Origin: Giardia intestinalis
Taxonomy: Eukaryota
Reading direction: 5' to 3' (one strand)
Assembly (NCBI GenBank): GCA_000002435.2
Contig: CM018790.1
DNA: 64,000 nucleotides
Shown here: positions 1 through 64,000 of the stretch, one piece after another
How the letters are laid out: every line of letters begins with the position of its first letter
Numbering within the stretch: the stretch's first letter is position 1
Position numbers and translations under genes: made by a program
The notes under the pieces: generated by a model
What the model saw: only the letters and a program-made list of their open reading frames with translations
Told to the model about the DNA's origin: nothing
Database searches by the model: none

Positions 1-3000
1 CTAAGAAGTTTGGCGGAAGATTGATAATGGTGTGCTTCTTGGCAGCTTCTTGATAGATCTGTGCCTTGAGCCATTCAGCATGCGGCCCTTTCCACTCAAA
101 CTTGGGGTTCTTCTGTGCATAGAAGGCCATGATAGCCAGAAAAGGATTTTCGGTGAGGGCAAGTGCTACAAAAGAGCTATGGTGCTGCGCAAACCAGGGA
201 AGAGACTCTGCAATAATAGTGTTATATCGCGCCAGAACCGTAACGACAAGCCATGCATATGTGATTCGGGGGCTGATGGAACAGATTTCCGGTATCAACT
301 CCGTCACATGCTCAAAGTTTGTTATTGCCTTTATCTGCGATCTCGTATAAATTTTTGTGAGGGGGAATCGACTATTAACAAGAAAGCAGTTTGCCAACTG
401 CTGTATTGATATCATCTTGATAAAATCTGGGTAGGAGTTCTTTCCAATGACAGTAATTCCAAGGGAACGCTCCATGCTTGTCGAGTGCTTGTTCATGAGG
501 TCCTGCTCAAATACATTAAGATTTGCAATGAAGAAGATTGATAGGGATGTCATTACACCAGCGGCAATCCGGGGCTCAAATAGACGAAACACGCGCTCAT
601 TGATATATGGAAGAATACATGCTGCTAAAAATGAGGTGATGGCGGCTGGATTCTGCTTCATTGCATAGATAAACGGATATGACTCACGCATACTCATGAG
701 TCCCTGGGCCTTAAGCTGCTCGGGCGTTAGTGCACCAGGCTTAGCTGCATTACCCTTGATCAGCATTTCTGTGTAACTTGCAACGGCTCGCTTAATGCGC
801 AGGTGCAAGTCTGGCATAAAGTTATCATCGGCTAAGATAACCGACGGAGTGTGCACTTGTGCATAACGCCACATTATCTCTGCAACCAATGAGAGAGAGC
901 GTCCAAGCTTCATAGCAATGCTTGTCCCTAAGGTGTCAACTATTGTACGCTGGAGGCATATGATGTTAATCTCCTTGTCAATATCTGGCTTATCAATGTC
1001 TTTCTTAATTAGGGTATCTATAAGGGCATATTTCCCGACAGCTGAAAAGGCAATGTCACGTCCAAGAGAGAAGATAGTGGTCAGAGCTTTCTCTTGATTA
1101 CTTTTCAAGGGAGAATCCTGCTTAAGACAATATGAAAGGCTCTGTGAATGTTGATGTGATGATTCGGCAGGCGTAGATGCAATGGTTCGAAGCGCTTGCA
1201 TGTCTGAGCAACTGGCCAAAAAGGTGAGGAGGTAGTTCTTAACGGAAAGGCTCAATCCAACAAGCAACTGTGATATGGCGGCATTACCAACTCGTGTGCA
1301 TTCGTCCGAAGACCTCCCTGCAGAGTTTTCCCCAAAAATGGATTCTATTAGTATACATGAGATCTTGTGAGCGTTTTCGGTCGGATACTCTGCCAAATCA
1401 ATTGTGTCCACTTCTTTCCTAGCAATTATCGAACACGGGCATGAGCATGAAAACATATCAAGGGTCGTTTGAGTCAGCATCCCCACGCGCATGCATGCAG
1501 TAGTGAAGTCTGTGCCGGGATAGAGGGAGAATACGACAGAATTGTTCCCGTTGTTGACATTTCTATTTATATAGAGTTTGCGAAGAAGAGAAATGTTTGC
1601 TCCGTTGGCGTTCGGGGCGCCGTAATTCAGAATAAGATACTTGTATTTATACCACTGTTCAGTCCCTGGGGCCACATCCCTCGCTTCACTAAACCGTTGC
1701 ATATTCTTCTGGATTGCTATGTCCAGTTCTCGTGAAAACTCTTCTGGTGGTAGCAGAAGATCCAGTTTGATGATATTCTTGGATATCTCGTCAATCAGCT
1801 CCATGCTTTTATCATCTTCTAGTCCATTAAGAGAGCTATTCAGGGCTTGCAAGTATCCAGTCCGCTTCCGCTTGCTTCTGTGGATCCCTTCTAGTAAGTA
1901 CGCAGCAGACAGCCCAAGGTGGCTGGGCACAACGTGTACGCAGCTGTTGATCATGTCAGACAATGCAACGCAGTCCAATGTCTGTCTGGCAGGGTCTGTG
2001 GGCTTCCACTCGACATTGAGCACTTTCAATATGATGTATGTCGGGAAGTCGATAGCCATGACCCTGATAATGTGATTCAGAAAGAAACTCTTGCCTGTCG
2101 TTTCGGCTGTGATAGAAATCATCATGGGGTCCTTGAGTAATTCGTCCATGGTTTTGTCAAAGCGATGGATATGCACAGGAATTCCATTATTATTCAGAAT
2201 AGAGACCATGGCAACGGTGAACGGGCTCAGACTGTTGTTCTCTGTATGCTTTTGGCAAGCTGCAAGGAGATCCTGCAGATATGGGGAGAGGTCACCACAT
2301 TCACCGTTTATCAAGCATTGCAAACACTTGTCTTCTGAGAGCCTATCGGTCTCGCTGAACAGCATATATGCAGAACATAGTAGTGCGTCTATATGCGCTG
2401 TTTGCACGACAGCCTCCATCACCATTATTTCTCGCTTGATAAGGTGCAGTAGAGAGTGCAGGAAATCCCTCATAATCACTGCCTCGGCGACCGCTGTTTG
2501 GATATTGTGATTGCGGGAGATGAAGCCCTTTTGGACTAGTCGTGTTGTGCCCGTATGCCGCTCAACAGATGAGACAGCATTTTCGACAATCCTGACCATA
2601 ACAGGTACAGTCAGTTTCGTTATCTCAATGATCTTGTGCTTCGTTTTGCTTGGCGCTGAAAGATACTCGTAAAAGAACAGCGCATTTGTAAGGATATCTA
2701 TATATTCAAAGAAGCTTCCTATTCGTTGATATATGGCATTTGTGAGCTGCGACGCCAATGCCGTAAAACGCATTAAAGAGACCGTGGGAACAGATGTGAA
2801 CCTACTTGCAAACTTGTAGATACTAATGGTTGCAGCTGCAAACGTGTGCTTGAATGCAGCCAAAAACTCAGTACGGTGATTGTTTCCTTTGCGGAAGATG
2901 TGGGCCGGGGGTTCATTAGGAAAGGTGCACCGAGATATATTGCAGATGCTGACTATATCTGCGAACGAGTACCTAATGAGATTCATCTTGTACTCTTCCT

Positions 3001-6000
3001 GCTTTGCCTTTATGTTCGAATTGCCCAGCAACAGCTGCTGCATATCGTGCATATGCTCTTCGTTGATAGATACACCTTGCATCCTAAATGACTCTAAGCC
3101 TGTCTCTATGTCATTTATCATTTCTATAGCAGGAGACTTTATGGAATTAAGCACAGGAACGCGGAGACTCTCTGAGTATAGTTGCGGCTTAACATAGGCA
3201 GAGCTATCCGACCCTAGGTACACGGCAGGGCCGACAGGAAGATCATCGACAATAATCACAGCTAGATTGATGCTTAGAAAACTGGCCAGCATGCGCCTAT
3301 CACACGTGAGATTCAAACCATACGATTGCGGGACTAGAGAACATATAACACCCATTTCTTCGGAGCTGAAGATGCCCTCCGCTGCATTCAAGGGCTCGAG
3401 GGTGCGGGTGAGCAGCTGGTAAACCGAGATTCCGGCAGCCCCCACCCTGCCAAGTGCCGACTTAGGAGCTATCACAGTTACATCGTGAGCCGATGGCAAA
3501 AGGAAGTCCTGCGCCTTCTCGCGCTTTTCCCTGGCAATAATCTGGTGAGGCTTGCCTCTAAGTCCAGACCATTCATTAATGGCCGGAGGAAGAAGAGAGT
3601 ACGCCCGTCCAGTTCCTATAGTGCGGGACGGAAGGCATGTCTCTAGAGCTGATTTGAAGCTGAGGCCCGTGGAAGGATTGAGTGGTGAGACGGTATCAGG
3701 ATAAAGAGCTTCTGGCTTTATCCCAAGGGCCAGGGCCATCGCTGTCCGTATCATGAGGAGCAGGAGCAGAAACTCATACTCCCTCATGTCAGCGTTAACC
3801 TTGTGCAACAAGTCCACGAAGTATTGGTTGAGAGGATCAGAGCTTACTATGACAGATGCGGCATCCAAAAGAACGCGCTGCTGAGTGCTACTGTTGTATA
3901 TGCTCCCAAAGCTGGAAACGGTAAACTTCTGGCAATTTGAGAGGGCGACAAGCTGGGAAAGAATTTCTGCATAGGACTGGAGCGTTCCGTTGGCGATGTT
4001 AATAGTATACTTAGCAGGCCGCAGACACATCATTGCAGCAAGGGAAAAGCCAGGAAACATAGCAGCCTTGTTAGGGTTCACCTTTGGCTTTGCCTGGAAA
4101 GAAATTCGCTGGGAAATCTCTTCTTCTACTGTTGCAGATGGACTGATAACAAGCGAAGCTGTTTGCTTCCGGAGTAGCCTGCGCCAGGAGCGAGTTTCTG
4201 CGTCGCAAATCGCAGATAGATATTCGCGAACATCTTGGTCCACATAGGTCGGCTGCTTTCCTGTGCGCATTGCTATTGTGTTCTGAACGTGGATATGTAT
4301 TTTTCCTGCGTAGGGAGCCGCTCTGTTGGCCAAGTAGATGCGTGTCCCATGAAACGGATCGTAATCATAGAAGTCCGAAAGACTCGATGTTGCAGGTCGG
4401 GGTGCAAAGTTATTTATCATAGACACAAACCTGGCCATGTTCATTTCTTTCTCTGTTTCAATAGTCACATAAAGATGAAAGACGCGCGAGAGCATGTATG
4501 GATCGTAAATAGGGAGTCTGCTGGCCAAGAGAAGAAAATGGCCAAACCAGAATGCATTGATCGTTGCGTATGACAATGCGATAAGCTCAGACGCATTAAC
4601 GTGGATTCCATCAACCTGGCAAAGTACACTGTTGAGCGTAGAGGCCATAAGAAGCGTGTTCTCTTTAACAAAGGGAGTGGTTTTCATAGACATGGAGGTC
4701 ATGCCCATAAACCTATGTGATGCTAGGGATTTGTGACCGAGGCGGATTCCGTGGTTGATAATGAACGCTTCCCAAGCGGGATAGAACGCGAAGTTTGATA
4801 TAAGCATCAGCTTTACGTCAGACCAAGGGCCCTCGCTTTTCTTCAACACTGTCGGGTGCATCTTTTTGACCTGCTCTGATCTATTGCCGGAACCTTCTTC
4901 TTTCTTGGATGCCTTGAGGCGTGGAGACTTAGAAGCCTTGGCCTTCTTCAGTTTCTCTGCGCGCCGTTGAGCTACTGCTTTCCCTACCGACTCGACATAC
5001 TCTTCATCCGTATCCAAATAGCCCAGGAAGCTTAGGCTCGCGAACCGCTCGATGACAGCGTCCATAAACTGGGCATCCATTTGGGCCATGCTGCGTAGCG
5101 AAGAAAATAGGCTATGGAGCGATGCTCGCAATAGCAGCTGATCATTATTGTACTTAATGATCATTGTGGGAGAGCACTCTTCTTTATCGATGCAATTATC
5201 TGCTCGAACGCTTTCTTCTTCCTCCCGGATGTGTAGCATCATCTTGTCTGGAACCACTGTAAGAGAATTCATTGTCATCACAAAGTTTTGATACATGTTA
5301 GAGAATACTGCATACGTCTCCGAGATAGAATTGGGCAAAGAGCCACGCACCAAGAAGTATCCGCTAACATATTGGGATATCCACGAGTCCGTTTGATGAG
5401 GAAATATGCGCTTACAAAGTCCATTCAGATACGCCTCAGTACACGGAGGCACTTCTATTTGCAGTCCGCAGTAACTTGTCAAGTTGTGATCTGCAGTACA
5501 CTCCACAATAATGGACATGTCTGAAAGGCTTATGGCACCTGTTTTGAGGTCGTACGGCATGTCCAGGTATATGGGGTGAGGCACCTCAGCGTTGGCGTCT
5601 AGTAGCAACATGTGGTCACGTAGCAGAAGCGCAAAGTGACCATTGATGGAAGCAGCTGGGTCAATATCACTGCAGTGAAAGTGGAGAGATGGGAAGCAAA
5701 GGGTGTCACAGTATTCTAGCACGGTGTTAGGAGAAGTGTTTTTCCCTATGTACGCATTCTTCCGCCGAGAGCTAGCAGCTGTGAGGTAATTGCGTTGAAG
5801 GCACCGAGATGAGAGAGAGCTGGCGATGGCATGTACGCTATTACTTGTTTGAACGTCGTTGAGAAGAAATGTGTCGGGAGCAAGTAAGTCACGGAATAGA
5901 AGCCTGGCCATATCTATAAGCCTAGACTTTCCACTGCCGCGCTGCCCGATCAGAGCCACAGTAATTGGGCTCAACATGGCGCATCCCAGAGCGACAATGA

Positions 6001-9000
6001 TTGCACAATGATGGGGACTGAAGACAGTGATAGTCGGATTGCTGCATTGAACGGAGACAGACTCTCCCTTGTCATAGTCATGAAGCTCCAAGTCAATAGC
6101 AGTTCTTTCATTCCGTGATAGTTTGGATAGCTTAGTGAGCTCCAGGTTCATGGCTTTCTTTGCTTGCTCTAGGTTGTCAGCGGTGTCATTGGACTCACTA
6201 GAGTCGCTCTCCTCTTGCTCCTTATCTTTGCTTAAGGTCTTGTCTGTTACCAGTTCTTCTTCGTCTGAAGAGGACATATAGAAGTCAACGTTGGCCGGCT
6301 TAATCAACCTCAGTGGCTTGCTGCTGTCCTGTGCTGCTGCAGATTGTTGAGTCTTGGACGCTGTTGTGGTAACTAACTTAGTAAAGAGGGCATCCTCTTT
6401 GGCATGTATAATCTTTGCGTGCTCTTCTGTTGCCTTTCTTTTAGCAACAGCAAGATTATGCTTTTTGCGTTCTACAAGGCGTGTAGTGATCATATCAATG
6501 CTCTTTTCCACGAAGGTCCTGTCACGAAACTCATGAATTCTTTTCATAATTCCGTGTCCGATTTCATAGAGCCGGAACTCCGCCTTGCAGAGATACTTTT
6601 TGTAGGAAACTGCCTTCTTGTTCTGCCCCAATCCGTACGTAAAATCTATGTATGAAAAACAGGAGTTTGCAATCGTACCAGGATTATAATTCTGCGTTGT
6701 AGATGACGACATGTTCACGGGAAACTCTTTAGGAAGCAATGCAACAACTTTTTTGCTGAAGGTGCGGAAGTTGCTTATTATTACCTCACTGGACAGACCG
6801 TGATTTAACGCCCCCAAGTCTAGCCTATACAGAGTGTCATAATGCTTCAAAAGACCTGGATGCACAAGTGGGGAGTTGGCCTCTAACAACAGAAGCGTGA
6901 CAAAGGGGCTGACGCCACAGTACATGGCCTGGGTCAACTTTTCTATGCTTTGAAATTCTGTAGTGAGAGCATCGTATTTCTTGCCTAGCCAGCGTGCATA
7001 GTTTGTGGTCCCCTTGCTGACCTTGTTCTTACCATCATCATAGGTTGTGACAAATAGGCTACATGCGTTCCAGAAAGCTATCACCAATGGTACAACTAGA
7101 TTTGTGAAGGCTTCGGCATGTGTTTCCGGACTGAAGACTGCTTCCAGCATAAAGCTACTACTCAGCTCATAGGCCAAGGAGCCACAGAAGCCCATTCCCA
7201 GTTGCAGGACATCTCTCTCTGCATTCATAAGTAGCGCTGTATTAATAATGGAAGTTAGGTTGGTGGTTCCCGACGATTTCTGTTTAACATGGTCGTCCAA
7301 CTCCTGTATTTCTTGTAAAGAGAACCCAGCAACGTCGAGAAATGGCCACACCTCATCCGCCAGAATTGTGTGAGAAGTTGATGTGAATGAGCTGTAGAAT
7401 GCCCTGTGTAACCGTTGCATATGCTGCTTTTGCACAAGAGCCTGCTTTGCAATAGCCTGAGCGGTCTTCACACCTGAAGACTCAGGCCCACAAATGGCCT
7501 TTTTAAGAAGCCGGGAGCTGGAAGAAGAACATGAATAGATGTTTGTAGTTGCTAGGATCTCCTTTGGAATTGTAACACCTATCGTATCTAGAAACGTGAG
7601 TATCTGGGCCCGCTGATCCAGAGTCATCCCAAATGGCTCTGGAAGCGAAGGAATTACAGACCCTGGTTGTTGCTTTGCAAGGGCTTCTTTCAACCGCATC
7701 AACACTTCGACACACTCGCGTACGTGGGACACGAGCGTAAATGCAAATGTTCCTGTAAATGCCATTGGCGAGCACCCGTCTTCATAGGCCTTGTGCTTAG
7801 CAATCTCGGAAACACGATTCTTCATCGCTTGGGGGGTTTCGCCCCGAGCCGCTTGGGAGTACTCCAGACTTTTAAGAAGAAACTGCGATGGTAGTGGTTT
7901 CCGCAAAATGGTGACAACGTTAAACCTCAGCAAGAAAAAGTAGAACATGGACCGAATAAGGAAAACCTCATCTACGCTACGCCCGCAATTGAATACGTGG
8001 GCCATGGTGTCATAAAGAAACCCGATGATGCTATTGATAAAGGTCGGAAGTACAGCGATCCTCTGGATCACACGGGTCATATATGTGGTCTGTTTGGAAG
8101 CAGTCGCCATGAGCGACTCCAATCCTTGCAACAGAAACAAGGCATCCCGAGACTCCACTTTCCTGCGTTTTAGTTCAGACTTCCATAAGTCAACATTCAT
8201 TTTAGCTATAAATCTTAGATGTGGTGTGTCAATGAATAGAGACCCGTGCAAAATCTTCCTACAACCATCGGATCCCTCGATGGATGGTAATAACACAACC
8301 CTGTGTGTAAATAAGTCAATCAACGGGCCGAAATCTTGAAGCATACTGATAGTTACACAGATCATAAAGTACGGTCCACGGCCAATGTCAAACTGGTAGT
8401 ACGTGCATCCGAACTCATCCAATATGATAGGGTAGTGGAGGGATGCACCAAAGAGCTGATCGAACATTCGCAATAGAGCATGCGAGGTGGGGGGCGCGAC
8501 AACAATCAAGTGCTCTGACTTTCGTGCCTTTTCCTGCTCCCCTGCCACCTTGCCTGGAATGGGCTCCAGTAGGCTCTCAGAACTCATGGCTGAATCACCA
8601 TATGTCAGTCGCTTCAGTGCGGCTCGCAATGAACGAGAGTCAGTGACATAGGAGACATCCCAATGCTTCACTGATGTTAGCACGGCAGTATATGCTCTAA
8701 TGTAGCTACTCTGGGGGACCACCGCTAGAAGAGGCCTCCCAGATTTTAGTAGCTCGTTGGCAAAGATGATATCAATAACAAATTGAGGCGCGAGCTGGTG
8801 CATCTGGCCAAATAGCGTTACATAATTAAGAAGTCGGGGAGCCAGATACTTAGATAGATGCTCGCTAAAATACTTGGCAAACGTTGATCGAGCATGGACT
8901 ACGCTTTGCACGGCGGTTGATGCATTGTATCCCATAGCCAATCCCAACTTGCCATCTGATGAGTGGTCGTGGAGGAGGTTGAGAGAAAATAGGCTGGCTT

Positions 9001-12000
9001 TAATGAAGTCCCAATAGGCCTTGCTGAGCTTATAAAGCTGGACAGTTGAGGTCTTGTCCAGTCCAAATGCAGATGAAATGATTCTGCAATACACCTCTAC
9101 CAGGTTGTCATTGGTCATGGGATGCAAGATAAAGCTAAGGGTTTGGCGCATGATCATATCAAGCGTGACGGCTGCCATGCAAAGCGCGTCTGTTCGTTCT
9201 TTCACGTGAGTGTAAACCATCGGGATGTCGCCCGCGACAAATTTGTATGTCAAGCCGCTGAACTGCCTCAGAAAGACAGATATCTCGTAGAAGGCCCGGC
9301 CATACTCTGGCGACAATCGGAGATAGAGGGCATCTGGGGACTCAATTTCCAAACTGATCACCCGTCTGATTCTAAATGGAGCAACAACCAGGTCGAGACG
9401 CTCGGACGCTGCATACGAGGAGGAATAATAATCAGTGACATTATTGGCCAAATAGTTGCTTTCATTGGTGAACGAGGTCTGCCCGAGCACAGGAAGAAGC
9501 ATATCCATACTAGTGGTGGTCGTATTAATAGGATCAACATAAAATACATCTTCCATACACGAAATCGGCGATAGTTCAGGTAAGAAAAACACTATGAAGC
9601 CTAGATTGGGGAAATCGGACATAGTGGCTCCTCTGGCAACTCCCGTGTCTTTGTCCATTACAACGAGCCCTGGGAGAGCCCCTTGCTTGACTCGCAAGTC
9701 ATTTGCCAAAGTGCATAGCTGTAATAGCTGCCAGCTTGGGAGATATTCAATGCCAACGACAATAGCTAAGCAGCCGTTTGCAACGGCCGACGACAATCTT
9801 TGGAGATTTGCGGCAAAGGTGTACTCGCTGAACGGGCAATATATTACGCGCATGAATAGGTACCGTGAAAGAGCTGTTGTAATCAAGTAGAGCTCCGTAT
9901 TGGAGTGCCCCTTTTCGCTGCTACAAACTAGGAATATAATCATGCGCTCAGATATAGCAGAGAAGATCTTGTTAAGAAGACCTAGTTGTCGGGGATTGAG
10001 CTTTAAAGTTGTGTCCAGAATAGTGGCTGCTCCAAGCCACTGTTGTGAGGCCTCAAAGGAATATGTTCCGTGTTCAGATGTAATGAAGATTTTGTTAGCC
10101 CCAGGCTGAAAGTAGACAAATGGAAAATGCACCGATGCAGACAACAATTGCATGCCCTTTGTTGACATAAATATACGCTTGCACTCAGTCAGCAAGTCAA
10201 ACCACTCGTGAAGCTTAGCTACGATAGCCTTTTTATGGATCGTTGGCTTGTGTGAGCAAATAACCTCCATCTCAATTGCTTTCCCAAAGTTCTTTAGAAG
10301 ATTCAGGAGAGGCATCATTGACTCTTTTGTGTGCTTTCCAGCAAATGCGTCACTAATCTCTTTTGAATATACTAATCTAATGTAAGAAGATAGTACTATT
10401 ATTGTAGAGCGAAAAAGAAAGTTGGAGAAAAAATTATCGAATATGGAGCAGCACTGTATTTGAACACCTATTATATCGTGTGGAGTAAGCGTGTGCAGCA
10501 CCTGTGGAGCGGTCAGTTGCTGAGGCTGTGTCGCTGACTGATTTGAAGAGTCGGGGTCTGACTCGGAAATTGCGATAAGGTGAGGATCATTTTCTAAGAA
10601 CCCTTTATAGTCATCACTACGCGAACGCTCATCTGGTTGGGATGTAGTATTAGAAGTATCTTGCTCACGCAAGGACTTCTCGATTGCATTGGTGTCGTCG
10701 CTGGACGAGCTATCATCAGATCCTATCTGTCCTCCAACCTTTTCCTGCATCCGCTTGCTAAGGGAATTGAGCTTGAATGATACTGAGTCTGTCTTCTGTT
10801 TAGTTGCAGTGTCGGGCACCATGCGTTCTTGTCGTAGCTTATTGAGCTCTGTTGCAAGAATTTTCTCATATCTCTGAATCTGATGATTAAATTCCTCCCA
10901 CGCTTTTGATATATTCTTCATTAGGGCGGGAGCAATGTTCCGAATTATTTTGTCTGAGACTAGAAACACGCCCTTTGGTAGCTCGATAGGCTCTAGCAAC
11001 TCTAGCACCTCATCCGATGATTCTAGAGCAGTAAGCTCACGTAGAGGCATGTTGGTCTCTTGGATATCTCCTGAGTGGGTTGCGTCAACGAGGGGTGGAC
11101 GTTGTGGAAGCAAGACGAATCCATCAACTCCACTCAGGACTTCGAAGTGTAAGCTTTGGACTGCTTTGAAGCAATTTCTCCGAATAAGGAACTCCCCACA
11201 ATATAGTATGGGAGTATTGCAGAAGAATAATGAGGAAGGATGGTAGTGATCATCGATCAGTGGCACAACTCTTTGGCACACTTTGGATCTTATCTGTGGG
11301 TTGGATGTGGCGACCTCATACCAGAGAGGCACCTCCATTGACGGATTTATGGATGCATTAATCTTTCGGAGATTAGTCAATATTCCATGATCGCGTACGG
11401 AGATAACTTTGTCATAGATCCTGTTTAGTCTCTTGCACAGTGTAGTAACGGCTTCATTGAAGGTTCTATCGAAAATGATCGAGAAAAGAGGCGTGAACGG
11501 TTTCGAAAGATATTTCATTGCCAGCTCCTTCCACTGGGAAAAAAGCTCCTTGAATGTGCAGAGATCTTCTTGTGAGATAAAAGTAACAGCTAGACCATCA
11601 TCAGTCAGAAACGGAGCTAGTTTCTCTCCATGTTGGGTGCTGATCGTTGTATATGTGCGGGTGTTCTTACTGAGACTTATGCATATACCGTACTTTGTCA
11701 CACACAGAAGGGCGTAGATGATGTGTGTGATACGGAACAAGGCCTTGTAGACGTAAAGCATGAGCCAGGCTCCGCACTCGAGATAGCGCGCCAATACCTC
11801 AATGTCTGGTGCATATCTACTTTGCTGAATTATGTCACTGTAACCTTGGTAACGGAGAGGTAAGTGCCTTGTCGTTCTAAGACTAGAGGTGCGTGCGATG
11901 TAAGCGTGGATACCGTGTAAAACTGAGAGCTCTGGCTGTACCTTCTTGTTACCATGACCTATGCTGTTTAATATATTGGAGATTGTGTAAAGGGACTCTC

Positions 12001-15000
12001 GCAGCAGGGCTTCTGAGTTGACGGGAGTAATAATTACTGCGAAAGATTTGCTATTCCACGCAGTGCTGGTTCTATTTGCCACTTCTGTTGCCATATCATA
12101 GGAGAACTCCATAAGTATATTATGCAGCAGGTCATCAATGACCGCTAGCTGCTCTCTGGCTTCCATGTCGATTGAGGCGTTGTTGGTGATGCATAGCAGA
12201 ACGGAGAAGAGGTCGCTATCCTTTTCGAAGGCCTCTAGAAAGCTAGAGACAGACAAGGAGAGGACAGCTCTTGCATACTGATCTTTAGAGACTATGATCT
12301 CATTCGTTGATACTATGTGTGCTGTGCTTTCATCCAGGTTACCGTCCTTAGCTGTCCACGTGCTTGCCTCGCTTGGTTCTCGCACGGTTGGCTGGACGGT
12401 ACCAGTGGAAATCTCGGTCTGAGAAGGAAGAGTGCATCCTACTAACTCTGCCAGTGCCTTGTAGTGATGCTCACAAAGGTGCGGACTACGGACAAAATAC
12501 ATAATGGTAATAGGGAGTGCATATGCAACTATCATCTCCTGAGCATAGTCGACATATTCTGTCCACGATGCATATGTTAAAACTATTAGGTTGTCGTTCG
12601 TTTTTGTCTCAGGCTTCAACGTGGGTCCGACGCCCTTCAGCCTTTTTGCTTTATCGGTTAGAGGAACACTAGCAAGGGACATTATGTTTGCACTAGTTAA
12701 CGAGTTCACAGCATCACCGTCTTGTTCGGTTCCAATGGCAGCTAAGTTGTGACCTTCGATGGACCTGTTCTGAGAGCTCTGCGAAGGTTTCAAGATTGTT
12801 AGGTTTGAGCTTGGTATAGAAAAACTATGCTGATCTGGATTCGAAACCCTGTGCCGTATGACTTTGATAATATCTGCGGTTTGCTCCAGCAGGTGAAGTA
12901 AGGGTGAACTAGGATAGTCAGCAACTGCTACTGTAACCCCCTTTTCGTGCAATGCAACAAGGTCGGAGACATTGGCTACAACAGAGCAAAGCGGATGGCA
13001 TATAGAGAGTAACGTGTACGGGCTATATGTGCGATGTAGATCCTTACTAGGGTGCTTATTTGCGACGCCAGAGACTGAGTCCTGCCTTTTGTGTATATCC
13101 TGCCCTATGAAGCGCTTCCACTTATCAATGGAAGCCTGGATGATGCATATTTCTTGCAAGATAAAGCGCAGCTCAGCCAGAATTTGTATAATATTGAATT
13201 CCGTCTTGACCTTCTTCTTAATGATTGGGCGCCGATAAAACATTCCCTCTGTAAAGAGTGAATCGCTAGGCACCACCTTGTGAAGCTCAAGTCCCTGTCG
13301 CTTTAGCGTGCCGATGGTTCTAGAAAGTTTTAGTTCTGATGCCAGGAGCGCGTCTACTCCACTCACAGGCAAAGCCCTACTGCTGGGAACAGCTTCTTCA
13401 GATAGCTGGTCGGCCAGGGTATAAGATAGGGAATCCTCTTGGGCGTCCTTGTTCAGTTCGCCTCTGGCAGATGCAGATGCCGACACCGACGGATCGGTGG
13501 AAGGTGCGGCTACGGAAGGTTGTCCACTGGTTTGGCTATTCTTTAAAAGAAATGTGTAGTCGACGTTGCCCATGATGGCAACGTTTATGCCTCCTCCCTT
13601 CCCAAATAGCTCCTCCCTAGAATGATGCTTTGTACAAATCGGCAAGGCTGTTTTTAGTGCAAGGGATAATAAAAACTCTCTCTCGTACTCTAATATCTGT
13701 GCCTCAGTCACGTACAAGCTAGACGCATCAATGTCGGAGCTGTTAAGGCTCAGATCAAATTGCAGCATTGTTAGGTTAAAATCTGTCGATAGATAGGGGT
13801 TTTCCTGTTCAAATTCGGTGGCAGAATCGTGTGCAGCCTTCATTGAATGGTAGGTTAAGCAAAGCACCTCGGCGACGGAGTTAACCAGATGATTAGTTAT
13901 GGTCTGGAGGTGCTGTTCAGTTGAGCGAATGAAGCGACTATAAATAAACGCTCTGTGCACAAGGTCACTAGACGTGGATTGAGTCATGGAGATGATGTCC
14001 AATAGAAGAATCACCGAAGAAAAGAAATTAAAAGAAAGGATAGTGTCTCCAAGAGAAGGGTCTGTTTCATTGCATACCAGGAGAAACTCAACCACCTTTG
14101 AAGTATCATACTTAATCTCTCGTTGCTTGCAAACAGGCGCGTAGTTGGTTTCTCTAGTGCCGATAACGGTATCAGTCTGGGGACGCAAGTAGAATGGTGG
14201 CATGTTATCGGGTCCATAGATTGGCTGCTCCTGTCTATTAGATGGACTGACATAGTATGCTGCAAAGACCTGTGTGAGCTGCATAGCTTGATCATTTAGG
14301 ACACCCAGTGCTGCCTTACCTTCACGATAGGGAGGGGACTCGTTGGCAAGTGCAGACATCGCACGGAAGTCCCGGAATATACGCTCCACAAGGCTTGAGA
14401 CACTGTCAAGGATAGAGATAGACAAGCACGAGCTGCACTGCGTAACTATGGTGTGTATATAGTCAAAGACGCGTGCAAATGCAGATTTCAGCCTGCTCAT
14501 GGATAGATACTCCTTAACCTTGTCAATGTCTCTCAGCAGCTCTGGGTCTAGCATGAACGAAAAGAAGAGCGTGTGCAGTGCATGTATTTCTGAGGAGACA
14601 TAGTTAATGAAGTTGAGAAGGACAGAGATTGACCGGGATCTGATTGTGTTTTTCGTCTCATCGACAAGCTGGAGAAATTGATCCCGGATAATAGAGACGG
14701 CTATGCTTGCTGGACCAAAGTGAATCGCAGTTTCAAAAGGTTGTCTTCTGCTCTGTTGTGCAAAGTCCTTCAGAGGCATGGTGTCTCCTAGCTCCAGTGA
14801 TTGTGACTCTATAGGTTTCTGACTTCTCCCAGTGAGGTCAGTGCAAGGCTGGGGATCTACTACAACAGAAGGTAACTGCATGGTCTCGTGCTCTGACTGG
14901 CTTGGCTGCATGGACAGAAGAGCTGCCTGGATCTGGTCTAACTTACTGATAAAATCTCCCAGACACCGCATATCTGGAGGTGTGATAGAATCTGTTTCCT

Positions 15001-17695
15001 GAAAGATAATAAATTGCTGAATATCCTTTAGCCCAAGTTTCTCCTCTGGCGTATGAGGTTTCAGAGCCTCTAAAAGCTTGACAGATGCATTCGAAGACAT
15101 AAAGTTGAGGAACTCAGAAGAGAGCGTTGATATTTGATTGGTTATTCCGGTGAAATGAGTCACAACGTGCTCTAAAGGTGAAATAAGGAAGCGAGCCAAT
15201 GGTGTGGCGAGCACGCGCCGCATGTCTTCCGTGTCTGTAAGAAAGACACAGCGGTTGCTAGTATAGAATGCTAGAGCCTCATCACTTAGTGATGCCGTTA
15301 CAATCCTTATTACCTCGGTGTCTGTGGTGTCATTTGTCTGGCCCGAAGTGTCACTTGAAGCTTGATTGTTGGAGCCTTGCGATAACACTGACAGGGGTGA
15401 GCCTAGAGATGGGAAATCCTGGACGAATTCATAGGTCTTGTTCGCTAGTTTTTCCAGCGTCTTAAGCAGGCGTTTCTCCTGCAACTGGTGAGAGCAAAAG
15501 TCTGCTATCTGAAGATCTTTCTTAGTTGTGCTATCATAGAATAGGTATGGACAAAAAAAAGAGAGGAGAAGGCGCATATACTCGACTGGTTGAAAGTGTG
15601 CCCTGATAGTCTGGATAGAGGAGTCGAAAAGTACACTCTGCGAAGCCAGGTTGTACAAAAGGGACAATCGCATCGGCCGCGTAATGCGGAGACGCGGCTC
15701 AAACGAAAAGTATTGCATAAAGTCCGGGGATCTGTTGAATAAGAGATCAGGATTGAAAGAGAGCTTCTTAGATAGTTCAACTAGATTAAGGTAATAATCT
15801 GTGCAGCCATGAACGTCTAATAGGCGTGTCAATGTCTGTGAATACACTAGGATGGCAATTGTGTATATGGCAGATAGGCTGTGGGATGTTTGAGGGTCTT
15901 TGAAAACCATTGTTGTAGCTTTACGAGTGGGAACTGTAGTTGGGATAGATGTTCTTATGCTTGTGCCCAAGATAGCAGGCTTTGATGGCATCGTGGAGAC
16001 CTCGAACGAAGCCTTGCTGGGCTGCTCAGTGGATGGAAGCCTCTGATCCTCTAAAGTCGGTTGTTGGTATCTTGTTATAGATGCATAGACCTCTGGGGTA
16101 TTGAGTGGAGCAACCGTGATTCGTCTTGCTCCCAAGAGAGCGTAGTGAATCGCCTCTAGTAACTCGTGCTTATCGCGCTCCTGTGCCAGATCGACGAGCT
16201 TGGAGATCCGCTCGGGAGAAAAGTCTCCGCCAACTCCCAACATCTCAACAAGAGCTTGACTGGACGCCCCCATGAGAGCGTTAGATGAGTGCAAACGTTG
16301 AGTGGTAGCGAAGCTTTCTTCTCGCCTTTTAGACTTGAGTGAAAACGATGCCCTACTGAAATCTGGAACAGGGTGTCCAGTCCCAACTGATGTAACAGCA
16401 GCAGACAGAGAGCTCTCGGATGTGTCAGTGTCAGTATCAGTATCAGACAATTCCTTATCAACTGGAATCAGCTCAGTTGCTGAGCAGGAAAGTACGTTAT
16501 CAGGATCCTCCTCAGCAAGGCGCTGTTCAGCTCTTAAGAGTTGCATTATTCTAGAAGAAGTATATGTCCTAAGCCGAAGCGTTACATGCACACAAAACAG
16601 GAAGAGTCCAAATGGAAGTAATGCACGCACGAAAAGCTCAACGGTAGAAATATAGGGCTCTCCAGAGAGAAGGCTTACAGCTGCGCACATATTCTTATGA
16701 TAGTCCTCTAGTTTGTCTATTCTGATCTTTAAATGCTTTGTTCGCTCCTCGGCGTCTGCGATATCAACAAGGAACTGCTGAAAGCAGGACAAACATAGCG
16801 AAAATCTAGATAGGAGTTCTGTGGATGGAACAGGCTGCTGCTGGTGAAATAGATCTGCATGCAAGTTGGCCAACGATGTTAGAAGAAACAGACTCATTGT
16901 GTAGGTAGGCAGAAACCGAAGCTCATGGGAGAGGTATGTTTGCAACAGTTTAAACCGCTTTCTGCGTAGCTCGAAAGCCTGCTCTTGGATGCTATCTGCT
17001 CTGAATCTTTCTTTAGAAACGATTTTATCCATAAGAGTAAGATCGTACATAGGGTTACTAGGAAAGTAGAAATATCGATTGGCATATACCATCTGGGCCG
17101 TTTGGTAATTAATCTTGATATCCTCAAGAACGTGTTCTCGGTCAGGCAACATTCTCGGTAGGTGTTGCATGATGCTTGCAAACATGCGTTTCGTAAGTTT
17201 AAAAGGTTTGTAACTGGACGGAACGATTGTACTTAGGGCTGTCGGTGCTAGATACAGAGTAGCAAAAGAGGCAATTCTGTCACGCTCGTCCGTCAAGATG
17301 GTCGGAGCTGCCTTAATCGCGTCCTGTCCATGTGTCTTGGTATTTTCAGAATTATCATTAGCTTGTGAGATTTGATAAAGCAATTGGTCATAGAGCTCGG
17401 AATCATAGATCGCTCGCACCTGGTGAAGGGGCACAGACGTTGTTATCGCCAAGGTGGGGGAGAGATAAACAAGCGCTGTTGCCCTTCCGTGTCGATATTG
17501 GATGTCTCGTATCTTTGCATAGAATGTGCATGGCCCGTGGGTAAAGTAGAGGGCGTTTTCATCCAAAGTGGATCCTAAATAAACAAGCGCGTTAGCATCC
17601 CCTGGCTGGGGTGGCTGATCATCTGGCCGGTCCGGGGCCTTGTCTGTGGTGCCTATGTGCGGCTGAAGGCAGTCCAGGACCCAGGATCTGCGCAT
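1..17695 (-). CDS. Giant hypothetical protein, 5' end in window (ATG at 17695..17693), 3' end beyond window start; >=5,898 codons; contains P-loop NTPase (Walker A) motif
   Basis: Manual translation of reverse strand from ATG at 17695 (TAA 8 codons upstream) gives MRRSWVLDCLQPHIGTTDKAPDRPDDQPPQPGDANALVYLGSTLDENALYF... with no stop through >500 codons. The same frame (codon phase p=2 mod 3) was re-checked at 5.9 kb (VALIGQRGSGKSRLIDMARLLF = Walker A GxxGxGKS) and at 1-480 (still open). The ORF track shows no complete minus-strand ORF >=60 aa in this frame and only short plus-strand ORFs across 1-17.7 kb, consistent with one uninterrupted ORF running off the edge. Contains coding microsatellite (TDTDTDT) at ~16425-16449. 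Confidence 0.75.
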   Translation of the reverse strand, partial: MRRSWVLDCLQPHIGTTDKAPDRPDDQPPQPGDANALVYLGSTLDENALYFTHGPCTFYAKIRDIQYRHGRATALVYLSPTLAITTSVPLHQVRAIYDSELYDQLLYQISQANDNSENTKTHGQDAIKAAPTILTDERDRIASFATLYLAPTALSTIVPSSYKPFKLTKRMFASIMQHLPRMLPDREHVLEDIKINYQTAQMVYANRYFYFPSNPMYDLTLMDKIVSKERFRADSIQEQAFELRRKRFKLLQTYLSHELRFLPTYTMSLFLLTSLANLHADLFHQQQPVPSTELLSRFSLCLSCFQQFLVDIADAEERTKHLKIRIDKLEDYHKNMCAAVSLLSGEPYISTVELFVRALLPFGLFLFCVHVTLRLRTYTSSRIMQLLRAEQRLAEEDPDNVLSCSATELIPVDKELSDTDTDTDTSESSLSAAVTSVGTGHPVPDFSRASFSLKSKRREESFATTQRLHSSNALMGASSQALVEMLGVGGDFSPERISKLVDLAQERDKHELLEAIHYALLGARRITVAPLNTPEVYASITRYQQPTLEDQRLPSTEQPSKASFEVSTMPSKPAILGTSIRTSIPTTVPTRKATTMVFKDPQTSHSLSAIYTIAILVYSQTLTRLLDVHGCTDYYLNLVELSKKLSFNPDLLFNRSPDFMQYFSFEPRLRITRPMRLSLLYNLASQSVLFDSSIQTIRAHFQPVEYMRLLLSFFCPYLFYDSTTKKDLQIADFCSHQLQEKRLLKTLEKLANKTYEFVQDFPSLGSPLSVLSQGSNNQASSDTSGQTNDTTDTEVIRIVTASLSDEALAFYTSNRCVFLTDTEDMRRVLATPLARFLISPLEHVVTHFTGITNQISTLSSEFLNFMSSNASVKLLEALKPHTPEEKLGLKDIQQFIIFQETDSITPPDMRCLGDFISKLDQIQAALLSMQPSQSEHETMQLPSVVVDPQPCTDLTGRSQKPIESQSLELGDTMPLKDFAQQSRRQPFETAIHFGPASIAVSIIRDQFLQLVDETKNTIRSRSISVLLNFINYVSSEIHALHTLFFSFMLDPELLRDIDKVKEYLSMSRLKSAFARVFDYIHTIVTQCSSCLSISILDSVSSLVERIFRDFRAMSALANESPPYREGKAALGVLNDQAMQLTQVFAAYYVSPSNRQEQPIYGPDNMPPFYLRPQTDTVIGTRETNYAPVCKQREIKYDTSKVVEFLLVCNETDPSLGDTILSFNFFSSVILLLDIISMTQSTSSDLVHRAFIYSRFIRSTEQHLQTITNHLVNSVAEVLCLTYHSMKAAHDSATEFEQENPYLSTDFNLTMLQFDLSLNSSDIDASSLYVTEAQILEYEREFLLSLALKTALPICTKHHSREELFGKGGGINVAIMGNVDYTFLLKNSQTSGQPSVAAPSTDPSVSASASARGELNKDAQEDSLSYTLADQLSEEAVPSSRALPVSGVDALLASELKLSRTIGTLKRQGLELHKVVPSDSLFTEGMFYRRPIIKKKVKTEFNIIQILAELRFILQEICIIQASIDKWKRFIGQDIHKRQDSVSGVANKHPSKDLHRTYSPYTLLSICHPLCSVVANVSDLVALHEKGVTVAVADYPSSPLLHLLEQTADIIKVIRHRVSNPDQHSFSIPSSNLTILKPSQSSQNRSIEGHNLAAIGTEQDGDAVNSLTSANIMSLASVPLTDKAKRLKGVGPTLKPETKTNDNLIVLTYASWTEYVDYAQEMIVAYALPITIMYFVRSPHLCEHHYKALAELVGCTLPSQTEISTGTVQPTVREPSEASTWTAKDGNLDESTAHIVSTNEIIVSKDQYARAVLSLSVSSFLEAFEKDSDLFSVLLCITNNASIDMEAREQLAVIDDLLHNILMEFSYDMATEVANRTSTAWNSKSFAVIITPVNSEALLRESLYTISNILNSIGHGNKKVQPELSVLHGIHAYIARTSSLRTTRHLPLRYQGYSDIIQQSRYAPDIEVLARYLECGAWLMLYVYKALFRITHIIYALLCVTKYGICISLSKNTRTYTTISTQHGEKLAPFLTDDGLAVTFISQEDLCTFKELFSQWKELAMKYLSKPFTPLFSIIFDRTFNEAVTTLCKRLNRIYDKVISVRDHGILTNLRKINASINPSMEVPLWYEVATSNPQIRSKVCQRVVPLIDDHYHPSSLFFCNTPILYCGEFLIRRNCFKAVQSLHFEVLSGVDGFVLLPQRPPLVDATHSGDIQETNMPLRELTALESSDEVLELLEPIELPKGVFLVSDKIIRNIAPALMKNISKAWEEFNHQIQRYEKILATELNKLRQERMVPDTATKQKTDSVSFKLNSLSKRMQEKVGGQIGSDDSSSSDDTNAIEKSLREQDTSNTTSQPDERSRSDDYKGFLENDPHLIAISESDPDSSNQSATQPQQLTAPQVLHTLTPHDIIGVQIQCCSIFDNFFSNFLFRSTIIVLSSYIRLVYSKEISDAFAGKHTKESMMPLLNLLKNFGKAIEMEVICSHKPTIHKKAIVAKLHEWFDLLTECKRIFMSTKGMQLLSASVHFPFVYFQPGANKIFITSEHGTYSFEASQQWLGAATILDTTLKLNPRQLGLLNKIFSAISERMIIFLVCSSEKGHSNTELYLITTALSRYLFMRVIYCPFSEYTFAANLQRLSSAVANGCLAIVVGIEYLPSWQLLQLCTLANDLRVKQGALPGLVVMDKDTGVARGATMSDFPNLGFIVFFLPELSPISCMEDVFYVDPINTTTTSMDMLLPVLGQTSFTNESNYLANNVTDYYSSSYAASERLDLVVAPFRIRRVISLEIESPDALYLRLSPEYGRAFYEISVFLRQFSGLTYKFVAGDIPMVYTHVKERTDALCMAAVTLDMIMRQTLSFILHPMTNDNLVEVYCRIISSAFGLDKTSTVQLYKLSKAYWDFIKASLFSLNLLHDHSSDGKLGLAMGYNASTAVQSVVHARSTFAKYFSEHLSKYLAPRLLNYVTLFGQMHQLAPQFVIDIIFANELLKSGRPLLAVVPQSSYIRAYTAVLTSVKHWDVSYVTDSRSLRAALKRLTYGDSAMSSESLLEPIPGKVAGEQEKARKSEHLIVVAPPTSHALLRMFDQLFGASLHYPIILDEFGCTYYQFDIGRGPYFMICVTISMLQDFGPLIDLFTHRVVLLPSIEGSDGCRKILHGSLFIDTPHLRFIAKMNVDLWKSELKRRKVESRDALFLLQGLESLMATASKQTTYMTRVIQRIAVLPTFINSIIGFLYDTMAHVFNCGRSVDEVFLIRSMFYFFLLRFNVVTILRKPLPSQFLLKSLEYSQAARGETPQAMKNRVSEIAKHKAYEDGCSPMAFTGTFAFTLVSHVRECVEVLMRLKEALAKQQPGSVIPSLPEPFGMTLDQRAQILTFLDTIGVTIPKEILATTNIYSCSSSSSRLLKKAICGPESSGVKTAQAIAKQALVQKQHMQRLHRAFYSSFTSTSHTILADEVWPFLDVAGFSLQEIQELDDHVKQKSSGTTNLTSIINTALLMNAERDVLQLGMGFCGSLAYELSSSFMLEAVFSPETHAEAFTNLVVPLVIAFWNACSLFVTTYDDGKNKVSKGTTNYARWLGKKYDALTTEFQSIEKLTQAMYCGVSPFVTLLLLEANSPLVHPGLLKHYDTLYRLDLGALNHGLSSEVIISNFRTFSKKVVALLPKEFPVNMSSSTTQNYNPGTIANSCFSYIDFTYGLGQNKKAVSYKKYLCKAEFRLYEIGHGIMKRIHEFRDRTFVEKSIDMITTRLVERKKHNLAVAKRKATEEHAKIIHAKEDALFTKLVTTTASKTQQSAAAQDSSKPLRLIKPANVDFYMSSSDEEELVTDKTLSKDKEQEESDSSESNDTADNLEQAKKAMNLELTKLSKLSRNERTAIDLELHDYDKGESVSVQCSNPTITVFSPHHCAIIVALGCAMLSPITVALIGQRGSGKSRLIDMARLLFRDLLAPDTFLLNDVQTSNSVHAIASSLSSRCLQRNYLTAASSRRKNAYIGKNTSPNTVLEYCDTLCFPSLHFHCSDIDPAASINGHFALLLRDHMLLLDANAEVPHPIYLDMPYDLKTGAISLSDMSIIVECTADHNLTSYCGLQIEVPPCTEAYLNGLCKRIFPHQTDSWISQYVSGYFLVRGSLPNSISETYAVFSNMYQNFVMTMNSLTVVPDKMMLHIREEEESVRADNCIDKEECSPTMIIKYNNDQLLLRASLHSLFSSLRSMAQMDAQFMDAVIERFASLSFLGYLDTDEEYVESVGKAVAQRRAEKLKKAKASKSPRLKASKKEEGSGNRSEQVKKMHPTVLKKSEGPWSDVKLMLISNFAFYPAWEAFIINHGIRLGHKSLASHRFMGMTSMSMKTTPFVKENTLLMASTLNSVLCQVDGIHVNASELIALSYATINAFWFGHFLLLASRLPIYDPYMLSRVFHLYVTIETEKEMNMARFVSMINNFAPRPATSSLSDFYDYDPFHGTRIYLANRAAPYAGKIHIHVQNTIAMRTGKQPTYVDQDVREYLSAICDAETRSWRRLLRKQTASLVISPSATVEEEISQRISFQAKPKVNPNKAAMFPGFSLAAMMCLRPAKYTINIANGTLQSYAEILSQLVALSNCQKFTVSSFGSIYNSSTQQRVLLDAASVIVSSDPLNQYFVDLLHKVNADMREYEFLLLLLMIRTAMALALGIKPEALYPDTVSPLNPSTGLSFKSALETCLPSRTIGTGRAYSLLPPAINEWSGLRGKPHQIIAREKREKAQDFLLPSAHDVTVIAPKSALGRVGAAGISVYQLLTRTLEPLNAAEGIFSSEEMGVICSLVPQSYGLNLTCDRRMLASFLSINLAVIIVDDLPVGPAVYLGSDSSAYVKPQLYSESLRVPVLNSIKSPAIEMINDIETGLESFRMQGVSINEEHMHDMQQLLLGNSNIKAKQEEYKMNLIRYSFADIVSICNISRCTFPNEPPAHIFRKGNNHRTEFLAAFKHTFAAATISIYKFASRFTSVPTVSLMRFTALASQLTNAIYQRIGSFFEYIDILTNALFFYEYLSAPSKTKHKIIEITKLTVPVMVRIVENAVSSVERHTGTTRLVQKGFISRNHNIQTAVAEAVIMRDFLHSLLHLIKREIMVMEAVVQTAHIDALLCSAYMLFSETDRLSEDKCLQCLINGECGDLSPYLQDLLAACQKHTENNSLSPFTVAMVSILNNNGIPVHIHRFDKTMDELLKDPMMISITAETTGKSFFLNHIIRVMAIDFPTYIILKVLNVEWKPTDPARQTLDCVALSDMINSCVHVVPSHLGLSAAYLLEGIHRSKRKRTGYLQALNSSLNGLEDDKSMELIDEISKNIIKLDLLLPPEEFSRELDIAIQKNMQRFSEARDVAPGTEQWYKYKYLILNYGAPNANGANISLLRKLYINRNVNNGNNSVVFSLYPGTDFTTACMRVGMLTQTTLDMFSCSCPCSIIARKEVDTIDLAEYPTENAHKISCILIESIFGENSAGRSSDECTRVGNAAISQLLVGLSLSVKNYLLTFLASCSDMQALRTIASTPAESSHQHSQSLSYCLKQDSPLKSNQEKALTTIFSLGRDIAFSAVGKYALIDTLIKKDIDKPDIDKEINIICLQRTIVDTLGTSIAMKLGRSLSLVAEIMWRYAQVHTPSVILADDNFMPDLHLRIKRAVASYTEMLIKGNAAKPGALTPEQLKAQGLMSMRESYPFIYAMKQNPAAITSFLAACILPYINERVFRLFEPRIAAGVMTSLSIFFIANLNVFEQDLMNKHSTSMERSLGITVIGKNSYPDFIKMISIQQLANCFLVNSRFPLTKIYTRSQIKAITNFEHVTELIPEICSISPRITYAWLVVTVLARYNTIIAESLPWFAQHHSSFVALALTENPFLAIMAFYAQKNPKFEWKGPHAEWLKAQIYQEAAKKHTIINLPPNFL

Positions 17696-17721
17696 ATAGA
17701 ACAATGATTTTGTTATTTACT

Positions 17722-17760
17722 TTCACCCCCTTCACTTCTAGCTCCTTCACCTCTAGCTCC
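17722..17760. repeat. Tandem imperfect 15-bp direct repeat (TTCACYTCTAGCTCC x2 plus partial copy) 27-65 nt upstream of giant-gene ATG
   Basis: Read directly: tttcaccccc|ttcacttctagctcc|ttcacctctagctcc at 17721-17760, in the 134-bp spacer between stop of upstream gene (17830) and giant-gene start (17695). Confidence 0.7.
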
Positions 17761-17829
17761 CCTCGTGCCCGTTGGATTCAGCATTCCACTCGCGCAGTTA
17801 TGAAACACCTTAATAAGCCTGTGGCTACG

Positions 17830-18657
17830 CTAGTCATCAACATCCTCGAACATGGTAGTGCAGATCTCAGTCATCCACGCCTCTAAATAGGTGCCGGTGA
17901 ATGCACCAACATACGGGTACCAGGTGTTCTGATAGAACATGAAGAGACTGGGGTACGCCTTTATGCCCATCTGATTGCACCATGGCTGGAGCCGAGACTC
18001 TGAAGAGGGGTCATAGCAGTCATAGACCAGATATGTCGCCCGGTTTGAGTTTGTGGTGGCTGCTTGCTTGTAAAAGTACCATATCTCTGCAGTGCGTGAC
18101 TCCACTTGCGGATCACTAGAATCTAATAAGAGTAGGACGGGCGGGTGAAATGTAGGGTCAGTAGGTGGGACCGAAACACCTGCAGCGAGCTTCCTACGTG
18201 AAGCACGGACTGCTGGAAGCATTTTCTTTTGCATTCGTGCATAGATCTCTGGGATTTGATCAACGTTGGTAACATTGCGCACCATTGATGAATACCCCAT
18301 GTTGAAATTACTATAGTAGAAGTTCAGGGCATTGAAGTAGCTAAACGAATAGGGCATACGTTCTGCCCGGCCTTCTTCCCGGAAGAAAATGAAGAAGATC
18401 GGCTCAAAGTGCTCCTCTCCCATGAAGATGTCTTCATTGCCGTGAACCTGCCTATCTACGAGGTACAATCTGTCCACTTCGTCACCAATGCGAAGCATCT
18501 CGTCCCATTGTTTTGGTGTGACTCGATCGCCATCAAATAAAATAACACAAAGATCGTTTTTGTCTTCTATAGCCATGGCGATAGTAGCATTGTATGCTTG
18601 GGAAAATGCGCCTGCAAGGAGAGATATGAGGAAGACAATGTGAGAAGAAATCCCCAT
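17830..18657 (-). CDS. Secreted/ER hypothetical protein with N-terminal signal peptide and thioredoxin-fold-like C-terminal segment (degenerate, single-Cys WCNQM; YPSLFMF cis-Pro-loop-like)
   Basis: ATG verified (cat at 18655-18657). N-terminus MGISSHIVFLISLLAGAFSQA is a classical signal peptide; C-terminal ...QPWCNQMGIKAYPSLFMFYQNTWYPYVG resembles PDI/thioredoxin WCxxC...YPT(L/I)xxF pattern but spacing is atypical, so family call is weak. Confidence 0.55.
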   Translation of the reverse strand: MGISSHIVFLISLLAGAFSQAYNATIAMAIEDKNDLCVILFDGDRVTPKQWDEMLRIGDEVDRLYLVDRQVHGNEDIFMGEEHFEPIFFIFFREEGRAERMPYSFSYFNALNFYYSNFNMGYSSMVRNVTNVDQIPEIYARMQKKMLPAVRASRRKLAAGVSVPPTDPTFHPPVLLLLDSSDPQVESRTAEIWYFYKQAATTNSNRATYLVYDCYDPSSESRLQPWCNQMGIKAYPSLFMFYQNTWYPYVGAFTGTYLEAWMTEICTTMFEDVDD

Positions 18658-18784
18658 AGAGAAATTTTATGGCGCGGAGAAAAATAAGTTTTAATAGATT
18701 ATTTCTTCAGTTCGCCCGGTCAGCTGTGCTCTGTCGACCACGAGCGTTACTCCCTTGCCACAGTAACTATCATAAAGTAATATA

Positions 18785-20158
18785 ATGCAATTTCTTGTTA
18801 CATCTCTCAAGCAGATTATCAATGCGCTTTATAGCCAGGGGTCTCCCTTGAAGCTGTCTGCAATCCGCTACAGCAATCTTTCTTCACGCAAACTATTTCC
18901 TCTCGTTGCTGGCCTTTTAACAGAAATACCAGAGGTGGACTTCAAAGACATTTTACTTACGATACGTCTATCAACATCGATCTATGGAAAGGAGATGTGC
19001 CACTTTCTGCACGACAGCAGGTACTTTCTATCTCGCTTCTGGGCCTGGTTCTATTCGTATTGTCCTAATTTGATAAGACAGTTTTCATGTTCAGTCACTA
19101 ATGCAGAACGCAAGATTCTTGCAGACATGGTAGCAATTGTGAAGGGATCTCTGGACGATGTCTTATTCTTCAATCTCAAGAACAAAGATATGTACCAGCC
19201 CTGTTGGGTCGTAATGCGACAGCCAGGGGTGCAAAGACTCGTGATAATTGCACGGGGGACTCTGTCTCTCCTTGACGGCTTTACTGACATAGACGCCTCC
19301 AGTGAGCCGCTGTCCAACTGCTTCCCGGAGCTTACTTCGGCACCGAACTTCTATGTACACCGCGGTGTCCTGCAAGCCACCATCTGGATGTATAATTCTA
19401 TTGTCCCGTGTCTCCATGCTTGGATCGATTCAGAACTGGCCTCCAGCAGAGCTGCCAAGCAAAGCCCTGAGACCGATACTGCTGGCTTCTCGCTACTGCT
19501 TTCCGGACACTCTTTGGGTAGCGCAGTGACTGTTCTGCTCGGAGCCCTTCTGCTCTTGAAACACCCTGATCGTTGGACGACAAGGAACATACAGTGCATC
19601 GGATATGGGTGCCCGCCTATCTCAAATGCTGCCTTCAGCGATTGGACAAAGGACTGGCTTACCATGTTCATATACGATATGGACATTGTCCCTAGACTAG
19701 GTGACCACTCGCTGCGTGTGCGGGCACGCAGAGCCGCAACGTATAAGGGAAACATTGAGACTCTTGAATCCGCCAACAGCATCAGTCGTACTTTGATGAT
19801 GAGCAACTCACTAATACTATCTGGAAATGTCTATCTGATTCAGCCAACCAGTGGCTACAGGCGTTACGGCTTTTGTATGCCAAAACCAATCTACAGCGCC
19901 AGCTCTATCATCGGAGAAACAAGCCTGAGTTCTTTGACCAAAGTCCTTGATGCGTCAGACGTCTATAGTGATGCATACTATCATTCGCCTCATAACGGGA
20001 TTGTCAAAGAGTTTGAGAATCGGCTGTACTTCGTTACCCCAATTGATCCACATGATTTTTCCGAGACTATGCTCAGCGAGGCTGCGCTTTATGACCACCT
20101 TTGTTACAGCAGCATAATCCCTCATATGTTCGACAGACGTAGCGACCCTCCTTTATAG
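18785..20158 (+). CDS. Lipase class 3 (alpha/beta-hydrolase, fungal-lipase-like) family protein
   Basis: ATG verified at 18785 after taaagtaatata. Nucleophile-elbow motif LLLSGHSLGSAVTVLLG (GHSLG) followed by ...GYGCPPISN...DMDIVPRLGD typical of Lipase_3 domain (Ser-Asp-His). Confidence 0.7.
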   Translation: MQFLVTSLKQIINALYSQGSPLKLSAIRYSNLSSRKLFPLVAGLLTEIPEVDFKDILLTIRLSTSIYGKEMCHFLHDSRYFLSRFWAWFYSYCPNLIRQFSCSVTNAERKILADMVAIVKGSLDDVLFFNLKNKDMYQPCWVVMRQPGVQRLVIIARGTLSLLDGFTDIDASSEPLSNCFPELTSAPNFYVHRGVLQATIWMYNSIVPCLHAWIDSELASSRAAKQSPETDTAGFSLLLSGHSLGSAVTVLLGALLLLKHPDRWTTRNIQCIGYGCPPISNAAFSDWTKDWLTMFIYDMDIVPRLGDHSLRVRARRAATYKGNIETLESANSISRTLMMSNSLILSGNVYLIQPTSGYRRYGFCMPKPIYSASSIIGETSLSSLTKVLDASDVYSDAYYHSPHNGIVKEFENRLYFVTPIDPHDFSETMLSEAALYDHLCYSSIIPHMFDRRSDPPL

Positions 20159-20219
20159 GGAAGCAATACTGAGCGCTCTGATAAAGTTCTCTGATAAACC
20201 ATCTAAATTATTTCATTGA

Positions 20220-20789
20220 ATGCTGCCGTGTTTGACCGGAAGCTTTCCCGAGGACGACCTCTGTGGTTATAATGAGCTAAGCAGCATTATCAGGGAGTAT
20301 GTCCCAGATCAGCGCACCGAAATTGCAGATTTTGGCTGCGGGTATAGCGGCGTACTTCTTTCGCTATATGGTCAAGGATATCACCTGTTGACGGGCATCG
20401 ACATCGATTATGCCGTAGTTAGCAAGATGGCCGAGAAGACCAAGACAATAGAGTCAATTGACTGGAGGGCAGAGGATATCCGCAGCTTACCCCTTCCGAA
20501 TGAAACGTTTGGCTGCATTCTCTTTAAGAATGTGTTTTCTATGACTACCTTACAGCTAGATATTTGCAGCGCTATAGAAGCCGTTCACGAGGCCCACCGT
20601 GTGCTCTGCCATAATGGTGTCTTGATTTGTGTTAGTACTCTATCCTCGGAGCAACTTTCCATGGTCTTACAAGGACCCGGACTGACATGGACTCCTGTGT
20701 CCATATCCACTTCACATTCCCTTGCCGGCGCAGAACAACAGCCTGCGCCTCGTGTTCCTTATATCGTCGCAATTCTCCGGAAGCCCTGA
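20220..20789 (+). CDS. Class I SAM-dependent methyltransferase (small, METTL-like)
   Basis: Motif I IADFGCGYSGVLL, post-I GIDIDY, motif III-like RVLCHNGVLICVST. ATG at 20220 directly after TGA. Confidence 0.55.
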   Translation: MLPCLTGSFPEDDLCGYNELSSIIREYVPDQRTEIADFGCGYSGVLLSLYGQGYHLLTGIDIDYAVVSKMAEKTKTIESIDWRAEDIRSLPLPNETFGCILFKNVFSMTTLQLDICSAIEAVHEAHRVLCHNGVLICVSTLSSEQLSMVLQGPGLTWTPVSISTSHSLAGAEQQPAPRVPYIVAILRKP

Positions 20790-20858
20790 CCACGTACTGC
20801 TCTAGACCAAAAATCGAGATCAGAAAGAGATGGCTAGCACGTTTACTTGTAGCCATAG

Positions 20859-22550
20859 TCAGTTCCACTCTGTCTGCCCAGGGACCTGGGGCTTCGGACC
20901 ACCAGCCTGCTTGCGCATCACAATCACGTCGACGCGAAGGACATTGCAGGCGGTGTCTGTTGCCATGCGCATGGCCCATGCCTTTATAGCGAGGCTATCG
21001 TAGATCTGTGCAGCGCTAGTGTTGAGTGTCCACTCGCCGCTCTCATCGGCCCCATCTATGTTGACGCCCGTGTAGTCGACTCCTTGGACGTGCCTGGACT
21101 GCATCTCCGTCATTACCTCATCCGCAGGCAATCCTGCAGTCTCCGCCAAAAGCCTCGGAACAACTTCTAAGGCTTCAGCGTAGGCATGCATGGAATATTG
21201 CTGCAAGCCTGGCTCTTTGGAAGCGAGATCATGAAGCTGCGTAGCCAGCGCCATCTCTGCTGCCCCTGCCCCAGGCAAGAACCGGTCGTCACTACATGCA
21301 GCCTTGACCACATTGACTGCGTTGCCGATGGCGATAGAGACATCGTTTAGGACGCTCTGAGTTGCTGCACGCAAGACTATCGTCGTGATGTCTCTGCAAC
21401 TGACTCCAGGATCTTCCGCCACTCCGCCATCACTGGCAACATTGGCGCTGCCATCGTCCCTGGCCACAATGACCTGCTTATCTCCTATCTCTTCTATCGT
21501 CATTTCACTGCAAGCGCCCAGCTTCTCTTGTTCGGGAACACGGAACGTCATATTTAGGGCTGCACCTACACTCTTGGCAAAGCGTCGCACTTCAAACTTG
21601 GATCCAATCTTCACCGCAAGTATATTGTACTTATCGCAGAAGTGCAATGCCAGATCGTGGAAGCTCATCTGAGACACAATAACGTTGATGCCACTGTCAG
21701 AGAACTCTTTAATTTTAGCGTCCATCGCCTTCTCTTCCGAGGCAGAAAGATCCAGCAGCTCTTCTGCGCTCTGTAATAAAACCGTTCCTTTGGTCTCAGT
21801 CCTATCCAACTCAATGGCGCATCCATAGACAGCGATCCTGCAGTTCTGCATTCGCTGCACTGCACCCCGAGGAAGTGTGGGAATTACGAAGCCGCGGACC
21901 ACGAAAGAATCCGTGATTGACCTGCCCGGGACCTTTGCGATGCGTATGCTCTCTGGGTTGAAAAGACGTGAGTCTTCGGGAATGACCTGAACACAAGCCT
22001 CTGCAACGAGTCCTGAGAGGAAGTCTTCATAGCCGCTTTGCTTGGACGCCAGGGCAGGCTTTATGGCAAGCGCTAGCTGCTTCTTATCGTGTAAATCCCC
22101 GAACGGTCGGTAGATAAGCGTGCTTGAGCTGTTGCCGTCCAGCTGATTGAGAATGTGCCTGAGGGCGCGTTCATATCCTGCAATAATGTCTGTGACCACC
22201 AGCCCCTGCTCCAAAAGGTCCTTTGCACGCTCAAGGAGCTCTCCAGCGAAGGTGACCACCAGATTTGTTCCGTCGCCGTATTCCAATGCCTGATTCTGTG
22301 CCGCCATCACAAGCATCTTTGCAGCCGGATGGTTGACTTCTATCTCTGTTGCGATTGCGCTGGCATTCTTGGTGATGACCAATTTCTCTGAGTGATTCAA
22401 TATCATCTTGGAGAGTCCATTGGGTCCCATGGATGTCCGTGTGATGCGTACAAGCTGCATGCACGCCTCTATGTTTTTGAACACAGCCTCTTCAAGCCCG
22501 GAGTAGCTGCTGGTCCCGACCTTCATCATGGAAGAACTTCCAAGCGACAT
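20859..22550 (-). CDS. CCT8: T-complex protein 1 (CCT/TRiC chaperonin) subunit theta
   Basis: ATG verified (cat 22548-22550). Strong collinear match to CCT-theta: YSGLEEAVFKNIEACMQLV..TRTSMGPNGLSKMILNHSEKLVITKNASAIATEIEVNHPAAKMLVMAAQ...YGDGTNLVVTFAGELLE (theta-specific GDGTN instead of GDGTTS), C-terminal LRVDVIVMRKQAGGPKP. Confidence 0.85.
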   Translation of the reverse strand: MSLGSSSMMKVGTSSYSGLEEAVFKNIEACMQLVRITRTSMGPNGLSKMILNHSEKLVITKNASAIATEIEVNHPAAKMLVMAAQNQALEYGDGTNLVVTFAGELLERAKDLLEQGLVVTDIIAGYERALRHILNQLDGNSSSTLIYRPFGDLHDKKQLALAIKPALASKQSGYEDFLSGLVAEACVQVIPEDSRLFNPESIRIAKVPGRSITDSFVVRGFVIPTLPRGAVQRMQNCRIAVYGCAIELDRTETKGTVLLQSAEELLDLSASEEKAMDAKIKEFSDSGINVIVSQMSFHDLALHFCDKYNILAVKIGSKFEVRRFAKSVGAALNMTFRVPEQEKLGACSEMTIEEIGDKQVIVARDDGSANVASDGGVAEDPGVSCRDITTIVLRAATQSVLNDVSIAIGNAVNVVKAACSDDRFLPGAGAAEMALATQLHDLASKEPGLQQYSMHAYAEALEVVPRLLAETAGLPADEVMTEMQSRHVQGVDYTGVNIDGADESGEWTLNTSAAQIYDSLAIKAWAMRMATDTACNVLRVDVIVMRKQAGGPKPQVPGQTEWN

Positions 22551-22808
22551 CTAGTCCTTCCTGCCTTTTTAGTATTTATTTTTGAAATTTGTTTTCAGCA
22601 TGAATACACAACGCTCCACAGCACCTTCTAAAAAGCTTTTCAACAATGCTTTGCAGAATGCGATCGCAGTGTTGGCTTAAATCTACAACAGCTAACATCC
22701 TAAGTAGCCGTGGGTGCCTCTCAGGCCTCGATACTTCTCCTAGGTTCTGGTCTGTCTGTATGTTGAATGTTTAGAACGAGGTCCCATTTCAAAAAACCAA
22801 AAAATTAA
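22551..22808. promoter_or_regulatory. Divergent intergenic region between CCT-theta (-) and VPS15 (+) start codons; candidate bidirectional promoter
   Basis: 258-bp ORF-free spacer flanked by two verified ATGs on opposite strands; A/T-rich immediately upstream of each ATG (aaaaattaaATG). Confidence 0.4.
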
Positions 22809-25800
22809 ATGGGTAATAGACTTTCTACCCTCATGTCTCCAGGCATTTTCTCCAAGAAATACATGATTCCGTGGAATGTTAAGGTGACTTCTTTTGAAGC
22901 ACTGAATACGAGCCGTTTTCTGAAAAGCTATCATGCCGAAAACCCGCAGACCAAGCAAGACTTTATTCTGAAGGTCTTCGTCAAATTGGAAGACATCGAT
23001 CTCTCTATCTTTAAATTTATGCTATCTCACTATAGGGAGAAGATCAATCGCTGCTGCCCCCATGTTCTTCCCTACATGGGCGAGTATGAGTCCAAGACGC
23101 ACGGCTTTCTGATTCGCCCCATGTTGTATCAAAGTCTTCCCGAATTCATTTTACAAAATCCATGGCTCACTAGGGGCCACAAAGTTTTGTACTCCATACA
23201 GATGATACTTGCAGTGAAAGAAATGCACGAGGCCGGCCTCGTCCACGGCGACATCAAACTCTCTAATTTTCTTGTCACGCATACCCATAGCCTCATGCTT
23301 ACAGACTTTGCACCCTTTAAGCCCTATCAGGTGTCGATGAGCAATCCCGTTGCTCTTAGTTACTACTTCACAGATACGATTGCCCCAGAACGTATTGTCC
23401 AGGCAGACGAGGAGCTAGATACTCTCCTTCTGCCAACCATGGAAGCGGATGTCTTCTCTCTGGGATCTGCGCTCCTGGAGCTCTGGACCTCCATCAAACC
23501 TTTCGATCTGCCAACCCTGTTTGAGTATCGCGACGCAAAAACAGGGAACATCATTAATTATGTCTTATCTTTGCTTGATCACATCACTCACGAGGAGCTC
23601 CGCGGGCTGGTCCACGCTATGATCAACCCCATTCCTTCTCAGCGCATCGACCTCTCTACCCTTCAGATCAGAAGCATCTTTACACCGGAGGAGCTCTTTG
23701 CATCTGACATTATCCTTTGTTTCCTAAAGTTCTTTAACCCCCTAAACCTGGACGATGTTGTGCACGTGGGAGCAACGCTCTTTGATGGCATATGTGACAT
23801 GTATCTCAATAGCTCCTCATCGCAAAAGGCAGCTCTTACAAAGTGTTACTTTTGTGATATTCATCATAGGTTTCAGTTTGAGCAACAGCAGCAACAGCCC
23901 GACGATCAGCATGCAAGCAAAAAGGCGTCCACAATGGCTAGGGCCTCCTCGACGATAAACTTAGGGGCTCAGAGCAGCGCAAATATTACCAGATTCGACC
24001 TTCCACAGGATAAAAAGCATCAGGCCAAGAAACCTATAGAGATGCCGTACCTGTGCACGACAAACATGGAGATACCATTCAAGATCATTGAGCAGTTAGA
24101 TGGAACCGTCTTAAGGTCTCTTGCTACCTGCGACTGCGTTCATCGAATACTGAAGGAAGGAAGAACTAGCGAAGTTAGTTGGAACTGTAACGTCTTTGGT
24201 CCATTTCGGCGAATTCTGGCCTCGGATACGCTGCAAGCGGCGATGTACCACATAGCCTACTCCATCATGAGGCTGATTCAACTAGATGCATTTTCCATCA
24301 GTGATACATATAAGAAGGGTATCCTCACTGTCTGCAGCTATGCTCTTTTCATGGATGACTCGTACGTGTCCCACCTTATCCGCATGGCATATAGAGTCTT
24401 TCGTCTGCGACCCACGGCGGTAACGCTTGGCGGCGTAGCGTACCTCCTCAATCTTCTTACGACTGCATACCAGGACATACACTATATTCCTCTGTTGGTC
24501 ATGGGCGAAGTCTTTCTTCCCAAGAACCAGCACGACAGATTTCTAGAGGGGGTAGAGATTGCTAGGCACCAGCTACTAGATGTGGAGTCTTTGGATGAGA
24601 AAGCGTTTGAAAGCTTAGCTAATATTTTCCTCTACACAGCCGGCTCATCTAGCACAACCTACCCATATTTAATCAACCACTCCTATGTGATCCAGCTGTT
24701 CCCACTTCTTCTTGCCAGCGTTGCCCGACTCAGCGGCGGAGATCCTGCTCTGAAGGTCATTATAAACGCCATTCTGTTGCGAAATAAGACCTCCCTTTTG
24801 TATAACATCTTGCGTTCTACTTCAATCACACCGATCATCCTTAGCTCAATAAGGCTTCTTTCCGACAACATTGTACTAATATCTTCGCTTTTGCCTGGAA
24901 TTCTTCCTCTTTACTTGGACTTTTTGGGAAGAACAGACTTAAGAAAAATCACCCACTTCTGCCTCGGTGACGCGATTGCGTCCATCTTTGGAGGCTGTCT
25001 GGATCAGCTTGAACCATCGTGCAAGCATATAACATCTCTAAAGACTACATTTCAAGGGGCACGCGGGGCACACTCGGGCAAGGACATATTCTTCTATGTA
25101 CGCATTTTCCTTAACAACTACCACCCTCTTCGCGATGATAAGGCGGCCGGCACCATCTTTGCAGCCATACTGAAGTCGATCTCTATCCTCCCATTGGACC
25201 TGCAATCCACGTGCATCTACTTATTCTGCAAATCCGTCTACATCCCTTCGGTTCAGTTGTCAGATGATTTGGGACGTTCCCTGTGGAGCCCTAATAATCA
25301 GAACATCTGGCTTTTGCTGAATGCAATAAAGACAGTCATAGAGAAGAAGGATTCTCAGGACGCACTTCTATTCTCGTTCTTCTTGAATGATAACCTTAAT
25401 CAATACGTTAATATTCGCCTTGCAGGGGCGCTCATGAAGATACTGACTCTTACTGTACGATCGTTTGACCTTTCCACGCAGGATTCATCTCAATATGCAG
25501 GTGTTCTCATCAAGCGTCACGTAAAGCAGAGCGTAAACGATCGTAGGCATCAGGTCATGCATATTATCTTGCCAAAGCTATCCCCCGTCGCTCCCCAGAT
25601 AGTAGAGAATCTCCACTTGTTTTATCCAGACCTGCACAAGTACTCTAGCTTCAGTGATGACGTTTCTACCCACCATGATCCTGACTACGACATCCAGCAT
25701 GAGGTCCTACGCAAGATTCAGGAAAATTACGCGCTCATAGAACGGTTGACCTTTTTGACCATCGACGATCTTACCAATCCCCAGCGCTACCTTTTCATGC

Positions 25801-28800
25801 TTCAAGAGATAGTTCATGCCGCTAGCACCATAATTGAGAACCTGACCACTTTTGTACAACAAATAGCAATAAGCACAAGCATCAATACGGACAACTTGCA
25901 AGAAAAACATGAAGAAAATCTTCCGCTCTATCTGCTGGTCAAAGACATGCCTACAGCGCCCGATGCCAATCCCAGTTTCAGCGGCATGCATGCACGCACG
26001 CAAGACGATATTCTGCATTCAAGCAAGGAGCTGAGCAGGGCTAACTTTTCGGCATCGCAGCGAATGGATTTCCGCTCGCTGACTTCGCTAAACGACGTTA
26101 GTATCTGGACAGACGCCTCTGTCAGTAGAGTCGCGGAAGAGCTTGTGTATGCAGGACATGGCAGCAGTGGTTCCCGCCATCTGATTGTTTCTAATGAGTA
26201 CCAAGTTCTGCTAAAAGACGGTGAGCGAGCCCGACATGTTGTGGAGCTGTTTTATGGTCCCGTGGGAGATGCAAAGGACCGCATGAAGGAAATACTTTTC
26301 GGAAAGGACCAGGAAGCGAGCATAGAAGACACGTCTGTGCAATACTCTACGTATAGCCTTATTCCGGAAATTAGTACGCTTCCAGATGAAAGTGTTTTGC
26401 ATTCGACGCTCTTTAGCTCGCTTCTTTCGGCCTGCAAGCCATTCCTGATTACTGACGCAAGCGCCTCCATACGAAATATGCTCCGTCCAGGGATCCTTTC
26501 TGGATACCTTTGCAAGTCCCTAAACATGCAGTCTGTCGTTCTCGCCAGGAGGTGGCTGCCGTTTCTTCGCGAGTCATCTTTGCCACCGTCAGCACTTCCC
26601 AAACTACTTAATACTCTTCTGAATAACCTGCTGATCATTAGTCCGGGGACCCACTCCCTTCCTACTAGCAACAGCCTTATCCAGCATGTCTGCAAGCAGT
26701 TTAAGGTTGAGGATATGCTTTCTGACAAACCAACAGAAATTGGTAGGGAGTTTATTACCATTCCAGGCCTCCAGCATGATCTGAAGAATACATCTGTCAT
26801 AATCACATATCAAAATCCTCTGGCATATTCCAGGCACGAGCTTGTAAAATATATCGTAGCAGAAACCCAGGTAGCTTTGGATTTCATCTCTATGAGGGCG
26901 AATCCCAGAGGCGACCTGATCATGAACAGCAAGACCATTCAAGGCATGCAGTCAAACAATCCGCTGTACACGCATTACTCAAACCTGATAAGGGCTGCTT
27001 CGGACCTAATCATCAACGCGTCCATAACCCATCATGTGAACAAAACTCCGTACAGAGCCTTACTACCCGCGAATTCGGTTAGTCTGAACGATATCCAGGG
27101 ACCTCTAGAGCGCATTGGAACGATACAAAGCAAGCTTGCATATGACTTTGTCGCAAATGACCACGTCTCCATGACATCAAAGAACATGACCCTCCCCGGG
27201 TGCGTTCAAACAAGGGTTTCATATAACTACGCAAGCCTCAAATCCTTTACCTACTCGGCGATTGGAAATATGTTTATCATCTTAGATGCTAAAAACTACA
27301 TTCACTTCTATCTCAATCCAGTGGACGAGGCGATCAAATTCTTGGCGCAAAGGATTCTTCTCCTCTCAAGGACAGTAAAGATATCTATGGAGAGCTCGCC
27401 AGAAGCCCATGCTGACCACTACTCAGTATTGGCAGGGCTTCCTCAAGGACTTCCTCAACTGCAGAATGAACCTAAGCACCAGAAGATCACGGCCCCCGTT
27501 CTAACGTCTAGCCCTGCTCTGGAGTCATTAGAAAGCATTATGGAGTATCTAAGTACTGGGGTACTAACTCTTCCTCTAGCAACATTCCACATACCTGGTG
27601 TTTCCATCTTACATATCTTTGTGGATCCTTGTGGCATACCCATACTTGGGGGCGGAAAAGCGACAGAGAAGAAAAGTGTGCGCCACGAATTCCTAGCACT
27701 CAATATTGTTACCGATAGTTGCGTGGTTAAGCTCTTAGTTGATCCTGACATGCTTATCCAGCAATATACAGAGGCCATTTTGGTGACCGACAGCAACTGC
27801 AATGCTAATAGGGCTGGGGGTGTCACCTTTAGCATGAATGACGCTGTCTTTTCATTGTCCATTAGCGGCTCCGGTAAAAGTGTGGAGTTAGTGGACTTTG
27901 GGATGCTACACAAAACACAGCTTAACGGTGCGCTTACTGAGAACACAATCCAGTACCTATTGCCATACCTGACTGCAGATCAGATCTGCACGTTTCTTAA
28001 GGCATACCACAATGACTCTGTCACTGAGAAGTCTTCGGCACCTAAAGTCACACACCTGTACATGCACTCAACCCTCTCTGCTTCCCTAGACCACGCTAAT
28101 GGTGTGGAGCTTCTACTGACTAGGCTCAGATACAAGAACCAGTTTCCTTTGAACCTCAAATCTGCTGAAAGCCAGGTTTATTCCGTGATGCCGCACAGGA
28201 TCCTAACGTATTACAATTGCTACCTCTTGTCAGAAATCGTCGCTATCCTCTCTACTACAGTGGTAACCTGCACTGCTCTTTATGATGGTACTTCTGGGAA
28301 TCGCATGTACACATTGCCTAAGGAGTTCGGGGAGATCCAATATGCGTGCGAGTCAGCCTCTGGCAGCATTGCCGTTCTAACATCTATGGGCTGGCTCATT
28401 CTCCTTGAGTTCAGGGCGGGCAACCTTCTCGATCTCTGGGTATTGGCTGAGAAGCAACGCTACAATGTTCATAGGTATTCGGCGATTTTAGGCTTCAATG
28501 GCCTACTGAGCCCCACGCATTCATTTACACACGAAGCTGAAGAGAGCGCAGAAGCCATTACCGAGTCCACCGCAAAACCTTCTGTGCGCAGATACTATGC
28601 TATTACTAGTACGTTATTTATTGTAGCATACGGCTCCCATGTGGTTATCTACGAATTTGACAGCAAACTGGAGAATCCTGTCCTTCAATTCGTCGGTGGG
28701 CTTGATGTCCGCATGAGTGGCCACACTAAGAATCGCACAAAGCAACAGGAAAAGCCAGCATTTTCAGCCATTACTAGTCACGAGAACTCTTGCATCCTTG

Positions 28801-29075
28801 GATTGTCGAACGGGGCAGTTCTTATGGTCAATGAGTGTGAAAAGGAAATCATATCATGTAAAATGCTCTCCTCTCCAAACAAGTATCGTATAACTTCTAA
28901 CATTGATTTGGCATCGACTGATACTGTTACTAATAACCACAAAAAGTTCGGTGTGTTTTTCAGCAACCAGCCCTCAGGACTAGTAGCCCACCAGGGGCCT
29001 GTTGTTGCTATCAAGAGCTCTGGACACAGTGTGTTTAGTGCGGACACCAGTGGGCTAATACTCTTCTATCACTAA
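22809..29075 (+). CDS. VPS15: Vps15/PIK3R4-type serine/threonine protein kinase (PI3K class III regulatory subunit), N-myristoylated, HEAT-repeat middle, WD40-like C-terminus
   Basis: ATG at 22809 (aaaattaaATGggt). MGNRLST = N-myristoylation consensus (G2, S6) as in Vps15. Kinase catalytic loop HGDIKLSNFLV and LTDFAPFKP (Vps15-specific HGD / DFA variants), APERIV. 2,088 aa with no in-frame stop; poly-Q insert FEQQQQQPDDQ. Confidence 0.85.
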   Translation: MGNRLSTLMSPGIFSKKYMIPWNVKVTSFEALNTSRFLKSYHAENPQTKQDFILKVFVKLEDIDLSIFKFMLSHYREKINRCCPHVLPYMGEYESKTHGFLIRPMLYQSLPEFILQNPWLTRGHKVLYSIQMILAVKEMHEAGLVHGDIKLSNFLVTHTHSLMLTDFAPFKPYQVSMSNPVALSYYFTDTIAPERIVQADEELDTLLLPTMEADVFSLGSALLELWTSIKPFDLPTLFEYRDAKTGNIINYVLSLLDHITHEELRGLVHAMINPIPSQRIDLSTLQIRSIFTPEELFASDIILCFLKFFNPLNLDDVVHVGATLFDGICDMYLNSSSSQKAALTKCYFCDIHHRFQFEQQQQQPDDQHASKKASTMARASSTINLGAQSSANITRFDLPQDKKHQAKKPIEMPYLCTTNMEIPFKIIEQLDGTVLRSLATCDCVHRILKEGRTSEVSWNCNVFGPFRRILASDTLQAAMYHIAYSIMRLIQLDAFSISDTYKKGILTVCSYALFMDDSYVSHLIRMAYRVFRLRPTAVTLGGVAYLLNLLTTAYQDIHYIPLLVMGEVFLPKNQHDRFLEGVEIARHQLLDVESLDEKAFESLANIFLYTAGSSSTTYPYLINHSYVIQLFPLLLASVARLSGGDPALKVIINAILLRNKTSLLYNILRSTSITPIILSSIRLLSDNIVLISSLLPGILPLYLDFLGRTDLRKITHFCLGDAIASIFGGCLDQLEPSCKHITSLKTTFQGARGAHSGKDIFFYVRIFLNNYHPLRDDKAAGTIFAAILKSISILPLDLQSTCIYLFCKSVYIPSVQLSDDLGRSLWSPNNQNIWLLLNAIKTVIEKKDSQDALLFSFFLNDNLNQYVNIRLAGALMKILTLTVRSFDLSTQDSSQYAGVLIKRHVKQSVNDRRHQVMHIILPKLSPVAPQIVENLHLFYPDLHKYSSFSDDVSTHHDPDYDIQHEVLRKIQENYALIERLTFLTIDDLTNPQRYLFMLQEIVHAASTIIENLTTFVQQIAISTSINTDNLQEKHEENLPLYLLVKDMPTAPDANPSFSGMHARTQDDILHSSKELSRANFSASQRMDFRSLTSLNDVSIWTDASVSRVAEELVYAGHGSSGSRHLIVSNEYQVLLKDGERARHVVELFYGPVGDAKDRMKEILFGKDQEASIEDTSVQYSTYSLIPEISTLPDESVLHSTLFSSLLSACKPFLITDASASIRNMLRPGILSGYLCKSLNMQSVVLARRWLPFLRESSLPPSALPKLLNTLLNNLLIISPGTHSLPTSNSLIQHVCKQFKVEDMLSDKPTEIGREFITIPGLQHDLKNTSVIITYQNPLAYSRHELVKYIVAETQVALDFISMRANPRGDLIMNSKTIQGMQSNNPLYTHYSNLIRAASDLIINASITHHVNKTPYRALLPANSVSLNDIQGPLERIGTIQSKLAYDFVANDHVSMTSKNMTLPGCVQTRVSYNYASLKSFTYSAIGNMFIILDAKNYIHFYLNPVDEAIKFLAQRILLLSRTVKISMESSPEAHADHYSVLAGLPQGLPQLQNEPKHQKITAPVLTSSPALESLESIMEYLSTGVLTLPLATFHIPGVSILHIFVDPCGIPILGGGKATEKKSVRHEFLALNIVTDSCVVKLLVDPDMLIQQYTEAILVTDSNCNANRAGGVTFSMNDAVFSLSISGSGKSVELVDFGMLHKTQLNGALTENTIQYLLPYLTADQICTFLKAYHNDSVTEKSSAPKVTHLYMHSTLSASLDHANGVELLLTRLRYKNQFPLNLKSAESQVYSVMPHRILTYYNCYLLSEIVAILSTTVVTCTALYDGTSGNRMYTLPKEFGEIQYACESASGSIAVLTSMGWLILLEFRAGNLLDLWVLAEKQRYNVHRYSAILGFNGLLSPTHSFTHEAEESAEAITESTAKPSVRRYYAITSTLFIVAYGSHVVIYEFDSKLENPVLQFVGGLDVRMSGHTKNRTKQQEKPAFSAITSHENSCILGLSNGAVLMVNECEKEIISCKMLSSPNKYRITSNIDLASTDTVTNNHKKFGVFFSNQPSGLVAHQGPVVAIKSSGHSVFSADTSGLILFYH

Positions 29076-29098
29076 ACATAAAAATTAGATTGAAATAA

Positions 29099-29647
29099 AT
29101 GAAGGTAAAGCGTCTTAAGAAGACCAAAAAAACCCTCAAATTCTTTTCCATTAACTTCCGCCTCACCCCACCGTACCATATACTGTTCGATGGCACATTT
29201 CTCAACCATGTGGCTCATATTCATCAGCCCCTGCAAGAAATCGTTGACCGAGTATTTATGAGGCAGCCGGTTGTCTTTTACACGACGGCACAGGTGGTTG
29301 AAGAGCTCAAGAAGCTCGAAATGGAGGATGCACTCAAGCTGGCTGCATCTCTGAAGACCCTATCTCCAACGGGAGAGACTCCTGCAGAGAGCATTCTCAA
29401 CCTGGTGGTGACCCCCAACCTTCCCAAGCAGCAGTTCTTTGTAGTTGCAACACGTGACTGGGAGCTAATTTCTAAAATACGGAAGTATCCCAAGGCAATG
29501 GTTCTGAATATCAATGGGGTGGTTCCCATCCTGGACACCCCGTCCTATGCTAGCCAGGACGTAGCCCGCGAGAAGCAGCTGAAGCTCATGGGTGTCGACC
29601 CGTCTTCAGAGGAGTGGAAGCGCCCTGCCAGACGGGGTAAAGGTTAA
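29099..29647 (+). CDS. UTP23: rRNA-processing protein UTP23-like (PIN-domain, Fcf1/Utp23 family)
   Basis: N-terminus MKVKRLKKTKKTLKFFSINFRLTPPYHILFDGTFLNH matches the Utp23/Fcf1 N-terminal signature (MK.KR.K..KK.L.FY...F.F..PYQVL.DGTF). Only 23 bp after Vps15 stop. TGTAAAC poly(A)-like signal at 29651-29657. Confidence 0.6.
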   Translation: MKVKRLKKTKKTLKFFSINFRLTPPYHILFDGTFLNHVAHIHQPLQEIVDRVFMRQPVVFYTTAQVVEELKKLEMEDALKLAASLKTLSPTGETPAESILNLVVTPNLPKQQFFVVATRDWELISKIRKYPKAMVLNINGVVPILDTPSYASQDVAREKQLKLMGVDPSSEEWKRPARRGKG

Positions 29648-30050
29648 TACTGTAAACTGTGAGTTCATGGCAGTTCGAGTGTCAGGCTACTGGAACTAGC
29701 TGGCCCAGCACGTTCTTGCTGGCTATCTCTGGCAGCTTTGTAGGCTCTACAGCAACAGCAAAAGACCCGTCGAATAACAATCCTCTCTAAAGAAGAAAAT
29801 AAGAAGGAGTGGGCATAGATATACATCGTTGGGAATCTGTTTCGACGTCTCTTAGAAACTGAGGCCCCCGAGTGACGACGTTGCTGCAATTAGTTACTGG
29901 ATAGAGCAAGCATCAGTCGACCTACCACCAGATCACAGTCTCTCTGGGAGTTGGCGAATGATGGGTGTAGTTCTACCTTATCCCACTTTGACAGCTAACA
30001 TATTCTTTGGGAACGGCCCCTTGTGCCACGTTTTCTGATCATAAAATCCC

Positions 30051-30617
30051 ATGATCCTCTCTTCTGACGGGCACATGCTCTTCCACCTGGCTTCACAATT
30101 ATATCCCATGTATACTGGTCTCTGGATCTTTTGTGCTTGGCTCTGCTGCTCTCTGCAAAAAGCAAAGTTCGATAAAACCCTCCTTGCTGTTGGGTGTGTG
30201 ATGTTAACGAACCCTGCCGTTTCATATGCGTTAAAGCACTTGCTACATCAGCCACGGCCCTGCTCTCCAGATCCTGGAATGCCGTCTGCACATGCCTTCT
30301 GGGCAGCAGGATTGAGTGCGGCTCTTTTTCTCGCTGCACATTCACAGTGCAGTAGGAGCCTATCGGCGAGCACAACTAAACTAGCTGCTCTAAGACTCTA
30401 TGCCTACGCGGCATGCTTTACAACTCCGTTGGTTGCAGCCGAGCGTATCTACTCGAGAGAGCACACGATTGCGCAGGTTGCCGTTGGCCTGCCTCTAGGA
30501 GCCCTCTACACCCTTCTAGTTTGGGGACCAATTAAGTGGCTGTCAGATACCATTGCCTGTACTTTGGATTCTATCGTCTCCCGTATGGCTAAGGACAAAG
30601 GGAGAAAAGCCATGTAA
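30051..30617 (+). CDS. PAP2-superfamily phosphatase, dolichyldiphosphatase (CWH8/DOLPP1)-like
   Basis: PAP2 motifs in order: KHLLHQPRP (Kx6RP), GMPSAHA (PSGH variant), SREHTIAQVAVG (SR..HTxxQV as in DolPP1 YHTxxQV); multi-TM hydrophobic profile. The overlapping minus ORF 29995..30375 is judged spurious. Confidence 0.65.
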   Translation: MILSSDGHMLFHLASQLYPMYTGLWIFCAWLCCSLQKAKFDKTLLAVGCVMLTNPAVSYALKHLLHQPRPCSPDPGMPSAHAFWAAGLSAALFLAAHSQCSRSLSASTTKLAALRLYAYAACFTTPLVAAERIYSREHTIAQVAVGLPLGALYTLLVWGPIKWLSDTIACTLDSIVSRMAKDKGRKAM

Positions 30618-30658
30618 AAACGAATTTTCTCTGAGATCTCCCAATTTTCACGCAAGAT

Positions 30659-31543
30659 ATGCCCGATAGCCACAACTTTGTAGGCGTGCTTCTTAGCATC
30701 CTCCCAGTTAAGGACTTTCCTTTCTCTATTGCAGGAGGGGGAGACTCGGCGCATATTTCTTTTCAGTCACCCGACAAGCTCTGTTGCGCAAAACTGATCC
30801 TCCAGGGTCAGTGCCTCTTTTCGCAGCCAGAATTAGAAATCTACAACGTCTCTATGGCTCTGCAAGGAGAGAGGCTTTGCGCTGGCAACTTACTAGATCA
30901 AGATGGATCCTTGCCAGCTAAAGTTGTTGTAGCTGCCGCTCCACTACCTGATAACCCTAAAGGTTATGATTGTTATGGCTTTGCAGATCTGCTCAAATCT
31001 CTGGCTTCAATGTCCCAGGCGATTGTGGATTGGTCCGCACAGATGAGCAGTGAGGTCAAGTATTCACTCCCAGACATTCTCTCGGCTCCAACCTCACAGT
31101 CTAAACAGCTTCCCATCTCACACCAAGCTAAGATAGAGCTTTTATCTTGCAATGTACCGAAGATCACTAAACGTCTCTGTCGGAGCTGTCGCGAAGTGTC
31201 CACTCTTATTGACAGAGGGGCCATTGAGGAACGAATGCGGCAGTTCGTTGCACACTGCAATGCTTGCACTCGCACATCACTTAAGATAATGAAGCACTAT
31301 CAAGATTCTATTTCAGGCAGTCAAAATACCCTCTTCTCAGCGTCTGGCGAATCTTTACTAATGCGTAGCATAGTAGAGAAGCTGCAAGCACAGCTATTCA
31401 TCTACCAAGCAAAGATAAAGACCCTTATGTCATCTTCTGACGTTGGTAATAACCTGTACAATCCTCAGACTCTTGAAAGCTTACTCACACTTGTATCAAG
31501 CTTCTACGATGGTCAAGTTACACGCCAGGCATTCATCCCCTGA
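30659..31543 (+). CDS. Hypothetical protein (294 aa), no recognisable domain
   Basis: Uninterrupted ORF with ATG at 30659 41 bp after preceding stop; coding-like composition; no motif recognised. Confidence 0.5.
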   Translation: MPDSHNFVGVLLSILPVKDFPFSIAGGGDSAHISFQSPDKLCCAKLILQGQCLFSQPELEIYNVSMALQGERLCAGNLLDQDGSLPAKVVVAAAPLPDNPKGYDCYGFADLLKSLASMSQAIVDWSAQMSSEVKYSLPDILSAPTSQSKQLPISHQAKIELLSCNVPKITKRLCRSCREVSTLIDRGAIEERMRQFVAHCNACTRTSLKIMKHYQDSISGSQNTLFSASGESLLMRSIVEKLQAQLFIYQAKIKTLMSSSDVGNNLYNPQTLESLLTLVSSFYDGQVTRQAFIP

Positions 31544-31647
31544 TATGCCGGCACAGTTTCTCTATCCTTCTTGGTTCTGGTAGTAGATTCTGGTAATAGA
31601 TGCTTCAGTAAATCACGCACAGGCAAAGAATTAAAAAGGCAGGGTCG

Positions 31648-34600
31648 ATGGGTCTCATCCACTCAGAGGAATTGGTTGATGTTAGACTTCTATCGCCCCG
31701 CAAGTGGTCAAGGAATCCGTTAAAAGTAACAACTTGTGCGCTCTATGCTATTGTCCTTCTAGTTGTTATTCTTTCCGGTGCCAGGGCCGCAATGCTTTAT
31801 AATTCTTTGCCAGCTGCGAGCAAAGCACTGGAGTATCCTCTCCGCAAATTGAATCTGTTTGAGGAGATGAAAATTGCCCCGCCCCCGCTTTCTCCAACCA
31901 TACTCAATGGTCTGCTATACCACGATGTTGGCATTCACTTTCGTGTCGTATTATTTCTTCTCCTAGTACCTATCGCTGTCCACATCATCACCATTCTCAT
32001 AGAATTCTGGGTGGTTGAGGTCAGAGCTGTTATGTCGTTTTCCCTAGTCAAGAATCCCCGCGACGCCTCAGTTATCTTTGCTACCCCCAGATGCGGATCT
32101 GGCCAGCCATGCTTTTTGACTATGCATCACGAAGTACAACATACCGGAAAGAGTCCTGTCGCCACGTCACCAGAGGATTTCAGTTATGTGTCGTACTTCT
32201 ATTTCCAGCAAATAAAGTACGTTTGGATTGATAAGGAAAATAAATTTATTTCTGTGTCGGACGACCTTTCGTCCCAGCAGACATCATTAGAAGTACTCCT
32301 CAGAAGTGCGGACAAAGGCTTGTCATCGGCGGAGCATTCACAGGCAACAATTCTGTACGGAGAAAATAGACTTGCAGTTCCCCTCTTAACGCTTGGGCAT
32401 CTTTTCGTCGAGCACATTCTATCACCATTTTTTATGTTCCAACTTTTTACATCGATTCTCTGGTTGTTCGACGACTTTGCCGTATATTCATTCTTCACAT
32501 CCGTTATGCTTTTGTTTATGGAGGGAGGAAACATTCTTACCAAGTTCAATCGCATGAAGGAGTCTAGGAAAATGATAAGTAACCCCTGTCAGGTCGAGGT
32601 TCACCGTGATTGCGAGTGGGTTGTCGCATCAAGTACTTCGTTGGTTCCCGGAGACCTAGTTCGTTTCACAGTTGACAATCTCCAGGCTGCAATGGAACGT
32701 CAGTCTTCACAAGCGGAAAAGCAGAGAAAAAGTGCCCAAGATACACAGCTAAAGCAGCTCGGTGTTCCTTCTATCCATATCTTGCTGTCTAGAATGGGGC
32801 GCATGTTTCTCAGCGGTAGCTATCCTACCGAGAACTATGCTATCATGCAAAGGGAAAAGAATATTGGGTTTTCGACCCAGATTCCGGCTGACTTGCTAAT
32901 TACAAAGAACGTGGCTGTGGTGGATGAGAGTCTGCTTACGGGAGAAAGCGCTGTGCAAATGAAAGACTCCATCTGGGAGAGTGATCTCCTTCTTAATAAA
33001 ACCTTGGATGATGCAAAAGAGATACCATTCAATCAAGACAGGGATGCGTCACACATTCTCTATGCCGGAACAACACTTGTGTCTGTCAGCTCAGAGCCTG
33101 TTGAGGCTGTCGTCTTGCGTACAGGCTTTGAAATGAGCCAGGGCCAGCTTATCAGGAAGATACTTTTCGACACGGAGCGCACAAGTGCCACTACCAAGGA
33201 TGCTGTGCAGTTCCTCGTGATCATGTTTGTCATTGCTTGTATCGCCTCCATCTACACCTTTGTAAGAGGGTATGTGACTCAGATTTGCCCCCTGAACAGA
33301 CTTATTCTAGAGAGTTTAATAGTCTTTGTCTCTGTTATTCCCCCCGAGCTTCCTATGGAGGTTTCCATGACGGTTTCCGCTTCACTTCAAGAGCTCCGCC
33401 GCTTATTTATATACTGCACTGAGCCATTCAAGATCATGAATGCTGGAAAACTTCGTATTTGTTGCTTTGATAAGACAGGAACACTTTGCGATTGCGAGGT
33501 GAAGGTGGTTGGCTTTATATCTAATTCTGAAGACGACAGAGCAAACCACTTAGAGCGTATAATTTCTTCTGCTGAACTTGTAAAAAGGGCTAATCGCTCT
33601 CTTGAGAATAGGAGCTTTACTGGTGATCTGGTGTCCCACCTTGTCTTGTCTTCGGCCCAGAGTCTTTTCGTTCATCATGATAAACTTATTGGTGACCCAC
33701 TAGAACAAGCAATCTATGCAGATGGTAAGATTTATAGCATCCAGACCGACGGCGTTGTTTCTCTCGCATTGACACATCCGTGGCAGGTGACCGTAACCAG
33801 ACGCTTTGCTCTCTCAAACCGACTGAAGCGAATGAGCGTTGTAGCAACTGCAACATGCAATTCCAAAGCCATCTCCAAAACTATTGTGGCAACCAAGGGT
33901 GCGCCAGAGGTGATCAAGGAGCTGTGCACCCCACAGTCTGTTCCCTACTGGCATGATGATTGTCTTAACGAGCTGGCTGCACAGGGCTACCGGATCCTTT
34001 CTTTTGCCTACAGAGAATTGGAATCTTCCGATGAAACGCTGACACGAGCTAATGCAGAAGACGGCCTCACCTTCCTGGGCTTTATTGTTACAGATTCAAA
34101 TCTAAAACCAGACACTAGGGAGGCTATAGAGATCATCAAGGCATCTGGCCACCGCTGCGCGGTGATCTCAGGAGATAATGTTATCAGTGTAGGAGTAGTG
34201 TCCATCCGTTCGGGGATACTACCAGCTAGCCGTCCGTTGTACAATCTTGAAAGGTTCGACGAATGCGCACAAACCTGCCTGTTTACAAGATTAAATATTA
34301 GGACTCATCACTCGGCACCTACTGAGTTTGACTTTCCTAGCGAGCTTGAAGTAACAGAGAAGAATGTTAAAGCAATAGCACGACAGTACTCATTAGCTGT
34401 AACGAATAATTCCGCTTTTATTGCCCTCTTAGCACACAGTAAGTGTGGTCCCATGTTTATTCCCCGCATCCACGTGTTCGCTCGAATGACCCCTGAACAG
34501 AAAGCTGACATCATTCGTGTCATGCAAGGAACCGCTCCTACCCTATTCTGCGGAGATGGATCGAATGATGTTGAAGGGCTCCGTTCAGCAGACGTTGGGG

Positions 34601-35748
34601 TTGCACTTTGGGAAGCAACAGACTACAAAGAGAAAAAAGCAGAGGCAGACCGGATCGAGGCGTCTGCCAAGGAGTCTGCCATAGTTCGCCAACAACGAAT
34701 TCAGGCAGCTGTGGCTCAAATCCCCAAGCCATCTATACTGGGCCCTTCGGGAACTCCTGCGTCCCAGCAGCTCATCTACACGGAGGCTCGTAGGCGCTCT
34801 GCAGAGAAGAATACAAAGCTTACTGACGAGATGCGCTATCTCATCTGGGAGCAAAATAAGTACTGGTCAGAGGTACGGCGGGTATCGAGAAGTGGGTCCA
34901 CCTCCCTTGTGGACAAGATCTTCGGTATGTCCAACGATGGAATAATGTCTGGCTGGAGTCAGGCCTTCGACATTGAGGACGAAGGGAAAAGCTTACAACT
35001 TGGCGATGCAGCAATCGCAGCACCTTTCACAGCCAAGTCTGGAACCATTGGGGGCGTCCTTGACATTATTCGTCAAGGGCGATGTTCGCTTGTCACCCTT
35101 ATTATGACCTATAAGACCTTAGCTCTGAAGTGCATCGTGGGGGCATATTCCATGTCTGTGTTGACACTGGACGGCGTTCGGTACTCTGAGCAGCAGCTGA
35201 TGGCCAGTGGCGTATCACAAATGTTTATTCTATTCAACATCAACAAATCAAAACCTCTGAGAAGGATTAGCCGCATCCCAGCACCAGACAATATCATAAG
35301 CGCATATGCCCTTGTGAGTCTTGCGCTGCAGGTCCTCGTCCACGTCCTTATCATGTCTTTGTTGGTCCACCTGCTTTCCACAGAGAAGACAACAGTGCCG
35401 TTTGATGTCAAGTTCCAGCCGTCGCTTGTTAATACCGTTGTATTCCTTCTGGGCATGTACCAGGATCTAGCAATCAATGTCGTTAACTATCCTGGAGAGC
35501 CGTACATGCTTAGCCTGACGCAGTTCAAGAAGCTGTGGAGAGGCGTCATCGTATCCGTAGTGGCCACGCTGGTTCTTACCATGCAGTGGCTTCCTGAGCT
35601 TAATGAGGCGCTCGGTCTCATCACGATGGACGGTCATGTGCAACGGACCGTGATGACATTTGGCCTACTCGATGTGCTGCTATGTCTCGGGATTGAGAGG
35701 GCGTCATTCCACATTTTGGGACCAAAGCCCATCAGTGATGACGCTTAG
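31648..35748 (+). CDS. P5A-type P-type ATPase (Spf1/ATP13A1 family, ER membrane)
   Basis: P-type ATPase hallmarks: phosphorylation motif CFDKTGTLC (variant of DKTGTLT), GDGSNDVEGLRSADVGVAL (GDGxND hinge), TGES-like LLTGESAVQMK; P5A-specific PPELPMEVS in M4; multiple TM segments at both ends. TGTAAAC 8 nt after stop. Confidence 0.85.
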   Translation: MGLIHSEELVDVRLLSPRKWSRNPLKVTTCALYAIVLLVVILSGARAAMLYNSLPAASKALEYPLRKLNLFEEMKIAPPPLSPTILNGLLYHDVGIHFRVVLFLLLVPIAVHIITILIEFWVVEVRAVMSFSLVKNPRDASVIFATPRCGSGQPCFLTMHHEVQHTGKSPVATSPEDFSYVSYFYFQQIKYVWIDKENKFISVSDDLSSQQTSLEVLLRSADKGLSSAEHSQATILYGENRLAVPLLTLGHLFVEHILSPFFMFQLFTSILWLFDDFAVYSFFTSVMLLFMEGGNILTKFNRMKESRKMISNPCQVEVHRDCEWVVASSTSLVPGDLVRFTVDNLQAAMERQSSQAEKQRKSAQDTQLKQLGVPSIHILLSRMGRMFLSGSYPTENYAIMQREKNIGFSTQIPADLLITKNVAVVDESLLTGESAVQMKDSIWESDLLLNKTLDDAKEIPFNQDRDASHILYAGTTLVSVSSEPVEAVVLRTGFEMSQGQLIRKILFDTERTSATTKDAVQFLVIMFVIACIASIYTFVRGYVTQICPLNRLILESLIVFVSVIPPELPMEVSMTVSASLQELRRLFIYCTEPFKIMNAGKLRICCFDKTGTLCDCEVKVVGFISNSEDDRANHLERIISSAELVKRANRSLENRSFTGDLVSHLVLSSAQSLFVHHDKLIGDPLEQAIYADGKIYSIQTDGVVSLALTHPWQVTVTRRFALSNRLKRMSVVATATCNSKAISKTIVATKGAPEVIKELCTPQSVPYWHDDCLNELAAQGYRILSFAYRELESSDETLTRANAEDGLTFLGFIVTDSNLKPDTREAIEIIKASGHRCAVISGDNVISVGVVSIRSGILPASRPLYNLERFDECAQTCLFTRLNIRTHHSAPTEFDFPSELEVTEKNVKAIARQYSLAVTNNSAFIALLAHSKCGPMFIPRIHVFARMTPEQKADIIRVMQGTAPTLFCGDGSNDVEGLRSADVGVALWEATDYKEKKAEADRIEASAKESAIVRQQRIQAAVAQIPKPSILGPSGTPASQQLIYTEARRRSAEKNTKLTDEMRYLIWEQNKYWSEVRRVSRSGSTSLVDKIFGMSNDGIMSGWSQAFDIEDEGKSLQLGDAAIAAPFTAKSGTIGGVLDIIRQGRCSLVTLIMTYKTLALKCIVGAYSMSVLTLDGVRYSEQQLMASGVSQMFILFNINKSKPLRRISRIPAPDNIISAYALVSLALQVLVHVLIMSLLVHLLSTEKTTVPFDVKFQPSLVNTVVFLLGMYQDLAINVVNYPGEPYMLSLTQFKKLWRGVIVSVVATLVLTMQWLPELNEALGLITMDGHVQRTVMTFGLLDVLLCLGIERASFHILGPKPISDDA

Positions 35749-35827
35749 GCAGTGCTGTAAACCGTTATTGTTAGTCGCACGTTTCTCGCTACATTGAGAG
35801 AAGACAAAGTTTCAATTCACTTACCCT

Positions 35828-38323
35828 TCATTGCTTGGCGTCCAGTGAGTCAGCACTGTCTTCAAGGGATGCAATCTGCGAGACAGTACCCCCAATAAAA
35901 GCAGTCTGCTTGAGCTTGTCAATCCAACGTTGTACCTCCTCAACAGAAAGCTTGGATACAGAGTATCGGCCACCAGGCGTAACCATTGACTCGAAGTATC
36001 CCATGCTCTTTCGAATCAGAGTTTTTGCCTTAGAATCAGTATGTCCATAGTCTATGTAGTTAGATATCTCTGCAGAACGATGCTCGAGATTCTTAGCCTG
36101 CTGCTTGAGGTCAAGAATACTATTTTCAGCAAGGAACTGTTTGAAAATTTCTAGTGCTTCACCCACAGTTGTACAGGCCTGCGTATATGAATCAATAATT
36201 TTCTGACTTTCCTCTAATATCTTTTCAACTCTTTGTTCATCATCCTTACATGCCTCAAGTTCCTTCTTCACCTCTGGGTTTTCAACCAATCTACTACAAA
36301 ATGATCTCTTTGTCAACGCCAACTCGTGATTAGCTAACAGACAGAAACACCTTTTGCAACAATTTCCATAAGGCCTTATAAAAGACCAGCTGTATGTCAC
36401 CTTGGCAAGTAAATTATCTTCAAGCTTCTCTTGCTTGCTCTTCTCCATAGCTTTATATCGACTCATCGGAATAGGTGAGCTACAGCATATTTGATAGCAC
36501 CCTTTGCATCGCAATCCAGGATGGTCTAGATCACGATCCTCATAAATGTATTTCTTAACACGAGCCTTATCCTGAAGAGATTTTTCCTTGCTATATAATG
36601 CTCTAAGATAACCTCTTTCTTCCTCCATATCCTTTCTCTTAGTCTCCAAGCCATCACGCAGCCCGGGCAGCGTATAAACCAATGCCTCACTCACACGCAG
36701 AGTAACATCAAAGCTGACTGTTTCCTGAACATGATGTGGGTGCAAACCAGCAATGTGTCCGAACATACGTGCGAGCTCTCCACGCATCCTGTGCCAGCTT
36801 TCAGCAGAGGCGGAGCACATCTCGTTCGTTATCAGATTTGCATTCTGGGAACAAATGGCAAGAAGACGCACGATTTCACTGTCAAAGCAGTATAGTATCT
36901 TCTTTTCTAACGGCAGCCTAATTCCACTGTCAGTGAAATACTTCATTAGTGAGGGAAGGGTGTCGCCAGGTTTATATAGTGTAGCCCTAGTGTGTGTGAA
37001 CCCGATAACGATGTTGTCCAGTATGCTCCTATGGAAATGCTTGAGAAGCTCCTCGATACAGTACTTGAGGAAAACAGTGAAGCGGGAATCGTTCGGTTTC
37101 AGTAGAAAGCAAACACCGTAAAGAGTTTTATGATGCGAAAGATGCCTTATGATGTTGCGTATGTTCTCCGCGTCCTTCTCCAGCCCCCGCGTGTCACCCA
37201 TACCAGGAGTGTCTATGACGCAGACGCGCACGGGTAAACCGTTCAGAGTGTAGTTGAAATAGTAGTCCTGTGGAGCCTGTGTTACCGAGCCACCCAAGGC
37301 TTCTGCCTCCTTTTCTCCTGTCGAGATTTCTACACCGTCGAAGACGAATCTTACAGGAATTGGCCAGCGTGTGTTTTCGAGAGGAATTGTTGGGAGTCTA
37401 GAGAATTGAGAGCACAGCGAAAACGTATTGACAAGGGTGCTCTTACCGACTCCCGATTCCCCTATCAGAAGAATGGATAGCTCTTTTGTTGGCGGGAGGT
37501 CTGTCGGTCCAAAAACAGAGGGCTCCACAGCAGGACAACAAGCAGATGCAGCCACCAACGCAGCGTTAACGTCTATGGGAGAAGGAAAGGAGGGAACGGT
37601 GGGTGGCAGCGTACTGATCTCATGACTAGAAACATGATTGGAGCCATATTGCCTTTTAGACCCAGAAGGTTTGGACTTTGAACGAGGCTTAGATAGCTTG
37701 TCAATGGGTGAATCCAAATCCTTTAATACCTCATCTACCGTCGCATATGCACATTTTTCTATGCACTTCTTCAATTTCTCGGGAAGATGACGACGACACC
37801 CACGAAGCTGATCATAATTCGCCAGTTTTTCCCCAGTATATGCCTCATAAATCAACACAGCAAGGGAGCGCAGGTTATCTCCCTGAAATGTGGGAGCATC
37901 GTTCTTCGATAATGGAGCTGTCTTCAGTAAAACTTCACCATCTCTGAGAGATACTGTGTCCAATGTTAAATCCTTACAAAACGTAGGAGGATCACTGGCA
38001 TACCCTTCCTTCACTTTCTTAAGGAGACGTACAGTCCATTCTATTACAAGGTCTTCTCGGCCAGAAGGAGAGAGACCAGAGTCCTCAGAGAAAATGCTGC
38101 GAAGAGTTGGAGAGTCTTTCGAAACAACAGGCCTTTGGGTAGTTTTGGCATATGGAGCGCCCCCTACACAACCAGGTGGCATGACTGATGGCGTTTCTTT
38201 TATTTTTTGTGAAACTTTGCACGGCGTACTTGATTCTTCGTTGATCGGTATGAAAAGTATTACGAAAACCCAGGATAATATTAGCAAATGATATGTCCCA
38301 TCTTTAAGTGTGATTGATTCCAT
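35828..38323 (-). CDS. Septin-clade (septin/paraseptin/AIG1 superclade) P-loop GTPase paralog A: N-terminal signal-anchor TM, kinase-C-lobe-like remnant, GTPase with degenerate G4, Cys-cluster, C-terminal coiled coil
   Basis: Track ORF starts at TTG (38341); first ATG is 6 codons in (cat at 38321-38323) giving MESITLKDGTYHLLILSWVFVILFIPI (hydrophobic anchor). G1 ILLIGESGVGKSTLVNTFS (cf. septin GESGLGKSTLINSLF), switch-I GGSVTQAP, G3 VIDTPGMGDTRG (septin DTPGxGD), post-switch-II block YGVCFLLKPNDSRFTVFLKYCIEELL, G4 position NIVIGFTHTRATLYKPGD (septin NIVPVIAKADTLT; KxD lost). Upstream: APTFQGDNLRSLAVLIYEAYTGEKL resembles kinase subdomains VIII-IX. Downstream: LRCKGCYQICC...GNCCKRCFC Cys cluster, then heptad-rich tail. 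Confidence 0.7.
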   Translation of the reverse strand: MESITLKDGTYHLLILSWVFVILFIPINEESSTPCKVSQKIKETPSVMPPGCVGGAPYAKTTQRPVVSKDSPTLRSIFSEDSGLSPSGREDLVIEWTVRLLKKVKEGYASDPPTFCKDLTLDTVSLRDGEVLLKTAPLSKNDAPTFQGDNLRSLAVLIYEAYTGEKLANYDQLRGCRRHLPEKLKKCIEKCAYATVDEVLKDLDSPIDKLSKPRSKSKPSGSKRQYGSNHVSSHEISTLPPTVPSFPSPIDVNAALVAASACCPAVEPSVFGPTDLPPTKELSILLIGESGVGKSTLVNTFSLCSQFSRLPTIPLENTRWPIPVRFVFDGVEISTGEKEAEALGGSVTQAPQDYYFNYTLNGLPVRVCVIDTPGMGDTRGLEKDAENIRNIIRHLSHHKTLYGVCFLLKPNDSRFTVFLKYCIEELLKHFHRSILDNIVIGFTHTRATLYKPGDTLPSLMKYFTDSGIRLPLEKKILYCFDSEIVRLLAICSQNANLITNEMCSASAESWHRMRGELARMFGHIAGLHPHHVQETVSFDVTLRVSEALVYTLPGLRDGLETKRKDMEEERGYLRALYSKEKSLQDKARVKKYIYEDRDLDHPGLRCKGCYQICCSSPIPMSRYKAMEKSKQEKLEDNLLAKVTYSWSFIRPYGNCCKRCFCLLANHELALTKRSFCSRLVENPEVKKELEACKDDEQRVEKILEESQKIIDSYTQACTTVGEALEIFKQFLAENSILDLKQQAKNLEHRSAEISNYIDYGHTDSKAKTLIRKSMGYFESMVTPGGRYSVSKLSVEEVQRWIDKLKQTAFIGGTVSQIASLEDSADSLDAKQ

Positions 38324-38385
38324 AGTCAATCTCAGAATCAATGATTGGATTAAAAAACCAAAAAGATCTTTTAAACAAATTTAGA
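38324..38385. promoter_or_regulatory. Candidate A/T-rich bidirectional promoter/initiator region shared by the divergent GTPase paralogs (if paralog B uses ATG at 38386; only 17 bp if it uses ATG at 38341)
   Basis: Sequence agtcaatctcagaatcaatgattggattaaaaaaccaaaaagatcttttaaacaaatttaga between the two divergent start codons; Giardia promoters are short A/T-rich initiator elements. Confidence 0.4.
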
Positions 38386-40254
38386 ATGAGCAGAGCAAGT
38401 TCGTCAGCCAGCGATACGTCAACATATGGCTCCGAGTCATCATACAACTCAAGTTATTCCGACGAATCTGACAAGTATGAATCGTCAGACACATCTACAA
38501 ATGATTCATGTGGCCGTCGTGCCAACATCCTTCTTTTGGGAGAAACCGGGGTCGGGAAGTCCACCTTCGTCAACGGATTCATTAACTATTTGCGCTTCGA
38601 TAAAATGCCAGAGAGCCCAGAAGATACAAAGAGAACTATATGGGCGGTGCCAATGAGTTTCAGTTTAATAGATAATAACTATAAGCAAGTGTCTGTGTCG
38701 GTCGGACCTTCTGACAAGAATGAGGACGTGGAAAGCGTGGGCGCTTCTGTGACCCAAGACCCAAAAGTGCACGTTTTTGAAGCTCATGAAACCGAGATAC
38801 ATTTGATTGACACGCCAGGAATTGGAGATACGAGGGGCTATGACTATGATAAGGCGAACTTCAACAAGATCATTAATTTCGTCAAGGACTACGAGCTCCA
38901 CGGGATCTGCATGCTCCTGAAGCCGAACAATGCTCGCCTCAACGTGTTCTTCAAGTTCTGTGTCGAGGAGCTCTTGGTCCATCTACCAGCTAACGCAGTG
39001 AAGAACATCATCTTTTGCTTCACAAACGCGCGTTCCACCTTCTACAAGCCTGGAGACACATACACACCTCTTAAGAAGCTTCTAGAGGACAGAAGCATCA
39101 AGATAGCCCTTGCCGAAAAGACAATGTATTGCTTTGATAATGAGGCTATACGTTTTCTTGCAGCTCGTGCAAATGGTGTCACATTTTCTCCCGAAGACAC
39201 AAATAGCTTCTGTGAAAGCTGGAAGAGGGCATCCGATGAGCTCAAGCGCGCGATAAACCATCTGAAAATAATCAAACCGCAGAGTGGAAAGGCAATCAGC
39301 CAGCTGGAGGACGTGCGCAGGACAATCACAGGCCTCTCCATTCCCATGGCAGACATTACGCGCATCATCCAGGAGAATATTGACCTTCAGAAGGGCCATG
39401 AGAAGGAACTTAAGAGCCTATCGGGAGAGGAGGACGACCTTAAGGACAGATTGAAAATGGAAGTCATCCGATACGACGTTATAGAATTCAATCAGCCCCG
39501 TACGGTCTGCACAACTTGTGCAAAACAGGTCACGGTTAACGGTGTAACGTGTATAGAATTTGATACTGCTTGCCACGATCCATGCTATTTAACGACTGTC
39601 ACCGCCATGCAAATGGGTCACCCAGAGCTACGAGGTTGCTGGGCTATGAATGGAGACATGTGTCATATTTGTGGTCACTCCTATATGGAGCACATGCACA
39701 CGATGCATAAAGCGAGTCCCAAGAAGGTCACTGAAGACGATCCCCAAGTACTGGAGCGCCTCAAGAGCACCAGTGACAGACAGGCGGTAATACAAGAGGA
39801 GATCCGCAAGGCGAAGGACAAGATTAAACACTACAAGAAGGAGTACCGCCGTATCATAGAAATAAGTGCTCGATTCGCGCAGTTCATCAAGAAGAACGCG
39901 ATCCTGGACTTCAACTCCTCTCTCGGCGATTATCTCAAGACTCAGATCAAAAAGCTCGAAGACGCATCTGACCTCTCCGACATTGACAAGAAGCGCCTCA
40001 ACGGGTTCAGAGAATCACTGAAGCGCTACGAGGAGGAGGTGAAGATCTTCCAGGAGGCCATTTCACGTGGGAAGGTAACCGTTCCAACAAACAATGAGAT
40101 AAGCGAGCTCATCGATGAACTCAAAAACCTTCCACTGACAGGCGAAAGTTTCAAGATAAGCCTCCAGGCAAACGAAAGGATGCTCAAGCACTACGCTGAG
40201 CACCTGGGCAAAGCCAAACCGGCAACCAGCTCTAAGAAAAAGCGCAGCAGGTGA
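38341..40254 (+). CDS. Septin-clade P-loop GTPase paralog B (soluble; acidic Ser-rich N-terminus, GTPase with degenerate G4, Cys/His zinc-finger-like insert, C-terminal coiled coil, basic tail)
   Basis: ATG at 38341 (alternative ATG at 38386, MSRASSS...). G1 ILLLGETGVGKSTFVNGFINYL, G2-like GASVTQDP, G3 LIDTPGIGDTRG, septin-like FNKIINFVKDYEL (cf. septin FKTIISYIDEQFE), HGICMLLKPNNARLNVFFKFCVEELL, G4-position NIIFCFTNARSTFYKPGD. Zn-like cluster CTTCAKQV...CIEFDTACHDPC...CWAMNGDMCHICGHSYMEHMH. AGTGAAC poly(A) signal at 40278-40284. Clear paralogy to 35828..38323 over >300 aa. Confidence 0.75.
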   Translation: MIGLKNQKDLLNKFRMSRASSSASDTSTYGSESSYNSSYSDESDKYESSDTSTNDSCGRRANILLLGETGVGKSTFVNGFINYLRFDKMPESPEDTKRTIWAVPMSFSLIDNNYKQVSVSVGPSDKNEDVESVGASVTQDPKVHVFEAHETEIHLIDTPGIGDTRGYDYDKANFNKIINFVKDYELHGICMLLKPNNARLNVFFKFCVEELLVHLPANAVKNIIFCFTNARSTFYKPGDTYTPLKKLLEDRSIKIALAEKTMYCFDNEAIRFLAARANGVTFSPEDTNSFCESWKRASDELKRAINHLKIIKPQSGKAISQLEDVRRTITGLSIPMADITRIIQENIDLQKGHEKELKSLSGEEDDLKDRLKMEVIRYDVIEFNQPRTVCTTCAKQVTVNGVTCIEFDTACHDPCYLTTVTAMQMGHPELRGCWAMNGDMCHICGHSYMEHMHTMHKASPKKVTEDDPQVLERLKSTSDRQAVIQEEIRKAKDKIKHYKKEYRRIIEISARFAQFIKKNAILDFNSSLGDYLKTQIKKLEDASDLSDIDKKRLNGFRESLKRYEEEVKIFQEAISRGKVTVPTNNEISELIDELKNLPLTGESFKISLQANERMLKHYAEHLGKAKPATSSKKKRSR

Positions 40255-40277
40255 CAACAGGACAAGCCTACTGGAAA

Positions 40278-40284
40278 AGTGAAC
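40278..40284 (+). terminator. Giardia-type polyadenylation signal AGTGAAC (AGTRAAY) 24 nt after stop of GTPase paralog B
   Basis: Exact match to AGTRAAY consensus read in sequence (ctggaaaAGTGAACttg). Confidence 0.5.
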
Positions 40285-41121
40285 TTGTGGCATGCATCTG
40301 GTTGCTATATGGATCTGCGCACATAGCTGAAGAAGGAGGTGGATAGTTGTAGACCTCTGTTGAACTTTTTAATTAGCCGTTTCTCTTACTTATTAATTTA
40401 TATCCCGACGTGGAGAAAGCAGTAGAATATCCCTTCAAGGACGCACTTATCGAGATGAGTGGTGAGACTAACTGCTGAATTGGGTCGTTTCTTATCTGAC
40501 CGTATACCTTCAATGCCTGTCTCTGATGCCTGTGACCCGCGACAAGACATCTGTTTGGAGAATCACGAAGCTATTGTTGTTAATCTGCGATACCTGTATC
40601 GTTTACTGCTCCATGATTGCTCCACAAATCACAGTTAGCCCATATTAATGTGCATCTAGAAGAGTAACCCGTCAAAAGGCGATGTGCGGCACCTTATTTC
40701 AGGTAACTTCAGAGTGCTCATGGCATACACTGCCCCAGGAAACCCCACTAGTACTCAGACCAGTCCCACTCAGTTGGCATAGAATAGTACAGTCTCTCAG
40801 CTACAAGTAGAGTATACCATGGCTGTGAGGTAAAAGATTGCATAGTAAAGCGTCCTAGCTTATGGGATATGTGCTCGAGCGTGGCACTGTACGATGAGGC
40901 TTAGGCATAATACCAAGCAGCTTTTGCGACTGTCTTCTTCTGGAGACCCTGCAAAGGGCTACACTTGGCGAGTGGGCGGCTACAACCAACTGATAACGAA
41001 CATAGCAGAGTAAACTTGAAGCACCCAATCAGTACGGGGAACACACACTTGGTTAGCGGAGGACGCTGTAGATGCTCTGGAGCACTTTCACGAGACGCTC
41101 AAGCCGATACCACGGGGTTGT

Positions 41122-42516
41122 ATGAAGATTTATAAAATACCCATGAGTGGAGCCGATGTAAGCACAGGCGGCACGCGCATGCCATCATCGCTAGAGGATC
41201 TTCTGGGTAGCCACAGCAAGGACGAGCCGTCAACCAGTAGGGACATAAGCACGAGGATAGGCGCGCTCAAAGCTCGGTTGACGCGTGCGACCGCAGCATC
41301 TGGCGGCACCACTGCACCGGACGTCCGCCTCTCGTCTCCCCACCTCACAGAGCCTTCTTACAGGCGCGCTTCAGTGGGAGGAGGTGAGCTTGGACGTCTG
41401 GCCTCCGAGATCCCCCGATCCAGCCTTTCTGACGTGCACTATTCAGAGGAGCTGTACAGTGCCAGATACAACGAGCAAGCAGCATCATCGAGCACACTAG
41501 AGGTGGAGATGCTGAAGCGGCGCATGGTAGAGCTGGAGAACGAAGTCATTGTCTTGAGGAACGAGAACGAGGCCCTGCGCAATCGGCTGACAATAGCGTG
41601 CACCCAGGGCCTGTGTCGGTCGGCCATAAACCAGAGCGCGATGAACGCGTCTCATGCTCCGGCCTCCAGGCAGAACGTGACCAATGCCACCGTGAGCAAT
41701 ATACGACCAGCCGCTTTGGACATGTCAGACTTTGAGCGCCAGTGGCAGGCCATTGAAGCAGGGGTGAACAATTGTGTGGATCGCACCTCGGTGAGCGATC
41801 CTCCTCAGATGGAGTCGCATACACCCAATACGGCCATATCTCCTAGCACTGGCAACAGTGCACTAACACGATCCCGTGCTTCTATCATGTCTGCTTCTCG
41901 TATTTCAACCACTCCACCAGTTTGGTGTAACGATGCACATAGGAAATCAAGAAAACTCAACAAAGAGATTGAGGAAGCATTGGGGAATGCGATCGCATCT
42001 AGTAATACAGGTCTTTCGTTTACAGCCTGTGGCAACGCAGATAGGGGTTCTTTAGGAAAGCAAACACAGACTCCAAATCCACATACAATCACTACAAAGG
42101 TTGCACTACCAACTGCAGGAAACTGCAAAGAGGCCGTCGCCCCAAGACTGGTTGGCATAGATGAAGATGCAGATGAGCCGTGCATTGTTTGGAAGAGGGA
42201 GACAGCGTCTGGATTGGTGCCTTCGGGGGCTCTGTCTCTTGAGCACATTACTGAATGCTTATATGGTGAACACGCACGGACGTTCAGAGGATGGATTATT
42301 GCTCTTCGTAAAGATGGTGAACAGAAAAGCATTGCGGACCTCATCGACCAGTGGGCAGCACTTCCTTCCGAGAGGCTTAGTCTTATTCCAAAGATTGGTC
42401 ATCCAAATACTATCGTTCTTGTGTCCCGCACCCGTGCTCTTTGCTTTGAAATTCATCATACAGAAGACTACACCATATGGGTCAATTATCTGGTTCAGAA
42501 GTTGAATGGATTGTAG
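41122..42516 (+). CDS. Hypothetical Ser/Thr-rich protein with central coiled coil and C-terminal PH-domain-like region
   Basis: ATG at 41122. Coiled-coil LEVEMLKRRMVELENEVIVLRNENEALRNRL; C-terminus LSLEHITECLYGEHARTFRGWIIALRKDGEQKS...IVLVSRTRALCFEIHHTEDYTIWVNYLVQKL fits PH-domain pattern ending in W...I. 3' end overlaps the next (convergent) gene by ~35 nt. Confidence 0.5.
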   Translation: MKIYKIPMSGADVSTGGTRMPSSLEDLLGSHSKDEPSTSRDISTRIGALKARLTRATAASGGTTAPDVRLSSPHLTEPSYRRASVGGGELGRLASEIPRSSLSDVHYSEELYSARYNEQAASSSTLEVEMLKRRMVELENEVIVLRNENEALRNRLTIACTQGLCRSAINQSAMNASHAPASRQNVTNATVSNIRPAALDMSDFERQWQAIEAGVNNCVDRTSVSDPPQMESHTPNTAISPSTGNSALTRSRASIMSASRISTTPPVWCNDAHRKSRKLNKEIEEALGNAIASSNTGLSFTACGNADRGSLGKQTQTPNPHTITTKVALPTAGNCKEAVAPRLVGIDEDADEPCIVWKRETASGLVPSGALSLEHITECLYGEHARTFRGWIIALRKDGEQKSIADLIDQWAALPSERLSLIPKIGHPNTIVLVSRTRALCFEIHHTEDYTIWVNYLVQKLNGL

Positions 42517-43933
42517 TCTGTCTTTTATTTTTCAACGGTTCCAATTGTATTACCGTACAATCAAAATGAGGAACACCGTCACATTTGAGAGCATCTACCA
42601 ACTCTGAGCTAACAAGCCCTGTCTGGTTCAATTCTAAGAACTTTGGTTCAGGTCTGGTGTTGGCGCCGTCAATCACTCGTCCAAAAGCTGGACTATAGAC
42701 GGTCGCTATTTCGTTGACCACAGAATTGATATAATTGAGAAGCTGAGAGCGTACATGGTCTAGGTATTGCTGTGTGCAAAATCCGCTTTGCTTAGTGCAC
42801 ACTTCCGCAAGAATTTCACCGTCCCAGCTGACCATTTCTTGAGGGAGGTCGCATATGCATCTGTTGTAGTTTTGAAGAAGCGACGGCCCTGGTTTGAAGA
42901 TTGCTTCAAAAGGTCCAAGAAGGTATTGTGGAAGGCTGGCCACAAACGCCTCATAGTCGTTGCCACTCTTTGTCTTAATTATGCTCTTCAGTTGTTCTAG
43001 AAGCTCACCACGAAAGCGTACGTCGACACTTTTAGCTTGTAGTCCCAGGTGGGGATGAAGCCGTATATCCAATCCTCGGCGTATCCACACGTATCTCCAT
43101 GGTCCGTTCGTGTAGGTATAGGCCACTTGCTGTACTGCAGTGATACACTGGAACCTTGTAGCGGATCGGAGTGTAACTCTATAAGAGCTCCCGTCCGATA
43201 TTTGTGCTGCTGTTCTCTCTACATGAAAGATGTCCGAGGTGATACTCTCCAATTGATTGAGATACTGTGCAGCGCGCCTGAGACCATCGGCTATTGAAGT
43301 TGCAAACCGTAAGGTAAATACCGCTTCTCTTTGAAACAATCTATATAACATGTCTATAGTCCAGATTGGACGAACTGCAAAGAGTACCTCCATAAGCATG
43401 GCCAGGGAACTCTGGGTGAGAACACTCTGAGGTAAAGACTGGAGACACATGGGGGTATCGTAGTCTATCATCCAGTCGAAGTTTCCGTGTGACTTTGGGG
43501 TGAAAGTTAGATAGACTCGATGGAGCCTTGGAGTAGGGTAGAGTGTTGTCTGCTCCAACAATGATGGTAGGGGAATGATTGCTTCTGCTGGGAATGCAAG
43601 AGAAGGGGAAGAAAGGTAGCTAATGTTTCTCTTCACTTGGCCCCACACCTTATACTTCCAGGAATAGACGGTAGACTCTTCGCCTGTGTCTGTAGAACGA
43701 TACACTGTCCTTACTTGTGCATAGGATACTATGTGTTCTGTCCTTTCTGGACTGTTGGGAAGTAACATTGGCTTTATAGTAGCAAGTTTGCCGAGGGTGA
43801 TTGGCGGCATATTGTGAATAGAGGATGAGGAGGTGCACTGTGAGAGGTGCATGCGGAGAAGCTCCGGGGCAGCAAAATGCCGCAGGGCTACAGAAGGAGA
43901 GTCCACTCTGAACGGTAAGATAATAACATTCAT
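42482..43933 (-). CDS. TFIIIC subunit tau95 (Tfc1/Sfc1/GTF3C5)-like protein
   Basis: Track start is GTG; first ATG is codon 17 (MNVIILPF...). Matches tau95 signature blocks as I recall them: ...MLMEVLFAVRPIWT (cf. ELFQERPIWS) and YTYTNGPWRYVWIRRGLDIR (cf. ITGPWRSLWIRFGYDPR). Confidence 0.5.
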   Translation of the reverse strand: MNVIILPFRVDSPSVALRHFAAPELLRMHLSQCTSSSSIHNMPPITLGKLATIKPMLLPNSPERTEHIVSYAQVRTVYRSTDTGEESTVYSWKYKVWGQVKRNISYLSSPSLAFPAEAIIPLPSLLEQTTLYPTPRLHRVYLTFTPKSHGNFDWMIDYDTPMCLQSLPQSVLTQSSLAMLMEVLFAVRPIWTIDMLYRLFQREAVFTLRFATSIADGLRRAAQYLNQLESITSDIFHVERTAAQISDGSSYRVTLRSATRFQCITAVQQVAYTYTNGPWRYVWIRRGLDIRLHPHLGLQAKSVDVRFRGELLEQLKSIIKTKSGNDYEAFVASLPQYLLGPFEAIFKPGPSLLQNYNRCICDLPQEMVSWDGEILAEVCTKQSGFCTQQYLDHVRSQLLNYINSVVNEIATVYSPAFGRVIDGANTRPEPKFLELNQTGLVSSELVDALKCDGVPHFDCTVIQLEPLKNKRQTTIHSTSEPDN

Positions 43934-44014
43934 TTTCTGCGGCTTGGGCAGCCCAAGGCCGAGGACATGAAAAACGCCCACTCTTATTTACACTCAACAA
44001 GCATGCCACTGCCC

Positions 44015-44656
44015 TTACTCCTTAGAGATTCTCATGGGAATCCCAATGCGGCGGTTTCTCTTGAAGCTGGTTTTCCGGACCCTTGTATCGACAACATTCT
44101 TCGCTGTCGCCAGTTGCTGAAGCGCTTTAGGATTTTTCCTGAAGAGGTCGTCAAGGATGGAAGACGTTCTCTGCTTCTTGGGTATCCGCGCAGAGTAGAA
44201 CTCGCCTGGTCCCTCTATGACCCTTCCAAAGTGCACGTTCCTCGGAAGCTTGCTAGAGTCCCACTCTATATCCGCGATCCCCTCCTCTGGTTGTAGCACT
44301 CCTCGCATGTCCAGCGCCTTCATGTCGCGAAGCTGTTCTGGAGTAAGATCCTGCTCGGGGATCTCATGCCATCGCCTAAGACTCTCGAGCTCCCGCTTCT
44401 TCTCTGCCCGCACGTCGTGGATCTTCATGCTCTTTGGGATGGCCCCAGGCTCTCGCCAAGTGAATTTACCTAGATCCACCTTACTGTTGGGATCTCTCAT
44501 TGCAGGCAGGATTGCCTTTTCCATTGCCTCCTGCGCACTGATAGAAAGTTTGCTACAAGCCTCTTCAGTAGCTGGGTCTAGTATTCTATCTAAAACTGGC
44601 TCTAGTCCGTACATCTTCATTTTTAAATTTAACAATCGTGCTAGCAATCCGTGCAT
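44015..44656 (-). CDS. FCF2: Fcf2 pre-rRNA processing protein (DNTTIP2 C-terminal domain family)
   Basis: ATG verified. C-terminal Fcf2 domain pattern LPRNVHFGRVIEGPGEFYSARIPKKQRTSSILDDLFRKNPKALQ (cf. PKxFQIGTIxExPxEFYSSRLxKKERKxTLVDELL). Plus-strand ORFs 43967..44296 and 44217..44687 judged spurious. Confidence 0.6.
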   Translation of the reverse strand: MHGLLARLLNLKMKMYGLEPVLDRILDPATEEACSKLSISAQEAMEKAILPAMRDPNSKVDLGKFTWREPGAIPKSMKIHDVRAEKKRELESLRRWHEIPEQDLTPEQLRDMKALDMRGVLQPEEGIADIEWDSSKLPRNVHFGRVIEGPGEFYSARIPKKQRTSSILDDLFRKNPKALQQLATAKNVVDTRVRKTSFKRNRRIGIPMRISKE

Positions 44657-44692
44657 CTCACATAGAAAGAGAGCCAGACAAGGATAGGCAAC

Positions 44693-45964
44693 TTACTTCT
44701 TCATAGAATTACAAATTACATCTATTTTCTTTCGCAGAAATACCTCATAGTTTTGGCCAAGGCCGAGAGACTGCACGGTGCGTCGTGCGACTTCCTCGGA
44801 CGTGTCTGTTTCGTAGAAATCTATCTTAATCTTTTTGGAACCAAACAGTATGTTTGTGGAAAAAATAAGCTTACCTTTCTCGGCAGTGTCTATGTTTCCT
44901 TTTGCTTGTGGACTGGGAGTGGCGGGGTCTTCGTCACTCAAGTACCCATTCTTGATCATTAAGCACTTAATCTTATCATAGAGCATGACATAGTCTCGCG
45001 ATGACACGTTGTTTTTCTGCATAAACTGGAGCATAGCTTCTCCGGGATCCTGTCCAATAAACCCGTGGAAGAGAACCTCTGTCCCATCACTCAAATCAAC
45101 AGGGAGGTCAAACTCCTTTGGCACATTGGAGTTCTCGTGCTTTCTCTCTCCAGGATTGAAGCTTGATGTTGAATCACATGAAATGGGCATGTCTTGTGCA
45201 TGCTGCAACCCTTCCTGTATATGTGTAGTTGGAAGCTTCACAGTGAACTTAGAAGAATCCTTTATGCTTAGCGACTGATCTTGGGGTCTTTGATCTGTAG
45301 TTGGCGACGGTTGAACCGCTAGGGGCACAGTGTCTAGAGTACCGGCCCTCTTAGCATAGAGTTTCTGATTAGCTTGTGATACTGCACCAGAGGGACTAAG
45401 GCTGACGGCAGGAGAGCTGGACTCGGTAGGAATTGCCTGGACGTCCTCAGGTGTCTCTGAATAAGTGGTCCGAAGATTAAGCAGCATAATTTGGCGCCTC
45501 TGCAGACAGTACTTAGTCGCTCTTAATAGGCAGCTCTTCAAGATTTCAGAGCTCTTGCTAAAGACATGTATGTAATGAAAGCTGTATCCTGGAGACACAT
45601 AAGGAGCAGCTATTTGCTCCACTGTCATGCAGTCCTCGTCTTCAGCATTGGTGTCGCAGAGGAAGCAAGATTGGGGCAGATTCTTAAGGCTCAAAAGACT
45701 TTCCAGCAGGGGCCTTGTCCGCTCCTGGCTTGAATCATATATGGCAATGATAATATCTGTAAAGTGTGTATCTAAGCGCTCTGCCAAAAATCCCAGAGAA
45801 GTGTCTGAATTCAGAGAGACTTGATCTAAAGTAACTTGCACACTGGACCCCTCCACAGAAGTCGTCAAAATTGGGCGCCCGCTGTTAATGGAATCCACGT
45901 AGGATGCAGTAGAAGCATCACTAGGCCCTACAAAGAGCCAGCGAACCATATTTTCAGATGCCAT
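44693..45964 (-). CDS. Hypothetical protein; N-terminal region with Ras-like fold hints but no P-loop; C-terminal ubiquitin-like/PB1-like beta-grasp hints
   Basis: ATG verified (cat 45962-45964). WLFVGPSDASTAS in place of a GxxxxGK[ST] P-loop; IIIAIYDSSQERT; C-terminal KIKIDFYETDTSEEVARRTVQSLGL. Weak, pattern-level only. Confidence 0.45.
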   Translation of the reverse strand: MASENMVRWLFVGPSDASTASYVDSINSGRPILTTSVEGSSVQVTLDQVSLNSDTSLGFLAERLDTHFTDIIIAIYDSSQERTRPLLESLLSLKNLPQSCFLCDTNAEDEDCMTVEQIAAPYVSPGYSFHYIHVFSKSSEILKSCLLRATKYCLQRRQIMLLNLRTTYSETPEDVQAIPTESSSPAVSLSPSGAVSQANQKLYAKRAGTLDTVPLAVQPSPTTDQRPQDQSLSIKDSSKFTVKLPTTHIQEGLQHAQDMPISCDSTSSFNPGERKHENSNVPKEFDLPVDLSDGTEVLFHGFIGQDPGEAMLQFMQKNNVSSRDYVMLYDKIKCLMIKNGYLSDEDPATPSPQAKGNIDTAEKGKLIFSTNILFGSKKIKIDFYETDTSEEVARRTVQSLGLGQNYEVFLRKKIDVICNSMKK

Positions 45965-46158
45965 TTTTTACAAAGTGGAGCATAAGGAACACGATGAAAG
46001 GTAATTGTAACTGAAAGCTGATGCTAGCTGATGTTAGCTGATGCACACACTACCGTGTACTTTCTGGTTTACTCATAATAATCACACAAACCTAGCATGG
46101 CAGCTTCTGGTCAAGTTACTGCCTTTGGTGCTTTGGTGGGAGGCTAAAAAATTTGGAC

Positions 46159-47379
46159 ATGGCGTCGTTCCGTGCCAAGAAACCTATACCCACCAGTCAT
46201 GTAGAGCCGGTGCAACCGCTGAAAGTGGAGAAAAAGGTCTCGGATGGACAAACCCAAAAGTTGTTCAAAAGGCTAGCTCCGAGTCAGCAATCACAAGTCG
46301 GAATATTTCGCCACGTAGTCCTTATAATTGACTCATCTGAATCCCTCCCGCTAACCTATCTGTCTGAGTTTGTCAATAGTCTCTTTCTTTATGTCCAGTT
46401 CATTCTTTCCCATCGGCCCTTAATTCGGGTTGCCTTTATGACCCTGCAGAACTCGCTCTGCTATCTTGAGCTCCGCTTTTCGTCCAACTTATCTGCCTTT
46501 GAAGAGGTCTTGAGGGACGGATTTCGTCCTTCTGGTCACATAGCGCTGGCCACGGGACTAGACCAAGCCTATGAGCTGCTGATGAATAACAAGTCTGCGG
46601 CGTCTTCTCGGCGAATCCTATATGTCAATTTCTCCAACGCTACTCTGGACTCTCTTGACATCTTCAGTGTATTGGAGAAGCTACTGGCCGCGCAGATACA
46701 GGTGGATATTGTTTCACTTACAAATCGCTTTGGGGTGCTCGATCACATAAGCCGGGTAACAGGCGGGAGGCATCTCATTGTGGACCGTGACGTCAAAGGT
46801 GGGTTGCTCAACTTGCTCAAGAGGCTGGAGTTGCGATCTGAGGACACTAGGCTCATGCACTCAAAAGGAAGGGAAGAACATTCCCTGAATTTACAGGCCT
46901 CTCACAACCAGACTGCGACAGACACGGAAGGAGGGAAGTTTATCATGGTGGGCTTTCCCGTACACATTTGTGATGATGCAATCTGCTTTTGTCACAACAG
47001 ACATGGTACAGGCTTCTATGAGTGTCCGTTTTGTTATGCAGTCGTGTGTGACATCTCCGAGTGCGTGTGCTGTGGCCTGCAACTGGTCATGTACCCCAAC
47101 TTGTACAGGGGGGCACTCCTTCATAAGCGAGCTCTGTCGTTCAAGAAATTAGATACCTCTTTGTCTCAGACTGAAAGCATTGTAAACACTACCAACCCAG
47201 CAGAGGATGGAAAGAACATCAAAGCGAAAAGCATGTGCTCACTGTGTCAGATGCAATACGGAACAGATACAGATACCAGTCAGTATTTGTGCAGTTTCTG
47301 CGACGCCCCGTTCTGCAAAAGCTGCTCCGAGCTGCTGGCAGAGGCGAAGGTGGCCTGTACGGTGTGCGGTCAGATTTGA
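46159..47379 (+). CDS. SSL1: TFIIH subunit p44/Ssl1 (GTF2H2): vWA domain plus C4 zinc finger and C-terminal RING-like finger
   Basis: Track ORF starts at TTG 46153; real ATG 2 codons later (ggacATGgcg). vWA MIDAS-like RHVVLIIDSSESL; zinc motifs CFCHNRHGTGFYECPFCYAVVCD and CSLCQMQYGT...YLCSFCDAPFCKSCSELLAEAKVACTVCG. Confidence 0.65.
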   Translation: MASFRAKKPIPTSHVEPVQPLKVEKKVSDGQTQKLFKRLAPSQQSQVGIFRHVVLIIDSSESLPLTYLSEFVNSLFLYVQFILSHRPLIRVAFMTLQNSLCYLELRFSSNLSAFEEVLRDGFRPSGHIALATGLDQAYELLMNNKSAASSRRILYVNFSNATLDSLDIFSVLEKLLAAQIQVDIVSLTNRFGVLDHISRVTGGRHLIVDRDVKGGLLNLLKRLELRSEDTRLMHSKGREEHSLNLQASHNQTATDTEGGKFIMVGFPVHICDDAICFCHNRHGTGFYECPFCYAVVCDISECVCCGLQLVMYPNLYRGALLHKRALSFKKLDTSLSQTESIVNTTNPAEDGKNIKAKSMCSLCQMQYGTDTDTSQYLCSFCDAPFCKSCSELLAEAKVACTVCGQI

Positions 47380-47599
47380 TGAAAGAGTCTATGTAATCTT
47401 AACAAATCTATTCCATTGTAAATTTTGCATGGTAAACATCGCTTGATGACTACCCCAGATCAACTAGAAGTCAATGTTTTTCAACTTTTTTCAGCTTGTT
47501 GAGTACCCCCTCCTCCAGCTCCGAGGAGCAGCATAGGTACCTACAAAAAAGTTGTGACCCTCCATGGTCCGCCACTCACGCTTAATTTAAAAAAAACCT

Positions 47600-49951
47600 A
47601 TGTCCACTATGAGGGGTCTCAAGAACTTCATAGCCGATGTCAGGGCCACAATTGCACCAGAGGATGAGCTTAAAATCGTGAATGAGGAAAAGGCGAAGAT
47701 TCGCCAGTGCTTCGCTTCTCCCAAGGCAGATTCCTACGACCGCAGAAAGTACTGTCTCAAGTTGATGTACATGCACATTCTGGGCCACAACATAGACTTT
47801 GGGCTCCTGCAGGCGTCTCAGCTGATGACGTCGAAGGTCAGGGACGAGAAGATCGTCGGCTACATTGTTCTTGGAGAGCTTCTGCACGACAACAAGGACT
47901 TCCTGCGCCTTGTCACTCAGACGATCATGTATGATCTTCAGCAAGTTAATGAGTTCGCAACCCCTCTTGCCCTGACGTTTGTTGCCAATGTGGCCAATGC
48001 AGAGATGGCGGAGGTCGTTGCGCCGGCATGCATGCAGCTGGTCGCTGCCCAGAAGACCCAGGTCAACTCATATATCCGCAAGAAGGCTGCACTGGCCCTA
48101 CTTCATTGCTACAGAGTCAACCCGGCCTCAGTGGACACTGAAAACATCAACTCCATGCTCATCACCCTTATGGAGGCAAAGAACGTAGGTTTCCTGAGTT
48201 GTCTGACACACCTGCTGTATGGAATCTCCGATGTTAACTCTAAGGTTTTCGAGGTCATCAAGACCCGCGCAATCTACCTTCTGAGCAAGATAATTCTCAA
48301 AAAAGAAGTCTCTGTTGATCACCAATACCATGGGTGTCCGTGCCCCTGGCTGATAATCTCTCTGATGCGCTTCCTGCGGCGCCTGGCCCCCAGGTTGGAG
48401 GAGGCTCAAGACAAAGATCATGGCCTTATCAACCAGCGCACCATGTTGGAAAGTGTCATCAATGAGATTTTCAAAATGTGCTCTGGAATCTCCAGTAGTG
48501 CACCGATTGACAAGCAGCAAATATTTTGGGCCCTTGCTTATGAAACGGGCGTCTTGTCGAACTATTACGCTGAGTACTTTGAGGAAACTATCAAGGTCGA
48601 CTTTATGATCAAGACGGTCACAGCTAAGGACACAAAGCCGAATGTCCGCTTTGCGGCGCTCTCTACTCTTGCGGAGATGTCCCGCATGGTCAACGTAAAC
48701 ATCGCGATCCGCGCCAACATACGCTCAATCGTTGAGATAGTCTCTTATGAAATGGACTTTTCGCTCCGCGGTAAAGGACAGGTTCTTCTGTTCAATAGTG
48801 CAGATGTGGAGACAGCCGAGGGCATAGTTCTCTGCCTCCTTGGAGGTGCAAAGGCCACTCGCTTCCCCAAGGACTATCGAGAGGACTCGCTACTGCGTGC
48901 CGCTATCCTTTGTGAGCGTTACGGGCTTTATAGCACCATTGAGGTTGATGGGGTTGACACCGTGAAGGAGTCTCTGTGGACTCTGCGTGCTATGATCAAC
49001 CTTCTCCCCACGGCGTCTGAGTTGCACCTTCGTTTTATTTGGGCGAATCTGGCCAACGCAATTATGCTGAAGATAGTTGGCGCAGATGAGTATCCTGACC
49101 TCAAGGCGCAGGTTCTGTTTCAAATTATTTCTGCCTGCTTCAACCAGGAGCAGATCCAACAAGGTAACCTGCTCGTTGTCGACGATCCGTTGATACTGAC
49201 AACGGCCTGTTATATTATAACCGAGTCTGTCTTTGAAAGCTTTGGGAAAGGATTTGAGGGAATCTTCTATGGGATTGAAAACACGCGACTCTTTGCCGAG
49301 TATGGACCTCTGTTCTCCGCCGAGGCCATCTTCCAGATAGTTTCCCAGGCCATCATCATGCTTTCTAATGGATCATTCAAGGAGGAGCAACCAGTAGCCG
49401 TTAGCGCCATGATTGCCCTCTGCTACATGAGCGTGTGTCCGATGGAGAACTTGCAGATGCTAATAGAATCACCTGTGGCAGACGTTCAGCAACGAGCAGC
49501 AGAGGCAATGGCTATCATGCAAATTCCTGACAGAGAGCTGGTTGCGACCCTACTCCAACAGACTCCTCTTCTCAAGAACATCCGCGGACTGGAAGCCATG
49601 ATTAAGAAAGGCGGTGATGATAAGCCGTACAGAGATGAGGACATCCCAGATAGCGACGACACTGGCACTAACCCCAGCACATATGTCGAGGACACTCCTG
49701 ACTCCACGCAGCCTGTTCAGTCTATTCAACCAGTACAGCCGGCTACCATGCAACCAGCCCAGTATGTTCAGCAAGCGCCGCAGCAGACTATGCCGCCGCA
49801 AACCCTTGCATCCATGATACCAGGCGGTATGCCTGCAGCCGTGCCTGCTCCGGTGACCATGCCAACTGCCGCCCCTGTACCGATAGCACAAACTATGCCT
49901 GCTCCCCAAGCTACTATGGCGCCAGGCTTAAACGATCTTCTTTCACTGTAA
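47600..49951 (+). CDS. AP-complex large subunit, adaptin N-terminal domain (gamma/alpha family; closest to gamma-adaptin/AP-1) with P/Q-rich hinge
   Basis: ATG after aaaaaaaacct. N-terminus MRGLKNFIADVRA...EEKAKIRQCF...YDRRKYCLKLMYMHILGHNIDFGLLQASQLMTSKVRDEKIVGYIVL...SYIRKKAALALLHCYRVNP collinear with adaptin N-termini (gamma: SYLRKKAALCAVHVIRKVP). C-terminal P/Q-rich hinge ending LNDLLSL (clathrin-box-like). TGTAAAT overlaps stop. Confidence 0.75.
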   Translation: MSTMRGLKNFIADVRATIAPEDELKIVNEEKAKIRQCFASPKADSYDRRKYCLKLMYMHILGHNIDFGLLQASQLMTSKVRDEKIVGYIVLGELLHDNKDFLRLVTQTIMYDLQQVNEFATPLALTFVANVANAEMAEVVAPACMQLVAAQKTQVNSYIRKKAALALLHCYRVNPASVDTENINSMLITLMEAKNVGFLSCLTHLLYGISDVNSKVFEVIKTRAIYLLSKIILKKEVSVDHQYHGCPCPWLIISLMRFLRRLAPRLEEAQDKDHGLINQRTMLESVINEIFKMCSGISSSAPIDKQQIFWALAYETGVLSNYYAEYFEETIKVDFMIKTVTAKDTKPNVRFAALSTLAEMSRMVNVNIAIRANIRSIVEIVSYEMDFSLRGKGQVLLFNSADVETAEGIVLCLLGGAKATRFPKDYREDSLLRAAILCERYGLYSTIEVDGVDTVKESLWTLRAMINLLPTASELHLRFIWANLANAIMLKIVGADEYPDLKAQVLFQIISACFNQEQIQQGNLLVVDDPLILTTACYIITESVFESFGKGFEGIFYGIENTRLFAEYGPLFSAEAIFQIVSQAIIMLSNGSFKEEQPVAVSAMIALCYMSVCPMENLQMLIESPVADVQQRAAEAMAIMQIPDRELVATLLQQTPLLKNIRGLEAMIKKGGDDKPYRDEDIPDSDDTGTNPSTYVEDTPDSTQPVQSIQPVQPATMQPAQYVQQAPQQTMPPQTLASMIPGGMPAAVPAPVTMPTAAPVPIAQTMPAPQATMAPGLNDLLSL

Positions 49952-50008
49952 ATTTGTTAGCGGACCGCCCCAAACAACAGGATTTCGCTGGGTAAACTAA
50001 AATTCCAA

Positions 50009-52570
50009 ATGCACAGGCATGAACAGGATCCCATCAAGGCAGCCATTATTCAGGCAAAGAACACGGGGTCTCTTGTTCTTGATGACTACGTTCTTATTAC
50101 TCTGCCAGCAACGGTCTACAACGCCGAGATGCTTGCTGAAGACTCGTCATCGTGGTACACCAGTACAAATATCCGTAAGCTCTCTTGTCGAACCTGTGGC
50201 CTTAAGAGTCTATCAAACGATCTTTCCTTGTTGGAAAATTTGGAGATCATTGATTTGACGGGCAATAAACTCACCTCTTTTCCCCAGGACGCCGAGCTTC
50301 CGGTGCTTAAGATACTCAACATTTCCAAAAACCTATTGACAGACCTATGTTCCTCTTGCTTTGCGACCGTTACTGAGCTACATGCTACTGAAAATCGTAT
50401 TGAAACCCTTTGCTTCGATGCAATTTCGCCCTCTGGAGTCCTAATTAAGCTTTCTTTAGCCAAGAATAGGATAAGATCTATCATAGCACCATCTATTTAT
50501 CAATACAATCTTCTCCACTTGGATCTAGCGGACAATGCGTTGGATGAGTTTGATTGTGCACCATTTCCAAGCCTTGAGACACTGATATTGCATCACAATC
50601 GGATTCGCGACATTAGAAATCTGTCATCCCTCACGAAGCTCCGAGTCCTTGACTTAAGTTATAACAGGATCCAGAATGATCCGCATGGTTTTGAGCTGTT
50701 TTCCATAAGCGGGGACAAGGAGATATTACATGATTTACAGGCTAAACGTGTGTTCACAAATCTGCGAGAAATCAATCTATCTAATAACACATTGCAATCC
50801 ATTCCCTCCTTTATTTTCTCCTGTCCAGAGCTTAGTAGTGCTGATTTATCAAACAATAATATCCAGCGTGGTGAAGGTATGATTATTTGGGAGTTCCGCG
50901 AGTCTAGCCAATTGGAATCCTTAGACCTCACTGCGAATGACATGCAAGAGCTCCCGATTGAGCTGGGTATCTTGAAAAGGTTGAACAAGTTGCGCTTCGA
51001 CGGCAATCCTATGCGGAGAATGCGGCAAATAGCCGGAGATAGTTCGTGTGCAAAGGTACTCGAGTATCTTCGCAGCAAGATCCCCCATGATCATCCGTAC
51101 TATCAATGTGATAAGACCTCTTTAAGTAAGCAACAGCGCGACAAGGTAGCGGGCCAGCTTAAGGCCATGGCAGAAAATCAGATAGAAACGGAGTATACGG
51201 TTCTTCCTAATTCCTCGGTTGTTGTTAGGAATGCCGCAGCCAGCCTCTCCGGGTGCAAGCTGGAGTTTATAGATATTCATGATATAGACGACATACCCCT
51301 ATCGGTCCTTCAGACACCAAACCCTTCTCTTAAAAGCCTGTCTTCTATTGTCTTTCGGAACTGTACCTGCTTGACCCAGAACATTTTGCAAGCCATTTTG
51401 AATAATCTTAACTTTGATGTTGCGCCTAGCCTACGTAGCTTAGAAGTGAGCGGAGTACGAAAGCCCCCTATTAGGGATTTGGTTATCTATCGTTCTAGTG
51501 TGACACACTTAATCATAAAGCAGCTTCCGTCACTGGTCCGAGTGGAACTAGCCGATAATCCATTCTTAACAGGCGTGGTTATCGAGGAGTCAGGACTTGA
51601 GGACTTATTGTTATCGAGTGTAGCCTCTCTTAAGTCCTTATCTCTAAAGTCAAATAGACTGATGGCCATCCCTGAATCGATTTTCACTCCAGTCTTGAAT
51701 ATAGAAGAGCTTTACTTAAATGGCAACTCCATTTCTGCTATTCCTATTGATCTGATTAACATGAAGGCTCTTCAAACACTTGATCTTTCTTGCAATTTAT
51801 TCAAGAAGCTTCCCAATGAAATGGGCTTGCTATCTCCTTCAGAGGAACATGAGCAAAGCTGGACTAGACAGTATGCAGGCAGTTTAACGAAGATTGGCCT
51901 TACAGGAGTATACATCACGCATCCCCCACCTAGTATTGTCAAGCGTGGTGCCTTGGTAATGATGGGGTACATGCGCGAGTGCCTAGATAAAGAAGAATTC
52001 GAGCAGGTCCTCTCTGTGCGCAGAAAGCTTGATCACGCATTTTATGAAAATGTAAGGCCAGCCAGATCAGGATCCCACACACATAGGCCTCGTTTAGATG
52101 GAAACTATACTGACTCAAGACATTTACTCTCCTCTAACGACGCGCCCACTGCAACTTACCAGGGGGAAGTTTACAATCCTTATCACGCTACAGATGAGAT
52201 GCTTGCAGAGTATGAGCGGTCACGTAGTCGCGGGAGCAGCAGAGGGGCGGAACGAGATAAAGGTCGCATACTGCAGTCTGGTGGTCAGGCTAGCGGCACC
52301 ATCTATGAGCCCGATCCACCTAGTCCACCTAGGCGAGGTAGAATCACGCAGAGTAGCATTAGATTTGGAGATGAAGCTCCAACCAATAAGCCCTTAGATT
52401 ATGGCCGTGTCAGAAGTCAACAACAGCTACAGCCACCTTCCCAGCCTACACCTGCACAGCCACCAAGAGAGGATTATGAAAGGCCCACACTGCCTTCGCG
52501 CGGGCATGTAAGCACACAAAAGGGAGACCCCCCAAGAAGGCACTATCTTGATAGTCAACGCTTATGGTAA
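50009..52570 (+). CDS. Leucine-rich-repeat (LRR) protein with S/R/Q-rich low-complexity C-terminal tail
   Basis: Many LxxLxLxxNxL repeats (LEIIDLTGNKLTSFP; LKILNISKNLLTDL; LDLSYNRIQ; INLSNNTLQSIP; LDLTANDMQELP; LYLNGNSISAIP; LDLSCNLFKKLP). ATG verified at 50009. Confidence 0.75.
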   Translation: MHRHEQDPIKAAIIQAKNTGSLVLDDYVLITLPATVYNAEMLAEDSSSWYTSTNIRKLSCRTCGLKSLSNDLSLLENLEIIDLTGNKLTSFPQDAELPVLKILNISKNLLTDLCSSCFATVTELHATENRIETLCFDAISPSGVLIKLSLAKNRIRSIIAPSIYQYNLLHLDLADNALDEFDCAPFPSLETLILHHNRIRDIRNLSSLTKLRVLDLSYNRIQNDPHGFELFSISGDKEILHDLQAKRVFTNLREINLSNNTLQSIPSFIFSCPELSSADLSNNNIQRGEGMIIWEFRESSQLESLDLTANDMQELPIELGILKRLNKLRFDGNPMRRMRQIAGDSSCAKVLEYLRSKIPHDHPYYQCDKTSLSKQQRDKVAGQLKAMAENQIETEYTVLPNSSVVVRNAAASLSGCKLEFIDIHDIDDIPLSVLQTPNPSLKSLSSIVFRNCTCLTQNILQAILNNLNFDVAPSLRSLEVSGVRKPPIRDLVIYRSSVTHLIIKQLPSLVRVELADNPFLTGVVIEESGLEDLLLSSVASLKSLSLKSNRLMAIPESIFTPVLNIEELYLNGNSISAIPIDLINMKALQTLDLSCNLFKKLPNEMGLLSPSEEHEQSWTRQYAGSLTKIGLTGVYITHPPPSIVKRGALVMMGYMRECLDKEEFEQVLSVRRKLDHAFYENVRPARSGSHTHRPRLDGNYTDSRHLLSSNDAPTATYQGEVYNPYHATDEMLAEYERSRSRGSSRGAERDKGRILQSGGQASGTIYEPDPPSPPRRGRITQSSIRFGDEAPTNKPLDYGRVRSQQQLQPPSQPTPAQPPREDYERPTLPSRGHVSTQKGDPPRRHYLDSQRLW

Positions 52571-52587
52571 GTAGTACATCACAACAC

Positions 52588-55413
52588 TCACAAACTGAGC
52601 GTATCAGTATTGGTTACTGTGAGGAATATCTCCTCCATGGTCGTCTGCCTAATAGACCAGGTTAGTATCCACGCTTCAGAGCTTATCTTAGTAAGCATGT
52701 CTTCCAGACCCTTCCCTAAGCTTCCCTTGGGAACTGCAAGCGTTAGTGCCCCGCCCGCTCGGGACACAAGGACGGCAGTTGGGCAATAGACGTTTATGAT
52801 TTCATCACGGACTCGAAGGACATCTGTAGCATGGACCTCAATGTCCAAACGGTATCCTATTCCGTATCTTTTTTTAAGCTTGCGCGGCGCGTTATTGCAA
52901 CGCAGACAACCATCTGAAATGATCCCAACCTTATTGGACAGAGCTTCGCATTCCTCCATGCTGTGAGTTGTGAGCACGATAGATCTCTCATACTTTGCCA
53001 TCTGTATTGCATCCCACATCTTGCGCTTAGATATGGGATCAAGTCCGGTGCTGGCTTCATCCATGAAAATAACATGAGAATTCCCTATCAGGGATAAGGC
53101 AACAGTGAGGCGTCTCTTCATGCCACCAGACAGGCTTCTAACCTGGAAATCGACAGACTCCTGCAATCCCACGGTTTGGAGACGAAACATGACTAGATCG
53201 GCAATGGAAGGATCAGCTGGTCGGCGCGGTTTGCACTGTACCTTTGTAGTGCATAAGCCCTTCTTCTTAGGAGAATCATTGAGATACACTGTGCTAGCAC
53301 TGGCAGCATACAGCACGCCTTCCTCCTCAGCAAGCTTCATCCTTCTCTCTAGGTCCTCCAGGTCCTCAGCATAATTAACTCCACGCATATTGCAAAAGAA
53401 CTTTATGTGCTCTGCAGGAGTCAGGTCCGGCCACAGAATGTCAAACTGAGGCGCATACCCAATGAGCTGGGACACCTTCTGGCGCTGGTGCACAATGCTG
53501 TACCCCTCTATGGTGACGTATCCGGAGGTTGGCTTGAGGGTTCCCGTCAGGACCGAGAGAGTCGTCGACTTGCCAGCGCCGTTCGGACCCAGGAGCCCAT
53601 ATATTGTGTTGCGTGGAATGCTGAGACTCAGGTTTTTCACTGCATGCTTCAAGGGTCTTCCACACGCTGTAGCGCAGGAGTTATCGCGCTTGTAGCATCC
53701 ACCGTACATAACGTTCAAGTCGTAGATAATTACAGGAGCATTTGATATCTTCATATATTGTGATGACCCGAGAGGAGAAAGAACTGCACTCTGCTCTGCA
53801 ATGACATCTTCGTCCCACTCAGGCCTCACAGGGGGCATTTTGTAGTTAGGCCTGTGCGAATCCGGAGGAGCTGGTGTTGCAAGACAACCCCAGAACTCTA
53901 AAGTAAACGGCGCCCAAGGCTTCAGTCGAGATCCGTGAGCGCTGGGTAGTAACAGATCAACATAGGCTGCCAAGACCCAGTAGCACAGGCAGAGCACTGG
54001 CGTGATTAGCATGTGAAAGAGCACTGTATGTCCACTGTCATATGCCGCAGCTTGCTGACCACATACAGATCTATCGCAAAGACCAGTAAAGCTTACAAGG
54101 TCAGCAACGGTAAATTTAGCTGGCGCATTGAGAAGCTGGTTATACGGGAAAGTATAGGCTCGGAGACTCATAAGCATTATAGATTGAACGGAGTGAAGAA
54201 AGGGAATAAGGAAAAAAATACTAAAAGCCCCATTTTCTGGGAATATTATCTGTGGGGAAGATTGGGTCAATCCTAAAAATGTTACAACCAGAATAATTAT
54301 AAACACAAGAAATGCAACAGATTGGGCCTTAAAGATAAATGAAGATAGGAAGATAGAGACAGAGAGAATGGAGAAGTGGTACATCGTGAGAGTATACCAG
54401 TTCACCAAGAAGGGGGTATTTAGCCAATACTCTGAAAATGATAACATCCCAACAATTGAAGTAAGAAGCCCTATGCATATGCAGATTGTGAAACCAACAA
54501 CAGCGTGGCTTAGGTAATAAGTAGAATCTAGCATCCCTATTGTATGCAGAGATTGGCGAAGCTTAGCCTCTTTCTCTGATACAATTTGATAGCAAAAATA
54601 GTACAGAAGAAACAGGCTCGAAATACTCAAAATCATACCGCCCCTATCGAGTATAGGGTTGGTGAAGTTCGTGGAGGAGTACCACTCGAAGTCTGGGAAC
54701 CGTTTATAGGTGATGGTGTTGTTTATTCGGACACGATTGGACTGCACCAGGTTGTAGGCTTTCGATAACGGATTCGTGGATAGAGCTGAGTCATCGGCAA
54801 TCTCCTTGAGCTTTGAGGAAAACGTGGTATTAAGTATATATCGCATAATGGCCAGCTGGGCAAGACGCTCTGCACGGAATGGGTCATAGTAAAGATCAAC
54901 ATTTGGATCTGGGTCCCCGAATGTGTAATACCTGTTAACACGCCAATAGTATTGAATGGACAAGTTGTTATAGACTGGCGAAAGAACTTCGAAGCTGAAT
55001 GCTGCAGCAAGAGACTCAGGGTTAGCCACGGAGTAGGCAGCGATTTCATCCTCGCTATCAAATCCTAGAAGAACATCATTGGAGAGAGGAGGCTCATGAG
55101 ACATCAAGAGGTATTCCATAAGAGATGCTACATTTCTGCTATTCTTTGGGTAGTATCCAATCTTCTTTCCAACCATTGAAAAGCCATAGAGAGGAATAGT
55201 TGGGTATTTTTCTGTTAAGAGAGGCTTTTTAACGGACGCACTCGAGAGAAAAAGGATAAGGAGGGCCGGGTAGAGGAGAATAAAAACCAAGATGGCAGGA
55301 TGACGCACAAGAACAAGGAAGTTCTTCACTAGCAAAACGCGCATCTGCCTGCCAAAGACAGTGCAATGTCTCTCCACCGATCTCGGGCGATTGGACGCCA
55401 CAGTGAAGGACAT
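52588..55413 (-). CDS. ABC transporter, ABCA-family half-transporter (TMD-NBD)
   Basis: ATG verified. N-terminus LLVKNFLVLVRHPAILVFILLYPALLILFL like ABCA (LLLWKNLTFRRRQ...); large extracytoplasmic loop then TMs; NBD Walker A GLLGPNGAGKSTTLSVLTG, ABCA signature LSGGMKRRLTVALSLIG, Walker B VIFMDEASTGLDP, H-loop LTTHSMEE. Convergent with LRR gene, 17-bp spacer. Confidence 0.85.
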   Translation of the reverse strand: MSFTVASNRPRSVERHCTVFGRQMRVLLVKNFLVLVRHPAILVFILLYPALLILFLSSASVKKPLLTEKYPTIPLYGFSMVGKKIGYYPKNSRNVASLMEYLLMSHEPPLSNDVLLGFDSEDEIAAYSVANPESLAAAFSFEVLSPVYNNLSIQYYWRVNRYYTFGDPDPNVDLYYDPFRAERLAQLAIMRYILNTTFSSKLKEIADDSALSTNPLSKAYNLVQSNRVRINNTITYKRFPDFEWYSSTNFTNPILDRGGMILSISSLFLLYYFCYQIVSEKEAKLRQSLHTIGMLDSTYYLSHAVVGFTICICIGLLTSIVGMLSFSEYWLNTPFLVNWYTLTMYHFSILSVSIFLSSFIFKAQSVAFLVFIIILVVTFLGLTQSSPQIIFPENGAFSIFFLIPFLHSVQSIMLMSLRAYTFPYNQLLNAPAKFTVADLVSFTGLCDRSVCGQQAAAYDSGHTVLFHMLITPVLCLCYWVLAAYVDLLLPSAHGSRLKPWAPFTLEFWGCLATPAPPDSHRPNYKMPPVRPEWDEDVIAEQSAVLSPLGSSQYMKISNAPVIIYDLNVMYGGCYKRDNSCATACGRPLKHAVKNLSLSIPRNTIYGLLGPNGAGKSTTLSVLTGTLKPTSGYVTIEGYSIVHQRQKVSQLIGYAPQFDILWPDLTPAEHIKFFCNMRGVNYAEDLEDLERRMKLAEEEGVLYAASASTVYLNDSPKKKGLCTTKVQCKPRRPADPSIADLVMFRLQTVGLQESVDFQVRSLSGGMKRRLTVALSLIGNSHVIFMDEASTGLDPISKRKMWDAIQMAKYERSIVLTTHSMEECEALSNKVGIISDGCLRCNNAPRKLKKRYGIGYRLDIEVHATDVLRVRDEIINVYCPTAVLVSRAGGALTLAVPKGSLGKGLEDMLTKISSEAWILTWSIRQTTMEEIFLTVTNTDTLSL

Positions 55414-55477
55414 GAGTTTTTAATATGATTGTCGGAGAATATGCAGAATAAATTTACTGAGGTATCACCAGACTATA

Positions 55478-57922
55478 TCAAATGGTCTCAGTGTTAGACA
55501 GTGATGTAGTTATATGTTGTCTTGCACCTTCTTTATAGCGAACAATCAGAATAACTACAATCCAAAGAATAATTAGAGAAAGCATAATAATAAAGAGCGC
55601 CAAGCTTGATGAAGCTGCCGGCGATATGATACTTTTGCGTGGCTCTTGAATACACGTCGACACAGTATCTTCCGTAGGAGTCAAGATGTACCCTTTGCTG
55701 CACGCTGTACATTGAATGCTGTCGTGTGAAGCAGTGCTTTTCAGAACTGCACAGCCTGTACATCCTTGCGGGCAGGTGGTCATGAAGCTTGTAAGGGTAT
55801 TAAAGTAATATCCACGCTGTGGCTTAGAACATGTCCTTGGGCCTTCACAAATCAAACAGTGAGGCATGCATTGCATAACTCTGGAGGTCAATGCGTCCAA
55901 GTAGTATCCCTTTGCTGCCTGTAAGCAATCTGTATCCTTTTCTCCCTTACAGGAGTCACAATTGTTTGTACATTTTATGCAGGCACCAGATCCCGTGAAA
56001 CTGGAATATCCACGCATACACTTTTCGCAGACAGTTGTGTTACTGCAAAGAATACAGTTATCTATGCACGGGCTACAGATTCCAGCCAGTTTATCTGCCA
56101 TGAAGCTACCGGGAAGACATTCGGTGCACCTATTCTCGGCATCGCAAGTCTTACAGTTATCTGGGCAGCGGTAGCACTTAAGGTCCTCCATTCTGTATCC
56201 CGGAACGCAAACACCGCAGGTCTCAGGTGTTGAACACTTTAGACAATTAACTGGACACGGAGAACAGCTTCCTTCAGCAGTACGATAGTTATAGTCCTTG
56301 CATTCGTGGCAAAAGTCTCTCTTAAAGCATCGCTTACAGTTTGCTGGGCACGGTATACATATACCATCAATAAGAATACTCCCATCAGCACATTGAAGAC
56401 ATATACCCTCTGAGGTGCAACTAGCACAATTTGCCACAAAACTAGAACAGAGCACGCATGTGACAGAGTCAGCAGCCTGCAAAGTGATAGCACTCTCCAT
56501 ACAGGCAGTGCATTGACCAGTATTCGTGCAAGTTTGGCAACCTGTGATTGCCGTGCACGGTGGGCACTTACCTTCCTTGAGATAATGTCCTTCACTACAA
56601 ACGTTGCATATACCAGGATTGCTAGCAAAGCACTGAACGCAATTGGAAACGTAACAATCTGGGTACTTCACGCATACATTGCTGGAAAGATAGTAGTCAT
56701 CAGCACACGCTTCGCAGATGGCACGCCCGGTCCTTGAGCAGCGAATGCAACCCATCAGCAACGTGCCAGAGCATGTCGCGTGCTCACATATTGTACCAGA
56801 ATGTCCATCGAGGCATGTTTGGCAAGAGTATTGGCTTGAGCAGGTTCGACAATTGATGGGACAGACAAGGCAGGAACCGCCGTCAAGATAGTACCCTTCC
56901 TTGCATGCTGCACACATTCCGGAGTTGGTTGTAGAGCAGGACGTACAGTAGTCTTGTGGGGTACCGTCACACATGAGAGTCATGCACTCGTACCCAACGT
57001 AATTTGTCGGGCATGGAACGCATCCAGCACCATCAAGCCTATAGTCATCTTGGCACTCCATGCAGTAGTTGCTGAGGGCTGTGTTGCTACACTTTGCGCA
57101 GTAATCGCGAGATACCCCATAACACTTGATGCTTCTGCAATTAATCCCCGTTCGTCCGTTGGGACAAGGGATGCATTTATTGTCTTCACGCAGATAGTAG
57201 TCATTTTTGCAGATCGTGCAAGTGAGGGTGTCCTTATTGCATTCCGTACAATAAGGTAGAATTGCCTTGTTCCCGTTTGATTCGCACACAAGATCAGCAC
57301 AATTAATCCCTGTATATGGCGCAGCACACGGGACGCAATGTCTATTAAAAGCACCGCCCCAGTAATATCCAGGAAAGCACTCAGCACAGTATTCGCTAGT
57401 GAGTCCGCCACACTTGTTGCAATACTGATAGGAATACAGGCTGTTACAATAAAGGACCGTGCAATTCTCGCCGCTGAAAGACCCTGTACAAGGCTTGCAC
57501 CCGGTAGTGGTCAGGTAGAAGTTTGTGTTGCAGCTTGCGCATTCGCTTTTGCCATCGACACATGCTTTGCAGTTGCGGAAAACCTTGTTGTTGCATAACC
57601 GGTCCATACAGTTCATGCCTATTGAGTCGTCTGGACATGGTGCACAGCTTCCTCCAGAAAGTTGATAGTTGGCTTGGCATTCCGTACAAGAGTTGCCACT
57701 GCACGTCTTGCAATACCTTACAGAAGTCGTCCCACAAGTTAGATACTCACAGTTCTCCCCGGTCCGACCGCCCATGCATGGGGTACAAGCCCCTCTAAAA
57801 TCTGGAGCAAATCCGTCGCTGCAACGGATGCACTGCTCCGTACTTGCCGGGCACTGTAAGCAGTGCGCATCGGTGCACTGTGCAGTGAGGCTGGTCAAAA
57901 GGTGTAAAGTCAAGAGCACCAT
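55478..57922 (-). CDS. Giardia high-cysteine membrane protein (HCMP; VSP-like, type I, no CRGKA tail)
   Basis: ATG verified. Signal peptide MVLLTLHLLTSLTAQ; >10% Cys with dozens of CxxC spacings (CTECQ, CKACVDGKSECASC, CIPCPNG...), single C-terminal TM LALFIIMLSLIILWIVVILIV and short tail RYKEGARQHITTSLSNTETI (VSPs would end CRGKA). Internal repetitiveness generates many spurious antisense/alt-frame ORFs in the track. Confidence 0.85.
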   Translation of the reverse strand: MVLLTLHLLTSLTAQCTDAHCLQCPASTEQCIRCSDGFAPDFRGACTPCMGGRTGENCEYLTCGTTSVRYCKTCSGNSCTECQANYQLSGGSCAPCPDDSIGMNCMDRLCNNKVFRNCKACVDGKSECASCNTNFYLTTTGCKPCTGSFSGENCTVLYCNSLYSYQYCNKCGGLTSEYCAECFPGYYWGGAFNRHCVPCAAPYTGINCADLVCESNGNKAILPYCTECNKDTLTCTICKNDYYLREDNKCIPCPNGRTGINCRSIKCYGVSRDYCAKCSNTALSNYCMECQDDYRLDGAGCVPCPTNYVGYECMTLMCDGTPQDYCTSCSTTNSGMCAACKEGYYLDGGSCLVCPINCRTCSSQYSCQTCLDGHSGTICEHATCSGTLLMGCIRCSRTGRAICEACADDYYLSSNVCVKYPDCYVSNCVQCFASNPGICNVCSEGHYLKEGKCPPCTAITGCQTCTNTGQCTACMESAITLQAADSVTCVLCSSFVANCASCTSEGICLQCADGSILIDGICIPCPANCKRCFKRDFCHECKDYNYRTAEGSCSPCPVNCLKCSTPETCGVCVPGYRMEDLKCYRCPDNCKTCDAENRCTECLPGSFMADKLAGICSPCIDNCILCSNTTVCEKCMRGYSSFTGSGACIKCTNNCDSCKGEKDTDCLQAAKGYYLDALTSRVMQCMPHCLICEGPRTCSKPQRGYYFNTLTSFMTTCPQGCTGCAVLKSTASHDSIQCTACSKGYILTPTEDTVSTCIQEPRKSIISPAASSSLALFIIMLSLIILWIVVILIVRYKEGARQHITTSLSNTETI

Positions 57923-57945
57923 GAATTTATTAAGCTACCCTAAAC

Positions 57946-58266
57946 TCATCGCTTAAACACATTCCAGTTTAGTGACGAGAAAATGACGCAGAGGGGTCCA
58001 ATGACCACGAGAGAGGAGGGCATATCAAGAGGACGATGGTTGTGATAGATGACCATCAACAAAAGCGTAATCCAGCTGGCCTTTTCGGCGCCTGTAGTGA
58101 TGCACGTAACTCCCAAAAAAACTGCCAGAATCAAACTCAGCTGCGCCACCGTTTCAACGTCTACCTTCATATACTTCACCTGATCGATACTAGACATCAG
58201 CACCGCAACCCTATTTTCGGCTTCTCGTTGCCTCGCCCTCCGCGTCCGGTCTTGGTTTGAGCTCAT
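57946..58266 (-). CDS. Small membrane protein (~106 aa, two predicted TM helices), hypothetical
   Basis: Track ORF begins at TTG in an A/T-rich tract (58395); first ATG is codon 44 (MSSNQDRTRRARQREAENRVAVL...), followed by hydrophobic stretches LSLILAVFLGVTCITTG and WITLLLMVIY...LVVIGPLCVIFSSL. Stop is 23 bp upstream of HCMP ATG. Confidence 0.45.
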   Translation of the reverse strand: MSSNQDRTRRARQREAENRVAVLMSSIDQVKYMKVDVETVAQLSLILAVFLGVTCITTGAEKASWITLLLMVIYHNHRPLDMPSSLVVIGPLCVIFSSLNWNVFKR

Positions 58267-58448
58267 GTCCTCTTGTAAATCTTTAGCAAAGTGCGTTTTT
58301 ATTGTGCAATTTCTAATGAAACAATGTATGAAAATATGAAAGTCGTGTAATAGAATGCTAAAGTATAAACATTCTATAAACCCATTGAATAACAAAGACC
58401 TGCGCTAAGAAATTAATATGCATTTCTTCTGTTGCGCACCGAATGGAC

Positions 58449-59513
58449 TTAACTGGGTAGAGCCAGATCTTCGAGCCTGAGGTCACCTTGGTCAATTGCC
58501 TTCACTGTCAACATGTCTGCACTGTCTGCCGGTAAGTTCTGGGCAACAGGATGCATCGGGCTAAGACAGAAAGATGGCTTTCGCTGCTTACTACCCAACT
58601 GGGGTAGTCTAACGGATGAAGTGCTCGGTAGCGTCTTCTGTGGAGAGCTCCATCTGGCCTGCTTCCGCGTGACATGCATGGTCGGAGACAGCGCACTATT
58701 ATTTGCAATCTTGTCGGATAGAGGAGCCGGTAGAGCACATCCTTCGATGTTGTCAGCGTCAGACAGAGAGTGCTTGCTTCGCCAACTATGGTAGTGTATA
58801 TCCGGCGCCAGATGGTTCATCACATAAATGTAGTCATTGGAGTGCTGGCCAACGGGAGTGTGAAGCAGAGAGCCATTTGTTTCGCTGCTCTGCCTCATTC
58901 TTGCACGCTGAAGAGATGTGTGATGATAGGTACGTAAGGAGCACAGCTTTGGAGAATAGCACGGGCTCTGCAATGATACAGATGAATCTTCATGCGAATA
59001 TAATGACTTGTTAAGAGTGGCTACGTGCCGCCACCGCGTAGGACTAGGGCCAGCCGCTGGGGAGCGAAAGGAGCACTCTGACATCGGCTCTGGCTGAGAC
59101 TCAGAAATAGGGTGCCTTTCGGGGGCAGAAACAGCCTCTCCCGGCGAGGATGCACGACTACGTAATAAACAACCTTCGTACTTTCTTGCTGTCTGTATGC
59201 GTTCCTGTCGGTATCGTTCTGCAATGTTAGAGAGAGACGATCTGGTTTTGCGGTTGGATAATTGCAAATTTAGCTTTTGTCGCTTCTCCTCCAGGTCCCG
59301 CGCTCGTTGCAGTTTCGTCAAACTTTCCATAGTGTTATATTGCTTGAGGACACATTTCTCTTGTGGGGTTAACAAGTCGGTTTGATACTGTCCAAAACTC
59401 TCTGCATCAGCTACAGGAGTCTGGGGATCTATATATGTGAGGGGAAACCCCGCCTCGTAGGAAGTTAACCCTGTACGGTCTATATTTCCAAAGCAAAGTG
59501 AGCTGACTGTCAT
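58449..59513 (-). CDS. Hypothetical Ser-rich protein (354 aa)
   Basis: ATG verified (cat 59511-59513); long uninterrupted ORF, no recognisable domain; short coiled-coil KLQRARDLEEKRQKLNLQL. Confidence 0.5.
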   Translation of the reverse strand: MTVSSLCFGNIDRTGLTSYEAGFPLTYIDPQTPVADAESFGQYQTDLLTPQEKCVLKQYNTMESLTKLQRARDLEEKRQKLNLQLSNRKTRSSLSNIAERYRQERIQTARKYEGCLLRSRASSPGEAVSAPERHPISESQPEPMSECSFRSPAAGPSPTRWRHVATLNKSLYSHEDSSVSLQSPCYSPKLCSLRTYHHTSLQRARMRQSSETNGSLLHTPVGQHSNDYIYVMNHLAPDIHYHSWRSKHSLSDADNIEGCALPAPLSDKIANNSALSPTMHVTRKQARWSSPQKTLPSTSSVRLPQLGSKQRKPSFCLSPMHPVAQNLPADSADMLTVKAIDQGDLRLEDLALPS

Positions 59514-59582
59514 TTATTTTAACATCAGGAAAGAGGTCACGAAGCCCGCCAAAAGAAGCCAGAATGATCTAGAGCTTTACTA

Positions 59583-61340
59583 CTATGCATCCTTGAATGT
59601 CACAAACCTCTTTTCAGAAAATCCTTTCTTTCCTCGATCAGCTTCATAGTTAGATAGTCCTAGCACACAAATGAGCGTTGTTAAGAAAATGCTTATGAAC
59701 ATGAGTCCCATACACACGCTTGTTGCTCGTGCATAGCTCTTATTGTAGTACGGATCACCAACAACTGGGTAGAGAGCGCCATAGTCTCCCTGTAACATGA
59801 TGGAATGGAGAGAAGAAACAATACAAGTGCCCACGCTACACGCTAGGGTCTTGGACAGGTTTGGTAGTACAGAGATGACAGAAAGTTGGGACACAGGCGC
59901 CGTCGTGAGGATGACTGCCCATGACATAGAGGTCACTATGTTAAGGAATGCAAAGGCCACCACAAATAGAACTATAGAGGGATAAAAGCTGTTGTACGTG
60001 ACAAACGGAAACGCTGCTGTGCAAGCAGTTATACCCATAAAGCAGACTGAAAAGATCCTGCGTGTCGTGTACCGTTTGTCAAGGATAGGAAGAATTGTAG
60101 CTGTTAAGATATCCATTAGGCCAAAGACGGCATTCAATATACCAACAAACACAGAGGATTGTTCATAAATAACTGAGTATATGAATGGAACAAGCATGCG
60201 TGTGGCATTGCGATAAAATGCAGCAAGCAAGTGAATGCTCAATAACGCCTTCAGTGGTCCGGTCAATATTTTCAAAGGAATAAGTGGATGAGTAACTCGC
60301 TTCTCTAGGAAAATAAAGAAGCCAAATAGCAAGCACCCTATTATGAACAGGATTGAGCCAATAAGAAAGATCTGCTGGCCTAGGACACTAGCACTGAGAG
60401 ACGAAACAATGTACGCAAAGGATAATAGAATGATGCCACCAAAGTCTGTCTTACGCTTTTCTGCCCGTGTAAACGGATCATATACAAAAGCCATGCTGGA
60501 AAATGTGATCGCAGAAAGCACCGCACAGACGATATAGCAAGCACGCCAACTCATATGCTCAATAATAAATCCTGCTATAAGCGGCGAAATGATAGCCCCC
60601 AAATCGAACAGCATAATGGTCAAGAACAAGCCCAGCTTAACCCTTTCTGGGAATGGCAGCAATCGGAAAAGATACCCCTTAGTGACGTTCATGCCTGTCA
60701 ATGCAATACCAGTGATGAAGCGCATAACTAAGAGAGAATAGAACTCTGGCATGAAGGCAGAGCACAGACTGCTAAGCGTTGCCAGGAAGGCCCAGCAAAG
60801 GAACATATTAATTGAACCAAATCGTTCCAGGAACTTTCCCGAGATTGTTCCAGAGACTGCACAGCCAAGGTTCATGGCAACGGTAATCCACTGTGTTAAC
60901 GAGATATCAATACCGTACTCTTTTGCGATAACAGGCATTGCGACTGTGCTTGTTGCTATATCCATAGTTGGAAGCGCTGCGGTAAGGGAATAATAGAATA
61001 TCATTACCTTCATGGGCGTAGCATGTAGCTTAAATATCTTTGCTTTACGGCATCGCCGTTGCTGCTGCCTTGGTGACCCAGCAGGCGCTGCATCTGTAAT
61101 AAGTTCCGTTGCATCATCAGTTATGTCACCTGTCCCATCCACCTTGTCATTATCTTGCACTACCGACTGCAGCTTTTTCTCTTGCTCGTGTTCAGCAGGT
61201 GGCTCTGGAACAAGGCCCAGACCGATCTGTACGGATGGCACCATGGTTACATCCACAGGTAATAACGAGACAGTATCAGCCTCCTGCTCTGAGCATCCTT
61301 CTGTGTCACAAGGCACCTCGTTGTTTTTAAGCTCAGACAT
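59583..61340 (-). CDS. Major facilitator superfamily (MFS) transporter, ~12-14 TM, with acidic N-terminal extension
   Basis: ATG verified. After a ~100-aa D/E-rich N-terminus, regularly spaced hydrophobic helices (IFYYSLTAALPTM, WITVAMNLGCAVSGTISGKF, MFLCWAFLATLSSLCSAF, ...), MFS-like loop motif GKFLERFG. Confidence 0.65.
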   Translation of the reverse strand: MSELKNNEVPCDTEGCSEQEADTVSLLPVDVTMVPSVQIGLGLVPEPPAEHEQEKKLQSVVQDNDKVDGTGDITDDATELITDAAPAGSPRQQQRRCRKAKIFKLHATPMKVMIFYYSLTAALPTMDIATSTVAMPVIAKEYGIDISLTQWITVAMNLGCAVSGTISGKFLERFGSINMFLCWAFLATLSSLCSAFMPEFYSLLVMRFITGIALTGMNVTKGYLFRLLPFPERVKLGLFLTIMLFDLGAIISPLIAGFIIEHMSWRACYIVCAVLSAITFSSMAFVYDPFTRAEKRKTDFGGIILLSFAYIVSSLSASVLGQQIFLIGSILFIIGCLLFGFFIFLEKRVTHPLIPLKILTGPLKALLSIHLLAAFYRNATRMLVPFIYSVIYEQSSVFVGILNAVFGLMDILTATILPILDKRYTTRRIFSVCFMGITACTAAFPFVTYNSFYPSIVLFVVAFAFLNIVTSMSWAVILTTAPVSQLSVISVLPNLSKTLACSVGTCIVSSLHSIMLQGDYGALYPVVGDPYYNKSYARATSVCMGLMFISIFLTTLICVLGLSNYEADRGKKGFSEKRFVTFKDA

Positions 61341-61377
61341 ACGACAGCTTCTGTTTCAAATAAATGATATCCATATT

Positions 61378-64000
61378 TCATAATAGTTTACACAGATGTT
61401 CAAAGAGATACTGCTTCAGCTGCTTCAAACATTGTACGTCAGATGGGAGTTGTCTATCCGTGACGGGTATCCTTATAGTGCTCAAGGCGACAGCAATGTC
61501 TCCAACCACTCCTACAACTTCAGCAATTGTGTGATCCAATCTGTACTTCTCTTTCACAAAGTCTATGAGTTCATCAACGAGCATTGCCTGCTTACGTCGG
61601 AGCTCTATCATGCCACGCCTCACTGCGTCAATGCTGGTGAGTAACTCCTCCATGGACTTCCGGGTACGTGCCTCCGCAGTGCCGAGGGTTTCCAGATAAC
61701 TGCGCAACTCGGCTTCGCGCTTCTCCAAAATAAGATGGCGCATGGTAGCGGAGCGAGGAAAAGTCTGATTGGCGTTCTCCTCCATTGAAATAATGGATGC
61801 AGAGGGTCTACTATTTGCTGTCTCAGTGGGCATATTATCGCGCTGCTGGGCAGAACGAAGGAGAAAGTCAAGGCATGATATCTTTTGCACTAAAGAATCG
61901 AGGATTTCTGACTGCTGAGCGGTTTTCTTGGTGACAGACTTGCCAGACAGCGCGGCTATCTCATCGTCTATCATTAGATAATCTGACTTAGGTGGTAGAG
62001 TAGCATATTCTGGGGGTGGCTTAAGATTATACCGCGGCGGACTGGATGTGAGCTCGTCAACGGCAAGCATGGTCTGTTGAGTTGTGAGCTTTTTGGCCCG
62101 TTCTTTGTCTATAAGAGAGAGCACTTCTTTTGCTTCATCTCGTTCGTCACGTGCCTGCTCATCACGCTCCTGCTTTATTTCTGAAAACAACCTTCCATCT
62201 TCACAACTGGAAATAGACGCAAATGAAGAGACGTTGACAAGGGAATTGAGTGTCTGAAGTATTCGAATGCTCTCTGATGTGTGGCCATAATCGTAATGTG
62301 TTTCTAGTTGATACCTAGTTTCGAGAAATTCTGGTAAAATGTCATTCATAAGATGCTTGAGAATTGTCGCTGCATCCGGTGTCTCATCTGTTCTGGAAGA
62401 AAGCATTGCCTTCAATTTTTGTAAGATTGGCATGTTACGAGATATGGGTATCTCTGATCGACTGGATGCTTCTAGAAGGTTCTTCAGATCGCTATCCATC
62501 CATGCATTGCTGTTGGACTCGCTGTACTCCTCAATTAGGAATCTTAGTGCTCTATCAAATCCGGTGTAAAATAAGCAATTCTCGTTGATCTCATTCTTTA
62601 GCCGTGTTATGTGCATACTTGATGGAAGAGAAAAGGGAAGATTGGACTGCCTATGAACGATAGAGCTTTCATAGATATTAACTGATTCTTGAGAAGTTAG
62701 TTTGGCAGAGTCGATATCCTTTTCTGCCTTCTGATGGACTACTCCTGGTTCTGCACCTGTAAGAATGTCACCTGAACTAGAAATGCCAGAGGCAGCAATT
62801 CCATTTGTGTACATAACTTTAGCGTGCTCCGGTATGCAAAATGGACGAATGGATTGTCCAATCCAAGAAGATAAGGCCTCGTGGGTCAAGTTTGGCATAA
62901 GATAGTTATCAATATAACTAGTAGGGAAGACGGCTGAAACAGTATCTGGGAAAGTGGTATGCGCCGCATGCCTATGCACAGCTCCAGAGCCGAAAGCCGA
63001 TAACCCCCCTCCTGGAAGTATTTGCAGTGATCCAGGAGCTGGTCCAACAGATCCACTTAATGAGTTAGAGTTCGTAGACGACACCTGATGTGCGCCTCCT
63101 TTTCCTTGTGAAACCAATGGGACTCCGTTGACATCGGACTGAAAGAGAGCATTAGAATCAGCCACTTGTCGCGAGCCTCGCGTGGATGCCTTGGCACGTC
63201 TGGCTTGAGGCTTTCTATTTGTCTCTTCACGCTGGGTAGTATTTGGGCTTTCCTCAAGTTTAATTGACGTATCTTGTGATAACGAGCCCCCTAGAGATGC
63301 CAGTCCTCGTCGACGACTTGTTCCAGACGTATTTTGAATACCGGAAGATGCAGCAGCAAGCGTTGTTGAACCAGCAGGCTTACCACGTGGTTTCCGTTTG
63401 CTTAGTGAAGTTTGTGGCGTATCCTGCAGAGGATTTTTGATATCCTCCAGATCTTTTCCTTGGTAATATTCTAAGTACACACGTGAATAAAAGGGGGCCC
63501 CATAAAACAACAAGTTTGCCCCCCGGTTCGAGCTACTCCATATGCGCGGAAAGATCGGCAGTAGAAGACGGTTACTATTCTCATATAGTCCTGCTGTTGG
63601 AAGATTAGCGAAGAAGCTTCTATAGTCTAGTGGCGATGGCACGGAGAAGTGCAGATCCATTGATATAAGTACACATTTTTCACTCACACTGGGACACTGT
63701 TCATCAGGGTATGAGTATCTGATGGTTGAAACGAGATCAAGAAGAGAAGTAAATGACCTGGTCTGCTTCTTTAAATTGGATTCAATGATATCAGAATCTC
63801 TTGTAGAATCTGTGCATTGAGGAGAGTATCTCCACTCAATTAAATTACTAGCAAAGTGCCAAGAAGAGCGGAGAGCATCTAGCTCATGCAGAAACTGCCT
63901 TGCAGCCAGCTGAATGGTATGATCCTGGTCTGTAGGAACTGATAGATCTGTGAGTACCTTCTTAAAATAATCTGAATAACTCGATGCTAACCGTTTAGAA
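61378..64000 (-). CDS. Hypothetical coiled-coil/Ser-rich protein, 5' end beyond window end
   Basis: Track start at 63687 is a GTG; manual translation of the same frame upstream (63688-63999) shows no stop (...DQDHTIQLAARQFLHELDALRSSWHFASNLIEWRYSPQCTDSTRDSDIIESNLKKQTRSFTSLLDLVSTIRYSYPDEQCPSVSEKCVLISMDLHF...), so the N-terminus lies outside the window. Confidence 0.6.
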   Translation of the reverse strand, partial: SKRLASSYSDYFKKVLTDLSVPTDQDHTIQLAARQFLHELDALRSSWHFASNLIEWRYSPQCTDSTRDSDIIESNLKKQTRSFTSLLDLVSTIRYSYPDEQCPSVSEKCVLISMDLHFSVPSPLDYRSFFANLPTAGLYENSNRLLLPIFPRIWSSSNRGANLLFYGAPFYSRVYLEYYQGKDLEDIKNPLQDTPQTSLSKRKPRGKPAGSTTLAAASSGIQNTSGTSRRRGLASLGGSLSQDTSIKLEESPNTTQREETNRKPQARRAKASTRGSRQVADSNALFQSDVNGVPLVSQGKGGAHQVSSTNSNSLSGSVGPAPGSLQILPGGGLSAFGSGAVHRHAAHTTFPDTVSAVFPTSYIDNYLMPNLTHEALSSWIGQSIRPFCIPEHAKVMYTNGIAASGISSSGDILTGAEPGVVHQKAEKDIDSAKLTSQESVNIYESSIVHRQSNLPFSLPSSMHITRLKNEINENCLFYTGFDRALRFLIEEYSESNSNAWMDSDLKNLLEASSRSEIPISRNMPILQKLKAMLSSRTDETPDAATILKHLMNDILPEFLETRYQLETHYDYGHTSESIRILQTLNSLVNVSSFASISSCEDGRLFSEIKQERDEQARDERDEAKEVLSLIDKERAKKLTTQQTMLAVDELTSSPPRYNLKPPPEYATLPPKSDYLMIDDEIAALSGKSVTKKTAQQSEILDSLVQKISCLDFLLRSAQQRDNMPTETANSRPSASIISMEENANQTFPRSATMRHLILEKREAELRSYLETLGTAEARTRKSMEELLTSIDAVRRGMIELRRKQAMLVDELIDFVKEKYRLDHTIAEVVGVVGDIAVALSTIRIPVTDRQLPSDVQCLKQLKQYLFEHLCKLL

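What the first reader, a model, noticed from the sequence alone, without database searches (positions are those of the whole stretch)
1..17695. Unidentified giant ORF (>17.7 kb, >=5,898 aa, both ends not in window) with an isolated Walker-A ~3,900 aa from its N-terminus
Seen in sequence: a single reading frame is open from the ATG at 17695 to position 1. I verified it by hand at the 5' end, at about 5.9 kb and at 1-480. The ORF track also shows no competing ORF of 60 aa or more in any other frame on either strand across this span. The only catalytic motif I could find is LIGQRGSGKSRLID at about 5950-5910.

Inference: the N-terminal 500 aa (S/T-rich, with a TDTDTD microsatellite) do not resemble dynein, midasin, Vps13 or PIKK N-termini. 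A P-loop this deep in the protein does not fit the midasin or dynein domain order. It could be a lineage-specific giant ATPase.
Basis: partly seen in the sequence, partly recalled or inferred. Interest (0 to 1): 0.65.

Follow-up and report, generated by a model that had tools for sequence, protein, structure and literature searches.

The report
Cryptic dynein-like giant protein of Giardia
The 17.7-kb open frame is a real Giardia gene for a 6,939-residue protein that no sequence search can name. Predicted structure shows it is built from dynein-type AAA+ modules in which only one nucleotide pocket survives, so it is most likely a hidden, probably non-motile relative of the dynein motor.

Summary
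The minus-strand frame from ATG 17695 to nt 2 has 5,898 codons and no stop. Four independent assemblies reproduce its first 3,288 codons. Gene calls on longer contigs give a 6,939-aa product, so only the 3' end lies outside the window. The organism is Giardia intestinalis WB.

Sequence methods see nothing: Pfam, phmmer and five family profiles against PDB, and hhalign against a dynein AAA1 profile. An exhaustive HMMER scan finds only giant relatives in diplomonads.

Modules 1 and 2 have lost Walker A.

Best reading: a very divergent dynein-heavy-chain derivative that binds nucleotide at one site and is probably not a motor. Linker, stalk, AAA5/6 and the C-terminal domain were not tested.

The parts
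2..17695 (-). Open reading frame: the first 5,898 codons of a 6,939-codon gene. The 3' end lies left of the window.
   Evidence: No stop codon. Start-codon context. The full product length of 6,939 aa comes from gene calls on Logan contigs. Four assemblies give identical sequence over 3,288 codons.
17693..17695 (-). Start codon ATG.
   Evidence: It is the first ATG after in-frame stops. The same start is used by the gene calls on L001-L004.
9956..17692 (-). N-terminal region, aa 2 to about 2580. It has no detectable domain and is weakly conserved (7-24% column identity to relatives). If the dynein reading is right, this would be the tail plus linker. It was not modelled.
   Evidence: No Pfam match, no PDB match, conservation profile. 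The tail/linker role is inference only.
16421..16444 (-). Codon microsatellite encoding DTDTDTDT (aa 418-425), inside an S/T-rich low-complexity stretch.
8756..9943 (-). Module 1 (aa 2585-2980): an alpha/beta AAA-type core followed by a helical lid. It is proposed to be the AAA1 equivalent. The Walker A position reads CSSEKGHSN, with no GK[ST]. The Walker B position reads VVGIEY (hhhhGxE).
   Evidence: AF2 model 2, strands at aa 2617-2763 with pLDDT 74-88. Foldseek hits for this tile are all dynein. Motif table. The module number is inferred.
8276..8743 (-). Module 2 (aa 2985-3140): a second alpha/beta core, proposed to be the AAA2 equivalent. The Walker A position reads VVPQSSY, with no lysine. 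The Walker B position reads IVVAPP, with no acidic residue.
   Evidence: AF2 model 2, strands at aa 2989-3135. Motif table.
6044..8266 (-). Long, mostly helical region between modules 2 and 3 (aa 3144-3884). It contains a conserved G.G..GS / WN block at aa 3500-3545 and an acidic, Ser-rich linker around aa 3808-3880.
   Evidence: AF2 model 2, helices at model residues 544-1075 with mixed confidence. Family alignment. Its function is unknown.
4916..6028 (-). Module 3 (aa 3890-4260): the P-loop module, proposed to be the AAA3 equivalent. It has a strand-Walker A-helix arrangement, a Walker B strand FPSLHFH followed by CSDID, an invariant LLLRDH motif, and the strand SIIVEC.
5924..5947 (-). Walker A motif GQRGSGKS (aa 3917-3924). 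This is the only strict P-loop in the protein.
   Evidence: G....GK[ST] is at the aligned position in 11 of 11 family members, and no other position is shared by all.
3506..4915 (-). Helical region between modules 3 and 4 (aa 4261-4730). It is mostly predicted at low confidence.
   Evidence: AF2 model 1, residues 377-846, with pLDDT below 50 over much of it.
3116..3493 (-). Module 4 (aa 4735-4860): the fourth alpha/beta core, proposed to be the AAA4 equivalent. It keeps a remnant P-loop, VIAPKS (Lys-Ser kept, glycines lost), and a Walker-B-like strand, AVIIVDD.
   Evidence: AF2 model 1, strands at aa 4738-4744 and 4811-4817 with pLDDT 64-87. The remnant P[KR]S or QKS is present in 10 of 11 members and hhhh[DEN]D in 9 of 11.
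2..3115 (-). Conserved downstream region (aa 4861-5898). Long helices are predicted at aa 4940-5084 and the rest was not modelled. In a dynein this would hold the stalk, the microtubule-binding domain and AAA5.
   Evidence: Conservation of 17-30% column identity. Helices at model residues 1056-1199. The assignment is inference only.

Best explanation
The ORF is a real single-exon gene of Giardia intestinalis encoding a 6,939-aa protein. It derives from, or is most closely related in fold to, the dynein heavy chain.

After a long, weakly conserved N-terminal region of about 2,580 aa come at least four tandem AAA+ modules, each an alpha/beta core with a helical lid, separated by large helical insertions. 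The first two modules (proposed AAA1 and AAA2) have lost Walker A and the acidic Walker B pair. In a dynein this removes the main ATP-hydrolysing engine. The third module (proposed AAA3) keeps a perfect Walker A in every family member but no canonical Walker B glutamate. The fourth keeps only a Lys-Ser remnant plus an acidic Walker B.

The likely mode of action is therefore not a processive ATP-driven motor. It is more likely a dynein-shaped scaffold or regulator that binds, and at most slowly turns over, nucleotide at a single site, presumably on the diplomonad microtubule cytoskeleton.

Shown: the gene, its length, the family, the AAA+ fold, dynein as the best structural match, and the motif states. 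Inferred: the module numbering, the loss of motility, and any link to microtubules.
For: Gene reality: open frame, start context, a 6,939-aa product call, and identical sequence in four assemblies.

Organism: neighbouring genes match Giardia intestinalis WB exactly.

Family: giant relatives of 4,331-7,705 aa were found. They include six Spironucleus salmonicida paralogues, Hexamita inflata proteins, and three known only from Logan assemblies. They align along the whole length.

Fold, tile 2: the independent tile aa 2601-3800 shows two more alpha/beta modules. Its Foldseek top 50 are again all dynein-containing entries, the best at E 4.1e-4, and it aligns over 755 columns to the AAA1-3 fragment 7z8h.

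Module order: tile 1 aligns over 917 columns to 7mi3 (AAA2-4 only) but over only 410 columns to 7z8h (AAA1-3 only). This fits tile 1 being AAA3+AAA4 and tile 2 being AAA1+AAA2. About 1,855 aa remain after aa 5084. A canonical dynein needs roughly 1,450 aa for stalk, AAA5, AAA6 and the C-terminal domain (that figure is from my own knowledge).

Motifs: Walker A is present in 11 of 11 members in module 3 only, and modules 1 and 2 lack it in all members.

Outside hint: one Hexamita cluster member carries the UniRef name 'Dynein heavy chain'.

Precedent: non-motile dyneins with degenerate AAA1 have been described, namely DNAHX and DNHD1 (PMC11785096).
Against: No sequence-level similarity to dynein was found by any method. 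Pfam gave nothing on the protein or its relatives. Family HMMs against PDB gave nothing. hhalign of the modules against a dynein AAA1 profile matched only the P-loop itself, at probability 19% over 26 columns.

The AF2 models are shallow and only partly confident, built from 8-9 sequences with mean pLDDT 54.6 and 62.0. Foldseek TM-scores are low (about 0.16) and rmsd values are large, so the match is to modules in order and not to a ring. The E-values for tile 2 are modest.

The dynein-specific parts (linker, stalk with microtubule-binding domain, buttress, AAA5/6, C-terminal domain) were not tested.

The four modules show no detectable similarity to each other by hhalign.

The module numbering depends on alignment lengths, not on residue-level superposition.
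Confidence: 0.6

Rival explanations
1. It is a tandem-AAA+ giant that is not derived from dynein. It would be either a very divergent midasin- or RNF213-type protein, or an independent diplomonad fusion of clade-7 (MoxR/dynein/midasin-type) AAA+ modules. On this reading dynein tops the lists only because it is the best-sampled multi-AAA chain in the PDB.
Confidence: 0.2
2. It is a working dynein-type motor whose engine has moved. ATP turnover at module 3 (with module 4) drives the cycle in place of AAA1, and the protein substitutes for the cytoplasmic dynein-1 that Giardia lacks.
For: Walker A in module 3 is under strict conservation in 11 of 11 members. An acidic residue follows the Walker B strand in 7 of 11 members. 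Module 4 keeps Lys-Ser and D-D. Giardia is reported to lack DHC1 (PMC5100056).
Against: There is no canonical Walker B D-E in module 3, and four paralogues have no acidic residue there. Spironucleus has six paralogues and is also reported to keep a DHC1, so simple replacement is unlikely. No dynein is known to move without AAA1 hydrolysis (my own knowledge). No microtubule-binding domain has been shown.
Confidence: 0.08
3. This is the first reader's view: a lineage-specific giant ATPase with one isolated P-loop, unrelated to the known giant AAA proteins.
For: All sequence searches are empty, and homologues are found only in diplomonads and unnamed assemblies.
Confidence: 0.07
4. It is not a real gene, but an assembly artefact, a pseudogene or a chance open frame.
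For: None was found.
Against: There are 5,898 codons without a stop. Independent assemblies give the same sequence. Full-length homologues at 17-38% identity carry conserved motifs.
Confidence: 0.01

Closest known systems
Dynein heavy chain motor domain (cytoplasmic dynein-1/-2 and axonemal dyneins; PDB 8pqw, 9mfv, 8fd6, 4ai6, 6rla)
   Different: No sequence-profile similarity exists to any dynein Pfam family or PDB chain. The proposed AAA1 and AAA2 have no Walker A, and only one P-loop survives. The protein is about 2,300 aa longer than typical dyneins and has helical insertions of 700 and 470 aa between modules. The linker, stalk with microtubule-binding domain, AAA5/6 and C-terminal domain have not been demonstrated.
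Non-motile dyneins DNAHX (sea urchin) and DNHD1 (mammals), described in PMC11785096
   Same: They have dynein architecture with multiple insertions and a poorly conserved AAA1 site lacking catalytic residues, and are proposed to be structural or regulatory rather than motile.
   Different: DNAHX is an animal-specific offshoot of the outer-arm alpha chain and is recognisable as a dynein by sequence. It is stated to be absent from protists. The Giardia family shows no sequence similarity to it and is restricted to diplomonads and their relatives. The degeneration goes much further here, with AAA1 and AAA2 both dead. Any relationship would be convergent loss of function, not orthology.
Midasin (Rea1/Mdn1)
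'Orphan' diplomonad dyneins of Kollmar 2016 (PMC5100056)
   Same: That survey notes unclassified Giardia and Spironucleus dyneins, one of which has a tail that aligns to no known class.
   Different: Those orphans were found by sequence similarity to dynein motors. This protein has none. So it is probably not among them, but this could not be checked because the accession lists were not read.

Membership tests
AAA+ ATPase fold (P-loop NTPase, ASCE) | An alpha/beta core with a strand-Walker A-helix arrangement and a Walker B strand, followed by a helical lid. | tested here: met
Dynein heavy chain | The best structural match is to a dynein motor domain, with modules aligned in order. | tested here: met
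Dynein heavy chain | Sequence-profile membership in the dynein Pfam families (DHC_N1/N2, AAA_6, AAA_5, AAA_7, AAA_8, MT, AAA_9, AAA_lid, Dynein_C). | tested here: not met
   No hit at the gathering threshold on the protein or on 9 or more relatives. The only traces are AAA_5 at E 0.075 and AAA_7 at E 0.28, each in one member. Family HMMs against PDB are empty. hhalign against an AAA1 profile is negative.
Dynein heavy chain | Six AAA+ modules in one chain. | tested here: inconclusive
   Four modules were found within the 2,400 aa that were modelled. Residues 5085-6939 were not modelled, and 1,041 of them lie outside the window.
Dynein heavy chain | A catalytically competent AAA1 with Walker A GK[ST] and Walker B D-E. 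| tested here: not met
   Module 1 reads CSSEKGHSN at the Walker A position and hhhhGxE at the Walker B position. No member has GK[ST] there. This depends on the inferred module numbering.
Dynein heavy chain | A linker domain N-terminal to AAA1. | not tested
No Pfam DHC_N2 hit was found.
Dynein heavy chain | A coiled-coil stalk with a microtubule-binding domain between AAA4 and AAA5, plus a buttress. | not tested
   Only long helices at aa 4940-5084 were seen, at the end of tile 1. A crude heptad scan found no strong coiled coil in the window, which is weak evidence either way.
Dynein heavy chain | A dynein C-terminal domain. | tested here: inconclusive
   This region lies outside the window and was examined in relatives only. 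A profile of the last 260 aa found no PDB or Pfam hit. By eye, the conserved motifs (W.I.G....LGD.L.., RG.ELVGA.YD, VPVP...GG) resemble my recollection of dynein motifs. That is a lead, not a test.
Midasin (Mdn1/Rea1) | An AAA ring near the N-terminus, a D/E-rich region, and a C-terminal MIDAS (VWA) domain. | tested here: not met
DNAHX / DNHD1 non-motile dyneins | Orthology to the animal DNAHX or DNHD1 clades, which are recognisable as dyneins by sequence. | tested here: not met
   The exhaustive HMMER scan returned only diplomonad-type relatives. DNAHX is reported absent from protists. Only the functional analogy, a degenerate AAA1, holds.

The most novel reading that the evidence does not exclude
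Diplomonads carry a previously unrecognised, sequence-invisible family of dynein-derived giants: one in Giardia, six in Spironucleus, several in Hexamita. In this family the canonical engine (AAA1) is dead and only the AAA3-equivalent pocket is kept. Either these are a new class of nucleotide-gated structural dyneins of the diplomonad microtubule cytoskeleton, or, more radically, they are a re-wired motor driven from AAA3/AAA4 that covers for the cytoplasmic dynein-1 Giardia lacks.
Probability: 0.3. Interest if true: 0.8.

Novelty: new variant of a known kind. Interest (0 to 1): 0.6.

Why it matters
Dynein inventories of Giardia and other protists are built by sequence similarity and would miss this family entirely. 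If it is confirmed, Giardia's largest "hypothetical protein" becomes a dynein derivative. That changes the count and the evolutionary picture of dyneins in a lineage reported to lack cytoplasmic dynein-1. It would also add a protist example of dynein pseudo-enzymes alongside the animal DNAHX and DNHD1. The strictly conserved AAA3-type pocket next to dead AAA1 and AAA2 sites is a natural experiment on what the regulatory site does on its own. Practically, the result shows that tiled structure prediction followed by fold search can annotate giant orphan proteins that HMM methods cannot.

Tried and rejected
1. The search for homologous proteins was uninformative for this family. A 1,501-aa query and a family alignment returned nothing, not even sequences that were in the query. 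The tool appears blind to giant proteins.

2. Sequence-profile routes to dynein were all negative. Five family HMMs were run against PDB. Pfam was run on relatives. hhalign was run against an AAA1 profile and between modules.

3. My first guess was that the conserved block at aa 2588-2653 is a degenerate AAA1. HMM and hhalign did not support it, but AF2 later showed an alpha/beta core there, so I kept it as module 1.

4. My second guess was that the P-loop module is AAA2, with a dead AAA1 at aa 3440-3790 (GMGFCGS / FWN). I rejected it because that stretch is predicted to be helical and two alpha/beta modules lie upstream.

5. I considered the P-loop module being AAA4 and the next module AAA5. 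I rejected this because tile 1 aligns over 917 columns to a fragment holding AAA2-4 only, and because too much sequence (about 1,900 aa) would remain for AAA6 plus the C-terminal domain.

6. Internal repeats were sought by BLAST: none are significant. Hydrophobic segments that look like transmembrane helices were not pursued; one of them (aa 3896-3914) immediately precedes the Walker A and another (aa 3533-3551) lies in the conserved G.G..GS / WN block.

7. A literature search for the gene by neighbour accessions or by protein length found nothing.

8. Looking up the short fragment hits gave no taxon names.
Full report
**1. The observation**

Translating window 17695 to 1 on the minus strand gives 5,898 codons with no stop. 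Upstream of the ATG at 17695 the same frame has several stops, the nearest 9 codons away, so this ATG is the first possible start. The motif LIGQRGSGKSRLID is at aa 3915-3928 (nt 5912-5953). It holds the only strict Walker A in the protein. The DTDTDTDT run is at aa 418-425.

Two details in the finding are wrong. First, there are 39 ORFs of 60 aa or more in other frames across the span, the longest 150 aa, when bacterial start codons are allowed. They look like noise. Second, the 5' end is inside the window, so only the 3' end is missing.

Looking up the neighbouring 275-aa protein found it on many public contigs. The adjacent gene there is called as a 6,939-aa product with no Pfam family on record. 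Four of these independent assemblies reproduce the first 3,288 codons with no stop and at most one substitution. The gene is therefore real, and about 1,041 C-terminal residues lie left of the window.

**2. Organism and context**

The neighbours are exact matches to Giardia intestinalis (WB, assemblage A) proteins: CCT-theta, GL50803_003951 and a class-3 lipase. The rest of the window is ordinary, densely packed Giardia coding sequence.

**3. Sequence searches find no known family**

- Pfam on both halves of the protein gives only a sub-threshold P-loop match (AAA_29, E 0.11).
- phmmer against all PDB chains gives nothing.
- There are no significant internal repeats.
- The word-indexed homology search was unusable for this protein.
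- An exhaustive HMMER scan of 1.84 billion representative proteins with aa 3850-5049 found 25 hits. Ten are giant proteins of 4,331-7,705 aa.
- The named ones are six Spironucleus salmonicida paralogues and a Hexamita inflata cluster. All are annotated as hypothetical, except one Hexamita member whose UniRef name is 'Dynein heavy chain'. Three others are known only from Logan assemblies.
- The family aligns along its whole length at 17-38% identity to the Giardia protein. The best-conserved blocks are aa 2500-3300, 3900-4200, 4600-5300 and 5800 onwards.
- Each of the 11 members has one positionally conserved Walker A, at the same aligned position; two members also carry an extra, unaligned match. 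By composition a single match would be expected about 0.2 times by chance. The conservation, not the motif, is the evidence.

**4. Profile methods still see nothing**

- HMMs built from five family blocks found no PDB chain below E of about 0.4 and no dynein at all. The blocks were aa 2480-3010, aa 3885-4560, aa 3885-5084, aa 2601-3800, and the last 260 aa of the relatives.
- Pfam scans of the relatives gave only weak generic P-loop hits.

At the sequence level the family is an orphan.

**5. Structure prediction and fold searches**

Tile 1: AlphaFold2 on aa 3885-5084 with a 9-sequence family alignment gave mean pLDDT 54.6. Two alpha/beta domains were confident (pLDDT about 65-87).
- One starts with strand TVALI, then the Walker A, then a helix. 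It continues with a Walker B strand FPSLHFH and the strands GAISL and SIIVEC.
- The other has strand DVTVIAP followed by K-S, and strand LAVIIVD followed by D.

Foldseek against the PDB returned dynein motor domains at ranks 1-44. The best was 8pqw_A at E 2.5e-8 and probability 1.0, with about 950-1,040 aligned columns. The first non-dynein hit, Rubisco activase, was at rank 45.

Tile 2: the independent, non-overlapping tile aa 2601-3800 gave mean pLDDT 62.0 and pTM 0.51. It shows two further alpha/beta cores, at aa 2601-2775 and aa 2989-3135. Each is followed by helices, and then comes a long helical region. Its Foldseek top 50 are again all dynein-containing entries. The best is at E 4.1e-4, and it aligns over 755 columns to 7z8h, a fragment holding only AAA1-3.

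The AAA+ fold is therefore secure. Dynein is the best match for two independent parts of the protein.

**6. Module numbering (inference)**

Four alpha/beta modules lie at about aa 2585, 2985, 3890 and 4735.
- Tile 1 aligns over 917 columns to 7mi3 (AAA2-4 only) but over only 410 columns to 7z8h (AAA1-3 only).
- Tile 2 aligns over 755 columns to 7z8h.
- The simplest consistent assignment is modules 1-4 = AAA1-4.
- That leaves about 1,855 aa after aa 5084 for the stalk, AAA5, AAA6 and the C-terminal domain. A canonical dynein uses about 1,450 aa for these, by my own knowledge.
- Alternative numberings were considered and fit worse. These were the P-loop module as AAA2, or as AAA4 (see Tried and rejected).

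**7. Motif states across the 11 relatives**

| Module | Walker A position | Walker B position |
|---|---|---|
| 1 | CSSEKGHSN; no GK[ST] in any member | hhhhGxE in 7 of 11 |
| 2 | PQ[ST]SY; no lysine | no acidic residue |
| 3 | G....GK[ST] in 11 of 11 | [ST][DE] in 7 of 11 |
| 4 | P[KR]S or QKS in 10 of 11 | hhhh[DEN]D in 9 of 11 |

Module 3 also carries the motif LL.RDH (RDH in 10 of 11, RNH in one).

If module 1 is AAA1, the principal hydrolytic site of a dynein is gone. What selection preserves is nucleotide binding at the AAA3-equivalent site, without a canonical catalytic glutamate.

**8. Interpretation**

The best-supported reading is a highly divergent dynein-heavy-chain derivative that is probably not a motor. 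It would be a dynein-shaped scaffold or nucleotide-gated regulator. Its very long N-terminal region and large helical insertions are specific to the lineage.

There is precedent for dyneins that have given up motility through AAA1 degeneration, namely DNAHX and possibly DNHD1 (PMC11785096). Those are animal proteins recognisable as dyneins by sequence, so the resemblance is functional and not orthology.

Giardia is reported to lack cytoplasmic dynein-1, whereas Spironucleus keeps it (PMC5100056). Since Spironucleus has six paralogues of this family, simple replacement of DHC1 is unlikely. That paper also mentions an orphan diplomonad dynein with an unalignable tail. I could not establish whether it is related to this family.

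**9. Caveats**

- The models rest on 8-9 sequences and are only partly confident.
- TM-scores are low, so the match is to modules in order and not to a closed ring.
- None of the dynein-specific elements has been tested: linker, stalk with microtubule-binding domain, buttress, AAA5/6 or C-terminal domain.
- The C-terminal motifs of the relatives look dynein-like to my eye, but neither the PDB profile search nor Pfam supports this.

I therefore put 0.6 on the dynein-derived, non-canonical reading and 0.2 on a different tandem-AAA+ origin.

**10. Verdict**

The ORF and the motif are real. The 'isolated P-loop in an unidentifiable giant' is the one surviving nucleotide pocket of a cryptic dynein-like AAA+ array. 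I rate it a new variant of a known kind, of moderate to high interest, and directly testable by full-length tiling and by localisation in Giardia.

Noticed in passing
window 35828-38341 (-) and 38341-40254 (+): Two head-to-head ORFs that both carry AIG1/septin/MMR_HSR1-type GTPase signatures abut at nt 38341. The minus-strand ORF begins with a mechanical TTG start. They may be a divergently transcribed pair of paralogous GTPases with almost no intergenic space.
   Followed up: no
window 22809-29075 (+): A 2,088-aa protein whose only recognisable domain is an N-terminal protein kinase (residues 75-283). The remaining 1,800 or so residues are unannotated.
   Followed up: no
window 16421-16444 (-): A perfect codon microsatellite encoding DTDTDTDT inside an S/T-rich, poorly conserved stretch of the giant protein. 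It is a likely site of length polymorphism between isolates.
   Followed up: no
L004:4840-14705 (Logan SRR10662878) versus window: Across four independent assemblies, the first 3,288 codons of the giant gene differ by a single substitution, T3003I in one sample. Conservation within the assemblage is very high.
   Followed up: partly
window 7061-7198 (-), aa 3500-3545: A family-wide conserved block, G.G..GS followed about 40 residues later by an invariant W-N. It lies in a region predicted to be helical between modules 2 and 3, and its role is unexplained.
   Followed up: partly
relatives P0035, P0037, P0038, P0041, P0042, P0043 (Spironucleus salmonicida): Spironucleus has six paralogues of this family in at least two deep groups. 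P0041, P0042 and P0043 are 29-38% identical to each other and 21% or less to the rest. They have lost the acidic residue after the module 3 Walker B strand, but all keep the Walker A.
   Followed up: partly
window 55478-57922 (-): An 814-aa ORF with a weak, sub-threshold match to the Giardia VSP family (E 1.3e-6, 28 bits against a cut-off of 31.4). It may be a Cys-rich membrane protein rather than a true VSP.
   Followed up: no
window 17830-18657 (-): The immediate upstream neighbour, GL50803_003951, is named 'thioredoxin family protein' by one source for an orthologue, but it gave no Pfam hit here.
   Followed up: no
tool behaviour: The word-indexed protein search returned no giant proteins even when their own sequences were in the query alignment. 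For a dynein query it listed only fragments of 319 aa or less. Negative results from it for very long proteins should not be trusted.
   Followed up: yes

Follow-up and report, generated by a model that had tools for sequence, protein, structure and literature searches.

A minus-strand open reading frame of Giardia intestinalis (WB, assemblage A) encodes a protein whose central 250 residues carry the sequence signature of the DNA-binding domain of tau95, the TFIIIC subunit known as Tfc1 in yeast, Sfc1 in S. pombe and GTF3C5/TFIIIC63 in human. We consider the protein to be probably the Giardia homologue of this subunit, acting in a tauA-like module. The homology is already on record, so that our result is a correct call and not a discovery. 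Its value lies in confirmation: for at least one subunit, it contradicts the view, still repeated from the surveys of 2004 and 2012, that TFIIIC is absent from Giardia. A conserved N-terminus that is unrecognisable as tau95 and a missing acidic tail provide leads on whether the Giardia complex is full or reduced.

Background

The original prediction took as its premise that early surveys of Giardia had found little or no TFIIIC, and the literature bears this out. Feng et al. (2012) did not find TFIIIC in a BLASTp/Pfam survey of three Giardia genomes, and from its absence they inferred a primitive, archaeal-like Pol III system (PMC3369914). They cite Best et al. (2004) for the same negative result, and both rested on BLAST with yeast queries (PMC3369914). 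Proshkina et al. (2006) instead describe Tfc1 and Tfc4 homology in all surveyed eukaryotes, with G. lamblia among the species (PMC1540719). For Tfc4 in Giardia, the two papers conflict, one giving homology (PMC1540719) and the other none (PMC3369914).

The databases have meanwhile named the protein. GenBank, RefSeq and UniProt all call D3KGS4 "RNA polymerase III transcription factor subunit", and its orthologues appear in UniProt as 'Transcription factor IIIC subunit 5 HTH domain-containing protein'. The 2020 re-annotation of WB renamed 598 hypothetical proteins through conserved-domain and BLAST matches (PMC7000408). Given these names and the account of Proshkina et al. (PMC1540719), the picture of a Giardia without TFIIIC had therefore already been revised, and the expectation that a homologue would revise it came late. 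Our literature searches found no experimental work on the Giardia tau95-like protein.

Results

A conserved protein-coding gene

The gene lies in a 64-kb stretch of DNA, analysed as a whole and referred to here as the window. Translation of the minus-strand frame gives 483 codons from ATG to TGA with no internal stop (Table 1), and at every residue the product agrees with KAE8302129.1 / XP_037901705.1 / UniRef100_D3KGS4 from Giardia intestinalis ATCC 50803 (WB). Starting instead at an in-frame GTG (43981) would lengthen the protein by 16 residues. We favour the ATG at 43933 because it follows the A-rich context AGAAAATG, a motif known for Giardia start codons (PMC7000408), because MNVI are the first residues in all five Giardia assemblage orthologues, and because the RefSeq protein has the same length of 483 aa; on these grounds the GTG was rejected as the start. 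Upstream lies an Fcf2-like gene, whose stop (44015) is only 81 nt away from the ATG.

Table 1. Features of the tau95-like gene and their positions in the window
Feature	Position	Strand	Remarks
tau95-like coding sequence	42482..43933	-	483 aa + TGA stop (42482..42484)
A-rich stretch AGAAAATG	43934..43940	-	directly 5' of ATG; typical Giardia start context
N-terminal region, residues 1-164	43442..43933	-	conserved in Giardia; no detectable likeness to tau95 triple barrel
tau95-type DNA-binding region, residues 165-415	42689..43441	-	predicted winged helix and the helical part after it
VLFAVRPIWTIDMLYRLF, residues 183-200	43334..43387	-	RP[IV]W signature; aligns with human LFDIRPIWS
YTYTNGPWRYVWIRRGLDIR, residues 272-291	43061..43120	-	GPWRxxWxRxGxDxR signature; inside best Pfam stretch
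GTF3C5-aligned stretch, residues 267-404	42722..43135	-	hhalign vs human GTF3C5 284-457; hmmsearch alignment with 9gi4_A
CICDL	42845..42859	-	matches human LCDL
CTKQSGFC	42776..42799	-	matches human CTERDGWC
C-terminal tail, residues 416-483	42485..42688	-	mildly acidic; short diplomonad-conserved motif
3'-end overlap, 35 nt	42482..42516		tau95-like gene (-) with convergent 464-aa ORF 41122..42516(+)

The ORF is a genuine protein-coding gene, orthologously conserved and under purifying selection. Orthologues from other assemblages align without gaps at 86, 76, 76 and 69% identity, and all five Giardia sequences in the orthologue alignment are 483 codons long. In Nei-Gojobori comparisons with two other lineages of Giardia, dN/dS is 0.12 (dS 0.57) and 0.14 (dS 1.36). 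Other assemblages keep the local gene order, in which the gene lies between an upstream Fcf2-like gene and a downstream convergent gene that overlaps it, and the 35-nt overlap recurs unchanged in two other lineages (L003 896-2347/2313-3134 and L004 5001-6452/6418-7848). A more distant homologue, P0033 (29% identical), is syntenic with the window gene, with Adaptin_N/LRR genes on one side and a P-type ATPase gene on the other, as in the window. It is located in assembly GCA_006247105.1, which we take to be Giardia muris.

A tau95-type DNA-binding domain

Both sequence blocks on which the original prediction was built, VLFAVRPIWTIDMLYRLF and YTYTNGPWRYVWIRRGLDIR, are present in the 42482-43933 ORF, and the RPIW and GPWRxxWIRxGxDxR signatures that it named are genuine tau95 motifs, as the human (LFDIRPIWS and GPWRSLWIRFGYDPR), yeast (RRPIW and GPWRNTYIKFGIDPR) and S. 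pombe (KRPVWT and GPFRDTYTRFGYDPR) sequences attest. The colinear motifs RP[IV]W, GPWRxx[WY]x[RK]xGxDPR, CDL and Cx4GWC are all found in this order in the Giardia protein, which reads DIR at the position where the family motif, and also the diplomonad homologues P0033 and P0035, have DPR. Across seven diplomonad sequences R188, P189 and W191 of the first motif are invariant, as are G277, P278, W279, R280, W283, R286, G287, D289 and R291 of the second.

The profile check proposed beforehand was significant. In hmmscan PF09734 (TFIIIC tau95 HTH) was the sole Pfam-A family at E ≤ 10, with 44.2 bits (E 4.1e-11), 20 bits over its curated gathering cut-off of 23.7 bits; the best stretch aligns residues 258-295 with profile positions 97-134. 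Taken separately, the GPWR half of the protein scores 33.5 bits (E 8.5e-8) and the RPIW half 13.3 bits (E 0.15), the latter on the earlier part of the profile and thus in the correct order. The RPIW motif is therefore supportive, being non-significant by itself. P0033 and P0035 independently match the same family above threshold, with 43 and 47.4 bits.

Searches towards known tau95 proteins gave the same answer. A profile of the Giardia orthologues, run against 177,635 PDB sequences as a check of the reciprocal type, matched chains of human GTF3C5 only (9gi4, E 0.0019; 8clk, E 0.01), with alignments spanning GPWR..WIR.G.D.R through the CDL and CT...G.C motifs. Using hhalign, the seven-sequence diplomonad profile aligned to human GTF3C5 (a sequence 100% identical to 8clk chain E) with Prob 95.2% and E 2.9e-8 over 135 columns. 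A single BLASTP comparison of human GTF3C5 with the Giardia protein yields 39 aa at 41% identity (34.7 bits, E 6e-6), which by our scaling is borderline for a search of some 5,000 proteins, the size of a whole proteome. BLAST surveys with yeast queries plausibly overlooked the gene for this reason. The family itself evolves fast: human GTF3C5 reaches only 33-35 bits with yeast Tfc1 and 61 bits with the Sfc1 DNA-binding domain of S. pombe, so that a divergence like that of the Giardia protein is normal for it.

Searches of sequence libraries from the Giardia side gave no bridge to canonical tau95. HMMER with the Giardia profile against 1.84 billion cluster representatives from very large metagenomic libraries recovered P0033 and P0035 as the only further genuine homologues and reached no canonical tau95 at E ≤ 0.001; a match to P0034, a phage tail-fibre protein, was rejected as spurious. 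The seven-sequence profile, searched against protein libraries, found diplomonad sequences only and no canonical family member, and a short profile of the GPWR core returned three candidates, with no alignment to the canonical tau95 family. NCBIfam gave zero matches, as expected of a eukaryotic protein.

N-terminal region, tail and structure model

The tau95-like identity proposed by the original prediction stands for the HTH/DNA-binding domain and was not detectable in the N-terminus: with three diplomonad proteins (Giardia, P0033 and P0035), the N-terminal regions had no Pfam match at E ≤ 10, Tau95_N included. The diplomonad N-terminus aligned by hhalign with those of human GTF3C5 and Sfc1 gave a Prob of 0.1%, and Smith-Waterman comparison of the 164 N-terminal residues with tau95 N-termini gave z between -0.7 and 0.2 relative to shuffles. 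These negative comparisons are at the level of sequence and use thin profiles (Neff about 2), whose failure is weak negative evidence as regards a barrel. Residues 1-164 are nevertheless constrained, with dN 0.055 vs dS 0.49, as strongly as the central domain. A full-architecture tau95 is thus beyond present support, and the name "tau95-like" is justified for a protein of which the DNA-binding half alone appears recognisable.

The AlphaFold2 model of the full-length protein, made from a shallow alignment, reached a pLDDT of 43, and structure searches with it were uninformative. This low-confidence model places mainly long beta strands or hairpins at residues 63-103.

The C-terminal tail evolves faster than any other part of the protein (dN 0.12 and 0.31 against two other Giardia lineages) and retains a short motif conserved in diplomonads (L435, L445, A448, L449 and D452). 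Its last 60 aa have a net charge of -3. No acidic run was found in it, and the most acidic 22-mer of the protein (-5) falls inside the DNA-binding domain. The tails of S. pombe Sfc1 (QEHEGFEDLEEIDDDYDDIFGD) and of human GTF3C5, with its poly-Glu run, are much more acidic. The Sfc1 tail has a 22-residue acidic autoinhibitory peptide, and the authors of that study describe the tail as dispensable in yeast (PMC3799434). Within the DNA-binding region, 89 residues separate RPIW from GPWR in Giardia vs 33 in human, an insertion of about 55 residues.

Genomic neighbourhood

Neighbouring genes were considered as TFIIIC partners and rejected, none having a relevant domain: no TFIIIC-related Pfam domain was detected in the 21 larger ORFs or the giant ORF of the 64-kb window. 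The window also contains no tRNA genes or Rfam RNA genes.

Discussion

By analogy with the yeasts and human, the Giardia protein would sit in a tauA-like module and contact tRNA-type genes around their A-box, and the module would help to position Brf1-TBP (TFIIIB) and RNA polymerase III. In S. pombe the DNA-binding domain of Sfc1 is reported to be tauA's central element for binding A-box DNA, and Sfc7 and the N-terminus of Sfc1 together build a triple barrel like that of TFIIF (PMC3799434). In yeast the contact of tauA with the A-box is weak and involves mainly the DNA backbone; the function of tauA is to position TFIIIB (PMC11724288). Judged from these systems, the Giardia protein is most likely an A-box-side DNA-contacting subunit that helps to place Brf1-TBP on Pol III genes. 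The complex may be reduced or strongly diverged in Giardia, with an N-terminal barrel that is unrecognisable and an acidic autoinhibitory tail that is missing.

Two alternatives would remove the protein from the family altogether. That the ORF is spurious or non-coding is scarcely credible: chance can yield long ORFs, which is all that speaks for it, and the idea is refuted by dN/dS values of 0.12-0.14 at dS 0.57-1.36, with the equal length of the five Giardia orthologue sequences, the syntenic orthologue in GCA_006247105.1 and the annotation of the protein by RefSeq pointing the same way. That an unrelated winged-helix protein has come to look like tau95 by chance, owing to a short motif rich in tryptophan and arginine, is very improbable and already disfavoured. 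This reading would have to explain a Pfam score 20 bits past the curated cut-off, three diverged diplomonad sequences that clear this cut-off independently, the motifs RPxW, GPWRxxWxRxGxDxR, CDL and CTxxxGxC arranged one after another as they are in human GTF3C5, and a PDB search in which GTF3C5 sequences were the sole matches.

A further alternative accepts the ancestry and questions the function. The protein may derive from tau95 and keep the DNA-binding module only, working outside a canonical TFIIIC, alone or with lineage-specific partners recruited through an unrelated N-terminus; its possible roles would include direct help to Brf1-TBP or the organisation of chromatin, like extra-TFIIIC sites elsewhere. 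We regard this as rather unlikely, although several observations fit it: 164 N-terminal residues constrained like the DNA-binding domain yet lacking similarity to the barrel, the absent acidic tail, the insertion between RPIW and GPWR, and the finding of no other TFIIIC subunit by BLAST/Pfam in three Giardia genomes (PMC3369914). Against it, triple-barrel domains diverge fast, and some predicted secondary-structure elements of the dimerisation domain of TbTau95 are unconserved in a protein for which partners were found nonetheless (PMC10781861). Moreover, Proshkina et al. (2006) report a Giardia Tfc4 homologue (PMC1540719), the negative profile results carry little weight for the reason given above, and the long hairpins of the low-confidence model are compatible with a barrel. 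A tau95 homologue in a tauA-like module remains our preferred reading. A more specific architecture, which we find unlikely, would be a stripped-down TFIIIC for Pol III initiation in Giardia and its relatives: a domain particular to the lineage would stand before the tau95 DNA-binding module in place of the TFIIF-like triple barrel, the acidic autoinhibitory tail would be lacking, and tauB subunits would be few or absent. If true, the A-box-side factor would be assembled unlike any described so far.

Comparison with known tau95 proteins

Human GTF3C5 (TFIIIC63; PDB 8clk chain E and 9gi4) is one point of reference, sharing RPIW, GPWRxLWIRxGxDxR, CDL and CT-x3-G-W/F-C in one order with the Giardia protein. 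The two differ in residues 1-250 of the human protein, where the dimerisation barrel and linker have no similarity in Giardia, in the extra Giardia residues between RPIW and GPWR, and in the poly-Glu acidic tail, to which Giardia has no counterpart. With S. pombe Sfc1 (4bji for the DNA-binding domain; 4bjj for the Sfc1-NT/Sfc7 barrel) and S. cerevisiae Tfc1/tau95, the structural match of the Giardia protein is no better than with generic winged-helix proteins. The acidic autoinhibitory peptide of Sfc1 is absent from Giardia, and pairing with an Sfc7/tau55 partner, as in Sfc1, would be putative in Giardia.

The trypanosomatid Tau95 proteins (Tb927.10.980 and LmjF.21.1100) offer a parallel in history. 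There the dimerisation domain is still recognisable by HHpred and modelling, unlike in Giardia. The trypanosomatid protein was also shown to be nuclear, was placed at tRNA genes by ChIP and co-purified with Tau55, Tau131 and Tau138 (PMC10781861), and our literature searches returned nothing comparable for Giardia. The similarities are that both come from divergent protists in which the first genome surveys reported no TFIIIC and database annotation came later, and that conservation is stronger in the DNA-binding domain than in the dimerisation domain (PMC10781861). In trypanosomatids, Tau95 led to a TFIIIC of four subunits (PMC10781861).

Conserved surroundings of the tau95-like gene

The direct upstream neighbour of the tau95-like gene is a homologue of the pre-rRNA-processing protein Fcf2. 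Between its stop and the ATG of the tau95-like gene lie 81 nt, and the two genes are adjacent in other Giardia assemblages as well. At the other end, the 3′ end of the tau95-like gene shares 35 nt (window 42482..42516) with that of a convergent 464-aa ORF, and a 3′ overlap of identical length is found in two other Giardia lineages (the syntenic loci L003 and L004).

A distant tau95-like protein

P0035, the tau95-like protein encoded on contig L001, shares just 23-26 % identity with the Giardia protein, and its motifs are nearer the canonical tau95 ones than the Giardia motifs are: GPWRKTWFQRGFDPR. Its neighbours are unlike those in Giardia (CEPT76 peptidase, 5′-nucleotidase and PAP2), and its source is perhaps another diplomonad.

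Features of the window and of contig L001
Feature	Coordinates	Strand	Domain match or source
Giant single open frame, at least 5,905 codons	2..17716	-	Extends past window start
ORF	17830..18657	-	No Pfam-A match
ORF	30659..31543	+	No Pfam-A match
Large GTPase gene	35828..38341	-	Weak AIG1, Septin, MMR_HSR1 (Pfam)
Large GTPase gene	38341..40254	+	Weak AIG1, Septin, MMR_HSR1 (Pfam)
Convergent ORF, 464 aa	41122..42516	+	No Pfam-A match
Fcf2 homologue	44015..44656	-	Pfam Fcf2, 64.7 bits
ORF	44693..45964	-	No Pfam-A match
Ssl1-like ORF	46153..47379	+	Pfam Ssl1-like (TFIIH p44 subunit family), 29.6 bits, only slightly over the 27-bit cut-off
VSP-like ORF, 814 aa	55478..57922	-	Giardia VSP family, sub-threshold
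ORF	58449..59513	-	No Pfam-A match
ORF	61378..63687	-	No Pfam-A match
P0035, 512 aa, tau95-like	L001 6001..7539		Logan SRR31929897 contig, 45 kb

Other genes of the window

The two large GTPase genes are divergently oriented and paralogous, their products aligning over 571 aa at 29 % identity (E 8e-68). The AIG1 match is slightly over its cut-off in one of the two, and the Septin match is under its own in both. Since both ORFs have the same start coordinate, 38341, at least one listed start, the TTG, is probably over-extended. The VSP-like ORF scores 28.0 bits against the Giardia VSP family, under the cut-off of 31.4, and probably encodes a cysteine-rich membrane protein rather than a true VSP.

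The long frame at the window start encodes a giant protein, neither half of which has a Pfam-A match at E<=0.001. At the same threshold six sizeable window ORFs (274-769 aa) lack a Pfam-A match, two of them having no NCBIfam match either. The convergent ORF and the one at 44693..45964 have syntenic counterparts, alike in position and length, in another Giardia lineage.

The Ssl1-like ORF, whose listed TTG start is probably placed too far upstream, has a syntenic counterpart at L004 1575..2927, in another Giardia lineage, and this gene carries the same precomputed Pfam match. The Ssl1-like ORF adds one more general-transcription-factor subunit in an organism credited with a reduced set.
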